A stretch of 46,101 nt of DNA, from NCBI GenBank assembly GCA_016872855.1, contig VGYV01000001.1, forward strand, positions 1 to 46,101, given 5' to 3'. The notes beneath the pieces were generated by a model that had not been told where the DNA came from, ran no database searches, and saw only the letters and a list, made by a program, of their open reading frames with translations. The DNA comes from Planctomycetota bacterium (GTDB taxonomy: Bacteria > Planctomycetota > PUPC01 > DSUN01). Numbering within the stretch: the first letter of the stretch is position 1; each line of letters starts with the position of its first letter. The position numbers were made by a program, and so were the translations under genes. Positions 1-46,101 of the stretch are shown here, piece after piece.

Positions 1-582
1 TACAACATCGACCCCGGAGCTTGGACGAAAGCGGAGGGATCGAGTGCCGGCGGCAAGGATGCCTACCAGGTGGCCGAGTACTTCCCGGAGATGAAGGCGT
101 TCATCTACGAGGCCAACTGGGGCCGGGCGCTCAAGGCCTGGGACGTCGAGAAGAAAGCCGAGCGCCGGCTGGGATCGTATCCCTTCGGCATTCACGGGGT
201 TATGGAGTACAACCCGGTTCACAAGGTCATGGTCTTCGGTCTCGGCGACGGCCAGGGGGATGCGGGTGCGACGGCCGTGTATCGCATGGACGCCCAGGGA
301 CGGGTTGACCGTTTGAAGCCGGCGCCGATCCACGTCAACTGCCGTGAGCAGAGCAAGTTGGTTTGCGATCCGGCGAGCGGCGAATTCCTGGTGCAGGAGT
401 TTCGGGCATCAGGGCGCGGCAAGGTCAACGCCTTCCATCCGATTCGGGACGAGTGGAAGGAGATTCCTGGCCTGGAATTCCCTGCCGGGCTGGGCGTAGC
501 GGTCGAGCCCCGCGGCGTGCTGATGTTCTGCGTCGGCGATGAGGTCTTCCTCTACAAGCACAAGCCGGCCTTCTCCCCCTGA
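1..582 (+). CDS. hypothetical protein, C-terminal part (5' end outside window)
   Basis: Frame 1 is open from base 1 (YNIDPGAWTKAEG...) to the TGA at 580-582, the same frame as track ORF 70..582. No family recognised. Confidence 0.55.
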   Translation, partial: YNIDPGAWTKAEGSSAGGKDAYQVAEYFPEMKAFIYEANWGRALKAWDVEKKAERRLGSYPFGIHGVMEYNPVHKVMVFGLGDGQGDAGATAVYRMDAQGRVDRLKPAPIHVNCREQSKLVCDPASGEFLVQEFRASGRGKVNAFHPIRDEWKEIPGLEFPAGLGVAVEPRGVLMFCVGDEVFLYKHKPAFSP

Positions 583-699
583 GCGGCGCCGAGCGCTCCA
601 CCGCCGTTGGCCCACTTCCCAACCGGCGGGAGTTGGCAATCGCGCTGGGGGCCGAACGGGCGCTCGACCCGGCGGCCTACGATGCTGGCCTCGAAATCA

Positions 700-1039
700 A
701 ACCTTCTCCTCGTTCTGCGCCTGAGCCACCATGCGGAAGATGAGTTCAGAGTCGACCTCGGCGGCCCGGGGCATGGTGAGAGGGTCTCCCGCGACCTGGG
801 GTAAGGCCAGGATGGTGCCTTGTGCCAGAACTTGCCAACTTCGAGCATCAAGTGATGGGTTCTCGTGTCCCGCGGGGTCCCTCTGTGTCCCGATTTCCTG
901 TGCCGCTAAGCCGATCTCGGCCGGAATCATAACCGTGGAAACACCAAGACCCTACGGTCATAAGTGGCTGTAGGGTCTTGGGTTGCTTGTATGGCGCGCC
1001 CGGAGGGACTCGAACCCCCAACCGTAGGCTTCGAAGGCC
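700..1039. repeat. R1, ~340-bp direct repeat; partner R2 at 36362..36693
   Basis: Aligns by eye with 36362-36693, roughly 85% identical in the right 240 bp and weaker with indels to the left. It contains a tRNA 3' fragment and a conserved 10-bp hairpin. On the minus strand it carries a 25-codon stub (774..697, MPRAAEVDSELIFRMVAQAQNEEKV) that resembles the N-terminus of an ECF sigma factor. Confidence 0.8.
946..979 (-). terminator. hairpin immediately 3' of the tRNA fragment
   Basis: AAGACCCTAC / GTAGGGTCTT form a 10-bp stem with a 14-nt loop. The R2 copy (36600..36633) has the same stem but a different loop. There is no U-tract. Confidence 0.4.
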
Positions 1040-1042
1040 TAC
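992..1042 (-). pseudogene. 3' fragment of a tRNA-Arg(UCG)-like gene (anticodon arm to CCA)
   Basis: The minus strand reads GTAGGC-CTTCGAA-GCCTAC-GGTT-GGGGG-TTCGAGT-CCCTC-CGGGCGC-G-CCA. The required 5' acceptor strand GCGCCCG and a D-arm are absent from the adjacent sequence. Confidence 0.7.
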
Positions 1043-1144
1043 GATCTGTCCCGCTGCCGTGGTTCCCACCCTATTGTGCTGCCTGCTCTTCGGTGCTAAA
1101 ATGCAACGCTAGCGGGAGCCGTCTCGGCCGAGAGGAGGCGGGCT

Positions 1145-4100
1145 ATGCGATGCCTTTGGCTGGTGGGGGCGCTCGGGGCCGCGCTGGCTGCTCAGGCGGC
1201 CTCGCTTGAGCGCGACGCGCACAGGTGGGTCATAGAGGCCGAGCACTTCGTAGGGCTGGTGCTCTACCCCTTCGATAACCCCGGCCTCGGGAGATGGTAC
1301 GCTCGGGAGGCGAACTGCCGGGCTTACGGAGCGCCTGGACGAGGGGCCATCGCGGCGGTCCACGACACGGCCCCTCCCGCGGCCAGAACCATCTCGAAGT
1401 CCCTCGCACCGCCCATCCCGCCGGGGAAGTACAAGGTCAGCCTCCGCGTCGCGGGAACCCAGTGGCACGACAGGGAGAACATCGTGCGGCTGGGCATCGG
1501 GGAAGCGCCGCCCGTTGACTTCAAGTGGACCTGGCAGGGGAGGTTCGCATGGCTGCCGCTCCAGGAGGTCGAGCTGAAGCAGCCAGCCGCGAGTCTCTCC
1601 CTGACGGCGGCGCAGTTCGGCGGGAAAGGCCTCCGCATCCTGTACGAATGCCAGGCACGCTCCCTGTGGGTCGACTCGATCTACCTCACGTCGGACCTCT
1701 CCGAGACGCAGGGGCCGTCGCTGGCCCTGGAGCGATGCATCGTTCAGGGCCGCCCGCTTGCCAACGAGGTGCTGAGCGGCCGGACGCCGCTCCTCGACGT
1801 CCGGCCCATCGAGCAGTACGAGACACCCGCGCCAAAAGCCATGCCCGTTGCCGCCCTCATTGAGCTGCGCTCGTTCGATGGGCGGAAGAACCTCCTGCCG
1901 AACTCCAGCTTCGAGCTTGGCCTCCCCGACGGCTGGGCCGCCTGCAACCTGTCCTACACTTACTGTCATATCTTCTCGAAGCGCGACGAGGAGGCGAAGC
2001 AGCCGTTCCACGGCCGCTACTGCCTCCACGTGCCGGCAGGCTCCAACGCGTTCTCGCGAGTCTACGAGCTGAAGCAGGGGGGCGAGATGACCCTCTCGGC
2101 CTACGTCCGCGGCGAGGCCGGCGGGAAGGTCAGCCTCGACCTCATCCCCATTGACGCGCAGAAGAACCGCGGCCCGAAGCCGCTGCTCAGCGTCCCATGC
2201 ACCCTCTCCCCGGATTGGCAACGGTTCAGCGCTCGCGGCAACGTGCCGGCGGGCCTGGTCGCGCTCCAGGTGCGCAACGGCCCCGAGCTTTGGCTCGACG
2301 GGGTGCAACTGGAGCCTGGCGAGCTGAGCGCCTATGCCCCCCGCGCGGAGATCGAGGGCGCGCTCTCGACCGACGGCGCCCTTGGGAACATCCTCTACGA
2401 TGAGGGCAACCCCCAGCTCCATGCCCGCTTCCACAACAGCGGGGGAGCGCCCCAGAGAGCCTCGCTCCGCTTTCGCGTCGTGGACGTGGCCGAGCGGGTG
2501 GTCGGCGAGGCGGCCACCGAGCCTGTGACCGTCCCCGGCGGCCAGACGGTCGCCGCCCCGCTCCCTCTCGGCCCGGCGCGAAGGGGGCTGTTCAGCGCGA
2601 CCTATTGGCTGGACGGCCGCGACCGGCCAGATGGGGAGCTGGTCTACGCCATCCTGCCGACTCCGCCGCGCGGCGAGACCCGCCACCAATTGGGCGCAAA
2701 CATGGACACCCTCCCCGCGGCCTACGAGCTGATGAGCCGCTTCGGCTTCCGATGGCAGCTCTACTGCAAAATCCCGGCCACCGCCGCCGCGACCGTCCGC
2801 AAGGCCCCTGCGGAGTGGAACTTCCCGGACGCCCAGCTCGGGCTCGGCCAACGCTTCGGGCTGAAGACCCTCCCGTGCCTCTGGCCCACCCGCGTGCCAG
2901 ACCACATGGCCGACCCAACCCGCAAGGAGGGCTCGACCAAGGAGGTGACACGCAAGCTCAATGTCCCGTATCCCAGGCTCGACCTCTGGGAGGAGTTTGC
3001 CGAGAAGATGGCTGCGCGATACCGGGGCGTAATCGGCGCCTGGACGGTCGAGGATGAGACCGAGATGTATTACACGGCCGGCGATTTCGCCCCGATCCTG
3101 GAGGCCACAGTGCGGGGAGTCCGCCGGGCCGACCCAAAGCTCCGCGTGACTCTCAGCGGCGTGCCCGACTACACCGAAGAGCTCCTGACCCACATCGCTC
3201 CGGGGCAGGTCAACGGCTTCGGGGCCTCCAGCTACGGGCTGGAGCACTGGGAGAGCCGCAAGATTCGCCACCTTAAGAAGCGCTTCGGCGCCTCCTGGTA
3301 CTGCATCGGCGTCGGTGCCGACCGCCAGCCGACCCTCTACCACACCCTCCCCGGCTATCGCCCGGCCTACTGGAGCGCCGCGAAGACCGCACGCGAGCTG
3401 GTCTATCTCTCGGTAGTCCAGGATGCCGACGCCATCGGCCACTACACCGGGCGCCTCTGGAACCGCACCGGCCACTACAACACCGACTTCCCGCTGATGG
3501 ACTACGACGGCACTCCGCTCCCCCACGGCTTCTCATACGCGTGTGTCGGCCTTCTCCTGGCGAACGCCGAGCCCCTCGGCGACGTGCCTGTGGGTGACCT
3601 TGGCATAGTTGCCTATCTCTTCCGCGTTGGCGGGCGGCTCGGGGCGGCCACGTGGGCCACAGCGGTGCCCAAGTACGACCAGCACTGGAAGCCCGCAAGG
3701 CGCCGGTTCGCCAACCTTATCGTCCCCTCGGCCCAGCGCGGCGACCTCGAGGTCCTCGACATGCACTGGAATCCCCGTGAGGACGTCCGCTGGACGACGG
3801 GCGGCGCCAGCTTTCACCTTGACGAAGCGCCCACCTTCCTCCTCAACGCCAGGCTCCCTGAGGAGAAGTTTCTCGCCACATTGCGGGCCGCGACGGCCGA
3901 CCCCGAGCCCTTGCGCGTCCGCCTCGCCTTCGTTCCCGATGGCAGGGGGAGCGCCGACCTTGGTGTCTTCGCAAGGAACCAGACCAAGGGGCCGCTGGGC
4001 AACCTCAAGCTCGACGCAAGAGTCCCCTACGACAAGCTCCTCTCGAAGACCGAGTGGATGCTGAAGTCGGCCCAAGGGGAGCTGGGGACGCTTCAGCCCG

Positions 4101-4849
4101 GCCGCCAGGCCATCGGCCGCCTGCCACTCCTTGCCGACCCGGGGATGCCCATCGAGAACGCCACTTTCCAGGTCTCCGTGGTGGAGGAGAATGGCACCGA
4201 GCACGCGGTTGACGATGTCCTATGGCTCGCCTGGGCGCCCCGCAGCCCCAAAGGTCTGAAGATTGACGGGGACCTGCGGGAGTGGGCGGCGCGCTCGGCG
4301 GCGTGGATTCACATCACCTGGGCGTGGGGACGATTCGGGCGCGACTACTGCCAGATCCACGACGGCGGCGAGCACTTCTCATACTGCACGAAGACCGACA
4401 TCCGGGCGGCGGCCTGGGCCGCATACGACGACGAGCGCCTCATCCTGGCCTTCCGCGTGGACGACGACCAGGTGCTCCTCCCCGACGAAAAGATCGTCGT
4501 GAAGCTCGACACGGACCTCCTCGGCGACTTCAACACGCCGCCGAACGCTGACGACTATGTCGTCACCCTCATCCCGCGTCGGGACGGCAAGGTGGAGGCC
4601 AAGCTCGCCCGGGCCGGCAACGAGAAGTCCATCACGGACGCCGCGGCAAGGGTGGACGAGGGGGGCTACTCCATCGAGGTGGCTATTCCGCTCAACGAGT
4701 TGGGCAGTGTGAAGCCGAAGCCAGGCGAGGCGATTGGCTTCGACTTCTTCGTCCACGATGCCGACATGGAGGAGAGCGCGAAGGCGCTGGGCGCCGTCCG
4801 CTGGGCTGGACAGTGCAAGACGACGGGCCAGCTCTTCTTCACCCGGTAA
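1145..4849 (+). CDS. large secreted protein with CBM4/9-type and C-terminal CBM9-like carbohydrate-binding regions (glycoside-hydrolase-like)
   Basis: 1234-aa ORF with GAGGAGG 6 nt before the ATG. The N-terminus MRCLWLVGALGAALAAQAAS looks like a signal peptide. An NLLPNSSFELG...W motif is typical of CBM4_9, and the C-terminal 200 aa resemble CBM9/DOMON-like sugar-binding modules. Confidence 0.8.
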   Translation: MRCLWLVGALGAALAAQAASLERDAHRWVIEAEHFVGLVLYPFDNPGLGRWYAREANCRAYGAPGRGAIAAVHDTAPPAARTISKSLAPPIPPGKYKVSLRVAGTQWHDRENIVRLGIGEAPPVDFKWTWQGRFAWLPLQEVELKQPAASLSLTAAQFGGKGLRILYECQARSLWVDSIYLTSDLSETQGPSLALERCIVQGRPLANEVLSGRTPLLDVRPIEQYETPAPKAMPVAALIELRSFDGRKNLLPNSSFELGLPDGWAACNLSYTYCHIFSKRDEEAKQPFHGRYCLHVPAGSNAFSRVYELKQGGEMTLSAYVRGEAGGKVSLDLIPIDAQKNRGPKPLLSVPCTLSPDWQRFSARGNVPAGLVALQVRNGPELWLDGVQLEPGELSAYAPRAEIEGALSTDGALGNILYDEGNPQLHARFHNSGGAPQRASLRFRVVDVAERVVGEAATEPVTVPGGQTVAAPLPLGPARRGLFSATYWLDGRDRPDGELVYAILPTPPRGETRHQLGANMDTLPAAYELMSRFGFRWQLYCKIPATAAATVRKAPAEWNFPDAQLGLGQRFGLKTLPCLWPTRVPDHMADPTRKEGSTKEVTRKLNVPYPRLDLWEEFAEKMAARYRGVIGAWTVEDETEMYYTAGDFAPILEATVRGVRRADPKLRVTLSGVPDYTEELLTHIAPGQVNGFGASSYGLEHWESRKIRHLKKRFGASWYCIGVGADRQPTLYHTLPGYRPAYWSAAKTARELVYLSVVQDADAIGHYTGRLWNRTGHYNTDFPLMDYDGTPLPHGFSYACVGLLLANAEPLGDVPVGDLGIVAYLFRVGGRLGAATWATAVPKYDQHWKPARRRFANLIVPSAQRGDLEVLDMHWNPREDVRWTTGGASFHLDEAPTFLLNARLPEEKFLATLRAATADPEPLRVRLAFVPDGRGSADLGVFARNQTKGPLGNLKLDARVPYDKLLSKTEWMLKSAQGELGTLQPGRQAIGRLPLLADPGMPIENATFQVSVVEENGTEHAVDDVLWLAWAPRSPKGLKIDGDLREWAARSAAWIHITWAWGRFGRDYCQIHDGGEHFSYCTKTDIRAAAWAAYDDERLILAFRVDDDQVLLPDEKIVVKLDTDLLGDFNTPPNADDYVVTLIPRRDGKVEAKLARAGNEKSITDAAARVDEGGYSIEVAIPLNELGSVKPKPGEAIGFDFFVHDADMEESAKALGAVRWAGQCKTTGQLFFTR

Positions 4850-4902
4850 CGACACAGCAGCCACTCGGGCGGCCGAATCTGCGCGCGCCCTACGCGCGCT
4901 AC

Positions 4903-5235
4903 TCATGTCGCTTGCGGGCGATGCGAGGCGATGCCTGGCGGTCCCTGGCGATTGCGCGTCAGGACGACAGGCCTTTGGCCGATGGGGACGGTGCGGAACT
5001 GCCGCTCCCCCTGGCCGCGGCGGATCACATGGCGGGAGCAGCACTGGGGGCAGCGCAGTGTCTGAGGGTCCTGCTCAATCCGGGAGATTGTTCGACCCCT
5101 TCGTACCTTGTCCCGACATGGCGGTAGCCCCGGGACCCAAAGCTCTGGCACAATAGGCTCGTGGACATGCTGCTGTCTCCTTCTCGACCTCTGCCTAAGT
5201 TCAGAGGAGACCAGCATGTCCACATTCCCCGTCAT
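4903..5235 (-). pseudogene. decayed ISL3-family transposase N-terminal fragment (zinc-ribbon region)
   Basis: The minus-strand peptide ...LRCPQCCSRHVIRRGQGERQFRTVPIGQRPVVLTRNRQ... fits the ISL3 zf pattern CPxC...R..R.lP..G.pv.L...RR. The preceding LG.PGY-like segment is in another frame (ORF 5025..5225), so the gene is frameshifted. It is also truncated, because no catalytic domain follows. Confidence 0.4.
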
Positions 5236-5295
5236 TGCAGGTACGCTTCAGTCGGATGAGCCCCCTTGGCTCGTGGGGACGCGCGCGAGCACCTC

Positions 5296-5324
5296 TTGCA
5301 GCCTGAGTTGCTGTGGTGTATAAT
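5296..5324 (+). promoter_or_regulatory. sigma70-type promoter with extended -10
   Basis: TTGCAG (5296-5301), 17-bp spacer ending in TG, then TATAAT (5319-5324). It lies 80 nt upstream of the receiver gene, which has a GGAAGGAGGAAGG SD. Confidence 0.55.
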
Positions 5325-5404
5325 GCAGCGGCAGAGGGGGGAGACGGCGGCGCGAGTCCCGTTCAGCTCCATGTGCGCATCGAGAGTGGAAGGAGGAAGG
5401 CGAG

Positions 5405-5794
5405 ATGGCGAACGAGCAGATCCTGATTGTGGACGACGACAAGGACTTGGTAACCACGCTAGCCACGGTGTTGGAGTCTGCGGGCTACCGTGTCAGCTCA
5501 GCAGCTAATGGGACGGAGGGGTGGAAGAAGGCACAGGAAAGCCGCCCCGATCTGGCCATCATTGACGTGATCATGGACACGGTTGGCGAAGGCGTCCGCC
5601 TCACCCACCGGTTTCGTTCAGACGACAAGCTGAGAAGCGTGCCGATCATCATGCTCACCGGGGTGAAGAAGAAGATGCGGATGGACCTTCGACCGCTCGA
5701 CGAGGAGGGGTACCTGTATCTGCCCGTTGACAAGTACATGGACAAGCCGGTGGACCCTCAGGCGCTATTGAGAGAGGTGGCGGGTCTGCTCTAG
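5405..5794 (+). CDS. stand-alone response-regulator receiver (CheY-like)
   Basis: ILIVDDDKD..., a phospho-acceptor context DLAIIDVIMD, and ...YMDKP. 129 aa with a strong SD. Confidence 0.85.
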   Translation: MANEQILIVDDDKDLVTTLATVLESAGYRVSSAANGTEGWKKAQESRPDLAIIDVIMDTVGEGVRLTHRFRSDDKLRSVPIIMLTGVKKKMRMDLRPLDEEGYLYLPVDKYMDKPVDPQALLREVAGLL

Positions 5795-5858
5795 CGTGCT
5801 GCCAACGGCCCGTCGTCCGCTGGCCGCATTGCCCCCAGAGGTTCTTGGCTCGTTGGGT

Positions 5859-5887
5859 TTGACAAGGGGTGGCAGACTGGGTATATG
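5859..5887 (+). promoter_or_regulatory. sigma70-type promoter in front of the sensor hydrogenase genes
   Basis: TTGACA (5859-5864), 17-bp spacer, TATATG (5882-5887). It lies about 45 nt upstream of the GTG at 5934. Confidence 0.5.
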
Positions 5888-5933
5888 TAGCGGTGTGCTT
5901 GGGGAACAATGCCCCGGCCGGGAAGGAGGGCCT

Positions 5934-6899
5934 GTGGCGAATCTCCTCTGGATTCAGGCCGTTTGCTGTGGCGGTGAGACAGTTTCGCTGCTGAACTCCG
6001 ACCACCCGAATCTCCAGGCGGCGATGCGTACTCTTGACGTGACAGTGCTATGGCACAGGTACCTCTACGACCACGGCAGGGGGAAGATGGAGCAGGTGCT
6101 GGATGAATGCGCCGCTGGTAAGCTGCACGTGGACCTGCTTGTGGTGGAGGGCGCAATGTATTCGAGGGCGCCACAGGCCGCAACCTGGGCGTCCGGCGGG
6201 CCATACACCGATTGGGTGCGCGCGATCTGTTCCATGGCGGACTATGCGGTTGCGGTTGGCACCTGCGCGTCTTTCGGCGGCATCATGGCCACCGGACGCA
6301 ACCCGATGGGAGCAACGGGGCTCCAGTACTGCCGAAGCGAGCCGGGGGGCCTGCTCGGTGCTGACTACCGCTCCCGCGCGGGGCTGCCCGTGGTGAACGT
6401 TCCTGGCTGCCCGGCCCACCCGGACTGGATAATAGGGACACTCTGGGCGCTGCGGAGCGGTCGGCTCAGGGAGGCAGATCTCGACCGTTTCAATCGGCCG
6501 CGGGTCTACTATGGCAAGCTGGCGCACCATGCCTGTCCTCGCAACGAGTACTACGAGTTCAAGGCCTCCGCCACCGCCTACTCTCAGCAAGGGTGCCTGT
6601 TCGAGAACTTGGGGTGCAAGGGAACGCTTTGCGAGTCGGACTGCAACGAGCGGCTGTGGCTGACGCGGACCGGGAGCTGCACGCGCGGAGGGTTCCCGTG
6701 TCTGTCATGCACATCGCCGGAGTTTCCCGACGGGTTTGCTCCGTTCTTCGAGACGGCGAAGCTGGGGGACATCCCGACGAGCCTTCCGCTCGATGTGCCC
6801 AAGGCGTGGTACGTGGGGATCAGCGGGCTGTCGAAGCTCGCGTGCCCTGAGCGGCTGCGACGGAACGCGGTGTCGTTCAAGCCCGTCCTGATTGAGTAG
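5934..6899 (+). CDS. hupU: [NiFe]-hydrogenase small subunit, cytoplasmic sensor type (HupU/HoxB-like)
   Basis: The GTG at 5934 is preceded by GGAAGGAGGG. The N-terminus is ANLLWIQAVCCGGE, and GTCASFGG and GCPAHPDW motifs are present. There is no twin-arginine signal peptide. Start chosen inside track ORF 5796..6899. Confidence 0.75.
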   Translation: MANLLWIQAVCCGGETVSLLNSDHPNLQAAMRTLDVTVLWHRYLYDHGRGKMEQVLDECAAGKLHVDLLVVEGAMYSRAPQAATWASGGPYTDWVRAICSMADYAVAVGTCASFGGIMATGRNPMGATGLQYCRSEPGGLLGADYRSRAGLPVVNVPGCPAHPDWIIGTLWALRSGRLREADLDRFNRPRVYYGKLAHHACPRNEYYEFKASATAYSQQGCLFENLGCKGTLCESDCNERLWLTRTGSCTRGGFPCLSCTSPEFPDGFAPFFETAKLGDIPTSLPLDVPKAWYVGISGLSKLACPERLRRNAVSFKPVLIE

Positions 6900-6912
6900 C
6901 CCGCCCCTCCGG

Positions 6913-6983
6913 GGCGGGAAGAATCCGCCTCGGAGAGGCGGGCTACTTGGCGGGAAGAATCCGCCTCGGAGAGGCGGGCTACT
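6913..6983. repeat. tandem duplication of a 35-bp unit (36-bp period) between the small and large subunit genes
   Basis: GGCGGGAAGAATCCGCCTCGGAGAGGCGGGCTACT occurs at 6913-6947 and 6949-6983, followed by a partial third CGGAGAGGC. Each unit holds the hairpin CCGCCTC-GGA-GAGGCGG and an SD-like GGAGAGG. Confidence 0.9.
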
Positions 6984-6998
6984 CGGAGAGGCCGGGGC

Positions 6999-8444
6999 AT
7001 GGCCACAAAGACGATCGTGTTTAGCCCCTTCGCGCGGCTGGAGGGGGACCTCCAGGTCAAGGTGGACGTGGAGGAGGGCCGGGTGGTGCGCGCGTACGCT
7101 TCGGGGACGCTCTACAGGGGTTTCGAGGCGCTGCTGCGGGGCCGCGACCCCCTGGATGCGATCGTCATCACCCCGCGCGTTTGCGGCCAGTGCGGGCTTG
7201 CCCACTCGGCCGCCTCCGCTGGCGCGATTCGCTCTCTCCTCGGAACCCAGATGCCGCCGAACGCCTACGTTGCGACAAACGTGATGCTGGCGATTGAGCT
7301 GGTGCTGAGCCACCTGGCCCACTTCTACCTCTCGTTCGCCCCGGACCTTGCAGAGCCTCCGTACGACGACGAGGCGACGCGGCGCTTCCTGCCCCTCAGA
7401 GGCAGTTCGTTCCTGGGCGCGCTTCGCGCCCGCGAGGAGATCCTCGGCGTCCTGGGGCTGTTTGCCGGCAAGTGGCCCAACACCCTCGCCATTCAGCCCG
7501 GCGGCACGACGAGACCGCTGGACGCGAGCGAGATCCGCAGGGCGCGGGGCCTCCTGGGCGAGTTCACGGAGTTCGTCAGGCAGCAGGTCATCGGCTGCGA
7601 GCCGGATGAGTGGCTGGCCCTGCGGAGCGCCTCGGACCTCGACGCCTGGCTCGGGGAAGGCGCGCACGCCGCGAGCGATGTGGGCGCCTTCGCCACCTTC
7701 TCTCTCAAGCAGGGGCTGGACAGGCTCGGGAAGTGGCCTGCCCGGTTCATGTCCAGCGGCGGCTGGCCTCGCGCGACAGGCGAAACCCTGATGAAGCCGG
7801 GCGCCTGCGAAGCGGACGGCGATGCCGCGGAGTTCTGCCCGGGCAAGATGCTCGAACACGTCAAGCACTCGTGGTACGACCCCTCCGAGGGCGGCGTTCA
7901 TCCATTCGATGGCGAGGGCGAGCCTGCCCCGGACCGCGCCGATGCCTATAGTTGGGCGAAGGCGCCGCGCTACGCGGGAGCGCCCGCGGAAGCCGGGCCG
8001 CTCGCACGGATGGTCAATGACGGCGACCCGCTGGTCGTGGGCCTGCTGAGGCGCCACGGTCCTTCGGCCTTCGTGCGCGAGATGGCCCGGCTGCACGAGA
8101 CCCTCCGCTTGCTGCGCCAGATCGGCATATGGCTGAACGAGGTGGCGCCCGAAGAACCGTTCTATCGAGAGACCCCACGGGTGGAGTCCGGCTCCGGGGT
8201 TGCGGTGGTGGAGGCCCCGCGTGGGACCCTCGGGCATTGGCTGCGGGCGGAGGGGGGCAAGATCCGCAACTACCAGATCATCACCCCCACCGGCTGGAAC
8301 CTCTCGCCCAGGGACTCTGAGGATCGCCCCGGGCCTCTGGAGATGGCCCTTGTGGGCACCCCGGTGCCGGACCTTGCGCGGCCGGTGGCGATTTCGCACG
8401 TCGTCAAGTCGTTCGACCCGTGCCTGTTCTGCACAGTGCACTGA
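6999..8444 (+). CDS. hupV: [NiFe]-hydrogenase large subunit, sensor type (HupV/HoxC-like), no C-terminal extension
   Basis: N-terminal RVCGQCGLAH (RxCGxCxxxH). The protein ends exactly at ...DPCLFCTVH-stop, so there is no cleavable tail, as in regulatory hydrogenases. Confidence 0.8.
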   Translation: MATKTIVFSPFARLEGDLQVKVDVEEGRVVRAYASGTLYRGFEALLRGRDPLDAIVITPRVCGQCGLAHSAASAGAIRSLLGTQMPPNAYVATNVMLAIELVLSHLAHFYLSFAPDLAEPPYDDEATRRFLPLRGSSFLGALRAREEILGVLGLFAGKWPNTLAIQPGGTTRPLDASEIRRARGLLGEFTEFVRQQVIGCEPDEWLALRSASDLDAWLGEGAHAASDVGAFATFSLKQGLDRLGKWPARFMSSGGWPRATGETLMKPGACEADGDAAEFCPGKMLEHVKHSWYDPSEGGVHPFDGEGEPAPDRADAYSWAKAPRYAGAPAEAGPLARMVNDGDPLVVGLLRRHGPSAFVREMARLHETLRLLRQIGIWLNEVAPEEPFYRETPRVESGSGVAVVEAPRGTLGHWLRAEGGKIRNYQIITPTGWNLSPRDSEDRPGPLEMALVGTPVPDLARPVAISHVVKSFDPCLFCTVH

Positions 8445-8446
8445 AC

Positions 8447-8490
8447 TAGCCCGCATTTCTCACCGCCCCGTCGGTGAGAAATGCGGGCTA
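8447..8490 (+). terminator. perfect 19-bp hairpin directly after the large subunit stop
   Basis: TAGCCCGCATTTCTCACCG - CCCCGT - CGGTGAGAAATGCGGGCTA. There is no T-tract. It shares the TAGCCCGC/GCGGGCTA ends with the 6897-6983 repeats. Confidence 0.45.
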
Positions 8491-8497
8491 GGAGCCT

Positions 8498-8546
8498 CGA
8501 GCGGCGAGCTTCGAGCCGCGAGCCAGGCCAGAAAGCTCGCCGCTCG
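8498..8546 (+). other. second intergenic hairpin (14-bp stem, 21-nt loop)
   Basis: CGAGCGGCGAGCTT ... AAGCTCGCCGCTCG. Confidence 0.4.
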
Positions 8547-8575
8547 TGGCTCGTGGCTGCGCATAGGAGTGTGGC

Positions 8576-9897
<1,322 letters not shown>

Positions 9898-9901
<4 letters not shown>

Positions 9902-11256
9902 GCGGGCGAGCCACAGTCCTGGTCGCAGACGACGAGCAGTCCATGCGGGACGCGATCTTCCAGGTCCTGGGGCCGGAGGGCTACCAGGTGACGGATGTGG
10001 AGTCGGGCGACGCGGCGCTCGCGGCCATCAAGAGCAGGCCATTCGACCTTGTGATCCTGGACCTGAGGATGCCGCGTGTGGATGGCCTGGAGGTCCTGCG
10101 CCGCATCCAGCAGGATAGCCCTGGTACAGCCGCGGTAGTGATCACGGGCTACGCCACGGTGGAGTCGGCGGTGGAGGCGATGAAGCTTGGCGCTGCGGAC
10201 TTCCTGCCCAAGCCTTTCACCCCGGACGTGCTCCGTCTCACCGTCAGTCGCGCGCTCCGCGGGGCGCGGATGGCCAAGGAGAACCTCCTCCTCAGGTCAG
10301 AGGTCGAGGAGTGCCGGGGCCGCGACTACGAGCTCATCGGCCAGAGCCAGGCGATGCGGCAGATATATGACCTCGTGCGCCGCGTCGGCCCTACAGACAG
10401 CACCGTCCTCATCACCGGCGAGTCCGGCACCGGTAAGGAGCTCGTCGCCCGGGCCATACGCGACCACAGCCCGCGGCGCGAGCGGCCCTTCGTCACGGTT
10501 GACTGCGGCTCACTGGTCGGCACCCTCTTCGAGAGCGAGCTTTTCGGCCACGTCAAGGGCTCTTTCACCGGCGCAACGAGCACGAAGCATGGCCGCTTCG
10601 AGCTGGCCGACGGCGGCACGATCTTCTTCGACGAGATCGCCAACGTGAATCCCGACATCCAGGCCAAGCTCCTCCGGGTGATCCAGGAGCGCGAGTTCAC
10701 CCGGGTCGGCGCCACGCAGGCGATCCCGGTAGACGTGCGGATCATCGCCGCCACGAGCCGGGACCTCCAGGAGGAGATCAGGGAGGGCCGCTTCCGGGAG
10801 GACCTCTTCTACAGGCTGTGCGTGGTGCCGATTGTCCTCCCGCCCCTCCGCCAGAGGCGCGAGGATGTGCCTCTCCTGGCCCATTACTTCCTCCAGAGGC
10901 AGAAGGGCCGGCACGGCAAGAAGCTCCTCGGCTTCAGCCACGAGGCGATGGAGGCGCTCGCTAACTACGATTGGCCTGGCAACGTCAGAGAGCTCCAGAA
11001 CGCCATTGAGCGGGCGATAGTCCTCTCCAGGGGCGACGTGATCACCCCGGCCGACCTCCTCTACTACGGTCCCACCCCCAAGCCGGAAGCCAAGGGCGAT
11101 GGTCTGGCTCCCCTGGCCGCGGTGGAAAGGGAGCACATCGCAAGGGTCCTCGACCACCATGGGGGGAACCGCACTGCCGCGGCCAAAGCCCTGGGGATTG
11201 ACCGCAAGACCCTCTGGCGCAAGATACGCGCGTACGGGCTGGGAGTGGGAGGGTGA
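9898..11256 (+). CDS. sigma54-dependent response regulator (NtrC family; HupR/HoxA-like context)
   Basis: The ATG overlaps the kinase stop (ATGA). It has a receiver (VLVADDEQS...LVILDLRMP), AAA+ Walker A GESGTGKE, an intact GAFTGA-type loop GSFTGA, and a C-terminal HTH AAKALGIDRKTLWRKI. Confidence 0.9.
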
Positions 11257-11358
11257 GCGCCTGGGAAACCGAGAAGGAAGCGAGTGCTCTCTGCCCGTAA
11301 GTGCGCCACCAGCAACGACTTACCGCTTCGGCCCAAAGGTAAGCTCCTGACCCAGCCG

Positions 11359-11400
11359 CCCAGGCGCGCACCTGCGCGCAACGGGGGGTGCGCGCCTGGG
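11359..11400 (+). terminator. 14-bp GC-rich hairpin downstream of the NtrC-like gene
   Basis: CCCAGGCGCGCACC - 14-nt loop - GGTGCGCGCCTGGG, about 100 nt after the stop at 11256. Confidence 0.4.
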
Positions 11401-11747
11401 GGGCACCCTTGGTACTCCCTTCGGGCCGATAGGGCGCCGAGGATTGGTCCAGTGGGATGAGGCGAGGGCGATTGTGCCGGGGCGGATTGCCTCACCATCG
11501 TGGCGTAATGCCCCGGCCGCCGGGCACGCCCCGGGCAACCTGTCGGCCCCTCTAAACATCCTCTCTGAATCCGCTGCCGACACTTACGCCCCTTGTAAGT
11601 CGTTATCTTCCAAAGGAGTAGGGCGCAGGTGCTCCTGTGGCCAGTGCGCTCGGCTCCGGCAGGTGGGCCGCCGTGTGTGCGGAGGGTGTGGGGGCCCGGG
11701 GCGCGGCACACCTTTTGCTCGCGCCCGGCCGGCCGGAGGATTGCGGC

Positions 11748-12587
11748 GTGTCGAACGCGGGCTTGCTCGTCGTGTGCGGGGATGTGGAGCGGAGAGAGGA
11801 TTTCGTTCGCACCCTTTCGGCCGCAGGCTGGGAGAGCGTCTTGTCTGCGTCGGGCATGACCGAGGCTGCGGGGCTGATGCGGAGCCAGCCATGCGCCTGC
11901 GTCATCGTTGACAGCGACCTGGCAGACATCCCTGGGCCGAAAGCCCTCCGCATCCTTCGGGAAATCTGCCCCCAAGCCAGGGTCATCTTCACCACACCGC
12001 AGAACAGCCGCGAGCTTGAGGCCCAGGTGCGGGCGCTTAACCCCTTCTACTACTACATCAGCTCGGCGGACCGGGCGGAGCTTGTCGCCGCGGTCCAGGA
12101 CGCGATCGGCGCGCCCAGACCACTCAGGGCGCGACCCAGGCCGAGGGTGCTTGTCGTGGACGATGACCCCAGCTACCAGACAACGGTCCGCGCGGTCCTG
12201 GAGGGGGCAGGATACGAGGTCTCCTCGGCCTACTCGGAGCGCGAGGGCCTCGAGATCGCCCGCCGCGAGAGGCCCGACGCCATCCTGCTGGACATCATCA
12301 TGGAGAGCGCCACCGATGGCTTCCTGTTCTGCCACGAGGCCAGGCACGACCCTGTTCTGAAGCACACCCCCATCGTCGGGGTCTCGGCCATCGAGAAGCG
12401 CCTCGGGCTTGGCCACCGCCCCGTGGAGGACTCCGACCTGTTTCCCGTGGATGCCTACCTGCGGAAGCCCCTGGTCCGCGAGGAGCTGCTTTCCGAACTC
12501 CACAGATTCGTTCCGGGGCCCTGCGATGAGCGAGAGGAACGCGCAGAAGCGGCACGATCACCTGCCCCGAGTTCTGGTGGTAGATGA
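11748..12587 (+). CDS. double receiver protein (degenerate REC + canonical REC)
   Basis: The GTG at 11748 has GGAGGA 8 nt upstream; track ORF 11637..12587 is the same frame. The first domain starts LLVVCGD, so the acidic pocket is degenerate. The second, RVLVVDDDPS...ILLDIIME...YLRKP, resembles the 5405 receiver. Confidence 0.7.
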   Translation: MSNAGLLVVCGDVERREDFVRTLSAAGWESVLSASGMTEAAGLMRSQPCACVIVDSDLADIPGPKALRILREICPQARVIFTTPQNSRELEAQVRALNPFYYYISSADRAELVAAVQDAIGAPRPLRARPRPRVLVVDDDPSYQTTVRAVLEGAGYEVSSAYSEREGLEIARRERPDAILLDIIMESATDGFLFCHEARHDPVLKHTPIVGVSAIEKRLGLGHRPVEDSDLFPVDAYLRKPLVREELLSELHRFVPGPCDEREERAEAARSPAPSSGGR

Positions 12588-13671
12588 CGAGGAGTGGATG
12601 CGCGACGCTTGCACGCAGATCCTCCAGCGCGAGGGGTTTGAGGTGGCCACCGCCGCCGACGCGCACACCGGGCTAAAGGCCGCGGGAGCGTGTCCGCCGG
12701 ACCTCATCCTGATAGACCTCCGCATGCCCGGGATGGACGGCATGGCATACCTGAAGGCGGTGAAGGCCCTCGACCCCGACATGGTGGGCATCGTGATCAC
12801 GGGCTACGCCACCCTCGAGGCAGCAGTGGAGGCGATGAAGGCCGGGGCATATGACTTCCTGCCGAAGCCCTTCAAGCCCGACGAGTTGCGCGCCCTAGTG
12901 CGGCGTGGGTTGGAGCATCGCCGCGCGGCCCTGCGCGTTTCCGGGCTCCTCCACGGCGAGGCGCGCACCGCCGACCTTTACCTGGCCATGCTCGCGCACC
13001 AGTTCAAGGCGCCCCTTGCTGCGCTCCGCCAATGTGTCGCCGTTGTCCTCCAGGGCTACGCGGGCGACATCAGCCCCCGCGCAAGAGGGATGATCGAGAT
13101 CGCCGCCCAACGGACCGACCAGATGATGCGCTTCGTGGACGATTGGCTCACCCTATCGCGCCTGGAGGAAGGCGAGGAACTCCAGAAGGTGCCCGACCTG
13201 GACCTCGTGGCGCTCGTGCGAAAAGCCCTCGACAGGGTGAAAGAACGCCCGGAGTCCCAGAAGCTCCTCATCCAATGCCTGGTCGTCGAGGACCCCGGCC
13301 CCATCGAGGCCGACGCCGGCGCGCTCGACGAGCTCTTCGCCAACCTCCTCGACAACGCGGTTCGATACACCCAACCCGGCGGCTCCGTCGCCGTGGAGGT
13401 CGGCGGAACAGACCGCGAAGCGTGGGTGAGGGTGCGGGACACCGGCCCGGGCATCTCCCCCGACGACCTGCGGCGCATCTTTGAGCCCTTCTTCAGGGGG
13501 AAAGCACAGAAGGGCATCCCCGGCACCGGCCTCGGGCTGCCCATCGCAAAACGCATTGCCGAGGCGCACCGCGGCAGGATAGAGGTCCAGACCGCGCTCG
13601 GACAAGGCTCCGCGTTCAAGGTCTCCCTCCCTCGCGGAGGGCAACGAGCGCCCGCGAAGAGCGGAGGGTGA
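12526..13671 (+). CDS. hybrid receiver-histidine kinase (REC-HisKA-HATPase)
   Basis: MSERNAQ...VLVVDDEEW...LILIDLRMPGMDG, then H-box-like LAHQFKAPL, then LLDNAVRYT, DTGPGI, GTGLGLPIA. The ATG chosen would overlap the previous gene by 62 nt, so the start is uncertain. Confidence 0.7.
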   Translation: MSERNAQKRHDHLPRVLVVDDEEWMRDACTQILQREGFEVATAADAHTGLKAAGACPPDLILIDLRMPGMDGMAYLKAVKALDPDMVGIVITGYATLEAAVEAMKAGAYDFLPKPFKPDELRALVRRGLEHRRAALRVSGLLHGEARTADLYLAMLAHQFKAPLAALRQCVAVVLQGYAGDISPRARGMIEIAAQRTDQMMRFVDDWLTLSRLEEGEELQKVPDLDLVALVRKALDRVKERPESQKLLIQCLVVEDPGPIEADAGALDELFANLLDNAVRYTQPGGSVAVEVGGTDREAWVRVRDTGPGISPDDLRRIFEPFFRGKAQKGIPGTGLGLPIAKRIAEAHRGRIEVQTALGQGSAFKVSLPRGGQRAPAKSGG

Positions 13672-14579
13672 GGTTGCCCGCAATGGAGACGACCGAAGAG
13701 GCGCGCACAACTGATGGGAAGGTTGGAGCGGTGCTCGTCGTCGGCGGCGGCGTAGCCGGCATGCAGGCATCGCTCGACCTCGCCGAGTCCGGCTACAAGG
13801 TCTATCTGGTCGAGAAGCGGCCCGCCATTGGCGGCGCGATGGCTCAACTAGACAAGACCTTCCCCACCAACGACTGCGCGATGTGCACGCTGGCCCCGCG
13901 ACTGGTGGACTGCGGGAAGCACCCCAACATCGAGAAACTCACCTACTCCGAGCTCCTGGCGCTCGATGGGACCCCCGGGCGCTTCCAGGCCAGGATTCTC
14001 AAGAGGGCTCGCTCCGTTGTCGAAGGCAAGTGCACCGGCTGCGGAGAGTGCATGGCCAACTGCCTGGTGCGGAACCGGGCCTACCTGGAGCCCGAGGAGC
14101 CCGAGCCGCTCGACCTGGCCCCCGATCAACTCGCCGAGGTCAACCGCATCATCGCAGAGCACGGCAACAGGCCGAGCTCAATCGTGCCCGTGCTCCAGGA
14201 CATCAACAACAAGTACCACTGGCTGCCTCCTGGCGCGGTGGGGCGCATCTCCGAGGCCGTGGGACTGCCCCTGGCGCGGGTCCTGCGCATTGCCACCTTC
14301 TACAACATGTTCAGTCTCCAACCCCGGGGCAAACACCTCATCAGGATTTGCCTCGGCACCGCCTGCCACGTCAAGGGCGCGGGCAGGATCGTCGAGAGGC
14401 TCGAGCGCGAGCTCGATGTCAAGGCGGGCGGCACGACCCGCGACAGGCGGTTCACCCTCGAAGCCGTGCGCTGCCTCGGCTGCTGTGGCCTGGCGCCGGT
14501 CGGGACCATCAACGACGACGTCCACGGCAAGATGACCCCGGCACAGTTCGTCAAGGTGCTCGACAACTACCCGGCGTAG
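13668..14579 (+). CDS. fusion protein: HdrA N-terminal FAD/Fe-S fragment + NuoE/HoxE-type [2Fe-2S] thioredoxin-like domain
   Basis: Residues ~20-130 (VLVVGGGVAGMQASLDLAESGYKVYLVEKRPAIGGAMAQLDKTFPTNDCAMC...KCTGCGECMANC) align with the first 130 aa of the HdrA at 28339. The rest (IVPVLQDINNKYHWL...ICLGTACHVKG...RCLGCCGLAP) is NuoE-like. The start may be GTG 13668, TTG 13674 or ATG 13683. Confidence 0.8.
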   Translation: MRLPAMETTEEARTTDGKVGAVLVVGGGVAGMQASLDLAESGYKVYLVEKRPAIGGAMAQLDKTFPTNDCAMCTLAPRLVDCGKHPNIEKLTYSELLALDGTPGRFQARILKRARSVVEGKCTGCGECMANCLVRNRAYLEPEEPEPLDLAPDQLAEVNRIIAEHGNRPSSIVPVLQDINNKYHWLPPGAVGRISEAVGLPLARVLRIATFYNMFSLQPRGKHLIRICLGTACHVKGAGRIVERLERELDVKAGGTTRDRRFTLEAVRCLGCCGLAPVGTINDDVHGKMTPAQFVKVLDNYPA

Positions 14580-14635
14580 CCGCAAGCGTCCCGCTTGCCG
14601 GCTTTCTCGACAACCGAGACGGTTGTCGCTACATC
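14576..14635. repeat. 60-bp double-hairpin REP-like element, copy 1 (intergenic)
   Basis: GTAGCCGCAAGCGTCCCGCTTGCCGGCTTTCTCGACAACCGAGACGGTTGTCGCTACATC. The reverse complement of 18999-19056 is nearly identical. It has two internal hairpins (GCAAGCG-TCC-CGCTTGC and CGACAACCG-AGA-CGGTTGTCG). Confidence 0.85.
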
Positions 14636-14651
14636 GGAGGAAGGCACAGCG

Positions 14652-15035
14652 GTGGGAAAGCTGCGACCCGAGGACATGGACAGGATCGCCGAGAGGATGC
14701 AGAAGGCGATGTCGCTGCGCCTGGGCGCGGGGAGGGTCAAGCTCACTGTCCACATGGGCACCTGCGGCATCGCCGCCGGCGCCCGCAAGATAATGAGCGC
14801 GATCATGCGCTGCCTGGACGAATCCGGGGCCGCCGACGTGATCGTCACCACCTCAGGCTGCGCCGGGCTGTGCAGCAAGGAACCGATGATGACAGTGGAG
14901 CTTGCCGGCCAGGCCCCCGTGAAGTATGTGGACCTCACCGAGGAGAAGGCCACGCGCATTTTCGCCGAGCACGTCGTCAACGGCAAGATTGTCGCCGATT
15001 GCGCACTTGCCATCGGCAGCGAGTGGACGCTATGA
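14652..15035 (+). CDS. thioredoxin-like [2Fe-2S] ferredoxin (HndB-like)
   Basis: The GTG at 14652 follows GGAGGAAGG. The track start at 14595 lies inside the REP element and is unlikely. Motifs are HMGTCGIAAGA...SGCAGLCSKEP. Confidence 0.7.
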   Translation: MGKLRPEDMDRIAERMQKAMSLRLGAGRVKLTVHMGTCGIAAGARKIMSAIMRCLDESGAADVIVTTSGCAGLCSKEPMMTVELAGQAPVKYVDLTEEKATRIFAEHVVNGKIVADCALAIGSEWTL

Positions 15036-16825
15036 ACGCCTATCGCATGCATCTGATGCTGTGCGCCGGAACCGGTTGCGTGTCGAACGGCTCCTACCGG
15101 ATCAAGGCGGCCCTGGAGCGCGAGCTGGCGGCGCGCAACCTCCAGGACGAAGTCGCCGTCGTCATGACAGGCTGCAACGGCTTCTGTGCCCAGGGCCCCG
15201 TGATGACCGTGCAGCCCGATGGCATCTTCTATCAGTTGCTGTCGGATGAAGATATCCCGCACCTTGTCGAAGAGCACTTCCTGAAGGGCCGGCCGGTCAA
15301 GCGCCTCATGTACACCCCGCCCGCCGAAAAGGCGCCGGTGCCGAAGATGAGCGACATCGGCTTCTTCAGGAAGCAGCGGCTCATCGCCCTGCGCAACCGC
15401 GGCCTGATTGACCCTGAGAGGATTGACGAGTACATCGCCCGGGGCGGCTACAAGGCCCTCGTCAAGGCCCTCACCTCGATGAGCCGTGAGGAGATCATCA
15501 ACGAGGTCAAGAAGTCCGGCCTCCGAGGCCGCGGCGGCGCAGGCTTCCCCACCGGGCTCAAGTGGGAGCTCACCGCCAACCAGCCGGGCGACGAGAAGTT
15601 CATCGTCTGCAACGGCGACGAGGGCGACCCCGGGGCCTTCATGGACCGCAGCATCGTGGAGTCCGACCCCCATTCGGTGCTTGAGGGGATGCTCATCGGC
15701 GCGAAGGCAATCGGCGCCACACATGGCTTCGTCTACATAAGGCAGGAGTACCCCCTGGCCCTCGAGAGACTCGCCCTGGCTTTGGGCCAGGCCAGGGACT
15801 ATGGGCTCCTGGGCACCGACATCCTCGGGAGCGGCTTCGACTTCGACATCTCGGTCCACCGCGGGGCCGGGGCCTTCGTGTGCGGGGAGGAGACCTCGCT
15901 CATTGGGTCCCTGGAGGGACGGCCGCCCGAGCCCCGCATCAGGCCCCCCTTCCCTGCCGAGTCCGGGGTCTGGGGGAAGCCAACCTGCATCAACAATGTT
16001 GAGACCTGGGCCACCGTGCCGGAGATCATCAACCGCGGTGCCGAGTGGTTCGCCCAAATCGGCACGGAAACCAGCAAAGGCACAAAGGTCTTCTCCCTTG
16101 TCGGCAAGGTCAAGAACACCGGCCTGGTCGAGGTGCCCATGGGCATCACCCTGCGGGAGATGGTCTTCGACATTGGGGGCGGCATCCAGGGCGACAGGGC
16201 CTTCAAGGCCGTCCAGACCGGCGGCCCATCGGGCGGATGCATCCCGGCCTCTCTCCTCGACCTGCCGATAGACTACGAGCGCCTCACCGAGGCCGGCTCC
16301 ATCATGGGCTCCGGCGGCATGATCGTGATGGACGAGGATACCTGCATGGTGGACGTCGCCAGGTACTTCCTCGAGTTTCTGCGGGATGAGTCCTGCGGCA
16401 AGTGCACCGCCTGCCGGGAGGGCGTGGACGCGATGTACCAGATGGTGGCGAACATCTGTGAAGGGAAGGGCAAGCCGGACGACATCCCGCTGCTTGAAGA
16501 GCTGGGCCAGGCAGTGAAGGACGGCTCGTTGTGCGCCCTCGGCGGAACAGCGCCAAACCCGGTGCTGAGCACCTTGCGCTACTTCAAGGATGAGTACGAG
16601 GCCCACATCACCGACCGCCGCTGCCCGGCCGGCGTGTGCAAGGCTCTCATCACGTACCGCATCAACCCCGAAAGGTGCAAGGCATGCCTCCTGTGCAACA
16701 AGAACTGTCCCACGGGAGCCGTCTCGGGCGAGAAGAAGAAGCCCCAGACGATCGCCCAGGAGAAATGCATCAAGTGCGGGGTCTGCCGGGATGTGTGCAA
16801 GTTCGAGGCGGTGACGGTGCAATGA
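15032..16825 (+). CDS. NuoF/HndC/HydB-type NAD(P)H-binding flavoprotein with N-terminal [2Fe-2S] and C-terminal 2x[4Fe-4S] domains
   Basis: The ATG overlaps the previous stop (ATGA). Motifs: GRGGAGFPTGLKW, NGDEGDPGAFMDR, ESCGKCTACREG, and C-terminal CKACLLCNKNCP / CIKCGVCRDVC. The real gene is the 3' part of track ORF 13883..16825. Confidence 0.9.
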   Translation: MNAYRMHLMLCAGTGCVSNGSYRIKAALERELAARNLQDEVAVVMTGCNGFCAQGPVMTVQPDGIFYQLLSDEDIPHLVEEHFLKGRPVKRLMYTPPAEKAPVPKMSDIGFFRKQRLIALRNRGLIDPERIDEYIARGGYKALVKALTSMSREEIINEVKKSGLRGRGGAGFPTGLKWELTANQPGDEKFIVCNGDEGDPGAFMDRSIVESDPHSVLEGMLIGAKAIGATHGFVYIRQEYPLALERLALALGQARDYGLLGTDILGSGFDFDISVHRGAGAFVCGEETSLIGSLEGRPPEPRIRPPFPAESGVWGKPTCINNVETWATVPEIINRGAEWFAQIGTETSKGTKVFSLVGKVKNTGLVEVPMGITLREMVFDIGGGIQGDRAFKAVQTGGPSGGCIPASLLDLPIDYERLTEAGSIMGSGGMIVMDEDTCMVDVARYFLEFLRDESCGKCTACREGVDAMYQMVANICEGKGKPDDIPLLEELGQAVKDGSLCALGGTAPNPVLSTLRYFKDEYEAHITDRRCPAGVCKALITYRINPERCKACLLCNKNCPTGAVSGEKKKPQTIAQEKCIKCGVCRDVCKFEAVTVQ

Positions 16826-17211
16826 AGCTCGAAGAGGTGCGGAGAACCCTGGACGCTGAGTGGTCTGGCCGCAGGGCAAGCCGCGCGGACTCCATGGGCA
16901 CGGAGGTGCTCTCGTGCCACGCGAGCGACCTGATGAGCGACGTCTTGACCTCCAGGGGCGCGGGCTCGCTCCTCCTCACCGGGCTGACCAACGCCCAGGT
17001 GGTGCGGGTGGCCGTGGTGTCGGACTTCGCCGCTGTCTGCTTCGTCCGCGGCAAGAAACCCCAGTCCGAGGCCGTCCAGGTGGCCGAGGAGAGCCAGATC
17101 CCGCTACTCGTCACGCCCATGTCCATGTACGAGTCTTGCGGCCGCCTCTACACCAAGGGGCTGCCCGTTGGCGACAGAGCAAAGGAAGCTCCGAGTTGCC
17201 AGAAGAAGTGA
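16822..17211 (+). CDS. DRTGG-domain protein
   Basis: ASDLMSDVL...LLLTGLTNAQVVRVA...IPLLVTPMSMYESCGRLY. The ATGA overlaps the nuoF-like stop. Confidence 0.65.
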   Translation: MKLEEVRRTLDAEWSGRRASRADSMGTEVLSCHASDLMSDVLTSRGAGSLLLTGLTNAQVVRVAVVSDFAAVCFVRGKKPQSEAVQVAEESQIPLLVTPMSMYESCGRLYTKGLPVGDRAKEAPSCQKK

Positions 17212-18146
17212 CCAAGATCCAGGAGATGATCTACGAGCTCCTGGTTCGTGAAGTGATGACGAAGGAGGTCATAAGCGTCATGCCCTCCACGCCGATGAGC
17301 GACCTGCGCGAGATCCTGCGCGCCAAGCGAATCTCCGGCACCCCGGTCGTTGAGGACGGCAGACTGGTCGGCATGATCAGCATCGAGGACTTCATCAAGT
17401 GGCTCTTCGACGGCGGCCAGGCCAGCCCCGTAGCCGACCGGATGACGAGCGACGTGAGGACCATCTACGACGACGAGCCACTCGTCCAGGCCGTCAACAA
17501 GCTCGAGCGGCTGGGGTTCGGGCGCCTGCCGGTCGTCGCGCGCGATACCGGGCGCCTCGTGGGGGTCATCACGAAGGGCGACATCATCCGCGGGCTGCTG
17601 AGGCACCTGGAGGTGGACTACCGCAACGCGGAGATGCGGGGGGCAAGGTCGAGCCACATCTTCGAGGACATCCAGGCCGACAGGGCCGCGCTCAAGCTCG
17701 AGTACCAGGTGCGCGGCGGGGACTTCAGCCGGGGCGGCGCCAGCGCCGTCAGGCTCAAGACGACCTTGCTCCGACTGGGCATAGACCCCCAGACGACGCG
17801 CCGCGCCGCCGTCGCCGCCTACGAGGCCGAGATGAACCTCATCGTCTTCACCGAGGGCGGCTGCATAAGGGTCGAGGTCGAACCGGGCATCGTGCGGCTG
17901 CTGGCCGAGGACGACGGCCCCGGCATCCCGGACGTCGAGCGGGCAATGCAGCCCGGCTTCTCCACGGCACCGGACTGGGTGAGGGAACTCGGGTTCGGCG
18001 CGGGAATGGGGCTGCCGAACATCAAGAAATGCGCCGACCGGCTGCGAATCGACTCGGTGGTCGGAAGAGGGACACGGCTGGAGGCCGAAATCCTCATGGA
18101 GCGCCAGGGTGAACCTGAACGAGATAGCGCACAAACTCGGGCTTGA
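17208..18146 (+). CDS. CBS-pair + GHKL (HATPase_c) protein, anti-sigma/serine-kinase-like
   Basis: GTGA overlap start. Two CBS motifs (VMTKEVISV...GTPVVEDGRLVGMIS and MTSDVRTI...LPVVARDTGRLVGVITKGDI), then DDGPGIPD...GFGAGMGLPN. Confidence 0.7.
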   Translation: MTKIQEMIYELLVREVMTKEVISVMPSTPMSDLREILRAKRISGTPVVEDGRLVGMISIEDFIKWLFDGGQASPVADRMTSDVRTIYDDEPLVQAVNKLERLGFGRLPVVARDTGRLVGVITKGDIIRGLLRHLEVDYRNAEMRGARSSHIFEDIQADRAALKLEYQVRGGDFSRGGASAVRLKTTLLRLGIDPQTTRRAAVAAYEAEMNLIVFTEGGCIRVEVEPGIVRLLAEDDGPGIPDVERAMQPGFSTAPDWVRELGFGAGMGLPNIKKCADRLRIDSVVGRGTRLEAEILMERQGEPERDSAQTRA

Positions 18147-18456
18147 GGTGAGAGCCGGCGGCAGCGCCCTGACCACAGAGGTGCGCGGCGGCTACGCCAG
18201 CGACCTCCTCAGCGACGTCATCGCCCACGGCCAGGAGGGGGACCTCTGGGTGACGCTTCAGGCGCACGAGAACACCGTCCCCGTGGCCATCCTGAAGAAG
18301 CTGGCGGGGATAGTCCTGGTGAACGGCCGCGAGCCCGAGGCCGAAACGCTCCAGAAGGCCAGGGCGGAGGATATCCCCGTCCTAGTCAGCGCACTGCCAG
18401 CGTTCGAGCTGATCGGTCGCCTGTACGCCCTGGGCGTGCCAGGAATAAGGACGTGA
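18109..18456 (+). CDS. DRTGG-domain protein (second copy)
   Basis: ASDLLSDVIAH...LWVTLQAHENTVPVA...IPVLVSALPAFELIGRLY, paralogous to 16822..17211. Confidence 0.65.
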   Translation: MNLNEIAHKLGLEVRAGGSALTTEVRGGYASDLLSDVIAHGQEGDLWVTLQAHENTVPVAILKKLAGIVLVNGREPEAETLQKARAEDIPVLVSALPAFELIGRLYALGVPGIRT

Positions 18457-19205
18457 AGGAAGTGCGTGCCGACCTGCACATACACACCTGCCTTTCGCCC
18501 TGCGCGGAGCGCGACATGTCGCCTCCGGCCGTGGTGAGGACGGCTCGTGAGAGGGGGCTGGACCTGATCGCGGTGTGCGACCACAACTCGGCTGAGAACG
18601 TCGGGGCGGCCACCCGCGCCGCACGCGACACCGGCCTGGCCGTCATCGGCGGCATGGAGATATGCACGCGCGAGGAGGTCCACGTGCTGGGCATCTTCGA
18701 CGACGGCCTCGCCCTCAGCTCGGCGCAGCAGGCCGTTTACCAGAACCTCAGCGGCGAGAACAACCCCGAGGTCTTCGGCGAGCAACTCGTGATGAACGAG
18801 CGGGGGGAGGTCGTCGGTCACAACAGCCGACTTCTCATCGGGGCAACCGGCCTGTCCTTGAAGGAGGTGGTCGGAACCATCCACAGCCTTGGGGGCCTCG
18901 CCATCGCCGCCCACGTGGACCGGCCCAGATTCAGCGTCATCAGCCAACTCGGCTTCGTCCCGCCGGGGCTCGAGCTCGACGGGGCGGAGGTGTGCTCTGA
19001 TGTAGCGACAACCGTCTCGGTTGTCGATACCGCGCAAGCGGGACGCTTGCGGCTACCAGAGGGCCTCGCCGTCGTCAGGTCGTCCGACGCCCACCGCCCC
19101 GAGGAGATCGGCTCCAGATGCACCCGTCTCCTCGTGGAGGAGCCGACAGCCTGCGAGGTCGGGAAGGCCCTGCGAAGGATTGAGGGCCGGAGGATTCTTG
19201 TGTAA
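18453..19205 (+). CDS. PHP-domain (polymerase/histidinol-phosphatase family) protein
   Basis: ADLHIHTCLSPCA...IAVCDHNS...AHVDRP...SSDAH metal-ligand pattern. The reading frame runs through REP copy 2. Confidence 0.75.
   Translation: MKEVRADLHIHTCLSPCAERDMSPPAVVRTARERGLDLIAVCDHNSAENVGAATRAARDTGLAVIGGMEICTREEVHVLGIFDDGLALSSAQQAVYQNLSGENNPEVFGEQLVMNERGEVVGHNSRLLIGATGLSLKEVVGTIHSLGGLAIAAHVDRPRFSVISQLGFVPPGLELDGAEVCSDVATTVSVVDTAQAGRLRLPEGLAVVRSSDAHRPEEIGSRCTRLLVEEPTACEVGKALRRIEGRRILV
18999..19056. repeat. REP-like element, copy 2 (inverted, inside the PHP gene)
   Basis: Reverse complement of copy 1 with a few changes. It encodes ...DVATTVSVVDTAQAGRLRLP... of the PHP protein. Confidence 0.85.
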
Positions 19206-19714
19206 TGGAAGACCTGTCGCTTCACATCCTCGACATTGTGGACAACTCGCTTCGTTCCGAGGCGAAGCTGGTGGAGATCTCACTCGTCGAGGACACTGAG
19301 CAGGACCTGCTCACGCTCGAGGTGAGGGACGACGGGAAGGGCATGCCGGCCGAGGAGTGCGCTCGGGCGGCCGACCCGTTCTTCACCACCAAGCCGGGGA
19401 AGAGGTTCGGCCTCGGCCTGGCGCTCCTGGCTCAGGCGACCAGAGAGGCCGGGGGAGAACTCAAGGTGTCCTCCTCCCCAGGTGCTGGGACGACGGTGCG
19501 GGCGACCTTCCGCTACGGCCACCCCGACCGCAAGCCCCTGGGCGACATGGCGGCAACGCTGGAGACGCTGGTGGCAGGACACCCCGAGGTTGCCTTCGTC
19601 TACGAGCACAGGCGGGTGCCCCGGGCACCCGGAGCCGGCGACGGGTCGGGCAACGGGCGCACAGATGTTGCTCTGCTCGATACCAGGAAGCTGAGGCGGC
19701 CATGGTCAACCTGA
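19205..19714 (+). CDS. small GHKL-type ATPase (HATPase_c-only protein)
   Basis: LHILDIVDNSL (N-box-like), RDDGKGMP, GLGLALL. The ATG overlaps the previous TAA by 1 nt. Confidence 0.65.
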   Translation: MEDLSLHILDIVDNSLRSEAKLVEISLVEDTEQDLLTLEVRDDGKGMPAEECARAADPFFTTKPGKRFGLGLALLAQATREAGGELKVSSSPGAGTTVRATFRYGHPDRKPLGDMAATLETLVAGHPEVAFVYEHRRVPRAPGAGDGSGNGRTDVALLDTRKLRRPWST

Positions 19715-22700
19715 CGATTGACGGCCAGCAGGTGGGTGTGGAGCCCGGCACGAGCGTGTTGGATGCATGCCGGAAGCTGGGGATGAAGATCCCCACGCTG
19801 TGCCACCATAGGTCGCTGCCGGCCTACGGCGCCTGCCGGCTCTGCCTCGTCGAGGTCGAGGAGCGCGGTCGGAGCAGGATTCAGGCCTCCTGCCTCTACC
19901 CGGCGCGGGAGGGCCTCGTGGTGCGCACGAACACCGACGCGGTCGTCCGCACGCGCCGCATCATTGCCGAGTTGCTCCTGGCCCGCTGCCCAAGTTCCGA
20001 GAAGGTCAGGGAGGTGGCCGCGGAGCTAGGCGTTAGCGAGACCAGGTTCCCGAAGAAGAACGAGGACTGCATGCTCTGCGGCCTGTGCATCAGGGTCTGC
20101 TCCGAGCTGATGAAGAGCGGGGCGATCGACTTCTCCGCTCGCGGCAACCGGCGCAAGGTCGGCCCGGCCTACGACAGACGTTCGCCTGTGTGCATGGCCT
20201 GCGGCGCTTGCCAGGTGGTCTGCCCGACTGGGGCGGTTGACCTCAGCAAGGTCTCCGCGCGCGAGCCACGGCCCACACCAGCGCACTTCGACGCGGGACT
20301 CGTCCCGCGCCCCTCAATCTACATCCCGTACCCCCAGGCCATACCCAAGGTGCCAGTCATTGATCGCGAGACGTGCATGTACTTCCGCAAGGGCGAGGCG
20401 GTGGCCGCGTGCAGGTCGTGCGCCAACTTCTGCGAGGCCAAGGCCATTGATTACACCCAACAGGACAGTGCCCTTGCCCTGGACGTGGGCGCCGTGGTGA
20501 TCGCGCCGGGCTTCGAGATCTGCGACCACACCCTGCGTGCAGAGTACGGCTTCGGGCAGTACCCGAACGTCATCAGCAGCCTCCAGTTCGAGCGCCTGCT
20601 TTCCGCCAGCGGGCCGCATCAGGGCCATGTCGTGCGCCCGTCCGACGGCAAGGAGCCCAGGCGCATCGCCTCCATCCAGTGCGTAGGCTCGCGCGAGGAC
20701 GAGGCCAGCTACTGCTCCTCCGTGTGCTGCATGTACGCCGTCAAGCACGCCCTCATGGCAAGAGAGCACCTGCCAGGGGTCGAGCACACGGTCTTTTTCA
20801 TGGACCTCAGGGCCTTTGGAAAAGGCTTCGACGCTTATTACGAGCGCGCCCAGCACGAGGGGGTGCGCTTCGTGCGGGCGCGCCCCGCAACCGTCGAGGA
20901 ACTCGCCGAGGAGCATAACCTCCGCATCAAGTACCTCAACGAGCAAGGCGAGTTCAAGGACGAGGAGTTCGACCTCGTTGTGCTCTCGTGCGGCATGCGG
21001 CCCTCGCCGGGCGCCGCGGAGGCGGCCGAGCGGCTCGGCGTGGCCCGCGACGAGGACGGCTACAGCCTTGTTGAGCGCCTTGCCCCCCTGGATACGAATC
21101 GCGCCGGCGTCTACGTGTGCGGCCCGTTTGCGGAGCCGAAGGACATTCCCGAGACAGTCATGCAGGCGAGCGGCGCCGCCGCGCGCGCCATGGCCCTCCT
21201 GGCCGAGGCGCGTGGCACCATGGTGCAGCCGAAGCATTACCCGCCCGAGAGGGACGTGTCGGGCGAGGAGCCCAGGATCGGCGTCTTCGTCTGCCACTGC
21301 GGGCGCAACATTGGCGGGGTGATCCGCGTCCCGGAGGTCGTGGAGTACGCCCGGAGCCTGCCCAATGTGGTCCACGCCGAGGAGAACCTCTATACGTGCT
21401 CCACGGACAGCCAGCAGAAGATCCGCGAGGCGATTGAAAAGCACAGGCTCAACCGCGTCCTGGTCGCCTCCTGCACGCCGCGGACCCACGAGCCGCTGTT
21501 CCGCGACACCCTGCGCGAGGCGGGCCTGAACCAGTACCTCTTCGAGATGGCTAACGTCCGCGACCAGTGCTCCTGGGTGCACATGCACGAGCCCGACAAG
21601 GCGACGGCCAAGGCCAAGGCCCTGGTCCGCATGGGAATCGCAAAGGCTCGCCTCATCGAGCCGCTTGCGGAACGAACGCTCCCGCTGAACCACGGCGCGC
21701 TGGTCATCGGCGGCGGGCTTGCCGGGATGACCTCCGCGCTCGCCCTGGCCGACGAAGGCTTCAACGTCCACCTCATCGAGCGCGAGGCCACCCTCGGCGG
21801 CCACGCTAAGCACGTGCAGTACCTCCCAGGCGGGGAGAACCCGCAGGCATTCCTTGCGGAGACGATCCGGCGGGTCCTGGACCACCCACGCATCGCCGTC
21901 CACCTCGGCGCCACCCTTGCCCGCCTTGAGGGGTTCGTGGGCAACTTCAAGACCCAGCTCAGCAGGAACGGCACCACTGAGGAGGTAGAGCACGGGGTGA
22001 TTGTGGTGGCCACGGGCGCCCAGACCCACAAGCCGACCGAGTACCTCTACGGCGAGAACGAGCGGGTGGTGACCCAGGTGGAGTTCGAGCAGATGCTCGC
22101 CGCCGGGGGCGTAGAGGCGGAGAATGTCGTGATGATCCAGTGCGTCGGCTCGCGCGACGACACCCGCCCCTACTGTAGCCGGCTGTGCTGCTCGCACGCC
22201 ATCCGCAACGCCTTGAAGCTCAAGGAGCTGCGCCCCCACGCCAACGTCTTCGTACTCTACCGCGACGTGCGCACGTACGGGTTCCGCGAGAAGTACTACC
22301 GCCTCGCGCGCGAGAAGGGCGTGCGGTTCATCCGCTACGAGCCGGAGCGCAGGCCGGTCGTTTCAGCTGAAAATGGCAAGCTGCGCGTTACGACGTGGGA
22401 CCCGATCCTTGAGAGGACGCTGGCGATTGATTGCGACCGGCTGGTGCTCTCGCCTGCCATCGTGGCGCGAGAGGACGGTCAAGCGCTTGCGCAGATGCTC
22501 AAGGTGCCGCTGAACCAGGAGCGCTTCTTCCTGGAGGCGCACCTGAAGCTGCGGCCGGTGGACTTCGCGACCGACGGCGTGTTCCTGTGCGGCCTGGCCC
22601 ACGCGCCCAAGACCCTCGACGAGACGCTCGCCCAGGCCACTGCCGCCGCATCCCGCGCGGCGACCATTCTCGGCAAGGACAAGCTCCCGCTGGAGTCGGC

Positions 22701-22947
22701 CATCTCCGAGGTGATTGACGCGAACTGCGACGGCTGCGCCTATTGCATTGACCCGTGCCCGTACAAGGCGCTGACGCTCATCGAGTACATGCGGGGGGGC
22801 GCGATCAAGAAGACCGTGGAGACCAACGAGGCGCTCTGCAAGGGCTGCGGCGTGTGCCAGGCCACTTGCCCCAAGCGCGGCATCTTCGTCCGCCACTACA
22901 AGCTCGACCAGATCGCCGCAGTGGTGGCTGCCGCACTGGAGCCATGA
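19702..22947 (+). CDS. hdrA: fusion protein: NuoG/HydA-N-terminal [2Fe-2S]+[4Fe-4S] ferredoxin module + HdrA lacking its N-terminal ~130 aa + second HdrA-like flavoprotein module
   Basis: The ATG at 19702 lies inside track ORF 19357..22947. MVNLTIDGQQV...CHHRSLPAYGACRLCLVEV is NuoG-N-like. From RPSIYIPYPQAIPKVPVID onward it is collinear with residues ~140-1001 of the HdrA at 28339 (SLQFERLLSASGPHQGH, CVGSRE, GPKDIPE, IGVFVCHCGRNI, THEPLF, VIGGGLAGM...). Confidence 0.85.
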   Translation: MVNLTIDGQQVGVEPGTSVLDACRKLGMKIPTLCHHRSLPAYGACRLCLVEVEERGRSRIQASCLYPAREGLVVRTNTDAVVRTRRIIAELLLARCPSSEKVREVAAELGVSETRFPKKNEDCMLCGLCIRVCSELMKSGAIDFSARGNRRKVGPAYDRRSPVCMACGACQVVCPTGAVDLSKVSAREPRPTPAHFDAGLVPRPSIYIPYPQAIPKVPVIDRETCMYFRKGEAVAACRSCANFCEAKAIDYTQQDSALALDVGAVVIAPGFEICDHTLRAEYGFGQYPNVISSLQFERLLSASGPHQGHVVRPSDGKEPRRIASIQCVGSREDEASYCSSVCCMYAVKHALMAREHLPGVEHTVFFMDLRAFGKGFDAYYERAQHEGVRFVRARPATVEELAEEHNLRIKYLNEQGEFKDEEFDLVVLSCGMRPSPGAAEAAERLGVARDEDGYSLVERLAPLDTNRAGVYVCGPFAEPKDIPETVMQASGAAARAMALLAEARGTMVQPKHYPPERDVSGEEPRIGVFVCHCGRNIGGVIRVPEVVEYARSLPNVVHAEENLYTCSTDSQQKIREAIEKHRLNRVLVASCTPRTHEPLFRDTLREAGLNQYLFEMANVRDQCSWVHMHEPDKATAKAKALVRMGIAKARLIEPLAERTLPLNHGALVIGGGLAGMTSALALADEGFNVHLIEREATLGGHAKHVQYLPGGENPQAFLAETIRRVLDHPRIAVHLGATLARLEGFVGNFKTQLSRNGTTEEVEHGVIVVATGAQTHKPTEYLYGENERVVTQVEFEQMLAAGGVEAENVVMIQCVGSRDDTRPYCSRLCCSHAIRNALKLKELRPHANVFVLYRDVRTYGFREKYYRLAREKGVRFIRYEPERRPVVSAENGKLRVTTWDPILERTLAIDCDRLVLSPAIVAREDGQALAQMLKVPLNQERFFLEAHLKLRPVDFATDGVFLCGLAHAPKTLDETLAQATAAASRAATILGKDKLPLESAISEVIDANCDGCAYCIDPCPYKALTLIEYMRGGAIKKTVETNEALCKGCGVCQATCPKRGIFVRHYKLDQIAAVVAAALEP

Positions 22948-23366
22948 TGAGCGAAACAGACTTCGAGCCGATCATCGTCGCCTTTTGTTGCAACTGGTGC
23001 TCCTACGCCGGGGCCGACCTGGCCGGCACATCGCGCCTCCAGTACCCGCCCAACGTGCGGATCGTGCGCGTGATGTGCTCCGGCATGGTGCACCCGAACC
23101 TCGTGATGGACGCGCTCACCAAGGGCGCGGACGGGGTGATGATCTGCGGCTGCCACCCGGGCGACTGCCATTACCTGGAGGGCAACCTCAAGGCCCAGAA
23201 GCGCGCGGAAGCAATCCAGCTCATGCTTGAAGACTTCGGCCTGGAGCAAGAGCGCTTCCGCCTGGAGTGGATTTCGGCCTCCGAGGGGCCGCGTTTCGCC
23301 AAGGTGATGACCGAGATGGCCGAGACGATCAAGGCAATCGGCCCAAGCCCGTACCGCGCAGCGTAG
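22944..23366 (+). CDS. mvhD: MvhD-type [2Fe-2S] hydrogenase delta subunit
   Basis: IIVAFCCNWCSYAGADLAG...RVMCSGMV...GCHPGDCHY signature. ATGA overlap with the hdrA stop. Confidence 0.9.
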   Translation: MMSETDFEPIIVAFCCNWCSYAGADLAGTSRLQYPPNVRIVRVMCSGMVHPNLVMDALTKGADGVMICGCHPGDCHYLEGNLKAQKRAEAIQLMLEDFGLEQERFRLEWISASEGPRFAKVMTEMAETIKAIGPSPYRAA

Positions 23367-23374
23367 GAGCAGGC

Positions 23375-23608
23375 ATGGCGCCGCAAGACGTCCGGTTCTT
23401 CGAGGGGCGCAAGTTCATGTGGGACGGCGAGGCCTACCCGTCCCGCGACGCTGCCGAGGCAAAGCGAAAGGAGTACACCGACAACCGGTTCGAGACCCAG
23501 CTCATCGAGGAGGATGGCGCCTTTCTCGTGTACACGAGGCGGGTGGTGACGGAGGTGGTGGTCGAGGGTGACGGGCTGCCCATCGCTGGCGATGGGCGCC
23601 CGGCCTGA
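23375..23608 (+). CDS. small hypothetical protein (77 aa) between mvhD and mvhG
   Basis: The ATG is preceded by AGGAG at 5-nt spacing. MAPQDVRFFEGRKFMWDGEAYPSRDAAEAKRKEYTDNRFETQLIEEDGAFLVYTRRVV... No family recognised. Confidence 0.5.
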   Translation: MAPQDVRFFEGRKFMWDGEAYPSRDAAEAKRKEYTDNRFETQLIEEDGAFLVYTRRVVTEVVVEGDGLPIAGDGRPA

Positions 23609-23640
23609 CCCGACAGGGCCTAGCGCGAAAGGAGACCGCA

Positions 23641-24603
23641 ATGCCTGTCAAGGTCGCAGAAGAGTGGCTCAACATCTGCGGCGGGTGCGAGGTGAGCATC
23701 CTCGACATCGGGGAGCCGCTCCTCGACCTGCTGCCAAAGCTCCAGTTCGTGCACATGCCCGTGCTCATGGACCACAAGTACTTCGGGCAGACGGGCGAGG
23801 GCACGCAACTGGAGATCCCCGAGGCCGACGTCGGGATCATCACGGGGGGGGTTCGCAACGAGAAGGAGAAACACGTCGCCGAGGCAATGCGGAAGTCCTG
23901 CAAGACCCTCATCGCGCTCGGCTCCTGCGCCTGCTTCGGCGGCATCCCGGCCATGGCCAACATGTTCACCCTCGAGGAGGTCTACGAAAAGGTCTACCGC
24001 GGGTCGAAGACAACTGATCCCGCCGCCACGCCAAGCACTAACCTCCCGCCCCTGCTGGAGTCCCTGAAGGCGGTGGACGAGGTGGTGAAGGTGGATGTGG
24101 AGCTCCCCGGCTGCCCCACGGTGCCCGGCCTCATCGTGGAGGCGCTCACCGCGCTGCTGGAGGGGAAGCCATTCGCGCTCCCCGAGCGGAGCGTTTGCGA
24201 CGAGTGCCCGGTCAAGCGCGAGAAGAAGGCTTCTGGCGGCACGATCGCCCGCCCGCTGCGGAGCGTCGAGTTCAAGCAGGGCGAGCCGTGGGAGAACACC
24301 CGCTGCTACATGGAGCAGGGGGTCCTGTGCCTGGGGCCGGTGACGCGAGCCGGGTGCGCCGCGGCCACCGATATCCCCGGCGAGGCCAAGGTGCCGCGGT
24401 GCGTCAAGGGCTACATGCCCTGCCGCGGCTGCTTCGGGCCGATACGCAAAGGAGCCAACCCGCTGGTGGACATGATGGGCGCAGTGACCTCGATCGGCCT
24501 CGACGCTAAACAGGTGCTCGACCGCCGCGCGCTGCTCAACCGCTACCTCGGCGCGCAGGGTCGGCTTCGTCCCCTCCCCACAAAGCCCGCTCCACGGAGG
24601 TAA
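23641..24603 (+). CDS. mvhG: [NiFe]-hydrogenase small subunit, group 3c type (MvhG)
   Basis: No signal peptide. LNICGGCEVS, LGSCACFGGIPA, LPGCP, and C-terminal Cys-rich Fe-S ligands. Confidence 0.85.
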   Translation: MPVKVAEEWLNICGGCEVSILDIGEPLLDLLPKLQFVHMPVLMDHKYFGQTGEGTQLEIPEADVGIITGGVRNEKEKHVAEAMRKSCKTLIALGSCACFGGIPAMANMFTLEEVYEKVYRGSKTTDPAATPSTNLPPLLESLKAVDEVVKVDVELPGCPTVPGLIVEALTALLEGKPFALPERSVCDECPVKREKKASGGTIARPLRSVEFKQGEPWENTRCYMEQGVLCLGPVTRAGCAAATDIPGEAKVPRCVKGYMPCRGCFGPIRKGANPLVDMMGAVTSIGLDAKQVLDRRALLNRYLGAQGRLRPLPTKPAPRR

Positions 24604-24609
24604 CCGGCC

Positions 24610-26058
24610 ATGGGTAAGACGATCACGATCGCCCCAGTGACCCGCATCGAAGGCCACGCGAAGGTGACGATCCAGCTCGACGACGCCGGAAACGTGGCCG
24701 ACACTCAGGTGAACGTCGTAGAGCTGCGCGGCTTCGAGAAGTTCTGCGTCGGCCGCCCCGTCGAGGAGCTGCTCCGCATCGTCACCAGCATCTGCGGAGT
24801 GTGCCCGTGGTCGCACCACCTGGCCTCCGCGAAGGCCAACGACGCCGTCTTCGGCGTCACGCCGCCCCCCGCCGGCCGCAAGCTGCGAGAGCTTTGCAAC
24901 GCCATCGCCTACACCGAGGAGCACATCCTGCACTTCTTCTTTCTGGCCGGCGCGGACTTTGTGATGGGGCCTGACGCCGACTACGCGGTCCGCAACGTCC
25001 TCGGCATCGCGGCGGCCAACCCCGACATCGCCAAGGCAGTCGTCCGCAACCGCCACCTCGGCGCCCAGATGCTCGGCATCGTCTCAGGGAAGTCCATCCA
25101 CCCGGTCACTGCCGTGCCTGGAGGCTTCAGCAAGCCCCTGGCGGAGGATGAGCGCCAGCGGCTGGCGCCCATGGCAGGCGAGGTCCTGGAGTTCGCCAAG
25201 TTCGCCATCGGCTTCGCCAAGGCCAACATCTTCCCCAAGTACCTCGACGCCATCAAGACCCTTGCGGTCATCAAGACTGGTTTCCTCGGCACTGTCACGG
25301 AGGACGGCGCGCTCAACCTCTACGACGGCAAGCTGCGCCTCATGAAGCCGGACGGTTCTTACACCGACTTCCGCTACGACCAATACACCGAGCACCTGGG
25401 CGAGAAGGTGCTCCCCTGGTCGTATCTGAAGTTCCCCTACGCCAAGGCCTGGGGCGAAGGATTCGACATGGACCTCGCGGCGCCCAAGGGCATCTACCGC
25501 ACGAACACCCTGGCGCGCCTCAACGTCTGCGACAAGATCGCCACGCCGCTGGCCCAGGCCGAGTTCGAGGGGTTCCGCGCGCAGTTCGGCCGACCCGTTC
25601 AGCACACCCTCCTCTACCACTACGCGCGGCTTATCGAGCTCCTCTACAACGCCGAGCTGGCCGTCCAGCTCCTCAACGACCCGGAGATCACCGGCAGGGA
25701 GACTCGCGTCCCCGTCACGCCGCGCGCGGCCCGGGGCGTCGGGTGCGTCGAGGCCCCGCGAGGCACCCTTATCCACGACTACGAGACCGACGCGGAGGGG
25801 ATTGTGACGGACGCGAACCTGATTGTTGGGACGACGCACAACAACGCGCCGATCAACATGTCCGTGAAGCAGGCCGCCACTTCCCTCATCAAGGGCGGCA
25901 AGTACGACCAGGGCATCCTCAATAGGGTCGAGATGGCCATCCGCGCATACGACCCATGCCTGTCGTGCGCCACGCACGCCCTCGACGGGACGTTGGCTGT
26001 GAAGGTGGAGGTCTTTGACCACACCGGCGAGCTTTTGGATACGCTCGCCAACTGCTAG
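24610..26058 (+). CDS. mvhA: [NiFe]-hydrogenase large subunit, group 3c type (MvhA)
   Basis: TRIEGHAKV, SICGVCPWSHH (L1), and DPCLSCATH followed by a 26-aa C-terminal extension that is a protease substrate. Confidence 0.9.
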   Translation: MGKTITIAPVTRIEGHAKVTIQLDDAGNVADTQVNVVELRGFEKFCVGRPVEELLRIVTSICGVCPWSHHLASAKANDAVFGVTPPPAGRKLRELCNAIAYTEEHILHFFFLAGADFVMGPDADYAVRNVLGIAAANPDIAKAVVRNRHLGAQMLGIVSGKSIHPVTAVPGGFSKPLAEDERQRLAPMAGEVLEFAKFAIGFAKANIFPKYLDAIKTLAVIKTGFLGTVTEDGALNLYDGKLRLMKPDGSYTDFRYDQYTEHLGEKVLPWSYLKFPYAKAWGEGFDMDLAAPKGIYRTNTLARLNVCDKIATPLAQAEFEGFRAQFGRPVQHTLLYHYARLIELLYNAELAVQLLNDPEITGRETRVPVTPRAARGVGCVEAPRGTLIHDYETDAEGIVTDANLIVGTTHNNAPINMSVKQAATSLIKGGKYDQGILNRVEMAIRAYDPCLSCATHALDGTLAVKVEVFDHTGELLDTLANC

Positions 26059-26159
26059 CCCGGGCGGCTGGGAGGGCGAGGCTCCGGCCGAGCCGTCTTC
26101 TCCGTCCCTGCGCGGCTCAGCAGGAGCTTTGCCCTCCCTGCGACGTGAGAGAGCAAGCC

Positions 26160-26744
26160 ATGCTTGAACACTGCGCCTGCGAGACGCTGGTGCTTGGCTG
26201 CGGCAACGAGCTGTTCGGCGACGACGGCTTCGGCCGCGCCGTGGCGCGCCGCCTCCGCGAGAGCCCACTGCTCCCACAGGGGGTGCTGGCGCTCGACGCC
26301 GGCACCGCTGTGCGTGAGGTTCTCTTCGACGTGCTGCTCGGGCCTGTGCGGCCGCGGCGGGTGGTGGTGGTGGACGCCGTGGACCTGGGGCGCGAGCCGG
26401 GAGAGGTGTGGTGCATCGAGGCGCGCGACCTGCCAGAGGTCAAGCTCGACGATTTCTCGATGCACCAGGTGCCCACGTCGAACCTCCTGCGCGAGCTTCA
26501 CGAGCTCGCCGGCGTGGAGGTCACCTGCGTGGTGGGCCAGGTGAGCGCGTTCCCGCGGGAGGTGCAGCCGGGGTTGTCTGCACCGATGCAGGACGCCGTG
26601 GGCCGCGCGGCGGAGATGATCCTGAACGCGGAATTGCAGATTGCCAATTGCCGATTGCCGATCGAGGAGCATGGGGCCAGCGGGCGGTCATATCTTCAAT
26701 CGGAAATCGGAGATTGGAAATCGGAAATCCCCGAGAGGAGCTGA
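26160..26744 (+). CDS. hydrogenase maturation endopeptidase (HycI/FrhD-like) with a repeat-encoded C-terminal tail
   Basis: LVLGCGNELFGDDGFG...VVVDAVD...SMHQ motifs. The last ~35 codons run through the heptad repeat arrays. The start is ATG 26160 or GTG 26145. Confidence 0.75.
   Translation: MLEHCACETLVLGCGNELFGDDGFGRAVARRLRESPLLPQGVLALDAGTAVREVLFDVLLGPVRPRRVVVVDAVDLGREPGEVWCIEARDLPEVKLDDFSMHQVPTSNLLRELHELAGVEVTCVVGQVSAFPREVQPGLSAPMQDAVGRAAEMILNAELQIANCRLPIEEHGASGRSYLQSEIGDWKSEIPERS
26633..26731. repeat. two inverted arrays of 7-nt tandem repeats
   Basis: Left array: ATTGCAG ATTGCCA ATTGCCG ATTGCCG (26633-26660). Right array: CAATCGG AAATCGG AGATTGG AAATCGG AAATCCC (26697-26731). The arrays are imperfect reverse complements (6 of 7 positions) separated by 36 nt. 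Confidence 0.85.
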
Positions 26745-26747
26745 GCC

Positions 26748-27233
26748 ATGCCCGAGGAGGAGCCCGTGGTGCAGGTGGGCGACCTTGACCTTCGGTTTGC
26801 CGACGAGGTGGCCTCGCAGCCTGGCGGCGAGCACATCCGGCGCTGCTTCGCCTGCGGCACGTGTGCCGCCGGTTGTCCCATCACCGAGGTGGACCCCGAT
26901 TACAACCCCAGGAAGATCGTCCGCCAGATCCTGTTCGGCATGCGCGACGAGGTGCTCTCCTCGCCCCGCATCTGGTACTGCCTTGTCTGCTACCGGTGCT
27001 ATGCGCGATGCCCACAGAAGGTGAACTTCACCGACGTGATGCGCGCGCTCCGCTATCTCGCCATCAAGGGCCGTCATGCGCCCAGCGACGTCCTGAAGCG
27101 CATCGAGGAGCTCGACCGCCTGGCGCAGAGCCTCCGCCACAACCTCGTCCAGTACAGCTTCGAGAAGCGTTCGGAGCTCCTGGACGCCTTTCGGAACAAG
27201 GTCGAGGAGCAACTGAAGGGGATGAGCACGTGA
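26748..27233 (+). CDS. HdrC-like 2x[4Fe-4S] protein
   Basis: CFACGTCAAGCP and CLVCYRCYARCP motifs, 161 aa, with GAGAGGAG SD. Confidence 0.8.
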   Translation: MPEEEPVVQVGDLDLRFADEVASQPGGEHIRRCFACGTCAAGCPITEVDPDYNPRKIVRQILFGMRDEVLSSPRIWYCLVCYRCYARCPQKVNFTDVMRALRYLAIKGRHAPSDVLKRIEELDRLAQSLRHNLVQYSFEKRSELLDAFRNKVEEQLKGMST

Positions 27234-28342
27234 GCACGGATGTCAAAGGCTTCCAGGACCTCGTGGCCGAGGTGCAGAAGCGGGGCATCTGCGGAAAGTG
27301 CGGCGGCTGCGTCGCCTTCTGCTCGGCAGGCGAGTTCAACGCCCTCCGCGTCGGCGAGGATGGCATGCCCGTCATGGCGGACGAGTCGAAGTGCCTGCAC
27401 TGCGGCATCTGCTACCTCATCTGCCCCCAGATCAAGGCGCTCGACCAGGAGCTTCGAGAGAAGACCGGCTGGAGGGCGCCGATCGGGCCGTGCCGCAAGC
27501 TCGTCTCCGCAAGGGCGCACTCTCGCAAGATCCGCCGGGTAGCCACCGACGGCGGCGCCGTCACAGCGCTCCTCATCCACGCTCTCAGAAAGCATCTCAT
27601 CCAGGCTGCGATCGTCTCACGGCGGGTCGGCCCGTTCTCGCGCGAGCCGATGGTGGCTACGACCCCGGAGGACCTGGTTGAGGCGGCCGGCTCACACTTC
27701 GAGGAGTCGCAACACCTCCACAAGGTCGGCGAGTCATACACTACCTTCTCCCCGAGCGTGCGTGAGGTCAAGTCGCTTGGAAAGCGCGACCTCCACAAGA
27801 TCGCACTCGTCGGCACGCCTTGTCAGATCTTCACGATCAAGAAGATGCGGCTCCTGAACGTTCTGCCGGCCGACAGCATCGTCCTGACCATCGGGCTGTT
27901 CTGCATGGAGAACTTCTCCTTCGACGCGAAGACACGGCGAGCGCTGGAGAGGAAGCTGCCCGTGGACCTGGGGCAAATCCACAAGGTCAACATCAAGGAC
28001 GACATCATCGTCACGACGGCGAAGAAGGAGACGTTTCACATCCCGTTCGAGGCAATGGAGGAGTTTGCTCGGCCGGCCTGCTTCGCGTGCGCGGATTTCG
28101 CCAGCGAGTATGCCGATATCTCCTGCGGGGGCGTCGGCTCGCCGGACGGCTACACTACTACCGTCCTGCGCACCACGGCGGGTGAGGCCCTCTATAACCT
28201 CGCGAAGGAGGACGGTGCGATCGAGGAGATGGCCTTTCCTGACCGCGACAAGCAGCGGAACGCCGGCACGGAGGCGATGGCCAAGATCGTTGCGTTCACC
28301 CAGCGGAAGCGGGCCCGAGCCGCTAAGAGAATGGGGGCGTGA
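27230..28342 (+). CDS. FrhB/FdhB/FpoF-family flavoprotein (coenzyme F420 hydrogenase beta-subunit-like) with N-terminal [4Fe-4S]
   Basis: GTGA overlap start. CLHCGICYLICP, ATDGGAVTALL, VGTPCQI, and CFACADFASEYADISCGG are typical of the family. Confidence 0.75.
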   Translation: MSTDVKGFQDLVAEVQKRGICGKCGGCVAFCSAGEFNALRVGEDGMPVMADESKCLHCGICYLICPQIKALDQELREKTGWRAPIGPCRKLVSARAHSRKIRRVATDGGAVTALLIHALRKHLIQAAIVSRRVGPFSREPMVATTPEDLVEAAGSHFEESQHLHKVGESYTTFSPSVREVKSLGKRDLHKIALVGTPCQIFTIKKMRLLNVLPADSIVLTIGLFCMENFSFDAKTRRALERKLPVDLGQIHKVNIKDDIIVTTAKKETFHIPFEAMEEFARPACFACADFASEYADISCGGVGSPDGYTTTVLRTTAGEALYNLAKEDGAIEEMAFPDRDKQRNAGTEAMAKIVAFTQRKRARAAKRMGA

Positions 28343-31300
28343 GCGTGCGGAAGCGAGCGCTGGTAATCGGTGGCGGGATCGCCGGCATCCAGGCATCGCT
28401 GGACCTTGCCGAGGCGGGAACCGAGGTCTTCCTCGTCGAGCGCGGGCCGAGTATTGGGGGCCGCATGGCCCAGCTCGACAAGACCTTTCCCACCAACGAC
28501 TGCGCCATGTGCATCCTCTCGCCGAAGCTCGTGGAGGTTAGCAAACACCCGAATATCAGGCTTCTCACCAATGCAGAGCTGCTCGCCCTGGAGGGCGAGG
28601 CCCCATCGTTCAAGGCTCGCGTTCGGAAGCATCCGCGCTATGTGGATGAGGCGAAGTGCACGGGCTGCGGCATCTGCACCACCAAGTGCCCGGTGCGCCT
28701 GCCCGATCCTCACAACAAGGGCCTCAGCAAGACCCGCTGCATCCGCATCCCCTTCCCCCAGGCCGTGCCGGCGGTGCCGATAATGGACCCCACCCAGTGC
28801 CTCTACCACACGCGCGGCAAGTGCGGGGTCTGCAAGAGGCTTTGCCAGGCGGACGCGATTGACTACGAGCAGAAGGCGCAGGACCTCGAGCTCGAGGTCG
28901 GGGCGGCGATTCTCGCCCTCGGCTCCGAGGAGTTCGACGCGACCCTCAAGGACGAGTACGGCTACCACACCTTTCCCAACGTGGTCACCAGCATCGAGCT
29001 TGAGCGCCTCCTGAGCGCCTCCGGCCCCACCCAGGGCCACGTCCAGCGCCCCTCCGACGGCAAGGAGCCGGAGCGGGTCGCCTTCCTCCAGTGCGTCGGC
29101 TCCCGCGACATGCAGGTCGGCAACGACTACTGCTCCGCTGTCTGCTGCATGCAGGCCGCGAAGGACTCCATCATCCTCACGGAGCACATGCGGGGGGTCG
29201 AGAGCACGGTCTTCTACATGGACGTCCGGGCCTACGGCAAGGGCTTCGACCGGTTCGTCGAGCGCGCAAAGCGGGAGCACGACGTGCGCTTCGTCCGCGC
29301 ACGGGTCGCCTCGGTGGAAGTGGACCCCAACACCGAGAACCTCCTTGTGCGCTACAATGCCGACGACGGCAGCATACGCGAGGAGGCTTTCGACCTCCTT
29401 GTCCTCTCTGTGGGGCTGTGTGCCACGGCGCGCGTGCGCGAGGTCGTGCGGCGCCTCGGGCTGCGGACGGATGAGTACGGATTCGTGACGACCTCGACCT
29501 TCAGCCCGCTCGAGACCTCGCGCCGCGGCGTGTTCGTCTGCGGCACCGCCTCCGGGCCGAAGGACATCCCGGAGTCGGTGATCCAGGCGTCCGGCGCAAG
29601 CTCGGCGGCGCTTGCGATGATGAGCGGGCTTGAGGCAAGCGAGCCCAAGGCGGAGCTGCCGGAGCCCAGGGACCTTCGCGGCGAGCCGACCCGCATCGGG
29701 GTCTTCGTGTGCCGCTGCGGGATAAACATCGCCTCGACAGTGGACGTCCCGCGCGTCGTCGAATACGCCTCCGCGCTGCCGAAGGTCGCCCACGCGCAGG
29801 AATTCCTCTTCGCCTGCTCGAAGGACTCCCAGAAGACCATCGCCGAGGCGATCAGGGAGAAGAAGCTCACCCGCGTCTCTGTCGCCGCCTGCACGCCGCG
29901 GACCCACGAGCCGCTCTTCCAGGCCACCCTAGAGGCCAGCGGCCTGAACCCGTACCTGTTCGAGTTTGCAAACATCCGCGAGCACTGCTCGTGGGTCCAC
30001 CAGGGCGCGCCGGACAAGGCGACCCAGAAGGCCAAGGAGCTCATTCGGATGGCCGTCGCCAAGGCGGCACGGCTCGAGCCCCTCGACAAGACCAAGCTGG
30101 GCGTCAAGCATTCGGCACTCGTCATCGGCGGTGGCGTTGCCGGCCTCACGGCGGCCCTTGACCTCGCCGCGCAGGGCTATCCCGTCCACCTGGTCGAGCG
30201 TGCCTCCGAGCTAGGTGGCCATCTTCTCAAGATCCGCCGGACCCTGGCCGGGGAGGGCGTCGCTGCATTCCTCGGCGACCTGGTTGAGAAGGTCAAGTCC
30301 GACCCCCGAATCACAGTCCACCTCAGCACGAGCGTGCGGGAGCTCTCCGGCTATGTCGGCAACTTCAAGACGCGGCTGGCCGGCGAGGACGGGGAGATCG
30401 AGCACGGGGTGGTGGTCGTTGCCACGGGAGCAAGGGAACACGTCCCTAGGGAGTATCTCTATGGGAACGACGCCCGGGTGATGACCCAGACGGAATTCGA
30501 GAGACTCCTCACCGGTCCTGATTCCGCGAGGCTCAAGGGGCTGAGGTCGGTGGTGATGATCCAGTGCGTCGGCTCGCGGGAGGCGGGGCGCCCGTACTGT
30601 AGCCGCATCTGCTGCGGCACGGCGATCAAAAACGCCCTCTGGCTGAAGGAGCAGAACCGAAAAGCCCGCGTCTACGTCCTGTGCCGCGACGTGCGGGTCT
30701 ACGGCCTCAACGAGCGGTGGTACCGCGAGGCGCGGAGACAGGGAGTGGTCTTCCTCCGCTACGACGAAGAGACCAAGCCGAGCGTTTCGAACGGCAACGG
30801 GCGGCTCGTGGTGAGGGCAGATGACAGCATACTGGGCTGCACCCTGTCGCTCGACGCCGATCTGCTGGTGCTGAGCGCCGGGATCGAGCCGAATGAGGAC
30901 AACCGGGCGCTCTCGCAACTGCTCAAGGTGCCGCTCGACGCGGACGGCTTCTTCCTTGAGGCGCACGTCAAGTTGCGCCCGGTGGACTTCGCCACCGAGG
31001 GCGTGTTCGTCTGCGGCCTCGCGCACTACCCGAAGGACATCTCGGAGAGCATCGCCCAGGCGCGGGCGGCGGCCTCGCGCGCCGCCACCGTCCTGAGCAA
31101 GAGCGAGCTGCAGGCCGAAGGCAAGGTCGCCGCCGTGGATGCCTCCAGGTGCAGTGGTTGCGGAGACTGCACGAACGTGTGCGCCTACAAGGCGATCGAG
31201 CTGGACCCCGTTTTCCGGGTCGCAGTCGTCAACGAGGCCACCTGCAAGGGCTGCGGGGCGTGCACGGCAACCTGCCGTGCCGCCGCGATTGACCTCAAGG

Positions 31301-31344
31301 GCTTCCGCAACACCCAAATCCTCGAGGCCGTTGACGCGATTTGA
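28339..31344 (+). CDS. hdrA: double HdrA-like flavoprotein (two tandem modules, 1001 aa)
   Basis: ALVIGGGIAGIQASLDLAEAG...DKTFPTNDCAMC, the inserted ferredoxin KCTGCGICTTKCP, CVGSRD, and GPKDIPES. Then IGVFVCRCGINI, THEPLF, a second VIGGGVAGL module and C-terminal CSGCGDCTNVC / CKGCGACTATC. Confidence 0.9.
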   Translation: MSVRKRALVIGGGIAGIQASLDLAEAGTEVFLVERGPSIGGRMAQLDKTFPTNDCAMCILSPKLVEVSKHPNIRLLTNAELLALEGEAPSFKARVRKHPRYVDEAKCTGCGICTTKCPVRLPDPHNKGLSKTRCIRIPFPQAVPAVPIMDPTQCLYHTRGKCGVCKRLCQADAIDYEQKAQDLELEVGAAILALGSEEFDATLKDEYGYHTFPNVVTSIELERLLSASGPTQGHVQRPSDGKEPERVAFLQCVGSRDMQVGNDYCSAVCCMQAAKDSIILTEHMRGVESTVFYMDVRAYGKGFDRFVERAKREHDVRFVRARVASVEVDPNTENLLVRYNADDGSIREEAFDLLVLSVGLCATARVREVVRRLGLRTDEYGFVTTSTFSPLETSRRGVFVCGTASGPKDIPESVIQASGASSAALAMMSGLEASEPKAELPEPRDLRGEPTRIGVFVCRCGINIASTVDVPRVVEYASALPKVAHAQEFLFACSKDSQKTIAEAIREKKLTRVSVAACTPRTHEPLFQATLEASGLNPYLFEFANIREHCSWVHQGAPDKATQKAKELIRMAVAKAARLEPLDKTKLGVKHSALVIGGGVAGLTAALDLAAQGYPVHLVERASELGGHLLKIRRTLAGEGVAAFLGDLVEKVKSDPRITVHLSTSVRELSGYVGNFKTRLAGEDGEIEHGVVVVATGAREHVPREYLYGNDARVMTQTEFERLLTGPDSARLKGLRSVVMIQCVGSREAGRPYCSRICCGTAIKNALWLKEQNRKARVYVLCRDVRVYGLNERWYREARRQGVVFLRYDEETKPSVSNGNGRLVVRADDSILGCTLSLDADLLVLSAGIEPNEDNRALSQLLKVPLDADGFFLEAHVKLRPVDFATEGVFVCGLAHYPKDISESIAQARAAASRAATVLSKSELQAEGKVAAVDASRCSGCGDCTNVCAYKAIELDPVFRVAVVNEATCKGCGACTATCRAAAIDLKGFRNTQILEAVDAI

Positions 31345-31351
31345 GGAAGTC

Positions 31352-31810
31352 ATGATCCAGACTCAGAGCGGACAGGAAACCGGGCCAGCCAAGAGGGATT
31401 GGGAGCCCAAGATCGTGGCGTTCCTGTGCAATTGGTGTTCTTATGCCGGGGCGGACCTGGCTGGGGTGAGCCGCATCCAATACCCCCACAACATCCGCGT
31501 CATCCGCGTGCCCTGCTCGGGGAGGGTCAACCCCGTCTTCCTGTTGCGCGCACTCCAGAACGGGGCCGACGGCGTGCTCGTCTCCGGGTGCCACCCTGGC
31601 GATTGCCACTACATCAGCGGCAATCTGGTGGCCCGGCGGAAGTTCGCGCTTCTCAAGGAGCTCCTCCAATATGCGGGGATCGAGCCCGAGCGGGTGCAGT
31701 TCACCTGGGTGTCCGCCTCGGAAGGCGGCCGCTTCGCCGCCATCGTGGAGAAGGTCGTGGAGGAGGTCCGAAGGCTCGGCCCGAACGACAAACTGGTGAA
31801 GAAGCTATGA
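31352..31810 (+). CDS. mvhD: MvhD/FlxD-type protein (second copy)
   Basis: IVAFLCNWCSYAGADLAG...RVPCSGRV...GCHPGDCHY. GAGGAAG SD. Confidence 0.85.
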   Translation: MIQTQSGQETGPAKRDWEPKIVAFLCNWCSYAGADLAGVSRIQYPHNIRVIRVPCSGRVNPVFLLRALQNGADGVLVSGCHPGDCHYISGNLVARRKFALLKELLQYAGIEPERVQFTWVSASEGGRFAAIVEKVVEEVRRLGPNDKLVKKL

Positions 31811-32826
31811 GCGCCAGCCACGAGATCGAGACCCGCCTGCGCGAGACCGCGGAGAAACTCCTCCGCGAGAAGAGGGTGGACCTCTTCCTGGGGTATGAGA
31901 AGGCGAGCCTTCCCTTTCGGACGACCCCGCTCTTCCTCACCTCGCCCGAGGAGGTCAAGCGCCTGGCGTGGAACCCATTCTGCACCACCAACCTCGCCGT
32001 GTACCTGCCGCGGCTATTCAAGCCCCCCGCTGATGCCAGGGAGGCTAAGACGGCTCCCCCGCCGCCGACCGTTGGGCTGGTGCTGAAGGGATGCGACACT
32101 CGCTCCGTGGTCGCGCTCATCCAGGAGCGCCGGGTGCCCCGTGAGAAGCTGATGCTCGTGGGCGTCGCCTGCCCGGGCATGGTGGATTGGCGAAAGGCGG
32201 AGAGAGCGCTACGCGAGCACGAGCCGCTGGGGGCCGGAGAGGATGCCCAGGGCAACATCCACGTTGTGGTCGAGGATGGAACGGAGCTCACCCTGCGGCG
32301 CGAGGAGATCGTCGCGGACGCTTGCCTTGAGTGCCGCTCCCCCACCCCCTCGATACACGACGCGCTGCTAGGCACACCCGTCGAGGGGAAGGACCCGGAG
32401 GCGGCCCGACAGCAGACGGCGGCCTTCGAGGCCAAGCCTCTCAGTGCCAGATGGGCGCACCTCCAGGAGACGTTCTCCCGGTGCATCAGATGCAATGCGT
32501 GCCGGCAGGCCTGTCCCGTCTGCTCCTGCTGCAAGGAGTGCCTGCTGGACCAGACCCGGCCGAGGTGGGTGGGGGCCGGCACCGACATCTCCGACGTCAC
32601 GATCTACCACCTCGTAAGGGCATTCCACATGGCCGGCCGCTGCACGGACTGCGGGGCGTGCGCCAGGGCATGCCCGATGGGGATTGACACACGCCTCCTG
32701 GCGCGCAAGGTGAACCAGGAGGTCGAGGACCTCTACGGCTACCGACCCGGCGAGGCGCTCGACGCGAAGCCGCCGCTGGCCGACTTCGCCGCGGACGACT
32801 CGCAGGACTTCCTCACAGAGCCTTAG
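31807..32826 (+). CDS. iron-sulfur protein (4Fe-4S dicluster; FlxC-like position)
   Basis: ATGA overlap start. CIRCNACRQACPVCSC and CTDCGACARACP. Confidence 0.7.
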   Translation: MSASHEIETRLRETAEKLLREKRVDLFLGYEKASLPFRTTPLFLTSPEEVKRLAWNPFCTTNLAVYLPRLFKPPADAREAKTAPPPPTVGLVLKGCDTRSVVALIQERRVPREKLMLVGVACPGMVDWRKAERALREHEPLGAGEDAQGNIHVVVEDGTELTLRREEIVADACLECRSPTPSIHDALLGTPVEGKDPEAARQQTAAFEAKPLSARWAHLQETFSRCIRCNACRQACPVCSCCKECLLDQTRPRWVGAGTDISDVTIYHLVRAFHMAGRCTDCGACARACPMGIDTRLLARKVNQEVEDLYGYRPGEALDAKPPLADFAADDSQDFLTEP

Positions 32827-32863
32827 CTCACCCTCGATGGGTCAAGGCCGGCCGGAGGGCGCG

Positions 32864-33916
32864 ATGACAGAAAAGCGGATTCCTCACACTGACCTGGACA
32901 GGCTTCTTGACCGTCTGCGGGGACTCGGCGCGGTCCACGCGCCGACGAGAGACGAGTCGGGCGACGTGATCCTCGCCGAGGTCTCGCCCGGCAAGCCCGT
33001 GGTGCTGGACTACAAGAACTTCCCCCTCTCGCCCAAGGTCTTCCTGCTGCCCCAGACTCAGACCCTCCTTCGCTTCACGAATGGGAAACCTCACGAGCCT
33101 GCTCCCGTTGCCGGCAACGGGGGCCCATCGCAAGGCGATGGGCGCCCGCCCAACCGACAGGCGTTTCTCTTCGGAGTCCGGCCCTGCGATGCCAGAGCGC
33201 TCCTTGCGCTCGACGAGGTCTTCCTCGGCGGCGACCAGCGCGATCCATATTATGAGCGGCTTCGCGCGAAGACGGTGGTGATCGTGCTCGCGTGCACGCG
33301 CCCCATGTCGAGCTGCTTCTGCACCTCCGTTGGCGGCGGCCCGAGCGACGAGGCCGGAGCGGATGTGCTTGCCATTGGGCTCGAGGCAGACCTCCTCTTG
33401 AGGGCGATCACGCCCAAGGGTGAGGACCTCTTGTCATCCGCGGCTGACCTGCTCGGCGATGCCACACCCCCCGCCATCGAGGAAGCACAGGAACGGGCCC
33501 GTAAAGCGGCGGACCAGATTGCGCCGGTGGAGCTCGACCGCAGCGCTGAGCGGCTGCGCAATGCCTACGATTCTCCGCTCTGGGGAATCCTCAGCCAGAA
33601 ATGTCTCGGCTGCGGCACGTGCAGCTTCCTTTGCCCGACCTGTCACTGCTTCGACATCACGGATGAGGTTCGAGGCGACGTGGTCCGGCGGGTCAGGACC
33701 TGGGATTGCTGTGCCTATCCGCTTTTCACCCTACACGCCTCCGGCCACAACCCCCGGCCCACGCCCAAGGAAAGGTGGCGCCAGCGCCTCATGCACAAGT
33801 TCCGCTACGCAGTCGAGAACCTCGGCCGGCTCTTCTGCGTCGGCTGCGGACGCTGCATCCGCAACTGCCCGGTGAGCCTTGACCTTCGGGCCGTGTTCAG
33901 GGAACTCGGAGCCTAA
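32864..33916 (+). CDS. AsrA / sulfhydrogenase-beta-like iron-sulfur protein (FlxB-like position)
   Basis: The ATG follows GGAGGG. CLGCGTCSFLCPTCHCFD and CVGCGRCIRNCP. Confidence 0.7.
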   Translation: MTEKRIPHTDLDRLLDRLRGLGAVHAPTRDESGDVILAEVSPGKPVVLDYKNFPLSPKVFLLPQTQTLLRFTNGKPHEPAPVAGNGGPSQGDGRPPNRQAFLFGVRPCDARALLALDEVFLGGDQRDPYYERLRAKTVVIVLACTRPMSSCFCTSVGGGPSDEAGADVLAIGLEADLLLRAITPKGEDLLSSAADLLGDATPPAIEEAQERARKAADQIAPVELDRSAERLRNAYDSPLWGILSQKCLGCGTCSFLCPTCHCFDITDEVRGDVVRRVRTWDCCAYPLFTLHASGHNPRPTPKERWRQRLMHKFRYAVENLGRLFCVGCGRCIRNCPVSLDLRAVFRELGA

Positions 33917-33919
33917 GCA

Positions 33920-34762
33920 ATGGCAAGGAACCCATACCTCCCCTATCCGGCGCGGATCGAGGAGGTCGTGATCGAGAACGAGGCAAGGGACATCAAGAGC
34001 TTCCGGCTCGTGCTCGACAACGCTCAAGACGCCGCGGAGTTCAGGCACTTGCCCGGCCAGTTCGCCGAGCTCTCTCTGCCGGGATTCGGCGAAGCCCCTT
34101 TCGGCATCGCCTCCTCGCCGACGGAGACTGGCTACCTCCTCTTCACGGTCAAGCGGATGGGACTCTTCACCACGGAGCTACACAGCCTCGAGGCCGGTGC
34201 CGGGCTCGGCGTCAGGGGGCCGATGGGCAAGCCGTTCCCCTGGGACCGAATGGTGGGCAAGAATCTCCTCATCATCGGCGGGGGGTTCGCCTTCACCACT
34301 CTCCGCGCCGCCATCAACTACACCCTCGAACCGCAGAACCGAACCCGCTTCGGCTCGGTGTTCGTCGTCTACGGCGCGCGAACGCCCGGCGAGCTTATGT
34401 ATAGGGACGAGCTCGCCAAGTGGCAGACGCGGGATGACATTGACGTTCACCTGACGGTGGACAAGGCCGACGCGACCTGGACCCAGCACGAGGGCGTCGT
34501 AACATCCGTGCTTGACAGCCTGAAGCCCAGCTCGGAGAATGCCCTTGCCGTCGTCTGCGGCCCGCCCATCATGATCAAGTTCACCCTCTTCTCCCTCGCC
34601 AAGCTCGGCTTTCCCGACGATGCCATCATCCTCTCCCTCGAGATGCGCATGAAATGCGGCATCGGCAAGTGCGGCCGGTGCAACATCGGCAGCAAGTTCG
34701 TCTGTAAGGATGGCCCCGTCTTCACCCGCGAAGAACTGCGGTCCCTTCCAGCGGAGTATTAG
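33920..34762 (+). CDS. FAD/NAD(P)-binding oxidoreductase with C-terminal [2Fe-2S] (AsrB / sulfhydrogenase-gamma / FlxA-like)
   Basis: FNR-like fold motifs (PGQFAEL, GIASSP, LLIIGGGFAFTTL, VCGPPIM) and CGIGKCGRCN. Confidence 0.8.
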   Translation: MARNPYLPYPARIEEVVIENEARDIKSFRLVLDNAQDAAEFRHLPGQFAELSLPGFGEAPFGIASSPTETGYLLFTVKRMGLFTTELHSLEAGAGLGVRGPMGKPFPWDRMVGKNLLIIGGGFAFTTLRAAINYTLEPQNRTRFGSVFVVYGARTPGELMYRDELAKWQTRDDIDVHLTVDKADATWTQHEGVVTSVLDSLKPSSENALAVVCGPPIMIKFTLFSLAKLGFPDDAIILSLEMRMKCGIGKCGRCNIGSKFVCKDGPVFTREELRSLPAEY

Positions 34763-34775
34763 CGGCACCTCGCCG

Positions 34776-35426
34776 CTATCGTCTGGCGGCCACTTCCTCG
34801 AGCCAATCGAGCAAGGCATCCACCCCCTCGCCAGTCCTGGCCGAACATCTGAACACCCTCAGCTCGGGATTCGCAACAACTGCGTCCCTCTCCATCCTCT
34901 CGATATCGCACCGCAGGTGGGGCAAGAGGTCGGTCTTTGTCAGCACCATCGCCGCCGCCACACGAAGCGCCACAGGGTACTTTGCCGGCTTATCGTCGCC
35001 CTCCGTCACCGAAACCACAGCCACCTTGATGTCCTCCCCTATCTCGAAGCTCGCCGGGCACACCAGATTCCCCACGTTCTCGATGAAGAGAAACCGGGCG
35101 TTGTCGAGCGGGAGCTGCCCCACCGCGCGGCGTATCTGCCCGACATCCAGATGGCACCCTGAGATCGTGTTTATCTGGTAGGCGGGGAGGCCGACACGTT
35201 CGATTCGCCTCTTGTCCTCGTCAGTCTCCAGGTCTCCCTGAATGACGGCCGCCTTGCCCCTCAGCCGAGGAGCTGCGGCCTCCAGGAGGCTTGTCTTGCC
35301 GGAGCCCGGCGACCCGATCAGGTTCACAACAAACACGCCTCTCCGCCTGAAGAACCTCCGCAGAGCCTCCGCTGTCCGTCGGCCCGCGGCCTCAACTCTT
35401 CGCCTCAGCGTGATCGTCTTCGACAT
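34776..35426 (-). CDS. hypB: hydrogenase nickel-incorporation GTPase HypB
   Basis: GSPGSGKTSLL P-loop, ENVGNLVCPA and LTKTDL. The start is taken at the internal ATG (MSKTITL...) of track ORF 34776..35459. Confidence 0.85.
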   Translation of the reverse strand: MSKTITLRRRVEAAGRRTAEALRRFFRRRGVFVVNLIGSPGSGKTSLLEAAAPRLRGKAAVIQGDLETDEDKRRIERVGLPAYQINTISGCHLDVGQIRRAVGQLPLDNARFLFIENVGNLVCPASFEIGEDIKVAVVSVTEGDDKPAKYPVALRVAAAMVLTKTDLLPHLRCDIERMERDAVVANPELRVFRCSARTGEGVDALLDWLEEVAARR

Positions 35427-35772
35427 CCAATTCCACCTCTTCAATGTAGACCTCGGCATTCAGAAGCAGCTCTGCCTCCTTGCCGCACGTCGGACAGACC
35501 GGCTCCACCACGCCACCCACGGGCTGCCGCCCGCAATCAGAGCAGACAAGCTCGGGGGCAACCTCGTCCACCTCCACCTCGGCGCCCTCCATCGCCGACC
35601 CCTCAGCGACCGCTTTCAGGCAGAAAGCCAGGTTGGCGCCGTTGACCCCGGACAACCGCCCTACTCTCAGCCTCACGCGGCTGACCCCCCGCGCACAGTG
35701 CCTGCGCGCCTCCTGGTCAACGCACTTGAGTATCTGCTCTGCGAACGACAGCTCGTGCAATGCCAGCGCCAC
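35392..35772 (-). CDS. hypA: hydrogenase nickel-insertion protein HypA
   Basis: (M)HELSFAEQIL N-terminus and zinc motif CSDCG...CPTCG. The start is GTG 35772 or, more typically for HypA, TTG 35760. Confidence 0.85.
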   Translation of the reverse strand: MALALHELSFAEQILKCVDQEARRHCARGVSRVRLRVGRLSGVNGANLAFCLKAVAEGSAMEGAEVEVDEVAPELVCSDCGRQPVGGVVEPVCPTCGKEAELLLNAEVYIEEVELDVEDDHAEAKS

Positions 35773-35816
35773 CCCCCGTCATCAGAGCACCGGGTCTCCA
35801 CCGCAATCGCTGGATG

Positions 35817-35845
35817 ATTCTACCTCTCCGGCTCGGAAAGTTCAA
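35817..35845 (-). promoter_or_regulatory. sigma70-type promoter for hypAB
   Basis: Minus strand TTGAAC (35845-35840), 17-bp spacer, TAGAAT (35822-35817), about 40 nt upstream of hypA. Confidence 0.5.
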
Positions 35846-35872
35846 GCTTGGCCTCGCTGCTGGGCGCAATAA

Positions 35873-36140
35873 CGGAGGCTCATCCGAATTTCCGTGGGCT
35901 CCGCGGGGCAATGGCACGCCATCCAGATCATCGCCGCGTTGAGAGCCGGCAAGGACGTCTACGGCAAAAAGCCCATGAGCTCGACGATCCGCGAGGCCGC
36001 GGCCATCCGCCATGCGGTCAAACGCCACGGCCGCGTCTACCAGCACGGAACCTAGCGCACCTCGAACAAGCCCGTGCAGTATGCTCGGGAGCCGGCGCGC
36101 CGGGGGGAGATCGGCAGGATTGCTGCCGCCGGCGTGGGCA
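35873..36140 (+). pseudogene. Gfo/Idh/MocA-family oxidoreductase fragment (5'-truncated, in-frame stop)
   Basis: ...WHAIQIIAALRAGKDVYGKKPMSSTIREAAAIRHAVKRHGRVYQHGT-TAG-RTSNKPVQYAREPARRGEIGRI matches the family's ...GKxVYxEKPl...q.G.q.Rs...a.elv..G.iG pattern. It lacks the N-terminal Rossmann GxGxxG part and has a TAG at 36054-36056. Confidence 0.5.
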
Positions 36141-36361
36141 ATCGCGGCCATGATGAGCTGGGCGGCCCCTGCCTGTGGGCCGCCTCTGGCCGCGAAAGGG
36201 GGTGCGCGACTTGCCAGGCCTCGCTGGAGTGGAAGACGGTCCGCAAGCGCCGGGCATAGGCGGCGTCGAGGGGCGTGTCGCCCTTGAGAAGGCGAAGCTT
36301 GCCCGGCTAGCCCCGGCGCACCCACGTTGCGGAGACGCAGCCTTCGCAACGAGCGACGAGC

Positions 36362-36693
36362 GACTTGAACTCCTCGTCGTTCCTGCCCGGTCTACCATGC
36401 GGAAGATCACCTCGCCGGATCGAGGCAGGGTGAGGGGCTGGGGCGCCACCTGAGCTAAGCGCGGGGTGGGGTCTTGTGCCAGAATCTGCCAACTTCGCGC
36501 ATCGGATGATGGGTTTTCGTGTCCCGCGGTGTCCCGCTGTGTCCCGACTCCCTATGCCGTCTGGCCGCCCCCTGCCGGACTCATAACACCAGAAACACCA
36601 AGACCCTACAGTCGCAAGTGGCTGTAGGGTCTTGGGTTGCTCGTATGGCGCGCCCGGAGGGACTCGAACCCCCAACCGTAGGCTTCGAAGGCC
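36362..36693. repeat. R2, direct repeat partner of R1
   Basis: Same order of parts as R1: an ECF-sigma-like stub that is frameshifted (..GEVIFRMVDRAG / NDEEFKSLVARCEG..), a conserved block GGGACACGA(G/A)AACCCATCA..., the 10-bp hairpin at 36600-36633, and the tRNA 3' part. Confidence 0.8.
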
Positions 36694-36714
36694 AACGGTC
36701 GGCTCCACGGGCGC
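36646..36714 (-). other. 69-nt tRNA-like element lacking a D-arm (tRNA-Arg-derived)
   Basis: The minus strand reads GCGCCCG-TGGAGCCGA-CCGTTGGC-CTTCGAA-GCCTACGG-TT-GGGGG-TTCGAGT-CCCTC-CGGGCGC-G-CCA. Acceptor and T-arm are intact and the anticodon-type helix is extended to 8 bp with a T.T mismatch. Only 9 nt sit where the D-arm should be. Confidence 0.5.
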
Positions 36715-36826
36715 GCGGCTGGCCCGCGCTCGCTTGGGGGAGCGTCAGTGGACAGACGAACTCTCTCCGGGTAGACTTGCCGCGCGTTCTGCGCGTGGAG
36801 AACAGGGGAGGCGAGGGCATACTCCC

Positions 36827-39800
36827 ATGTGCCGACTCCAATCGCTTCTTGAGTCCTGCGCCGTGATGCTCGTGACTCTGGCCTGCGCCACCCGGGCGGC
36901 GACGCCGAGGCGGCCCGCAGTAGTGTTCGCCGGCTCCGATGGTGGCCACTGCGGCCATGAGGTGGCGGGCCGTCTGGTGCAGGAGGGCTTCGCCTTGCGC
37001 GCCGAGCACTCGGGCCTTGGCGACCGCCCGCTGGCGTGGGACAGTCTCAGGAACTACAACGTCGTCGTCCTCGCCGGCCTGGGCCGCGCCAACGCGGACA
37101 TGTCCCTGGGTCGAACCCGGCAGACCGTGGACTGCCTCAACCGGTTCCTTGCGGCAGGCGGCGGAGTCCTCGTGCTGGGGTCCTTCGGGCAGATGGCGAC
37201 GGACAAGCCGCCCCAGGACGCCTTTCTCAAGCCCCTGGGCCTGACGCCCCTCTTCGACGAACTGCCCGACGACCCGAAGGCGGCCATCGTCGCCACGGCG
37301 TGGAAACTCCCGTTCGCCCCCGCCAGCGCCATCGCCGATTCGCCGGTCACCACAGGCGTCAAGTCGCTCTGGTATCCCATCCCACGCATGCGCGTCGGAG
37401 CACAGAACCACACGGTTCCGTTCACGGTTGACTCGTCCTGGCAGGTTCTCGTCCGCGGCTCGGAGTCGTCTCTCACCCACAAGGGAGCCCTCCAGGAGAG
37501 CCGTCCCAACCAGCCTGGCACCTATCCGAGCGCGGTGCCGTTCGTAGCGGCACGCACGGCAGGCAAGGGCCGAATCGTGTTCCTGGGTATCACGCCCGAG
37601 TACCTCATCGGCGCCAACGCCATGAGCACGCTCGAAGGGATCGTTCTCGACCGAGGGCTGAAGGGGATCGCCTCGAACGGTTATGTCCTCCTGGCCAACG
37701 CCCTGCGCTGGCTGGCGGAGCCGTCCCTGACCGAAGGCCAACTCGGTGGTGCAGCGACGGAGGAATCGCTCCTGGCGAATCCCCACAAAGCGCGCCTCGG
37801 CAAGCCCTATGCTTGGCCGGCGGAGCCATCTTTCCCCGCCGTCGAGCCAGCCCTGCCAGGCGTGGTCGGCCCCCGCACGCTCTATTCCAGCGGCAAGGCC
37901 ACGGCCGACCAGTGGGTCGAGAAGGCCAAGGCCGCGGGACTGGCCTGGATCGTCTTCCTCGAGGACTTCCCGAAGCTCTCGGCCGACAACTTCCTGAAGC
38001 TCAGGGCCGATTGCGCGCGCCTCTCTTCCCCCGCCTTCGCCGCCATCCCAGGCATCGCCATTGACGACGAGGTGGGCAACCATTACTTCTACTTCGGCAC
38101 CACGTTTCCGTACCCCGACCGCAAGTTCCTCAGCGAGGACGGCAAGGCGTTCCGCTCCCGCGACGCGGAACTGGACGCGAGGAAGCCCTACATTCCCGGC
38201 CAGCTCGCGATGACGACGCTCGACTACGCCTACTCGATCTCCAGCTTCAAGCTCACGGCGGGGAACTACCTGTTCCGCCAGAGCGCCGCCCCCTTCGCCG
38301 ACTTCTTCTCCAACTACGACGCGATGGGCGTCATCACGGCCCGCGACGGCAAGGTCGTCGAGGACGCCAGCGGCGACTTCCTCAAGCTGGTCGCCTCTGG
38401 CCAGGGGCCGCTGCCGCTCGTCATTGATCTGATGAACGACCCGGCCCAGCTCGGCTCTTCCGGCTGGCGGACGGTACTCCGCCTGCCCGAGCGCGGCGGC
38501 TCGGTCATCGGAGGCACGCTCCGCCCCGAGAGCCGGGTCCGCGACTACTTCGACCTCTGGCACTTCTACCCCGACAACCCGGCCAAGCCGCAAGTGACAT
38601 CCGGCCCGCACATCGAGACCTGGTCCTACGTCGGCCCCCGGGACTACGAGGGGAACACCCCCGGCGACTTCGCCTGGCAGAACTACCGCTGGATTCTCTG
38701 CGGCCACGCCAGTTCGCCCGTCGGGCTGGAGGAGGTGGCCGTCTACGACGGCACCCGCCTCTTCCGCCGCTTCCTGCCACAGGGACAGGCCGAGTTCGAG
38801 TTCCGGCTCGATCTGGCCCACGACCGCCAGCACAACCTCGTGCTCACGGCCACCGATACGGCAGGCGGCCGAGCCATCAGTGGCGAGCAGTGGGACCGCA
38901 ACCACCGCCTCGAGGAGTTCATGTGCAGCGACCGCAACAACCAGCTCTCCTACGGCTACGTGGTGAACCGCGACGGCATCGGCATCCTGCTGGGCGGCAA
39001 CCAGACGCTTGGCACACCCATCAAGCGCATCGCCAGCGGCATCTCCCCAGCAGGCACGTTCAAGAACGATCGGCTCCTGGGCGCCCCGGCGTTCGATGGG
39101 GCGGCCGGCGGCGAGCCCGAGGTCTGGGAGACCGTCAGCCCGATCTCCCCTGCCCGCCCCGTGCTGGCGCCCAACGTCACCGAGGCCCGCCGCCTGCTTC
39201 ACACCCGCGACATCATGATCGGCGACGGCCCGCGCGAGCACGCCTTCGCCGACGGCGTCCCCGTGCACAATGTCTGGCACACCCTCTGGCGCACACAACC
39301 CGTCAAGGAACTCAGCGTCAACCGCCGCAACCACTTCTTCCAGGTGGACCCCGACAGCCCGCTCGCCGTCTTCCTCTGGCAGATCGAGATCGCGATGAAA
39401 GAGGACATGGCGAACCAGGGCTTCACAATCGCCACCATGCAGTCGCGCGAGTCCAGCACCTGGGTGCTCCGCCGTGATGCCGTGACCATCGAGACTGGCC
39501 AATGGGATGCAGGCAAGCCCGAGCCGGGCCGCCGACTCACCGTCCAGTTCGGCCCCGCGGCTTATGCGGCCTTCCTCGACTCGCCACTGGGCGGCGCGGC
39601 CATCTTCCCGCTCACCGAGGGCCTGGCAGCCGACGCGGAGTTGGCCCGGCATGGCCGCCTCGACATCACACTCCAGGCCGCGGCCGCCCCCCAGAAGAGG
39701 GGCGAGTCGCGGCAGGTCCAGCTCCTCCTCGTCGGCATTCCTCGCCGCTGCACCCTCACCGAGAGCTGGCCGCCCCATCGGGACGTCGTCGAGAGCTTCT

Positions 39801-40312
39801 ACCGCGACTTCGCCCTCGACTGCGGCAAGGGCGGCTACACCCTTCGCCTCGATCAGGGCACGCTCCTCTCCCAGCGCTACGTCCTGACAGTGGATGGCAA
39901 GGCGTCGGCCTGTTTCAGCGGCCAGCTCGATGGCAAGCTCGTCTCGAGCCTCCCCATCGCCGTCTGCAGCCTCAACGACCGTTGGTCGGCGTTCCTCTAC
40001 GACCGCTCGCTCAAGCAGGCACGCCCGGTCGGGGTCTTTGAGGGCAGAGCCTGGGCAACCGTCTGCCTCTCGGGCCACGCCGATCTGTTCCTCGGCCACC
40101 CAATCCTCGCGGGCAACCCTGAACTGTTCATCCAACTTACCCAGTGCGGCGACGACGCCTGGACACTTGAGCTTCACAATCCCACTGACGCGGCCATTGC
40201 CACTCATGTGCGGGCGAATCCGAGATTCGACCCGCTCAACGGCAAGGCTCTCTTCGATGGCGCGGTGACGGTCCCCGCCGGCGCCTCAGTGGTTCAGCGA
40301 GTTCGCAGGTAG
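36827..40312 (+). CDS. large secreted hypothetical protein (N-terminal GATase1/ThuA-like fold suspected)
   Basis: The ATG at 36827 lies inside track ORF 36632..40312. MCRLQSLLESCAVMLVTLACATRAA is signal-like. NVVVLAGLG...GGGVLVLG resembles class-I amidotransferase-like folds. The rest is unrecognised. Confidence 0.7.
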   Translation: MCRLQSLLESCAVMLVTLACATRAATPRRPAVVFAGSDGGHCGHEVAGRLVQEGFALRAEHSGLGDRPLAWDSLRNYNVVVLAGLGRANADMSLGRTRQTVDCLNRFLAAGGGVLVLGSFGQMATDKPPQDAFLKPLGLTPLFDELPDDPKAAIVATAWKLPFAPASAIADSPVTTGVKSLWYPIPRMRVGAQNHTVPFTVDSSWQVLVRGSESSLTHKGALQESRPNQPGTYPSAVPFVAARTAGKGRIVFLGITPEYLIGANAMSTLEGIVLDRGLKGIASNGYVLLANALRWLAEPSLTEGQLGGAATEESLLANPHKARLGKPYAWPAEPSFPAVEPALPGVVGPRTLYSSGKATADQWVEKAKAAGLAWIVFLEDFPKLSADNFLKLRADCARLSSPAFAAIPGIAIDDEVGNHYFYFGTTFPYPDRKFLSEDGKAFRSRDAELDARKPYIPGQLAMTTLDYAYSISSFKLTAGNYLFRQSAAPFADFFSNYDAMGVITARDGKVVEDASGDFLKLVASGQGPLPLVIDLMNDPAQLGSSGWRTVLRLPERGGSVIGGTLRPESRVRDYFDLWHFYPDNPAKPQVTSGPHIETWSYVGPRDYEGNTPGDFAWQNYRWILCGHASSPVGLEEVAVYDGTRLFRRFLPQGQAEFEFRLDLAHDRQHNLVLTATDTAGGRAISGEQWDRNHRLEEFMCSDRNNQLSYGYVVNRDGIGILLGGNQTLGTPIKRIASGISPAGTFKNDRLLGAPAFDGAAGGEPEVWETVSPISPARPVLAPNVTEARRLLHTRDIMIGDGPREHAFADGVPVHNVWHTLWRTQPVKELSVNRRNHFFQVDPDSPLAVFLWQIEIAMKEDMANQGFTIATMQSRESSTWVLRRDAVTIETGQWDAGKPEPGRRLTVQFGPAAYAAFLDSPLGGAAIFPLTEGLAADAELARHGRLDITLQAAAAPQKRGESRQVQLLLVGIPRRCTLTESWPPHRDVVESFYRDFALDCGKGGYTLRLDQGTLLSQRYVLTVDGKASACFSGQLDGKLVSSLPIAVCSLNDRWSAFLYDRSLKQARPVGVFEGRAWATVCLSGHADLFLGHPILAGNPELFIQLTQCGDDAWTLELHNPTDAAIATHVRANPRFDPLNGKALFDGAVTVPAGASVVQRVRR

Positions 40313-40560
40313 AGCTGGATGTGGAGCAGACGACGCGGATGGGAGGACCCGGAGTTGCTGGAGGGGTGGGACTGACAGCAGATAATGGTGGGAGAGAAGA
40401 GCACGAGGAGCAACAATCTTGTGCGACCGCTCTTCACGAGCAGCAGGGGCCTGTGCCCGATTTGTGCCCTTTCTGGATCAGGAAAACGTCACTTGCCGCC
40501 CTTCGTGTCCCTTGCAGTCACTTCGGACGGTTCCTTCCAGCGTCGCCGTAAACGCAGACA

Positions 40561-40589
40561 GGGCAAGGACCAAATCCATAAGTCCTTGC
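40561..40589 (-). terminator. hairpin immediately 3' of RNA-A
   Basis: GGCAAGGAC - 11-nt loop - GTCCTTGCC, 8 nt after the encoded CCA on the minus strand. Confidence 0.45.
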
Positions 40590-40597
40590 CCTGCCTA

Positions 40598-40947
40598 ATG
40601 GTGGAGACGAGGGGATTCGAACCCCCGACCTCTAGAGTGCGATTCATGGATGCGTGGACAGCAGCGCTTCGCCAGAAAGTCATAAGTGGTAATCACTTAT
40701 GAAGATAGCTCCTGCGCAGCCCCATGTCGTCTGTTCCGAATATTCCGCATATTCCGAACGGAAACCACTACAAAAACCACTACAAACCCGTGCGAGCCGG
40801 TACGGGCACTAGGTCGCTCTTGTACGATCTTTCGCGCGCCTCCGACCTCATCGCGGACAGACACGATGGCTGGCGGTAGGATATGAGGCCTGAGCGGTGA
40901 GGAAGGGATGAAAGGCCGGTGGTGGTGCTGGGATAGGGTTCGTCTCT
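40598..40947 (-). ncRNA. RNA-A: ~350-nt structured RNA with tRNA-like acceptor stem, T-arm and encoded CCA (tmRNA-like topology, non-canonical)
   Basis: The 3' end is GGTC-GGGGG-TTCGAAT-CCCCT-CGTCTCC-A-CCA. The 5' AGAGACG pairs with CGTCTC. Compensatory changes against the paralog at 45244-45585 and G.U pairs appear only on the minus strand. See findings. Confidence 0.6.
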
Positions 40948-40953
40948 GTAGTG

Positions 40954-40982
40954 CTTGACGGGCGGGGCGGAGGGGGATATGA
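40954..40982 (+). promoter_or_regulatory. near-consensus sigma70 promoter for the two-gene operon, divergent from RNA-A
   Basis: TTGACG (40954-40959), 17-bp spacer, TATGAT (40977-40982). It is followed by GGAG 6 nt before the ATG at 41062. Confidence 0.55.
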
Positions 40983-41061
40983 TCCCCTGATAACCCCGCC
41001 GTTCATAACCGACGCTCGGCGCGGAACGTGCTGGGTGAAGGCAGAGGGCATTGGAGCAGCG

Positions 41062-43371
41062 ATGAGTCTCCCCGAATCCCAAGTGTACCGCGAAGCCGTC
41101 GCGGCTGCGATGGCTTTCCACGCCAGGAAGCTCTGGCTGGAGTACGAAAACGACGACTGCTTCGCGGTGGTTGCTCCCGGCGACGAGCGCCCTATGTTCG
41201 CCATCATCATGGGCAGGGCGGGCCAGGAATACGGCCTTGTGCTCTTCCACGGGCAGGGAGCAGTTCGGAGCCTGTATACCATCTTGCAGCGCGACGAGCG
41301 AGAGGTAGAGCCGCCCGACAGCGCCAGCTTCCTCAGCGTCAGCATGACGCCCTATGGAGAGATGGCTCCCCCTGGCCGGAGCTTCCTTGCGAAGGCTGGT
41401 TTCGCCGGCAGGCGCGGCGACACCGTGCCCTTCTTCATGGCCAAGGACGCCGGCAGGGAGCTGCGGCGGATGACCGCGGACGAGGCCCGCAGGGTTTTGT
41501 ATGCTCTCCGCGGCATCATGAAGGCGAGGGATGCGGGGCGGCTCGCGCACAGCCGCCTTGGCCCAGACCAGGACACACTGACACTGGTTCTCAGCGGGGA
41601 TCCGCTGAACCCAGAAGTCTCGACCGAGATGCGGCGGTACTCGCAGTGTTCCGCACCCACACCGTCCGCGCCCCCGAGCGTGCCGGAGGACCTGAAGGCC
41701 CTCCCCCGGCTGGGCAGCACATGGCTCGTAGGTTGTCCGACGCTCCCTACACGTATCGAAGGCGACGACAGGACCGTGCGGGGCGTCCTTATCCTGGAGG
41801 CGCGCTCGGAGCGCATCGTGCTCGTGCAGGCGATCCAGGGCGGAGTGTCCGAGGCGGTCCGCGTCATTTGCGACGCGCTTCGGGGCAAGAACTCTCAGCA
41901 CGAGAAGGGCATCCCGCAGCAGGTCCTCGTAGGCAGCCAGGAACTGCACGAGGAGCTCGGGCCAGTGCTCCGCGCCCTCGGCGCGACGTGCCGCTACCAG
42001 CCGGGGCTCCCGTTGCTTGACGAGGCCACCCGCGGCTTGCGGGATTACCTCCTGGGCAAGGGCTCATGCGCGCAGCTCGGGGGTGCGGCGGAGCAGGTCC
42101 CCCCTGCTCCCGATGATCTGAAGGACTGGAAGGAATGCGATCGGTCCCTTTACGCAAGGGCGCAGTCAAGGATGCAAGAGTCGTCGCAGTCCATTGGCTG
42201 GGCGATCGAGCAGTACTTCGGCCAAGGAGAAGCAGGCGCCCGTTTCCTCGGCAGCACAGACGACCCGTTCCCGGGAATGTGCTTCTTCGAGTGGTACTGG
42301 CACGATTTCCGAACAACGAAGGACGCCAAGACCCTCGCTGAGCAGATGCTGGCGGGCAATCTCCCCAGGCCGGAGCGGGCCATCCTCGAAGCCCGCGTCC
42401 GGGCCGTGCCGTCCATCTACAAGGTTGAGCGGATCGAGAAGGGGCGGTCGCTGACCCTTCTGGACGTCTTCTTCGGGGGCAAGGTGGTGGTCCACGACAA
42501 GGGGCTCTCGGAGACCGCAGTGGTGGACATGAGCCTGCCTGGCCGGGTTCTCCCTGTTGGAAGGTTCCACTTCCTATCGCCCTTGGGGCCGCCGCTTGCG
42601 GCGCTCGAGGTCGAGGAGGCCATCGAGTTCCTGTGGCGGCTGGGCTTGCAGCCAACGCCAGAGGGCACAAGGGCGAAGTCCAAACTGTTCGGGTGGCTCT
42701 GGCACTGGCAGGAGAAGCGGCGCGAGGTTGGCCACAAGCTTCAGGTGCTCAATGCCGACGGCGATGAGATCAGCTTCCACACCGCCACGTATGCCGTGAC
42801 TGACCAAGCTCAGGCGCAAGCTGCCCTGCTGGCCCGGAAGGACATGGACTCCCATGCTGACGGCACGAGCTTCACCTGGATTCGGCCCAGTGAAACCAAG
42901 TGGCTCAGTGCCTACGAGAAGCAAACGACACCCCTCGGCAGCCTCTCCTTCGTGGGCGATGAACTGCTTGTGGAGGTGCAGTCTGCGAAGCGCCTCAGGA
43001 GAATCCGGACGCTGCTGAAGAACATCCCAGGCATCGAGTTCAGGAGCGTCAGCGTCCGCACCCTCGACGAGCTGAGAGAGAAAGGGATCCCGCTCGACGA
43101 TCGGCTGGGGCGCGCGGAAGTGCCTATGACACTTGAACTCGAGGCGCATGCCCGAGAGGCGATCCGTCGCTACTTCATGGACTGGCTGGACAGACCGCTG
43201 CCCGCATTGGGCAACAGAACTCCCCGCGCGGCCTGCAAGACCCCCGAGGGGAAGCAGAGGGTCCTGATGCTCATCCGAACCATGCCGAGGCCGATGGGCC
43301 CCGACGGACCCGATGTTGACGTGCCCCGAGAGGAGATGCTAAGAGAACTGGGGCTGAGTGAGAGCGAGTGA
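41062..43371 (+). CDS. hypothetical 769-aa protein with a C-terminal Xre/MbcA/ParS-antitoxin-type (DUF2384-like) motif
   Basis: Start chosen at MSLPESQ, downstream of the promoter; the track ORF starts at 40951. The C-terminus FMDWLDRPLPALGNRTPRAACKTPEGKQRVLMLIRTM fits W..P.paLGg.tP......G...v..lL. No catalytic motif recognised. Confidence 0.7.
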   Translation: MSLPESQVYREAVAAAMAFHARKLWLEYENDDCFAVVAPGDERPMFAIIMGRAGQEYGLVLFHGQGAVRSLYTILQRDEREVEPPDSASFLSVSMTPYGEMAPPGRSFLAKAGFAGRRGDTVPFFMAKDAGRELRRMTADEARRVLYALRGIMKARDAGRLAHSRLGPDQDTLTLVLSGDPLNPEVSTEMRRYSQCSAPTPSAPPSVPEDLKALPRLGSTWLVGCPTLPTRIEGDDRTVRGVLILEARSERIVLVQAIQGGVSEAVRVICDALRGKNSQHEKGIPQQVLVGSQELHEELGPVLRALGATCRYQPGLPLLDEATRGLRDYLLGKGSCAQLGGAAEQVPPAPDDLKDWKECDRSLYARAQSRMQESSQSIGWAIEQYFGQGEAGARFLGSTDDPFPGMCFFEWYWHDFRTTKDAKTLAEQMLAGNLPRPERAILEARVRAVPSIYKVERIEKGRSLTLLDVFFGGKVVVHDKGLSETAVVDMSLPGRVLPVGRFHFLSPLGPPLAALEVEEAIEFLWRLGLQPTPEGTRAKSKLFGWLWHWQEKRREVGHKLQVLNADGDEISFHTATYAVTDQAQAQAALLARKDMDSHADGTSFTWIRPSETKWLSAYEKQTTPLGSLSFVGDELLVEVQSAKRLRRIRTLLKNIPGIEFRSVSVRTLDELREKGIPLDDRLGRAEVPMTLELEAHAREAIRRYFMDWLDRPLPALGNRTPRAACKTPEGKQRVLMLIRTMPRPMGPDGPDVDVPREEMLRELGLSESE

Positions 43372-44978
43372 GCGGCGAGCGGAGTGTGGTGCGATGCAAC
43401 AGCCCCGACAGCAGGAGATCTGAATTGCCTTACCTGGGCTACAACCCCACCGGATACCAAGGCGAGAGCGACGCACTCTTGCCAGGCGTCGTCAAGGAGC
43501 TTCGCAAGGTTCTCTCCAAGGCTCAACGGACGTTCGCCTTCCGGAATCTGCTCCTCAGCCCCCACGCGTTGGAGGATCTCGCAGGCATCCTGGCCGAATT
43601 CGCTGTGGATGTCCACTGCGGCATCGGCATCTGGGAGAGCTACGAGGCATATAACCGCCAATGGTTCGGCACGCCGCTACCGATAAGCCTGCGGGAGGGC
43701 GAGGGCAACGAGCCGACAGGCATCCATCCTGCCCGACTTCGACATCTGCTGTGGGTTCTCTACCCTGAACTCAAGGAGGGCCTGGTTCTCGCTCCCTTCC
43801 ACCAGGATCTGATCAGGATTGTCGAAGCTGCCCACGAGTTCCTGAGCCGCCACATCCCGTCCCTTCCGAACGACGCCGGGGCGAAGTGGTTCCTGGCAAC
43901 CTCGAACGAATACGGCTGGGACGTCAAGAGGAAGCTGGTGTGGCTGGGCACGAAGTCCTACCTGTTCAGGCTGTTCTACAGCAACTACATCGAGAAGGAA
44001 TGGAATGGGAAGGCGGACATTGATCGCACGGACGAGTTCATATGCGCCCGATGCACCCGCTGGTCGGGCCTCGGGGCCATCGACATCCTCGCGAAGGTGC
44101 TCGACGTCAGCGAGGACGACCGAAGCGACCTGCGCGGCTGGTACGAGCGGCACATGGCGCCCTACAAGATCCTGTCGGCGGACCGGGAAACCCTGCGGGC
44201 GCTCAACGCCGTCAGCGACGAGGAATATGTCGTCCGGATGAACATGGACAACAGCCCCTTCAAAGCCGGCCAGCTCGTTTTCGGAAGCCTGGTTCCGTGG
44301 CGGGGCGAGTGGTACTGGTCTGGGACACAGAGGCTCCTGGGCGAGGCCACAAAGGCAAAGATGGATGACCTCAAGACCCGCATGAAGCGCCAGAGCTCCC
44401 AGATCGTGTGCCGCTACTGGAAGGACCACGAGAGGCTGGTGCGCGAACGGGCCTCAGAACTCCACGCTGCCATGATGAAGTACCAGGGTACTGACCTCGT
44501 GATTTACCCCGACGGCTTGGCCATGGCCGCGGACTGGCAGAAGGAAATGCGGGCACAATGGGAGGCCAAGCCGCAAGACCAGGTCCACGACGTCATGGAG
44601 CGGCACGGCCTGAAGGATGGCCGCCCGAACATGAAGCTCCCCGACCACCTCGTCAACGCGACTGGCGGTATCGGCGTGTTCCTGAACCCTGAAGAGGGCA
44701 AGGAGGTCATGACCAGCTTCGGCCTGCTGCTGGCCGGCCTTCGGCGCAAAGGAGAGGGGCTGACGGATGATGAGAGGGAGGTCATCATGGGCTTCATCAC
44801 ATCGGAGGCGGTGAGCCCCGCATTCGTGAGGCGAGTAGTGCAGGAGCATGGCGGAGAATCCGTCCGAGCGGCGTTCCACCTGCCCCAAGACAGCCCCGAC
44901 TGCTGGCTGGACTACCTGCTGCGGGCCAGGAAAGGCCACTTCTACCGGAAGCGGTACCCCACGCTATCCGTGGTCTGA
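43368..44978 (+). CDS. hypothetical 536-aa protein, translationally coupled to the upstream gene
   Basis: The GTG start overlaps the upstream TGA (GTGA). The ORF is long and uninterrupted. No motif recognised. Confidence 0.7.
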   Translation: MSGERSVVRCNSPDSRRSELPYLGYNPTGYQGESDALLPGVVKELRKVLSKAQRTFAFRNLLLSPHALEDLAGILAEFAVDVHCGIGIWESYEAYNRQWFGTPLPISLREGEGNEPTGIHPARLRHLLWVLYPELKEGLVLAPFHQDLIRIVEAAHEFLSRHIPSLPNDAGAKWFLATSNEYGWDVKRKLVWLGTKSYLFRLFYSNYIEKEWNGKADIDRTDEFICARCTRWSGLGAIDILAKVLDVSEDDRSDLRGWYERHMAPYKILSADRETLRALNAVSDEEYVVRMNMDNSPFKAGQLVFGSLVPWRGEWYWSGTQRLLGEATKAKMDDLKTRMKRQSSQIVCRYWKDHERLVRERASELHAAMMKYQGTDLVIYPDGLAMAADWQKEMRAQWEAKPQDQVHDVMERHGLKDGRPNMKLPDHLVNATGGIGVFLNPEEGKEVMTSFGLLLAGLRRKGEGLTDDEREVIMGFITSEAVSPAFVRRVVQEHGGESVRAAFHLPQDSPDCWLDYLLRARKGHFYRKRYPTLSVV

Positions 44979-45158
44979 GTGCGCATCGAATGCGCTCAAG
45001 CGCGCTACCCCGTCGGTGGCTATTGCACCCGACCACTCGATTCCCGCGTGCGGTGTCCAAGCAGTTGGCTGGCAAGAGGTTACGAGCAAGGAAGGCACCA
45101 GCGCAGCACCGCGGCCCGGCGCGGCATGGAGGGTGAGATGCCGGCACTCCGGCAGAGA

Positions 45159-45179
45159 ACCACTACAAAACCGCTACAA
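45159..45179. repeat. third, fragmentary copy of the ACCACTACAA double repeat found inside RNA-A and RNA-B
   Basis: ACCACTACAA-A-ACCGCTACAA. Compare 40763-40784 and 45406-45427. The flanks are only weakly similar to the RNA genes, so this looks like a decayed unit. Confidence 0.6.
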
Positions 45180-45243
45180 ACAGGGCGCCGTGCCTGGGTG
45201 ATGCTCGCGCCCTAAGTCGTGACTGGATAAGTTCTTACGTTGA

Positions 45244-45585
45244 TCTGGGCGGCGGGACTTGAACCCGCGACCTCTTGAACCCCATTCATGGTTGCGTGGG
45301 AGGGATGCCCTTGCCAGAAAGCCATAAATGGCAATCACTTATGAAGATAGCTCCTGCGCACCCCCATGTTGTCTGTTCCGAATATTCCGCATATTCCGAA
45401 CGGAGACCACTACAAGAACCACTACAAGACCGTGCGAGTTGGTACTGGCGCTCGGTCGCTCTTGTACGATCTTCCGCGCGCCTCCGACCTCATCGCGGGC
45501 AGAATCAATGACTGGCGGCAGGACACGAGGCCTGAGCGGTGGGGAAGGGACGAGAGGCCGGTGGGGGTGCTGGGATATCGCCACA
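45244..45585 (-). ncRNA. RNA-B: paralog of RNA-A (no encoded CCA, no obvious terminator)
   Basis: Collinear with RNA-A over about 330 nt. T-arm GCGGG-TTCAAGT-CCCGC. The 3' strand CGCCCA can pair with the 5' TG(T)GGCG. Confidence 0.55.
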
Positions 45586-45698
45586 TCTCCGGTGGCAGGC
45601 TGCACGTATCCATCTTGCCAGCCGGGGAGGGCAAGGCGGATCTTCGCATAGCCGGCGGCCTCAGCGGGGACACGCACGGTACCCCGGAAGAGCGTTCC

Positions 45699-46101
45699 TC
45701 AGTCGCGCTGCTTGAGTGGGATGTGCAGCTTGATAGGCGGCTTCCCGGGGTCCTGTGAGCGGAACTCCACGTCGGCCACTGGATGCATGTTCGCGGGGAC
45801 CGCATCGGTCGAGAGGGCCGCGAACGTGTTGCCTCGTCCCGGCGTGCCGAGCTGGGCGCAGAGGTCGAACGGCTCGCCCGGAACCATCTTCACCTCCTCG
45901 TAGTACGGCGGCGCCTCGTTGGGGATGACCAGCGTTCCGGTCCATTTGTGGACACGCAACGTCAGCGGGCCGTTGAAGTGGATAACGGGGGCATCGTCCG
46001 CGCGGTCGGCGAAGCGAAGCAGGCCACTGCCGGCCACCTGCGTGTGCCGGCCGTTCACCTTCACCGAGAGACGGCAGGGCCGGTACGTCTGCACGTAGGA
46101 G
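45699..46101 (-). CDS. hypothetical protein, C-terminal part (5' end outside window)
   Basis: The minus-strand frame is open from the window edge to the stop at 45699-45701. No family recognised. Confidence 0.5.
   Translation of the reverse strand, partial: SYVQTYRPCRLSVKVNGRHTQVAGSGLLRFADRADDAPVIHFNGPLTLRVHKWTGTLVIPNEAPPYYEEVKMVPGEPFDLCAQLGTPGRGNTFAALSTDAVPANMHPVADVEFRSQDPGKPPIKLHIPLKQRD

Follow-up and report, generated by a model that had tools for sequence, protein, structure and literature searches.

A regenerated tRNA gene together with a displaced fragment of it is a recognised mark of genomic islands, and one class of tyrosine integrases uses an attP centred on the anticodon (PMC4383910). 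Cis-mobilizable elements (CIMEs) and tandem accretion have been described for ICESt1/ICESt3-related elements (PMC5704250). The vcr islands of Dehalococcoides are stacked at a single native ssrA gene, and comparative data are reported to support their site-specific mobilization (PMC3146451). Decayed tRNA docking sites of mobile elements are an already known kind of scar, and tRNA gene fragments get mis-called as tRNAs (PMC9897764).

We analysed a window of 46,101 nucleotides from a planctomycete metagenome-assembled genome (MAG). The earlier note on this DNA had described direct repeats bracketing its hydrogenase region, and this was borne out by a repeat search of the window (755-1054 against 36409-36708, 82%) and by pairwise alignments. 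Both units, R1 (700-1046) and R2 (36362-36700), lie on the minus strand and are each about 350 bp long. The features of the units, the interval and the flanks are as follows.

1..582, plus strand: 3′ part of a gene for a 368-aa secreted protein, outside R1 (full length on the independent contig L033)
700..822, minus strand: GATase_6 gene relic of R1, residues ~151-190 (tblastn; blastn to genome G003)
823..943, minus strand: arm of R1 (alignments to C49, R2, C362 and L034)
944..981, minus strand: hairpin of R1, 17-bp stem and 4-nt loop (inverted-repeat search)
992..1046, minus strand: tRNA-Arg(UCG) 3′ part of R1, anticodon stem to CCA, lacking the 5′ acceptor strand
1145..4849, plus strand: gene encoding a secreted 1234-aa protein with a CBM9 domain (Pfam; homologue search)
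4903..5235, minus strand: possible remnant of the N-terminal part of an ISL3 transposase (Zn_ribbon_ISL3, E=2e-4, 22.1 bits where the cut-off is 25.5)
5389..34763, plus strand: conserved hydrogenase/Hdr supercluster (Pfam; colinearity with a same-family genome)
34776..35772, minus strand: hypB and hypA (Pfam cobW and HypA), beyond the end of synteny at 34763
35873..36140, plus strand: fragment of a Gfo/Idh/MocA gene, carrying an in-frame stop (translation; tblastx to many paralogues)
36190..36476, minus strand: relic of the same GATase_6 gene in R2, residues ~150-249 (blastn/tblastn)
36477..36597, minus strand: arm of R2 (alignment and motif positions)
36598..36635, minus strand: hairpin of R2 (inverted-repeat search)
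36646..36714, minus strand: D-armless tRNA-Arg(UCG)-like pseudogene of R2 (Rfam RF00005, 44 bits, full model)
36827..40312, plus strand: gene encoding a secreted protein of 1161 aa, located outside R2 and divergent from the pseudo-tRNA (homologue search)

The identity between R1 and R2 is 96.5% over the core and tRNA 3′ part (1046-990), 84% over the spacer, hairpin and tail, about 82% (81.5%) over the block that forms the arm and 64% over the gene relic. The longest perfect run is 51 nt (1039-989 = 36693-36643). Similarity was previously said to end inside the anticodon stem; the 5′ edge is indeed constant there, and the 29 nt upstream of the units are unrelated (31%). At its other end, R2 reaches on to 36190, past the portion common with R1. 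The idea of a 35-kb block poised for deletion depends on a single 51-nt perfect run amid repeats that are about 80% identical; homologous deletion between R1 and R2 is possible but would be inefficient.

The anticodon loop CTTCGAA gives UCG, so the assignment to tRNA-Arg(UCG) is correct. In R1, the loop is flanked by an 8-bp dyad, CCGTAGGC/GCCTACGG, which is found in the units and is missing from the native tRNA. The tRNA part of R1 is 92% identical to positions 29-77 of the tRNA on contig C49 and gives only a partial Rfam tRNA match (1002-1069, 24.6 bits, gathering score 29). R2 has a complete 7-bp acceptor stem with the 5′ acceptor strand GCGCCCG kept, an anticodon arm, a T-arm and CCA; it folds as a closed tRNA-like molecule, and the folding of the region is good (z = -4.65). 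Its Rfam alignment shows 7 nt in place of the 13 D-arm positions of the model, and the non-canonical cloverleaf is negative in ARAGORN, which found no tRNA gene in the whole window. The earlier statement that neither copy is a complete canonical tRNA holds for R2; its description as a 3′ fragment only does not. Like the mis-called fragments treated in PMC9897764, R2 passes the Rfam tRNA threshold though it is non-canonical; unlike them, it is missing nothing but the D-arm and still has its two acceptor strands. The T-arm of R1, R2 and a further copy on C369 is a variant, GGGGG/CCCTC, that still pairs; the native one is GCAGG/CCTGC.

Downstream of the tRNA part lies a hairpin of the tRNA terminator type, present also 3′ of the intact tRNA on C49, with a measured stem of 17 bp in place of the 10 bp reported before. 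In the R1 arm, ~29 nt of tail are common with C49, and the block after them is common only to R2, C362 and L034. The motif GGGACAC occurs 12 times in the window, and five of these occurrences are inside the units: two in R1 (885-891 and 865-871, with a degenerate copy in between) and three in R2 (36539, 36529 and 36519, at an exact 10-nt spacing), where the arm continues with CCCATCA...AAGTTGGCA..TTCTGGCACA. A sigma-54 promoter in TTGGCA..TTCTGGCAC was considered and rejected by eye, the order and spacing being off the -24/-12 consensus.

The distal end of each unit had been taken for the first codons of an ECF sigma factor. Pfam gave no match on these ORFs, and we rule this assignment out: the sequences align to residues ~150-250 of a GATase_6 protein. 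Comparison with homologues shows that the relic comes from the interior of a GATase_6 gene that belongs to a mobile-element module; the intact gene is found on C515 and in G003, adjoining genes for Amidoligase_2, DUF5049 and a Phage_int_SAM_1 protein. In R1 the relic meets a stop after 25 codons. The R2 relic is frameshifted and stop-interrupted, with 64% amino acid identity over residues 186-249. A search for intact copies elsewhere in the genome, as the note had advised, succeeded for the tRNA (on C49), and the distal gene proved to be GATase_6 (C515) rather than a sigma factor gene.

The units belong to a dispersed family with at least six fragments in the MAG (R1, R2, C362, C369 and C641 among them) and one foreign copy, L034, in another metagenome sample, which weakens the idea of island borders. 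All copies share the sharp 5′ edge at the anticodon stem and vary in their 3′ extent; their 5′ flanks are unrelated to each other (z at most 3.1), and no conserved arm was detected on the 5′ side, with no significant similarity among copies. Three large serine recombinases come after the copy on C362. The family differs from generic repeats of the REP/MITE type, as each of its roughly six copies starts at the same tRNA position; the true REP-like families of the same genome each number from dozens to hundreds. The block is absent from 40 relatives, in which the tRNA part alone matches. Two sequence patterns found no unit in public genome contigs, public viral contigs yielded C362 itself only, and public metagenome contigs yielded the same population and L034. 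Searches of the genome and the public contig collections brought up no cognate integrase and no intact parent element carrying one.

The native tRNA-Arg(UCG) gene of the genus sits on C49, where its upstream region is syntenic with genomes G001 and G002, so R2 cannot be taken for the native gene. A G27-A43 mismatch in the C49 tRNA was considered as a sign of a hybrid gene and discarded, the G002 tRNA having the same sequence. The 3′ flank of the native gene differs in all three genomes, which marks it as an integration hot spot.

Pfam scans confirm the placement of the hydrogenase/Hdr supercluster inside the interval. It encodes a response regulator, a sensor-type [NiFe] hydrogenase, two-component systems, NuoE/F-like proteins, HdrA fusions, MvhDGA-like proteins, HycI and an FrhB-like protein, among others. 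The Gfo/Idh/MocA pseudogene noted before was confirmed and has an in-frame stop. The case for an ISL3 transposase relic is less clear: similarity to Zn_ribbon_ISL3 exists but is below the threshold, and no second copy was found in the genome. This possible relic adjoins the left edge of the conserved core. The 1234-aa CBM9 protein is rare (24 homologues, best 67%, none in five family genomes), and the composition of its gene is typical of the genome. The context of R1 is confirmed by L033 at 99.8%. R1 and R2 are each ~100 nt upstream of a divergent gene for a large secreted protein; paralogy of the 1234-aa and 1161-aa proteins was rejected, as BLASTP gave no match. Pfam searches of all long ORFs in 1047-36190 revealed no integrase, excisionase or other recombinase or transfer gene, and none of the 13 PF00589 matches in the genome is on the contig of the window. 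This 46-kb contig carries four tRNA 3′ fragments (Arg, Arg, Ala and Pro), all on the minus strand.

The core, 5389-34763 (29.4 kb), is colinear with a same-family genome at 77-82% DNA identity; in that relative it has another context and other flanks and is without Arg units, and no intact tRNA-Val was found within 14 kb of the tRNA-Val fragment beside its cluster. The core was not found in the same-genus genomes searched, which fits an acquired block; the conserved unit is limited to 5389-34763. In G001 and G002, cluster orthologues were not found; since the flank genes are not conserved there, neither genome offers a site that could be called empty. Where the nearest homologues of these flank genes occur, their contexts are not conserved. 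No full-length match to the double-HdrA of the cluster was present in the family genomes searched. The G004 representative has only an 87% piece of it at a contig end, and contigs of the G004 lineage carry the cluster. For the NuoF-like gene, all eight family genomes searched gave paralogue-level matches only. Core proteins are 69-88% identical to the G004 lineage, compared with 71% for GyrB and 84% for RecA, the two yardsticks used (rpoB is absent from the MAG assembly). These values are close to each other, so vertical descent with losses is a possible history. The composition did not single out a foreign block, the interval being close to that of the genome: the core has a GC content of 66.3-66.6% (5th-12th percentile) and a tetranucleotide distance within the top 5-9%.

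Compared with the Islander tRNA islands (PMC4383910), the locus has the same geometry: a tRNA 3′ fragment whose edge is at the anticodon stem (R1) lies in direct orientation 35.6 kb on the 3′ side of a cognate tRNA-like copy with an acceptor stem (R2). The element would likewise supply a replacement 3′ half, the arm has phased direct repeats, and several tRNA-adjacent integrases are present elsewhere in this genome. Unlike in those islands, the interval contains no tyrosine integrase, a D-armless pseudogene stands in place of an intact target tRNA, and the similarity runs ~290 bp past the tRNA into a shared gene relic. As in CIMEs, integration and transfer genes of its own are missing. Att-type units stand at both ends, but the searches above gave no intact parent element for them. 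Differences from the ICESt1/ICESt3-type CIMEs of Bacillota (PMC5704250) are that the sites of this planctomycete locus are ~80% identical and partly decayed and that the 29-kb hydrogenase/Hdr cargo looks native by composition. With the Dehalococcoides vcr islands (PMC3146451), the locus shares energy-metabolism genes in a region marked by 3′-end copies of a tRNA-type gene; in Dehalococcoides, the gene is the single native ssrA and site-specific mobilization is backed by comparative data.

We consider it moderately probable that R1 and R2 are fossil attachment-site units in a decayed, CIME-like accretion array. They would come from one family of integrative elements targeting tRNA-Arg(UCG), probably of the tyrosine-integrase type with crossover in the anticodon loop. 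Each unit would be the element-borne side of the site, with a dyad-symmetric core around the anticodon loop, and would supply the replacement tRNA 3′ half and the terminator hairpin. The three GGGACAC repeats in 10-nt phase are candidate arm-type integrase binding sites, and the distal end would be the start of the element DNA, now reduced to the GATase_6 relic. Related elements may have inserted successively at a hot spot in the flexible genome that is linked to tRNA-Arg, and then shed their recombinase and transfer genes, leaving 35.3 kb between two same-oriented units, with gene relics at both inner ends, a remnant that would resemble a CIME. The hydrogenase core may have been cargo on arrival or may have been placed there by later rearrangement. 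Against this reading speaks the lack of a conserved 5′-side arm, a feature that elements of a single family should have in common. The missing integrase, excisionase and transfer genes, the near-native composition, the core divergence similar to that of GyrB and RecA, and the other flanks of the core in the relative also count against it.

The strongest competitor, which we hold to be possible though less probable, combines independent relics of the dispersed family with a native hydrogenase region, the bracket having formed by separate insertions or by a rearrangement in which either dispersed units recombined homologously or an IS acted at the ISL3 relic. The dispersal of the family with unrelated 5′ flanks, a core divergence like that of vertical descent, the near-native composition and the IS relic at the core edge all agree with it, and the flank-gene contexts all differ between relatives, which shows rearrangement to be common. 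However, with ~5 copies in 8.9 Mb, two same-oriented ones within 36 kb are hardly expected (rough estimate ~0.04), the finding of four same-oriented tRNA fragments on a single contig suggests that the process was local, and none of the same-genus genomes searched has the cluster. Arrival of the hydrogenase genes as a single acquired island is possible, but we find it unlikely that 1047-36690 integrated once at tRNA-Arg, with R2 as attL, R1 as attR and the hydrogenase/Hdr genes as cargo, and lost its integrase later. The side and orientation of the tRNA-like copy and the fragment are correct, relics are present at both inner ends and the same-genus genomes gave no cluster; yet R1 too is trailed by element-type DNA (the arm and the same GATase relic), whereas a plain attR would be followed by host sequence. 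Moreover, R2 is not the native tRNA gene and is nearer to C369 (99% over 104 nt) than to R1, only 5389-34763 is conserved with the relative, the integrase is absent and the composition is near-native. Slightly more doubtful is the idea that the contig is part of an array of large recombinase-less segments, each with a tRNA-derived docking unit as its border (Arg, Arg, Ala and Pro, in the same orientation throughout), which integrases encoded at other places in the genome would shuffle in trans, and that the complete 29-kb hydrogenase/Hdr energy module is cargo exchangeable among Planctomycetota.

The earlier note had left the choice between acquisition and segmental duplication, and had judged the repeats not to be a simple att duplication. 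The latter judgement is upheld and the repeats are scars of mobile-element integration; the dispersal of the copies speaks against a local duplication. A copy of ~350-500 bp that arose without site-specific recombination, through slippage in replication or through unequal crossing-over, would agree with a similarity far longer than the usual att identity block, but it is largely refuted and very improbable, as copies with the same sharp 5′ edge occur on other contigs and in another metagenome and R1 and R2 are not mutually closest. We give hardly any credence to functional units, with R2 as a D-armless tRNA-like RNA or the block as a regulatory RNA or promoter for the secreted-protein genes. 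The closed, well-folding structure of R2 and the position of both units upstream of such genes would fit, but the proteins encoded downstream of R1 and R2 are not related to each other, there is no acceptor strand in R1, none of the 40 relatives has the block, Rfam matches nothing besides tRNA and each unit ends in a pseudogene.

The analysis documents a tRNA-Arg(UCG)-linked integration hot spot and a family of long attachment-site arms, and it corrects the supposed ECF sigma factor to a GATase relic and R2 to a pseudo-tRNA. If the interval is truly cis-mobilizable, a single event could bring in or remove a complete electron-bifurcating hydrogenase/heterodisulfide-reductase system together with its sensor and regulators. 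This would account for the patchy distribution of the system within this family of planctomycetes.

A repeat search of the window recovered a direct repeat (755-1054 versus 36409-36708, 82% identity), and global alignment set the common unit at 700-1046 (R1) and 36362-36700 (R2). Segment by segment, the identity drops along the unit, from 96.5% in the core and tRNA 3′ part to 84% in the spacer, hairpin and tail, 81.5% in the block and 64% in the gene relic, and the 29 nt on the 5′ side are unrelated (31%). Deletion of the bracketed segment by homologous recombination through the longest perfect run (51 nt) is conceivable, and would be inefficient at about 80% repeat identity. The window spans all of C1, the longest contig in a fragmented MAG of 8.88 Mb and 1143 contigs, with 89.5% completeness and 5.8% contamination. 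As an independent contig of the same population, L033, matches C1:1-2967 at 99.8% and continues 1.5 kb further, the context of R1 is not an assembly artefact.

Read on the minus strand, both units start with CCGT(A/T)GGC-CTTCGAA-GCCTACGG, where an 8-bp dyad encloses a 7-nt loop with UCG as its anticodon, and continue with the remainder of tRNA-Arg as far as CCA. The earlier note held that neither copy is a complete canonical tRNA, and this was borne out: ARAGORN called no tRNA in the window, and on the Rfam tRNA model (gathering score 29) R1 reached only 24.6 bits, without the acceptor 5′ strand. R2 (36649-36714) scored 44 bits with the full model covered; its alignment has a complete 7-bp acceptor stem and 7 nt in place of the D-arm, which makes it a D-armless pseudo-tRNA. 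The hairpin that follows the tRNA part, described as 10 bp, has a 17-bp stem in each unit. About 29 nt 3′ of it also occur behind the intact tRNA-Arg(UCG) on contig C49. The next segment, the block, was found only in R1, R2, contig C362 and L034, a contig from a foreign metagenome. GGGACAC occurs three times in the R2 block at an exact 10-nt spacing (36519, 36529, 36539) and twice in the R1 block with a degenerate copy in between, together 5 of its 12 occurrences in the window. Arm-type integrase binding sites typically look like phased direct repeats, and the GGGACAC repeats are candidates for such sites.

The distal codons, taken earlier for the start of an ECF sigma factor, match instead a 291-aa ORF of the relative G003 (79% DNA identity). 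An intact copy of this gene lies on C515 of the MAG (73% amino acid identity to the G003 protein), and Pfam places the protein in GATase_6. It is encoded beside Amidoligase_2, DUF5049 and a small Phage_int_SAM_1 protein, a set which we take to be a mobile-element module, given the integrase-type domain. Both relics meet the block at the identical point within the GATase_6 gene, so the composite unit (tRNA part, block and GATase_6 piece) arose once and was copied afterwards. The relics and the interval between them are composed as follows:

822-700, minus strand, R1 GATase_6 relic, residues ~151-190
1145-4849, gene of a rare secreted CBM9-domain protein
4903-5235, ISL3 zinc-ribbon relic, sub-threshold match
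5389-34763, hydrogenase/Hdr supercluster, inside the repeats as first noticed
34776-35772, hypB and hypA
35873-36140, Gfo/Idh/MocA fragment
from 36190, minus strand, R2 GATase_6 relic, residues up to ~249, with frameshifts

Of the decay noted inside the interval, the Gfo/Idh/MocA fragment stands, but the ISL3 relic stays below threshold. No recombinase was found among the genes between R1 and R2; all 13 tyrosine-integrase matches in the MAG lie on contigs other than C1, several beside tRNA genes. The composition of the interval is nearly native and does not bear out a foreign block: the core has a GC content of 66.3-66.6% versus 67.8% for the genome (5th-12th percentile) and a tetranucleotide distance that ranks among the top 5-9% of size-matched samples. 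The CBM9 gene, like the 1161-aa gene outside R2, is typical for the genome. Within the hydrogenase operon, a 33-nt inverted repeat (14607-14639/18995-19027, 97% complementary, arms 4.36 kb apart) encloses the stretch from the nuoF-like to the PHP gene.

The pair proposed as island borders is real, but it belongs to a dispersed family. Further tRNA-Arg(UCG) fragments begin at the same tRNA position as R1 and R2, and the 5′ flanks of all copies are mutually unrelated:

C362, fragment, hairpin and block, then three large serine recombinases
C369, matching R2 at 99% over 104 nt, cut off 24 nt past the hairpin by a high-copy repeat
C641, short fragment
L034, different metagenome, block present, GATase relic absent

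The block was found neither in 40 relatives, where the tRNA part alone matches, nor in the public genome collection. The recombinase genes of C362 (2923-7744, also IMG/VR UViG_3300020084_002617) are in tandem directly 3′ of the unit. High-copy sequences of ~127 nt (L033:4383-4510, L035:1-128), one of which cuts off the C369 unit, occur at many contig ends of the MAG and are probably insertion-sequence ends breaking the assembly. The ARAGORN calls at C516:1821-1897 (tRNA-Arg(tcg)) and C105:7750-7838 (tRNA-Glu(ctc)) are false and belong to REP-like repeat families whose copies number from dozens to hundreds and often stand in tandem (e.g. C108:2418-2868).

The intact tRNA-Arg(UCG), which the earlier note had suggested locating, was found on C49. 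In the same-genus genomes G002 (C1, ~1734.2 kb) and G001 (C209, ~40.3 kb) it likewise lies downstream of the orthologue of the 1445-aa gene of C49, and this conserved position marks C49 as the native locus. The 5′ flank is conserved and the 3′ flank is different in all three genomes, which marks the native gene as an insertion hot spot. The 3′ flank of G002 corresponds to C476 of our MAG, joined exactly where the C49 homology ends, and that of G001 to C62; the break in the MAG is directly behind the terminator hairpin, and on the C476 side no tRNA fragment adjoins it. R1, R2 and C369 have a T-arm of GGGGG/CCCTC where the native gene has GCAGG/CCTGC. The variant still pairs, and it suggests that these copies stem from another lineage, from which an element would have brought them.

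When the interval 1040-36361 was looked for in relatives, only its core was conserved. Contigs of a same-family lineage (G004, GCA_016782825.1) align colinearly with the window, with a DNA identity of 77-82%, solely over 5389-34763; both flanks are unlike those of the window and there are no Arg units. An isolated tRNA-Val(CAC) 3′ fragment (L042:2973-3020, minus strand, positions 29-76) is found 1.1 kb from the left edge of the cluster; up to 14 kb beyond the opposite side there is no intact tRNA-Val, and genes for tRNA-His and tRNA-Pro follow the cluster at 1 kb on the right. The sensor-type [NiFe] hydrogenase (6088-8254 in the window, L042:4868/4859) is largely absent there, from the small-subunit end to the large-subunit end; the surrounding regulators and the remaining cluster are retained. 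Cluster proteins are 69-88% identical beside 71% for GyrB and 84% for RecA, so we see no sign of recent transfer between the two lineages. The search of eight family genomes gave no full-length double-HdrA match (all that the G004 representative has is an 87% piece at the end of a contig), and there is no orthologue in G001, G002 and G003 although their GyrB identity is 82-89%. For the NuoF-like gene, all eight gave matches at paralogue level only (53-63%). This patchy distribution would fit several losses or an old transfer.

A second repeat pair in the window (40599-40935/45247-45577, minus strand, 87% over ~325 nt) has the opposite layout, with the shared block, containing phased repeats (TTCCGNATA three times, ACCACTACAA twice), 5′ of the tRNA fragment. 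One copy carries positions 30-76 of tRNA-Ala(CGC) and the other positions 31-72 of tRNA-Pro(GGG), and the pair encloses two genes of low GC (64.0%), DUF7309/DUF6930/Xre-MbcA-ParS-C and DUF3843. On C430 (3714-5284), a tyrosine integrase gene comes after an intact tRNA-Pro(GGG) and is in turn followed by a tRNA-Ala 3′ fragment with the hairpin of the 40.6-kb repeat; the whole may be an integrase-bearing relative of this family.

Islands are marked by a regenerated tDNA together with a displaced fragment, and anticodon-centred attP sites form one of the two main classes (PMC4383910). The units resemble such islands in their tRNA-like copy, displaced fragment and anticodon-centred core. With moderate confidence we read R1 and R2 as tRNA-Arg attachment sites, in each case the side contributed by the element; the pair would be the remnant of a decayed tandem (accretion) array. 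The segment between them, bounded by att-type units without a recombinase, would fit the definition of a CIME, in which att sites are kept and integration and transfer genes lost (PMC5704250).

That they are instead two independent relics, combined with a rearrangement around a native cluster, is rather unlikely. The scar of acquisition proposed earlier holds as far as attachment-site relics are concerned, but a single island is less probable still, since R1 is trailed by an arm and an element relic just as R2 and is hence no plain attR. A local duplication is very improbable, and a functional RNA even more so.

The decayed attachment-site array thus preferred is a kind of feature already known. 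What sets this case apart is its hydrogenase/Hdr cargo, a long arm that includes a gene relic common to both units, and a tRNA-like copy without a D-arm.

Follow-up and report, generated by a model that had tools for sequence, protein, structure and literature searches.

The window analysed here, 46,101 nucleotides from a Planctomycetota bacterium (GCA_016872855.1, VGYV01000001.1:1-46101), raises the question of whether one HdrA can be encoded as two separate pieces, each joined to a subunit of another enzyme, and of what complex the two products would then form. An initial annotation had proposed that about 130 residues of an HdrA N-terminus in the gene at 13668 give way to a NuoE [2Fe-2S] domain, and that the gene at 19702 starts like a NuoG/HydA-type protein before resuming HdrA exactly where the first piece ends. 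Both proteins turned out to be built in this way (Table 1).

Table 1. Features of the window; positions are counted from its first nucleotide.
Feature	Position	Strand	Basis
Upstream regulatory context	5772..13671	+	Pfam, sequence
HdrA N-piece::HydC/NuoE (BfuC) fusion, 303 aa	13668..14579	+	Pfam, BLASTP, PDB matches
HdrA N-piece, aa 20-135	13725..14072	+	65% identity to intact HdrA residues 8-120
Poorly conserved linker, aa 136-158, N-piece to NuoE helical bundle	14073..14141	+	Identity comparison
HydC/NuoE thioredoxin-like [2Fe-2S] domain (BfuC)	14142..14570	+	PF01257, E 1e-48
HndB-like small thioredoxin-like [2Fe-2S] protein (~127 aa in homologues)	14595..15035	+	Weak PF01257 match
BfuB/HydB (NuoF-like), 597 aa	15032..16825	+	7t2r_B, Pfam
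Four accessory/regulatory genes (CBS+HATPase, DRTGG, PHP, HATPase), bfuB to NuoG fusion	17226..19714	+	Pfam
BfuA/NuoG-type Fe-S module::HdrA remainder fusion, 1081 aa	19702..22947	+	Pfam, BLASTP, structure matches
BfuA/NuoG-type N-terminal module, aa 1-180	19702..20241	+	Fer2_4 + Fer4_7 (Pfam)
Remainder of split HdrA unit, aa ~181-515	20242..21246	+	5odc_A residues 262-515; intact paralogue
Second, unsplit HdrA unit	21247..22944	+	5odc_A residues 2-237 and 515-642; Pfam
MvhD ([2Fe-2S] adaptor)	22944..23366	+	PF02662, E 3e-57
MvhG-like small subunit	23641-24603	+	Pfam
MvhA-like [NiFe] large subunit	24610-26058	+	Pfam
HycI-type maturation protease	26145-26744	+	Pfam
Adjoining second cluster, overall	26748..34762	+	Pfam
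HdrC-like	26748-27233	+	Pfam
FrhB-like	27230-28342	+	Pfam
Intact tandem HdrA	28339-31344	+	Pfam
Second MvhD	~31412-31810	+	Pfam
FlxC/FlxB/FlxA-like genes	31807-34762	+	Pfam

The Two Pieces of the Split HdrA

The first fusion gene probably starts at ATG 13683 rather than at the annotated start. In its 303-aa product, Pfam detected Rossmann families at residues 22-59 and PF01257 (NuoE-type [2Fe-2S]) at residues 159-301, and the PDB matches were 5odc_A (residues 144-257) and 8a6t_C. Residues 23-135 aligned by BLASTP, free of gaps and with an E-value of 3e-46, to the N-terminus of the intact tandem HdrA of the second cluster. This N-piece includes the FAD-binding GxGxxG, the TrxR-type CxxC of FPTNDCAMC and the first Cys motif of the inserted ferredoxin, CTGCGECMANC; G26, G28, G31, F65, P66, T67, D69, C70, C73, C122, C125, C128 and C132 did not vary among 14 sequences with identities as low as 40%. 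The solved structure closest to the NuoE domain was HydC (8a6t_C, E 5e-42), NiFe-HydC (7t2r_C) being also matched, and the [2Fe-2S] ligands C228, C233, C269 and C273 were invariant. Across the family, identity ranged from 48 to 91% in the N-piece, compared with 36-81% in the NuoE domain and 4-78% in the linker; in divergent members the linker fell to 4-32%, as against 48-70% for the N-piece.

The second fusion protein opens with a [2Fe-2S] plus 2x[4Fe-4S] module that has two CxxCxxCxxxC motifs and lacks the His-ligated cluster. This module matched BfuA of the bifurcating tungsten aldehyde oxidoreductase (9mqx_A, E 2e-38) and the HydA N-terminus, and its AF2 model superposed on 9mqx_A with an rmsd of 1.6 A over 181 columns (40% identity). 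Further on, the 1081-aa protein was 51% identical to the intact HdrA across 922 residues, up to HdrA residue 1000. The nominal BLAST start was HdrA residue 107, with true homology from about residue 121; the overlap at residues 107-120 arises partly because the second Fe-S motif of the NuoG module resembles the first ferredoxin motif of HdrA. Residues ~181-515 contain a variable linker, the second Cys motif of the inserted ferredoxin (C225, C237, C240, C244), the [4Fe-4S] motif QCVGSRE..YCSSVCC, the Lys of CCMYAVK and the second FAD motif GVYVCG..PKDIP, and these motif residues were kept in 16 partner proteins and in a 122-sequence alignment. Inspection of this same stretch revealed no GxGxxG for the first TrxR unit within the 1081-aa protein. 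The HdrA is of the tandem (fused-dimer) type, and the break is confined to its first TrxR unit, the second being intact: an N-terminal [4Fe-4S] domain (aa 516-660), TrxR2 (aa 661-1000) with its own GGGLAG and with Arg replacing Lys, and a C-terminal ferredoxin domain (aa 1001-1081), with Pfam matches to Pyr_redox_2 (residues 667-792) and Fer4 (1006-1059).

A three-way alignment placed the breakpoint in the inserted ferredoxin, within the roughly 10-residue loop that separates its two Cys motifs; nothing was lost or duplicated, so that HdrA does resume in the second protein exactly where it stops in the first. The FAD, CxxC and cluster ligands of both pieces were invariant down to 40% identity. 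The same breakpoint was found in two HdrA types, the tandem one and a single-unit one with an N-terminal domain in front.

Recurrence of the Split in Other Genomes

The contig derives from a MAG and the two HdrA pieces lie 5 kb apart, as would be expected if a frameshift, a chimeric assembly or a pseudogene had produced the split. However, a protein from an NCBI MAG (P0001) matches the 303-aa product at 100% identity, the identical sequence occurs on 4 contigs, at least 118 further clusters (65-83% identity) have equal length and the same domain pair, at least eight clusters at the 50% identity level match across both domains, and the ORFs are intact with gene-like GC3. Together with the repeated synteny across many phyla and independent assemblies described below, these homologues led us to reject an artefact, whose likelihood we judge negligible.

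The order [HdrA-N(::)NuoE]-(HndB)-NuoF-[NuoG-N::HdrA-rest] was recovered in all 18 assessable loci, that is, N-piece loci with enough downstream DNA, each of which has the NuoG-N::HdrA-remainder gene alongside the N-piece. The loci were labelled Planctomycetota, Acidobacteriota, Desulfobacterota, Dehalococcoidia (Chloroflexota), Eubacteriales (Firmicutes), “Spirochaetes,” Thermoplasmata and uncultured archaeon. The two fusions of the initial annotation did not prove equally general: the split and the NuoG-side fusion were constant, whereas the N-piece::NuoE fusion was frequent but not obligatory. In loci L017, L025, L054 and L083, a stop codon or frame change falls within the linker stretch and the N-piece is a small stand-alone ORF. 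In L017 and L025, this ORF has an in-frame TGA in the CxxC motif, which, judging from the sequence, probably encodes selenocysteine, the site being a known HdrA CxxU position (PMC13188914). We count the stand-alone ORFs, two of them with TGA, as support for a function in trans.

In at least 14 of the 18 loci MvhD comes after the NuoG fusion, and Flx-like genes follow it directly in L005, L019, L025 and L054. HdrC and HdrB adjoin the split cluster in L001, L008 and L018, and HdrB does so in L011, L017 and L053. The arrangement in L008 is HdrC-HdrB-[split HdrA with Bfu inside]-MvhD-MvhG-MvhA; L001 has HdrC/HdrB, another HdrA and, directly upstream, an Rnf operon, with no nearby hydrogenase; and in L083 an unsplit cluster in bamEFGHI gene order adjoins the split one. 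A single origin of the split was not resolved in a rough NJ tree. Domain content, breakpoint, conservation and synteny are direct observations.

The Bfu Module and the Rest of the Operon

The whole of BfuB (residues 2-594) aligned with 7t2r_B, a bifurcating NiFe-HydB (E 1e-254), and the protein comprises an N-terminal [2Fe-2S] domain, the FMN/NADH site, the NuoF [4Fe-4S] and a C-terminal 2x[4Fe-4S] domain (Complex1_51K, NADH_4Fe-4S, Fer4 and 2Fe-2S_thioredx in Pfam). The HndB-like gene is kept at the same position in most loci. All four accessory genes were present in L001, L013 and L020 (whose contig stops before the NuoG gene) and one in L003, with none between bfuB and the NuoG fusion in L005, L008, L010, L011, L012 and others; their products are probably not part of the complex.

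The [NiFe] large subunit, in which we recognized CGVCPWSH, DPCLSCATH and a C-terminal extension, matched VhuA/MvhA (5odc_F, 2e-119) and NiFe-HydL (7t2r_D, 1e-119) equally. By this score the hydrogenase is no nearer to Mvh than to the NiFe-Bfu hydrogenase and its class is ambiguous; its best NCBIfam models were VhuA/VhuG, both under the cut-off. No CCG-domain HdrB adjoins the split cluster in this window, and the products of the second cluster are candidate partners or acceptors.

Upstream lie the genes for a sensor-type [NiFe] hydrogenase, with its small subunit at ~5934-6899 and its large subunit, which ends at DPCLFCTVH, at ~6999-8444. They are accompanied by genes for a PAS histidine kinase, for a sigma-54 response regulator and for two more response-regulator proteins, and L003 has the same set upstream. 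The location of this sensor-type hydrogenase, kinase and sigma-54 regulator directly upstream suggests H2-induced uptake.

Comparison With Known Systems

We found no description in the literature of the split HdrA architecture, nor of such an HdrA combined with a Flx module or with an Mvh-type hydrogenase, and an HdrA split around a Bfu/HydBC-type module appears to be undescribed. FlxABCD-HdrABC is known from Desulfovibrio, and its MvhD(FlxD)-FlxC-FlxB-FlxA order recurs after the split cluster in the four loci with Flx-like genes and after the intact HdrA here. To our knowledge, neither a Bfu module nor a split HdrA has been described in that system or in the tandem HdrA systems of archaea. 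Fused double (tandem) HdrA proteins themselves are known in archaea (PMC11237513).

The closest characterized system is the class II benzoyl-CoA reductase (BCRII) BamBCDEFGHI of Geobacter metallireducens, in which HydBC/NuoEF-type and HdrA-type modules were seen together by cryo-EM (bioRxiv 10.64898/2026.04.10.717634), the Bam-Bfu combination having been predicted and classified earlier (PMC9304861). The initial annotation had not recognized a NuoEF, HdrA and [NiFe] combination as characterized; HydBC/NuoEF together with HdrA is present in Bam, and it is for the split and the Mvh-type/Flx pairing that we found no description. BamG corresponds to NuoE, BamH to NuoF and BamI to a BfuA-like protein, BamE is a tandem fused-dimer HdrA with the bifurcating FAD in its first TrxR unit, beside a Lys and the CxxC pair, and BamF is the MvhD adaptor. 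Unlike the proteins studied here, BamE is made as one chain, with BamG and BamI as small subunits of their own, and our operon has Mvh-type [NiFe] hydrogenase or Flx genes instead of the tungsten AOR (BamBC). In BCRII, moreover, the Bfu module, through BamI, feeds the C-terminal ferredoxin domain/MvhD side (the input) of the HdrA homologue and not the inserted ferredoxin domain, where the tether lies here (10.64898/2026.04.10.717634).

All the HdrA domains and ligands of the methanogen MvhAGD-HdrABC complex (5ODC) are present, as are MvhD, MvhG, MvhA and the maturation protease, with adjacent HdrC and HdrB in several split loci such as L008. In contrast to that complex, the HdrA is split and tandem, this window has no adjacent HdrB, and a whole Bfu module occupies the site that normally reduces free ferredoxin. 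Since the hosts are bacteria and non-methanogenic archaea, CoM-S-S-CoB is an unlikely substrate. With NiFe-HydABCSL of Acetomicrobium mobile (7T2R) and the Bfu family (HydABC, NfnABC, Wor-Bfu 9MQX), the operon shares a full-length BfuB with all cluster domains, BfuC, a Type-2-like BfuA module and a [NiFe] hydrogenase as the likely third-substrate module. It differs in that the hydrogenase would be joined through MvhD and HdrA and not directly to BfuA, that BfuA and BfuC bear HdrA pieces, and that there is a second bifurcating-type flavin site.

Proposed Complex and Alternative Readings

We consider a hybrid Bfu-Hdr(-Mvh) supercomplex that bifurcates electrons to be the fairly probable product of the operon, in which a Bfu cassette sits inside hdrA. 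The greater conservation of the N-piece than of the NuoE domain fused to it points to purifying selection and was counted in favor of this reading. We infer the assembly of the complex, its cofactor content, its wiring distances and the direction of flow from the features described above. A “three-gene Bfu cassette” (bfuC/nuoE, the hndB-like gene and bfuB/nuoF, with the N-terminal Fe-S module of bfuA/nuoG) would have been placed inside hdrA, in this same inter-motif loop of the inserted ferredoxin domain, leaving the 5′ part of hdrA fused to bfuC, or just upstream of it in some lineages, and the 3′ part fused behind the bfuA module. The first TrxR unit would fold and bind FAD solely upon assembly of both polypeptides. 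That a complete HdrA exists only when both products dock, as had been suggested, is supported at the sequence level by the partner gene in every assessable locus, the missing GxGxxG and the invariant ligands; a stitched single-sequence model of the two pieces had a pLDDT of 32, too low to inform on docking.

The N-piece would contribute the beta-alpha-beta element for ADP binding, along with the CxxC(U) motif and four Cys; the remainder would contribute another four Cys, the proximal [4Fe-4S] cluster and the Lys that sits at N5 of the flavin. If ligation follows the pattern usual in ferredoxins, both [4Fe-4S] clusters of the inserted ferredoxin would each draw ligands from the two chains and staple them together. 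In the split unit a Lys occupies the position of Lys409 in 5odc and Lys280 in BamE, and the second unit has Arg, which makes the split unit the likely bifurcating-type FAD unit, the counterpart of that in BamE and methanogen HdrA. In BCRII, the NuoE homologue uses its N-terminal helical bundle to engage the homologue of BfuA (10.64898/2026.04.10.717634). The two tether points should therefore lie near each other in a Bfu complex. As BfuC and BfuA are neighbors in such complexes, the tethers would anchor the Bfu core to the inserted ferredoxin domain, wiring it to the low-potential exit of HdrA; this wiring is suggested by the fusion point and differs from that of BCRII. With lower confidence, H2 oxidized at MvhAG may deliver electrons through MvhD to the split FAD for bifurcation, the high-potential electron passing by the proximal cluster to a partner of the HdrC/HdrB or the HdrC-like/FrhB-like kind and on to an acceptor, and the low-potential one by the split ferredoxin domain and the BfuA clusters to the BfuBC core, which would reduce NAD+ and ferredoxin. 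In loci with Flx instead of Mvh, the balance “donor to NAD+ plus Fd” would be awkward if Flx also uses NADH.

The same supercomplex could use its Bfu module as electron input, as BCRII does: BfuBC would confurcate NADH and reduced ferredoxin, and electrons at about -400 mV would enter HdrA, which would bifurcate to an HdrBC-type and a very low-potential acceptor, unless H2 were evolved at Mvh. Split loci with no hydrogenase nearby, such as L001, would suit such a direction, Bfu being their sole obvious donor, as would the Rnf operon upstream in L001. We nevertheless hold it to be unlikely, if far from negligible, as the fusion lies at the inserted ferredoxin domain and not on the input side used in BCRII, the canonical input adaptor MvhD is kept beside the fusion gene and followed by a hydrogenase or Flx donor module, and the upstream H2-sensor cascade of this window speaks for H2 uptake. 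It is distinctly improbable that the split TrxR1 is a structural scaffold or plain wire without a second bifurcation, in which case the enzyme would function as a NiFe-Bfu hydrogenase (H2 + NAD+ + Fd), HdrA and MvhD merely linking MvhAG to BfuA and the N-piece being a retained docking element. One TrxR unit of BamE was indeed judged non-bifurcating and mainly structural, and the equal large-subunit scores and the lack of an HdrB next to the cluster in this window fit this view. Yet across phyla it is the split unit and not the second one that keeps the Lys, both FAD motifs, the proximal [4Fe-4S] motif and the CxxC, which is CxxU in two lineages, and HdrB, with or without HdrC, adjoins the cluster in the loci listed above. 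If the hybrid supercomplex that we favor is real, two different bifurcating machines would have been welded into one complex.

The HdrA Split and Its Position

Two genes of the window, with products of 303 and 1081 aa, each encode a part of HdrA fused to a domain of NuoEFG type (see the table). In the 303-aa protein, Pfam matched Rossmann/FAD families at the N-terminus and PF01257 (NuoE-type [2Fe-2S]) at residues 159-301. Its residues 23-135 aligned ungapped with residues 8-120 of the intact 1001-aa HdrA of the same window (65% identity), and also with residues 144-257 of the methanogen HdrA (5odc_A). The 1081-aa protein starts with a module (residues 1-180) comprising a [2Fe-2S] domain and two CxxCxxCxxxC motifs, beyond which it aligns with residues about 121-1000 of the intact HdrA at 51% identity. 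In a three-way alignment, the break corresponded to the loop of about 10 residues separating the two Cys motifs of the HdrA inserted ferredoxin domain, HdrA sequence being neither missing nor repeated across it. These alignments bear out the initial annotation, in which the first protein was read as HdrA followed by NuoE and the second as resuming HdrA where the first stops.

HdrA in the window is a tandem "fused dimer", with unit 1 made of TrxR1 and the inserted ferredoxin and unit 2 made of an N-terminal [4Fe-4S] domain, TrxR2 and a C-terminal ferredoxin. The split affects unit 1 only, and the GxGxxG of the 1081-aa protein belongs to TrxR2 alone. One half of the TrxR1/ferredoxin unit is covalently tied to BfuC (the NuoE/HydC-type domain), the other half to BfuA (the NuoG-type Fe-S module).

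Features and coordinates in the window and in compared loci of other genomes
Sequence	Coordinates	Feature	Remark
Window	1100-4849	ORF of about 1250 aa	
Window	5772-13671	Second [NiFe] hydrogenase, PAS histidine kinase, sigma-54 response regulator, two more response-regulator proteins	Upstream of the split cluster
Window	13668-14579	HdrA N-terminal piece fused to NuoE (BfuC)	303 aa
Window	15032-16825	NuoF/HydB-like BfuB	597 aa
Window	17226-19714	Four genes (CBS+HATPase, DRTGG, PHP, HATPase)	Between bfuB and the NuoG fusion
Window	19702-22947	BfuA module fused to the HdrA remainder (NuoG fusion)	1081 aa
Window	26748-34762	Second redox cluster: HdrC-like, FrhB/FdhB-like, intact tandem HdrA, second MvhD, FlxC/FlxB/FlxA-like NAD(P)H module	
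Window	28339-31344	Intact tandem HdrA	1001 aa
Window	34776-35459 (- strand)	CobW/HypB-type GTPase	Just past the Flx-like genes
Window	36587-40312	ORF of about 1250 aa	
L001	3464-9465	ApbE and complete Rnf operon (rnfC, D, G, E, A, B)	Directly upstream of the split cluster
L017	9694-10640	Stand-alone N-terminal piece, about 130-160 aa, and separate nuoE	MAG; in-frame TGA at 9877
L025	9983-10950	Stand-alone N-terminal piece, about 130-160 aa, and separate nuoE	MAG; in-frame TGA at 10160
L054	9935-10900	Stand-alone N-terminal piece, about 130-160 aa, and separate nuoE	MAG
L083	2812-9654	Unsplit tandem HdrA-MvhD-NuoE-NuoF-NuoG-N	Beside the split cluster, same contig
L083	9900-10900	Stand-alone N-terminal piece, about 130-160 aa, and separate nuoE	MAG

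The TrxR-like FAD domain has its GGGVAG motif on the N-terminal piece and GVYVCG..PKDIP on the NuoG fusion, both conserved, and the features of an HdrA FAD domain were found only in the two polypeptides jointly. The CxxC beside the flavin (FPTNDCAMC) has both Cys, C70 and C73, invariant. The inserted 2x[4Fe-4S] ferredoxin domain is likewise divided over the two chains, with motif 1 (C122, C125, C128, C132) on the N-terminal piece, motif 2 (C225, C237, C240, C244) on the NuoG fusion and all eight Cys invariant. The NuoG fusion also carries the proximal [4Fe-4S] motif, QCVGSRE..YCSSVCCMYAVK. The Lys at flavin N5 in the split unit aligns with Lys409 of 5odc_A and with Lys280 of BamE, the tandem HdrA of class II benzoyl-CoA reductase (BCRII); TrxR2 has Arg at this position. 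In BamE, unit 1 holds the bifurcating FAD and unit 2 is regarded as structural (10.64898/2026.04.10.717634).

The GxGxxG glycines, FPT-DC..C, the four motif-1 Cys and the four NuoE [2Fe-2S] Cys were invariant in 14 fusion proteins down to 40% identity. In divergent members the N-terminal piece was more conserved than the NuoE domain, and the linker was barely conserved. On the partner side, the four motif-2 Cys, CxGSRD..CSxxCC, the second FAD motif and the Lys were conserved in 16 proteins and in a 122-sequence alignment. The HdrA FAD site and its clusters are predicted from these conserved ligands, and bifurcation (crossed potentials) is putative.

The Bfu Core between the Two Pieces

BfuB aligned over residues 2-594 of 597 with HydB of the bifurcating NiFe-HydABCSL (7t2r_B, E 1e-254). 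The Cys motifs were kept in this alignment, the N-terminal [2Fe-2S], the FMN/NADH site, the NuoF cluster and the C-terminal 2x[4Fe-4S] being all present, in agreement with Pfam. In the 303-aa protein, the thioredoxin-like [2Fe-2S] domain of BfuC (PF01257, E 1e-48) has its four Cys invariant and was closest to HydC (8a6t_C, E 5e-42). Residues 1-180 of the NuoG fusion matched BfuA of Wor-Bfu, a bifurcating tungsten aldehyde oxidoreductase (9mqx_A, E 2e-38); like Type 2 BfuA, the module is devoid of the His-ligated cluster. By these sequence matches, the module between the two HdrA pieces is a bona fide Bfu (BfuABC/HydABC-type bifurcating) core.

The AF2 model of the 1081-aa protein alone had a mean pLDDT of 80, with values above 90 in the BfuA module and of 69-85 at the junction. 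In Foldseek, its N-terminal module superposed on 9mqx_A with an rmsd of 1.6 A and 40% identity, and its best overall fold match was HdrA (5odc_A). AlphaFold2 on the N-terminal piece stitched to the TrxR1 remainder, run without alignment, was uninformative (pLDDT 32). We rejected the idea that the second CxxCxxCxxxCP motif of the NuoG module supplies the missing ferredoxin motif 1 in cis, because 9mqx_A, the BfuA module matched by residues 2-180, is complete and stand-alone and has both motifs itself, and because the motif of the N-terminal piece is also invariant.

The four genes between bfuB and the NuoG fusion may be regulatory. Loci L001 and L013 have the same four at this place; L020 has them after bfuB, on a contig that stops short of the NuoG gene. 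In the other loci they were absent or reduced.

Distribution and Synteny of the Split Cluster

An NCBI MAG protein with the label Planctomycetes has exactly the sequence of the 303-aa protein, and 118 of the 120 best clusters (65-83% identity) agreed with it in length and domain pair. Both domains were also matched by eight representatives of a library clustered at 50% identity. Four of the eight are 418-436 aa long, and two of these four, the database proteins P0124 and P0127, clearly start with the HdrA N-terminal [4Fe-4S] domain (RIGVYVCHCGTNI...), so that the same breakpoint also occurs in single-unit HdrA. Another protein, P0136 (439 aa), consists of an HdrB-type CCG domain, the HdrA N-terminal piece and the start of a NuoE domain; it represents either one more fusion or a gene call disrupted by a frameshift.

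Proteins with the partner architecture, a BfuA module joined to the HdrA remainder, were also abundant; they are about 1080 aa long or, in the single-unit form, about 586-590 aa. Their source labels included Phycisphaerae, Sedimentisphaerales, Thermoguttaceae, Aerophobetes, Aminicenantes, WOR-3, Bipolaricaulota, Acidobacteriota, Anaerolineales, Thermodesulfobacteriota, Dehalococcoidia, and Promethearchaeota.

Loci were collected from contigs encoding homologues and from a scan of one genome per GTDB species, and the domains of the window were mapped onto them. Eighteen loci, window included, had the N-terminal piece and sufficient downstream DNA. All 18 exhibited the same fission/fusion architecture in the same order: the HdrA N-terminal piece fused to or just before NuoE, an HndB-like gene in most, NuoF, zero to four regulatory genes, and the NuoG-N::HdrA remainder fusion. 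MvhD came next in at least 14 of the 18. In the window, L003, L008, L012, and L019, the genes for MvhG and MvhA come next, and FlxC/B/A-like genes are found after MvhD in L005, L019, L025, and L054. Genes for HdrC, HdrB or both directly adjoin the cluster, on its upstream side in L008, L011, L017, L018, and L053 and on its downstream side in L001. This last locus also has a complete Rnf operon directly upstream, and HdrC, HdrB and a further tandem HdrA of 1007 aa downstream in place of the hydrogenase. In L008, the order is HdrC-HdrB-[HdrA 5' part::NuoE]-NuoF-[NuoG-N::HdrA 3' part]-MvhD-MvhG-MvhA; apart from the nuoEFG-type cassette that interrupts hdrA, this is a canonical hdr-mvh cluster.

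A frameshift or misassembly, which the initial annotation had considered as a possible cause of the split, was not borne out, given the identical MAG protein and the conserved homologues; it is ruled out by the 118 clusters, the eight representatives, the synteny of all 18 loci and a gene-like GC3 (at a G+C of about 66% in the window, high GC3 marks real genes).

In L017 and L025 (both Desulfobacterota) and L054 and L083 (both Dehalococcoidia), the N-terminal piece is encoded by a small ORF of its own immediately before nuoE; the database proteins P0147 and P0187 resemble these stand-alone ORFs. In L017 and L025, an in-frame TGA replaces the second Cys of the CxxC (NDCAM-TGA-IISP), a position for which CxxU is listed for selenoprotein HdrA (PMC13188914), and probably encodes selenocysteine. 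An Rfam search around the L017 TGA matched no SECIS model, and a hairpin common to both loci 18 nt downstream of the TGA folded no better than shuffled sequence; the selenocysteine call thus rests on the in-frame TGA at a known CxxU position. A free, probably Sec-containing fragment of about 130 residues is hard to understand unless it acts in trans to complete the remainder.

Hydrogenases and Neighbouring Genes

The hydrogenase following the split cluster in the window is a candidate group 3c enzyme, with both N- and C-terminal CxxC Ni-ligand motifs in the large subunit, a small subunit and an adjacent MvhD; its best NCBIfam models (VhuA/VhuG/VhuD) were all below cut-off, and its large subunit had equal PDB scores with MvhA and with the NiFe-Bfu large subunit. 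The upstream hydrogenase has a large subunit ending exactly at DPCLFCTVH, without C-terminal peptide, and a small subunit without an obvious Tat-type start. Together with the adjacent kinase and response regulators, it looks like an H2 sensor cascade of HupUV/HoxBC type controlling the operon, and the same sensor-type set is present upstream in L003. HdrC-like and FrhB-like genes, found in the second redox cluster of the window, likewise occur after the split cluster in L082.

The CobW/HypB-type GTPase gene may encode a hydrogenase nickel-insertion factor. One of the two ORFs of about 1250 aa gave only a weak CBM9-like match and the other no Pfam match.

Discussion

Electron bifurcation is the way in which anaerobes obtain very low-potential electrons. 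To our knowledge, HydBC/Bfu-HdrA coupling has so far been seen in one enzyme only, BCRII (BamBCDEFGHI). The presence of Bfu and HdrA in one complex was predicted earlier (PMC9304861) and resolved in 2026 in the BCRII preprint (10.64898/2026.04.10.717634). The initial annotation did not recognise the combination of NuoEF, HdrA and a group 3c hydrogenase as characterised; the concept of Bfu plus HdrA is already known, whereas the split was not found described in the literature searched, including PMC9304861, PMC11237513, PMC6085437, PMC5736913, PMC9325076, and PMC7325909 (the HdrA review of Appel et al. (2021) could contain it).

The split system differs from BCRII in several respects. BCRII has the tungsten AOR-type BamB with BamC, whereas the operon genes of the window scanned with Pfam show no AOR-family domain. 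BamE, BamG and BamI are separate and unsplit, whereas here the BamG and BamI homologues each carry a part of the split HdrA; the tether site is also different. The bamEFGHI gene order is matched by the unsplit cluster of L083, the only place where we observed this order. Judged on sequence-level features, the split system carries those of both HdrA and Bfu and is not a member of BCRII.

The simplest history would be a single insertion of a bfuC-(hndB)-bfuB-bfuA' cassette into the hdrA ferredoxin loop; an NJ tree of the TrxR1 remainder, built to tell one origin from several and computed without support values, has split forms scattered among intact ones. A cluster in a ferredoxin fold is held by three Cys of one motif and a single Cys of the other, so that each chain should contribute ligands to both clusters of the split domain. 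The NuoE homologue of BCRII engages the BfuA homologue through its N-terminal helical bundle (10.64898/2026.04.10.717634), which suggests that the two tether points lie close together. The expected seat of the Bfu core is then the HdrA inserted ferredoxin domain, which serves as the low-potential exit in both methanogen HdrA and BamE (10.64898/2026.04.10.717634).

The direction of electron flow is a more tentative matter. The Bfu core may be a confurcating input, by analogy with BCRII, or HdrA may be a simple wire. The MvhD and Mvh-type hydrogenase downstream and the putative H2 sensor set upstream favour H2 oxidation feeding the split FAD. If H2 oxidation is indeed the input, the high-potential branch might lead to an HdrC/HdrB-type or HdrC-like/FrhB-like partner, and the low-potential branch might be hard-wired into the Bfu core, which would reduce NAD+ and ferredoxin. 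We propose, while giving it somewhat less than an even chance, that BfuABC was inserted at the gene level as a "domain insertion" in a surface loop of HdrA, yielding a widespread two-stage bifurcation device.

If this proposal is true, a bifurcating FAD site and two [4Fe-4S] clusters would be assembled across a polypeptide boundary, and two bifurcation sites of different mechanism would be joined in series with no diffusible carrier between them; the Bfu flavin/Fe-S centre would bifurcate once more what leaves the HdrA flavin at low potential. Such a device would range from Planctomycetota to Asgard-labelled archaea, with a wiring unlike that of benzoyl-CoA reductase.

The predicted Bfu-HdrA coupling is widespread, occurring in many phyla and paired with hydrogenase, Flx or HdrBC modules. 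The fusions indicate which surfaces would touch, namely those of the HdrA inserted ferredoxin domain with BfuA and BfuC, and provide a natural split-protein system for probing the assembly of a bifurcating FAD site and inter-chain Fe-S clusters, as well as a testable case of a multi-gene cassette entering a gene without destroying it. The current product labels are "FAD-dependent oxidoreductase", "NuoE" and "2Fe-2S cluster-binding protein", and both fusion proteins score below cut-off with every NCBIfam model; many uncultured anaerobes have therefore probably had their H2 and redox metabolism misread.

Follow-up and report, generated by a model that had tools for sequence, protein, structure and literature searches.

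Gene organisation of the locus

The window (46,101 nucleotides of a Planctomycetota contig) contains a cassette of five genes at positions 16822–19714, in the order DRTGG, CBS-pair::GHKL, DRTGG, PHP and GHKL, with all open reading frames co-directional. The original prediction of five small genes with overlapping junctions between a nuoF-like gene and a NuoG::HdrA fusion holds for both the cassette and its flanks. The features of this part of the window are:

13668–14579, + strand: HdrA-N-terminal fragment fused to NuoE (Pfam 2Fe-2S_thioredx 1.4e-48, plus an FAD Rossmann fragment)
14595–15035, + strand: small thioredoxin-like [2Fe-2S] protein, HydD-like (Pfam 1.2e-4; NCBIfam 2Fe-2S ferredoxin 2.6e-9)
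15032–16825, + strand: NuoF/HydB (BfuB)-type flavoprotein (Pfam Complex1_51K 4e-46, NADH_4Fe-4S 2e-32)
16822–17211, + strand: DRTGG1, 129 aa, with an invariant D36-L37-x-S39 motif ('DLMSDVL', alignment A2)
17196–18146, + strand: CBS-CBS-GHKL protein, 316 aa, TTG start (GTG at 17208 as alternative)
18109–18456, + strand: DRTGG2, 115 aa, paralogue of DRTGG1, with a 'GGYxSDLLSxV' motif
18453–19205, + strand: PHP-family metal-dependent phosphoesterase, 250 aa, catalytic ligands intact
18995–19027, no strand assigned: REP-like element of 33 nt, in frame within a variable loop of the PHP gene
19205–19714, + strand: stand-alone GHKL ATPase, 169 aa (Pfam HATPase_c)
19702–22947, + strand: NuoG-N-terminal ferredoxin module (Fer2_4/4Fe4S) fused to HdrA (Pfam)

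All cassette junctions overlap or abut: nuoF/DRTGG1 is joined by ATGA, DRTGG1/CBS-GHKL and CBS-GHKL/DRTGG2 overlap by 16 and 38 nt, DRTGG2/PHP and PHP/GHKL are joined by GTGA and TAATG, and the stand-alone GHKL gene overlaps nuoG::hdrA (start 19702) by 13 nt. The TTG start of the CBS-GHKL gene is consistent with its homologues (alignment A1). Pfam places a 2Fe2S domain at the N-terminus and two 4Fe4S domains at the C-terminus of the NuoF-like protein; MvhD, orf77, MvhG, MvhA and HycI lie 3' of nuoG::hdrA.

The cassette genes are thus translationally coupled amid structural subunits, an arrangement that counts to some extent against a signalling role, since it also fits subunits or assembly factors. 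It favours an alternative in which the cassette would be an assembly/maturation or repair machine for NuoEF/BfuBC, loading or repairing FMN and Fe-S cofactors and not regulating the enzyme. The GHKL proteins would then be ATP-driven chaperone-like clamps, the PHP protein a nucleotide or cofactor phosphoesterase and the DRTGG proteins nucleotide- or cofactor-binding adaptors. We regard this alternative as rather unlikely.

Domain composition of the cassette proteins

All five predicted domain assignments were recovered with Pfam, that of DRTGG also by fold. The CBS-GHKL protein, a member of a family with >7000 homologous clusters, matched CBS twice (8e-30), HATPase_c (3e-8) and HATPase_c_2 (1.6e-4). 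Its GHKL part had been expected to resemble an anti-sigma-type serine kinase, and SpoIIAB is indeed its best PDB match (1l0o etc., E 1.5e-8), in agreement with an NCBIfam match to TIGR01925 (SpoIIAB). In alignment A1, the N-box (E210/N214), G1 (D239-G241-G243) and G2 (G266-G272) are invariant, and both CBS 'GhhS/TxxD' ribose-phosphate motifs (G59-S62-D65 and G123-T126-D129) vary little or not at all, which would be compatible with binding of an adenosine ligand.

The stand-alone GHKL protein matched HATPase_c (1.8e-18) and HATPase_c_3 (6e-8), with D10, N14, D42-G44-G46, G69-G71 and D108 invariant (alignment A3). Its AF2 model (pLDDT 89.8) shows a Bergerat fold with a small C-terminal alpha/beta subdomain, and Foldseek matches include histidine kinase CA domains as well as the N-terminal domains of MutL and TopoVI-B, the latter spanning 170–205 columns. 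The N-box stands at the very start of the protein, within a MutL/GyrB-like motif I ('lDivENSxxAGA'). This motif and the GHL ATPase fold matches speak for a clamp-type ATPase rather than a kinase, as an assembly function would predict. No HisKA/DHp domain was matched by Pfam in either cassette GHKL protein, and both have an invariant N-box, G1, G2 and N-4 acidic residue (A1, A3).

By position and domain type alone, the small GHKL protein can be likened to HydE of Acetobacterium woodii, a stand-alone histidine-kinase-type ATP-binding domain encoded among NuoE/NuoF-type genes and a HydD-type protein (hydC-hydE-hydD-hydB-hydA1), although it is placed after PHP whereas hydE lies between the NuoE and 2Fe-2S genes (PMC3315566). 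HydE was not present in the purified hydrogenase and was described as 'assembly or signalling', the A. woodii authors keeping an assembly role possible (PMC3315566).

The PHP protein matched PHP (1.7e-7) and PHP_C (5e-5), and contains the metal ligands of the family (HxH, DH, E, H, H, DxH), with H9, H11, D43, H44, E69, H77, H154, D212 and H214 conserved in ≥95% of 68 PHP orthologues. Judging from these alignments, the ATP-binding motifs of both GHKL proteins and the metal ligands of the PHP protein are intact. The nearest solved or curated relatives in PDB and NCBIfam are nucleotide phosphoesterases (3',5'-bisphosphate nucleotidase, RNase AM and EndoQ). The best sequence matches are TrpH/YciV-type PHPs (the 3',5'-nucleoside bisphosphate phosphatase Cv1693 and RNase AM), which share the fold and the full metal-ligand set, but the similarity is confined to the N-terminal ~80–90 residues, with 54.9 bits against a family cut-off of 400. 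By sequence, the cassette PHP forms a PHP subfamily of its own, with a PHP_C tail, and appears more like nucleotide phosphoesterases than protein phosphatases, and the suggestion of a protein phosphatase was not borne out. Protein-tyrosine phosphatases of the CpsB/YwqE type, considered as a candidate assignment, were absent from its PDB and NCBIfam matches. Among PADLOC defence models, the PHP protein gave a weak partial match to Ppl (20.7 bits) and the other four cassette proteins gave none.

The two DRTGG proteins scored just below the Pfam gathering cut-off of 25.2 (22–23.7 bits; E 1.5e-4 for DRTGG1 and 4.6e-5 for DRTGG2); PF07085 was matched by 38 of 39 DRTGG1 orthologues (best E 6e-10), and DRTGG2 is conserved across 70 loci. 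The AlphaFold (AF2) model of DRTGG1 (pLDDT 91.8) had the DRTGG structures 3l2b and 2ioj as top Foldseek PDB matches (TM 0.73/0.78 to 2ioj). Both proteins are therefore DRTGG domains by Pfam, and DRTGG1 also by its modelled fold; neither matched STAS in Pfam profiles, nor did DRTGG1 in the fold search. To our knowledge, DRTGG domains have no known role as kinase substrates, and the conserved serine may have a structural or ligand-binding role throughout the family. The closest structural relatives are the HPrK/P N-domain and the CBS-DRTGG insert of a nucleotide-regulated family II pyrophosphatase (PDB 3l2b/3l31), in which a CBS pair and DRTGG likewise form an adenine-nucleotide-responsive regulatory unit, although fused within one enzyme, whereas the cassette has separate proteins plus GHKL and PHP.

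These structural relatives, the invariant CBS ribose-phosphate motifs and the proximity of the PHP protein to 3',5'-nucleoside bisphosphate phosphatase and RNase AM/RNM would also suit a nucleotide signalling loop, in which PHP degrades an adenosine ligand (pAp, Ap4A or a cyclic/linear dinucleotide) sensed by CBS and DRTGG, the GHKL proteins are ligand-controlled binding switches and protein phosphorylation is not involved. However, the conserved gene set has no synthase for such a ligand, the invariant N-box, G1, G2 and N-4 acidic residue of both GHKL proteins suggest ATP turnover or transfer beyond binding, and a short version of the cassette found upstream of group-3b hydrogenases lacks PHP. 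We consider such a loop distinctly improbable.

Distribution and partner enzymes

A sample of loci from 80 species of at least 10 phyla, retrieved through the CBS-GHKL protein alone, contained the full five-gene set in 65 species. NuoE/NuoF is encoded within ±10 kb of the cassette in 67 of the 80 loci, and 7 of the remaining 13 are contig-truncated; by chance, a random 20-kb window of a 4-Mb genome with ~3 nuoF genes would contain nuoF in ~1–2% of cases. Co-occurrence with NuoEF-type operons is thus strong and non-random, and a gene order recurring in dozens of species indicates that the cassette is not a chance assembly. The HydD-like [2Fe-2S] gene accompanies it in 63 of 80 loci, and the HdrA-fragment::NuoE fusion is seen in at least 20 loci. 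Chloroflexota loci show the order NuoE-GHKL-2Fe2S-NuoF, matching that around hydE in A. woodii.

The [NiFe]/HdrA context highlighted by the original prediction is present here but is not special, as the exact architecture NuoEF-cassette-NuoG::HdrA-Mvh occurs in 18 of 80 species from at least 8 phyla. The expected link to hydrogenase operons likewise stood only in part: NuoE/NuoF is the constant partner, while the partner enzymes differ, comprising [NiFe] HdrA-Mvh, NiFe-HydABCSL-like, [FeFe] (locus L061) and complex-I/Fdh-type NuoG, the Fdh-type case having NuoG/molybdopterin proteins and NuoD nearby. This variation indicates that the cassette tracks the NuoEF (BfuBC) module and not hydrogenase as such, and across phyla it accompanies NuoEF modules as a conserved unit, irrespective of the third enzyme. 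At a few loci, such as L029 and L080, the cassette has no redox partner within 10 kb.

Among 121 genomes sampled from the phylum, 5 encode a cassette-type GHKL protein and ~50 a HydB-type NuoF, so only ~10% of the sampled genomes with this NuoF have the cassette; the genome studied here has two cassettes and six nuoF paralogues. Such optional occurrence (5/121 genomes, 2 of 6 nuoF loci) is more in keeping with a regulator than with an obligatory factor for assembly. HydABC enzymes have also been made heterologously without such cassette genes, which counts against an assembly role.

The gene families common to six or more of the 80 loci included no sigma factor, STAS, PP2C, Rex or AraC, and the window has neither PP2C nor a cognate sigma factor. 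This bears on a further alternative, transcriptional control, in which the SpoIIAB-like GHKL would be an anti-sigma factor or feed an unlinked regulator (Rex, AraC or a sigma-54 activator) that sets operon expression. In its favour are the likeness to SpoIIAB itself, the AraC regulator flanking TamHydS (PMC8163306) and, in 18 of 80 loci, a sigma-54 activator encoded close to the operon, with an NAD-binding Rossmann domain at its N-terminus. Against it, the cassette lies within the structural operon to be controlled, and a HupUV-like sensor, a histidine kinase and a sigma-54 regulator encoded upstream in the window already supply transcriptional control there. We think transcriptional control very unlikely.

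A second cassette and exchange of the sensor domain

The second cassette of the same genome, on contig C414, has the order DRTGG - GHKL::2x4Fe4S::Fe_hyd_lg_C::FeS - DRTGG - PHP - GHKL - NuoE - 2Fe2S. A sensory [FeFe] hydrogenase resembling those of group D is fused there in place of the CBS pair, and the GHKL part shares 50% identity with that of the window, where Pfam found no Fe_hyd_lg_C in the cassette and the CBS pair instead. In two relatives (G016 and G050) the GHKL is stand-alone with an adjoining separate HydS-like gene. The SpoIIAB-like GHKL nearly always lies between two paralogous DRTGG genes, and its input domain is interchangeable: a CBS pair, a sensory [FeFe] hydrogenase or a separate HydS-like gene. 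The window cassette is the version with a CBS sensor where other copies carry the hydrogen-sensor protein. Sensor swapping favours a signalling role; exchange of this kind on one GHKL is typical of signal input and not of chaperones.

As anticipated, related gene sets are described with [FeFe] HydABC operons, their function unresolved (PMC3315566, PMC3561251, PMC8163306), and bifurcating hydrogenases have sensory hydrogenases and kinases encoded upstream of them (PMC3561251). Published work mentions the [FeFe]/HydS form from about 2010–2012 onwards, and the cassette is widespread, uncharacterised and without a formal family. A similar arrangement, with small accessory genes and a kinase-like ATPase beside NuoE/NuoF-type subunits of an NADH/ferredoxin-linked enzyme, is found in the clusters where putative sensory [FeFe]-hydrogenases of group D (M2e; HydDB 'C1') lie upstream of bifurcating HydABC (TamHydS of Thermoanaerobacter mathranii, TTE0887, Csac_1857 and Cthe_0335; PMC3561251, PMC8163306, PMC13104023). 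In contrast to them, the window has no HydS, the GHKL carries a CBS pair, the cassette lies inside the operon and not upstream, and the enzyme is a NuoEF-HdrA-Mvh [NiFe] system.

Proposed role of the cassette

On balance we lean, with slightly better than even confidence, towards the view that the five genes serve the NuoE/NuoF (BfuBC-type) NAD(H)/ferredoxin flavoprotein module as a dedicated signalling/regulatory accessory, situated inside its structural operon. The CBS pair would bind an adenosine ligand (AMP/ADP/ATP or similar) and set the state of its GHKL domain, which may bind and/or phosphorylate the DRTGG proteins, the invariant serine of 'DLMSD' being a candidate site. The PHP phosphoesterase could reset the system, on protein or via hydrolysis of the nucleotide ligand, and the HydE-like GHKL ATPase and the small 2Fe-2S protein may relay the state to NuoEF. 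Electron flow through the bifurcating module would thereby be switched post-translationally by energy charge, or by H2 in the HydS version. The conserved set includes neither a sigma component nor a DNA-binding one, so its output most probably falls on the enzyme rather than on transcription. The affinity of PHP with nucleotide phosphoesterases, the unprecedented use of DRTGG as a kinase substrate, the clamp-like small GHKL and the few loci lacking a redox partner within 10 kb all weigh against the signalling reading.

The cassette resembles the SpoIIAB-SpoIIAA-SpoIIE and RsbW-RsbV-RsbU modules in combining a small GHKL serine-kinase-type domain, small single-domain neighbours and a phosphoesterase in one operon, but has DRTGG instead of STAS and PHP instead of PP2C, has no sigma factor target and has its sensor fused to the kinase. 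Partner-switching in its canonical form, as originally envisaged, is not supported: STAS antagonist, PP2C and sigma factor are absent from the window and from the families common to at least 6 of 80 loci. With these three, a DHp/H-box domain and a response regulator all lacking in the conserved set, the proposed phospho-relay has no precedent. A non-canonical partner-switch acting on an enzyme and not on a sigma factor is a possibility we hold tentatively and think doubtful; here DRTGG would stand in for STAS and PHP for PP2C, and CBS (adenylate charge) or HydS (H2) would drive the SpoIIAB-like kinase that gates NuoEF post-translationally. If true, the GHKL::HydS and GHKL::CBS fusions would reveal the partner through which group D sensory [FeFe]-hydrogenases signal, which has long been sought and was still unknown in 2026 (PMC13104023).

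The REP-like element within the PHP gene has an inverted copy at 14607–14639 (97% complementary), and the loop that bears it (~13 aa extra) is missing in the closest PHP orthologues.

Gene organisation and domain content

The centre of the window (66% G+C) is occupied by a single long operon of co-directional genes, which are ordered as follows by Pfam assignment:

5.4–11.3 kb: HupUV-like sensor hydrogenase, PAS kinase and sigma-54 regulator, then two receiver proteins
13668–14579: HdrA-N::NuoE
14595–15035: small thioredoxin-like 2Fe-2S protein
15032–16825: NuoF
16822–17211: DRTGG1
17196–18146: CBS-CBS-GHKL
18109–18456: DRTGG2
18453–19205: PHP
19205–19714: GHKL (small, stand-alone)
19702–22947: NuoG-N::HdrA, then MvhD, a 77-aa ORF, MvhG, MvhA and HycI
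3′ of HycI, last in the gene order: second Hdr/Flx-like block

The five genes from DRTGG1 to the small GHKL form a cassette (16822–19714) in which all junctions overlap or abut, and the ORFs, Pfam and a junction check confirmed the coordinates and description given in the original prediction. The predicted domains were also recovered by profile searches, directly for the CBS pair, both HATPase_c domains and PHP/PHP_C, which exceeded Pfam thresholds, and through orthologues and fold for DRTGG. DRTGG1 and DRTGG2 scored slightly below the Pfam threshold; PF07085 was matched by 38 of 39 DRTGG1 orthologues, and the best PDB fold matches of the DRTGG1 AlphaFold model (pLDDT 91.8) were the DRTGG structures 3l2b and 2ioj (TM 0.73/0.78 for the latter), with the HPr kinase N-domain next. 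A STAS-like fold was ruled out by the same comparison. None of the five proteins matched an NCBIfam family above cut-off, and an anti-phage defence role was rejected, as none was assigned to a PADLOC defence model.

The sensor-linked GHKL has the anti-sigma serine kinase SpoIIAB as its best solved and curated relative. In an alignment of CBS-GHKL homologues, its N-box (E210, N214), G1 (D239-G-x-G243) and G2 (G266–G272) motifs are all invariant, and both CBS motifs carry the ribose-phosphate signature G-h-h-S/T-x-x-D. The small GHKL begins with a MutL-like motif I ('LDIVENSxxAGA', with D10 and N14 invariant), followed by histidine kinase-like 'DPFFTT' and 'GLGL' boxes and a C-terminal alpha/beta extension of ~60 aa with a nearly invariant 'SH(I/P)DRKPLGD' loop. 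Its model (pLDDT 89.8) matched histidine-kinase CA domains over ~100 columns and MutL/TopoVI-B/PMS2 N-domains over 170–205 columns. The loop (residues 104–114, after the ATP-binding domain) resembles the histidine-kinase H-box (SHxLRTPL) in the spacing of S, H, R, P and L, but is located on the C-terminal side of the CA domain and is predicted as an ordered loop rather than a DHp helix. The metal ligands of PHP are complete (H9, H11, D43, H44, E69, H77, H154, D212 and H214), and its closest relatives are nucleotide phosphoesterases (3e0f, 2yb1, RNase AM, EndoQ and the NCBIfam 3′,5′-nucleoside bisphosphate phosphatase), every match falling far under family cut-offs.

Distribution and genomic neighbours

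CBS-GHKL belongs to a large and strongly conserved family (>7000 90%-clusters, the top 120 at 57–88% identity), and a contig scan with one genome per species recovered relatives in at least 572 species. The best 80 loci were taken with 10-kb flanks and annotated by comparison with the window's own proteins. They span Planctomycetota, Chloroflexota, Acidobacteriota, Bacteroidota/Ignavibacteria, Cloacimonadota, Nitrospirota, Spirochaetota, Gemmatimonadota, Bipolaricaulota and Desulfobacterota, among others. All four companions of CBS-GHKL are present in 65/80 loci and the small 2Fe-2S protein in 63/80. The expected co-occurrence with NuoEF-type operons was borne out, with NuoE/NuoF within the fetched stretch in 67/80 loci; seven of the other 13 end at a contig edge within ~4 kb, and no redox partner is seen at two loci (L029, L080).

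The window architecture (HdrA-N::NuoE, 2Fe2S, NuoF, cassette, NuoG-N::HdrA, MvhD) is repeated gene for gene in 18 loci from at least 8 phyla, with orf77, MvhG, MvhA and HycI following MvhD where the fetched stretch extends that far. Chloroflexota loci are instead ordered cassette(4)-NuoE-GHKL-2Fe2S-NuoF-NuoG-like-[NiFe], their NuoE-GHKL-2Fe2S-NuoF core corresponding to the hydC-hydE-hydD-hydB order of A. woodii (PMC3315566). The third partner is [FeFe] HydA in one Chloroflexota locus (L061), a molybdopterin NuoG/Fdh-type protein with NuoD nearby in Nitrospirota (L051, L052, L062), and other fusions elsewhere. As this partner varies, the constant neighbour of the cassette is the NuoE/NuoF module rather than a hydrogenase. 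In five Nitrospirota loci (L049–L052, L062), the full cassette lies 5′ of nuoE-2Fe2S-nuoF and a complex-I-type NuoG (NADH-G_4Fe-4S_3, Fer4_Nqo3 and molybdopterin domain), with a NuoD-like gene close by, a context that is respiratory-complex-I-like and not that of a hydrogenase.

A short version was found in four Anaerolineae loci (L008, L013, L021, L038), where DRTGG1-CBS-GHKL, with or without DRTGG2, and without PHP, the second GHKL or NuoEF, lies directly 5′ of a group-3b-like NAD(P)H-linked [NiFe] hydrogenase (Fer4_22 beta, FNR-like gamma subunit). DRTGG1 and CBS-GHKL may therefore constitute the minimal functional unit.

The original prediction also held that similar gene sets accompany [FeFe]-hydrogenase operons in Firmicutes and Thermotogae, for which the support here comes from the papers cited and from the single Chloroflexota [FeFe] locus, our loci being those of the best 80 among at least 572 species. 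The [FeFe]/HydS form beside bifurcating hydrogenases has been in print since ~2010–2012 with its function unknown (PMC3561251, PMC3315566), and the window cassette adds a further copy to a widespread set. A literature search on DRTGG, PHP or CBS with hydrogenase found no paper treating the cassette, and neither the Bfu-family review nor the Hydrogenedentota paper discusses it. The literature searched was silent on the CBS form, on a connection of the cassette with NuoEF-HdrA-Mvh [NiFe] operons and on an association with NuoEF that holds whatever the partner. The Thermoanaerobacterium operon hfsABCD was considered as the same cassette and rejected, because it combines HydS-PAS with a PP2C-type phosphatase.

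Exchange of sensory domains

A second, paralogous cassette is present in the window's genome on contig C414 (L084:2200–7444), in the order DRTGG, GHKL::2x[4Fe-4S]::Fe_hyd_lg_C::C-terminal FeS, DRTGG, PHP, GHKL, NuoE, 2Fe2S, contig end. Contig C151, which has nuoF at its start, may be its continuation. The C414 GHKL shares 50% identity with residues 169–300 of the window CBS-GHKL, and the domains of its fused partner are those described for putative sensory [FeFe]-hydrogenases (HydS) of group D (M2e). In two further genomes of the phylum (G016, G050), the GHKL is encoded ~5 kb from nuoF by a small gene of its own, with a HydS-like gene, likewise separate, next to it on the 3′ side and a DRTGG gene 5′ of NuoE. 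A single phylum thus contains CBS-fused, HydS-fused and unfused forms, and a single genome two of these, a pattern expected of an input domain and its transmitter. Based on this interchangeability, we propose from sequence comparison that the sensor-linked GHKL is the direct partner of HydS-type sensors, and suggest that energy charge is able to stand in for H2 as input. The signalling partner of these sensors is still listed as unknown (PMC8163306, PMC13104023), and the signalling route of group D sensory [FeFe]-hydrogenases was an acknowledged open question in 2026 (PMC13104023). The value of the finding lies in this comparative pattern, not in the window locus itself: the three GHKL forms yield a concrete, testable wiring proposal for electron-bifurcating NuoEF/BfuBC enzymes, which set the NADH/ferredoxin/H2 balance in many anaerobes.

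The cassette is an optional companion of NuoF. The window's genome encodes six nuoF paralogues and only two cassettes, these paralogue and linkage counts being lower bounds because the assembly is fragmented (1143 contigs, 89.5% complete, 5.8% contamination). Of 121 evenly sampled genomes from the phylum, ~50 encode a HydB-type NuoF (E < 1e-150) and only 5, including G016 and G050, a cassette-type GHKL.

Proposed function

Conserved linkage, interchangeable sensors and intact catalytic motifs lead us to lean slightly towards a module that regulates the NuoEF flavoprotein unit post-translationally and takes its adenosine-nucleotide input through the CBS pair. An assembly or repair machine appears unlikely. 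Signals would pass from the sensor to the SpoIIAB-like GHKL, then to DRTGG, PHP and the small, HydE-like GHKL, and finally to a target on NuoEF. The CBS ligand would be an adenosine nucleotide, the DRTGG proteins would receive phosphate, with the invariant Ser of 'DLMSD' as candidate site, and PHP would act as the reset enzyme. A loop operating through a nucleotide ligand without protein phosphorylation is quite improbable.

The predicted regulatory module is at best partner-switch-like in its mode of action; it does not belong to the partner-switch family, as a search for STAS, PP2C and a sigma factor found none of the three. The conserved set contains no DNA-binding and no sigma component, and it seems very unlikely that an unlinked regulator controls transcription here. 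Rex was rejected as an output, since the gene families common to at least 6/80 loci include no Rex and no AraC, and other lineages may differ. A sigma-54 activator with an N-terminal NAD-binding Rossmann input (GFO_IDH_MocA/DapB_N-like) and no receiver occurs near the NuoEF-HdrA-Mvh operon in 18/80 species (L030:1165–2526 and 17 other loci) and could serve as the NAD(H)-sensing transcription factor of such operons. In its place, the window encodes a receiver-type sigma-54 activator (9862–11256).

Additional features of the operon

Two copies of a 33-nt REP-like inverted repeat (97% complementary) were found in the window, one at the NuoE/2Fe2S junction (14607–14639) and one as an in-frame insert in a variable loop of the PHP gene (18995–19027), where it adds ~13 residues that are not in the closest orthologues and leaves the catalytic residues intact. 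NuoE is fused to an N-terminal FAD-Rossmann fragment of HdrA in the window (13668–14579) and in at least 20 related loci, indicating that the split HdrA is stably retained in this kind of operon. The 77-aa ORF in the mvhD/mvhG interval (23375–23608) has no match in Pfam or NCBIfam. Its homologues in 10 related loci, located between mvhD and mvhG in nine (L001, L007, L011, L019, L020, L026, L031, L036, L039) and also or instead 5′ of the NuoE gene in L030 and L039, identify it as a small protein conserved in operons of this type.
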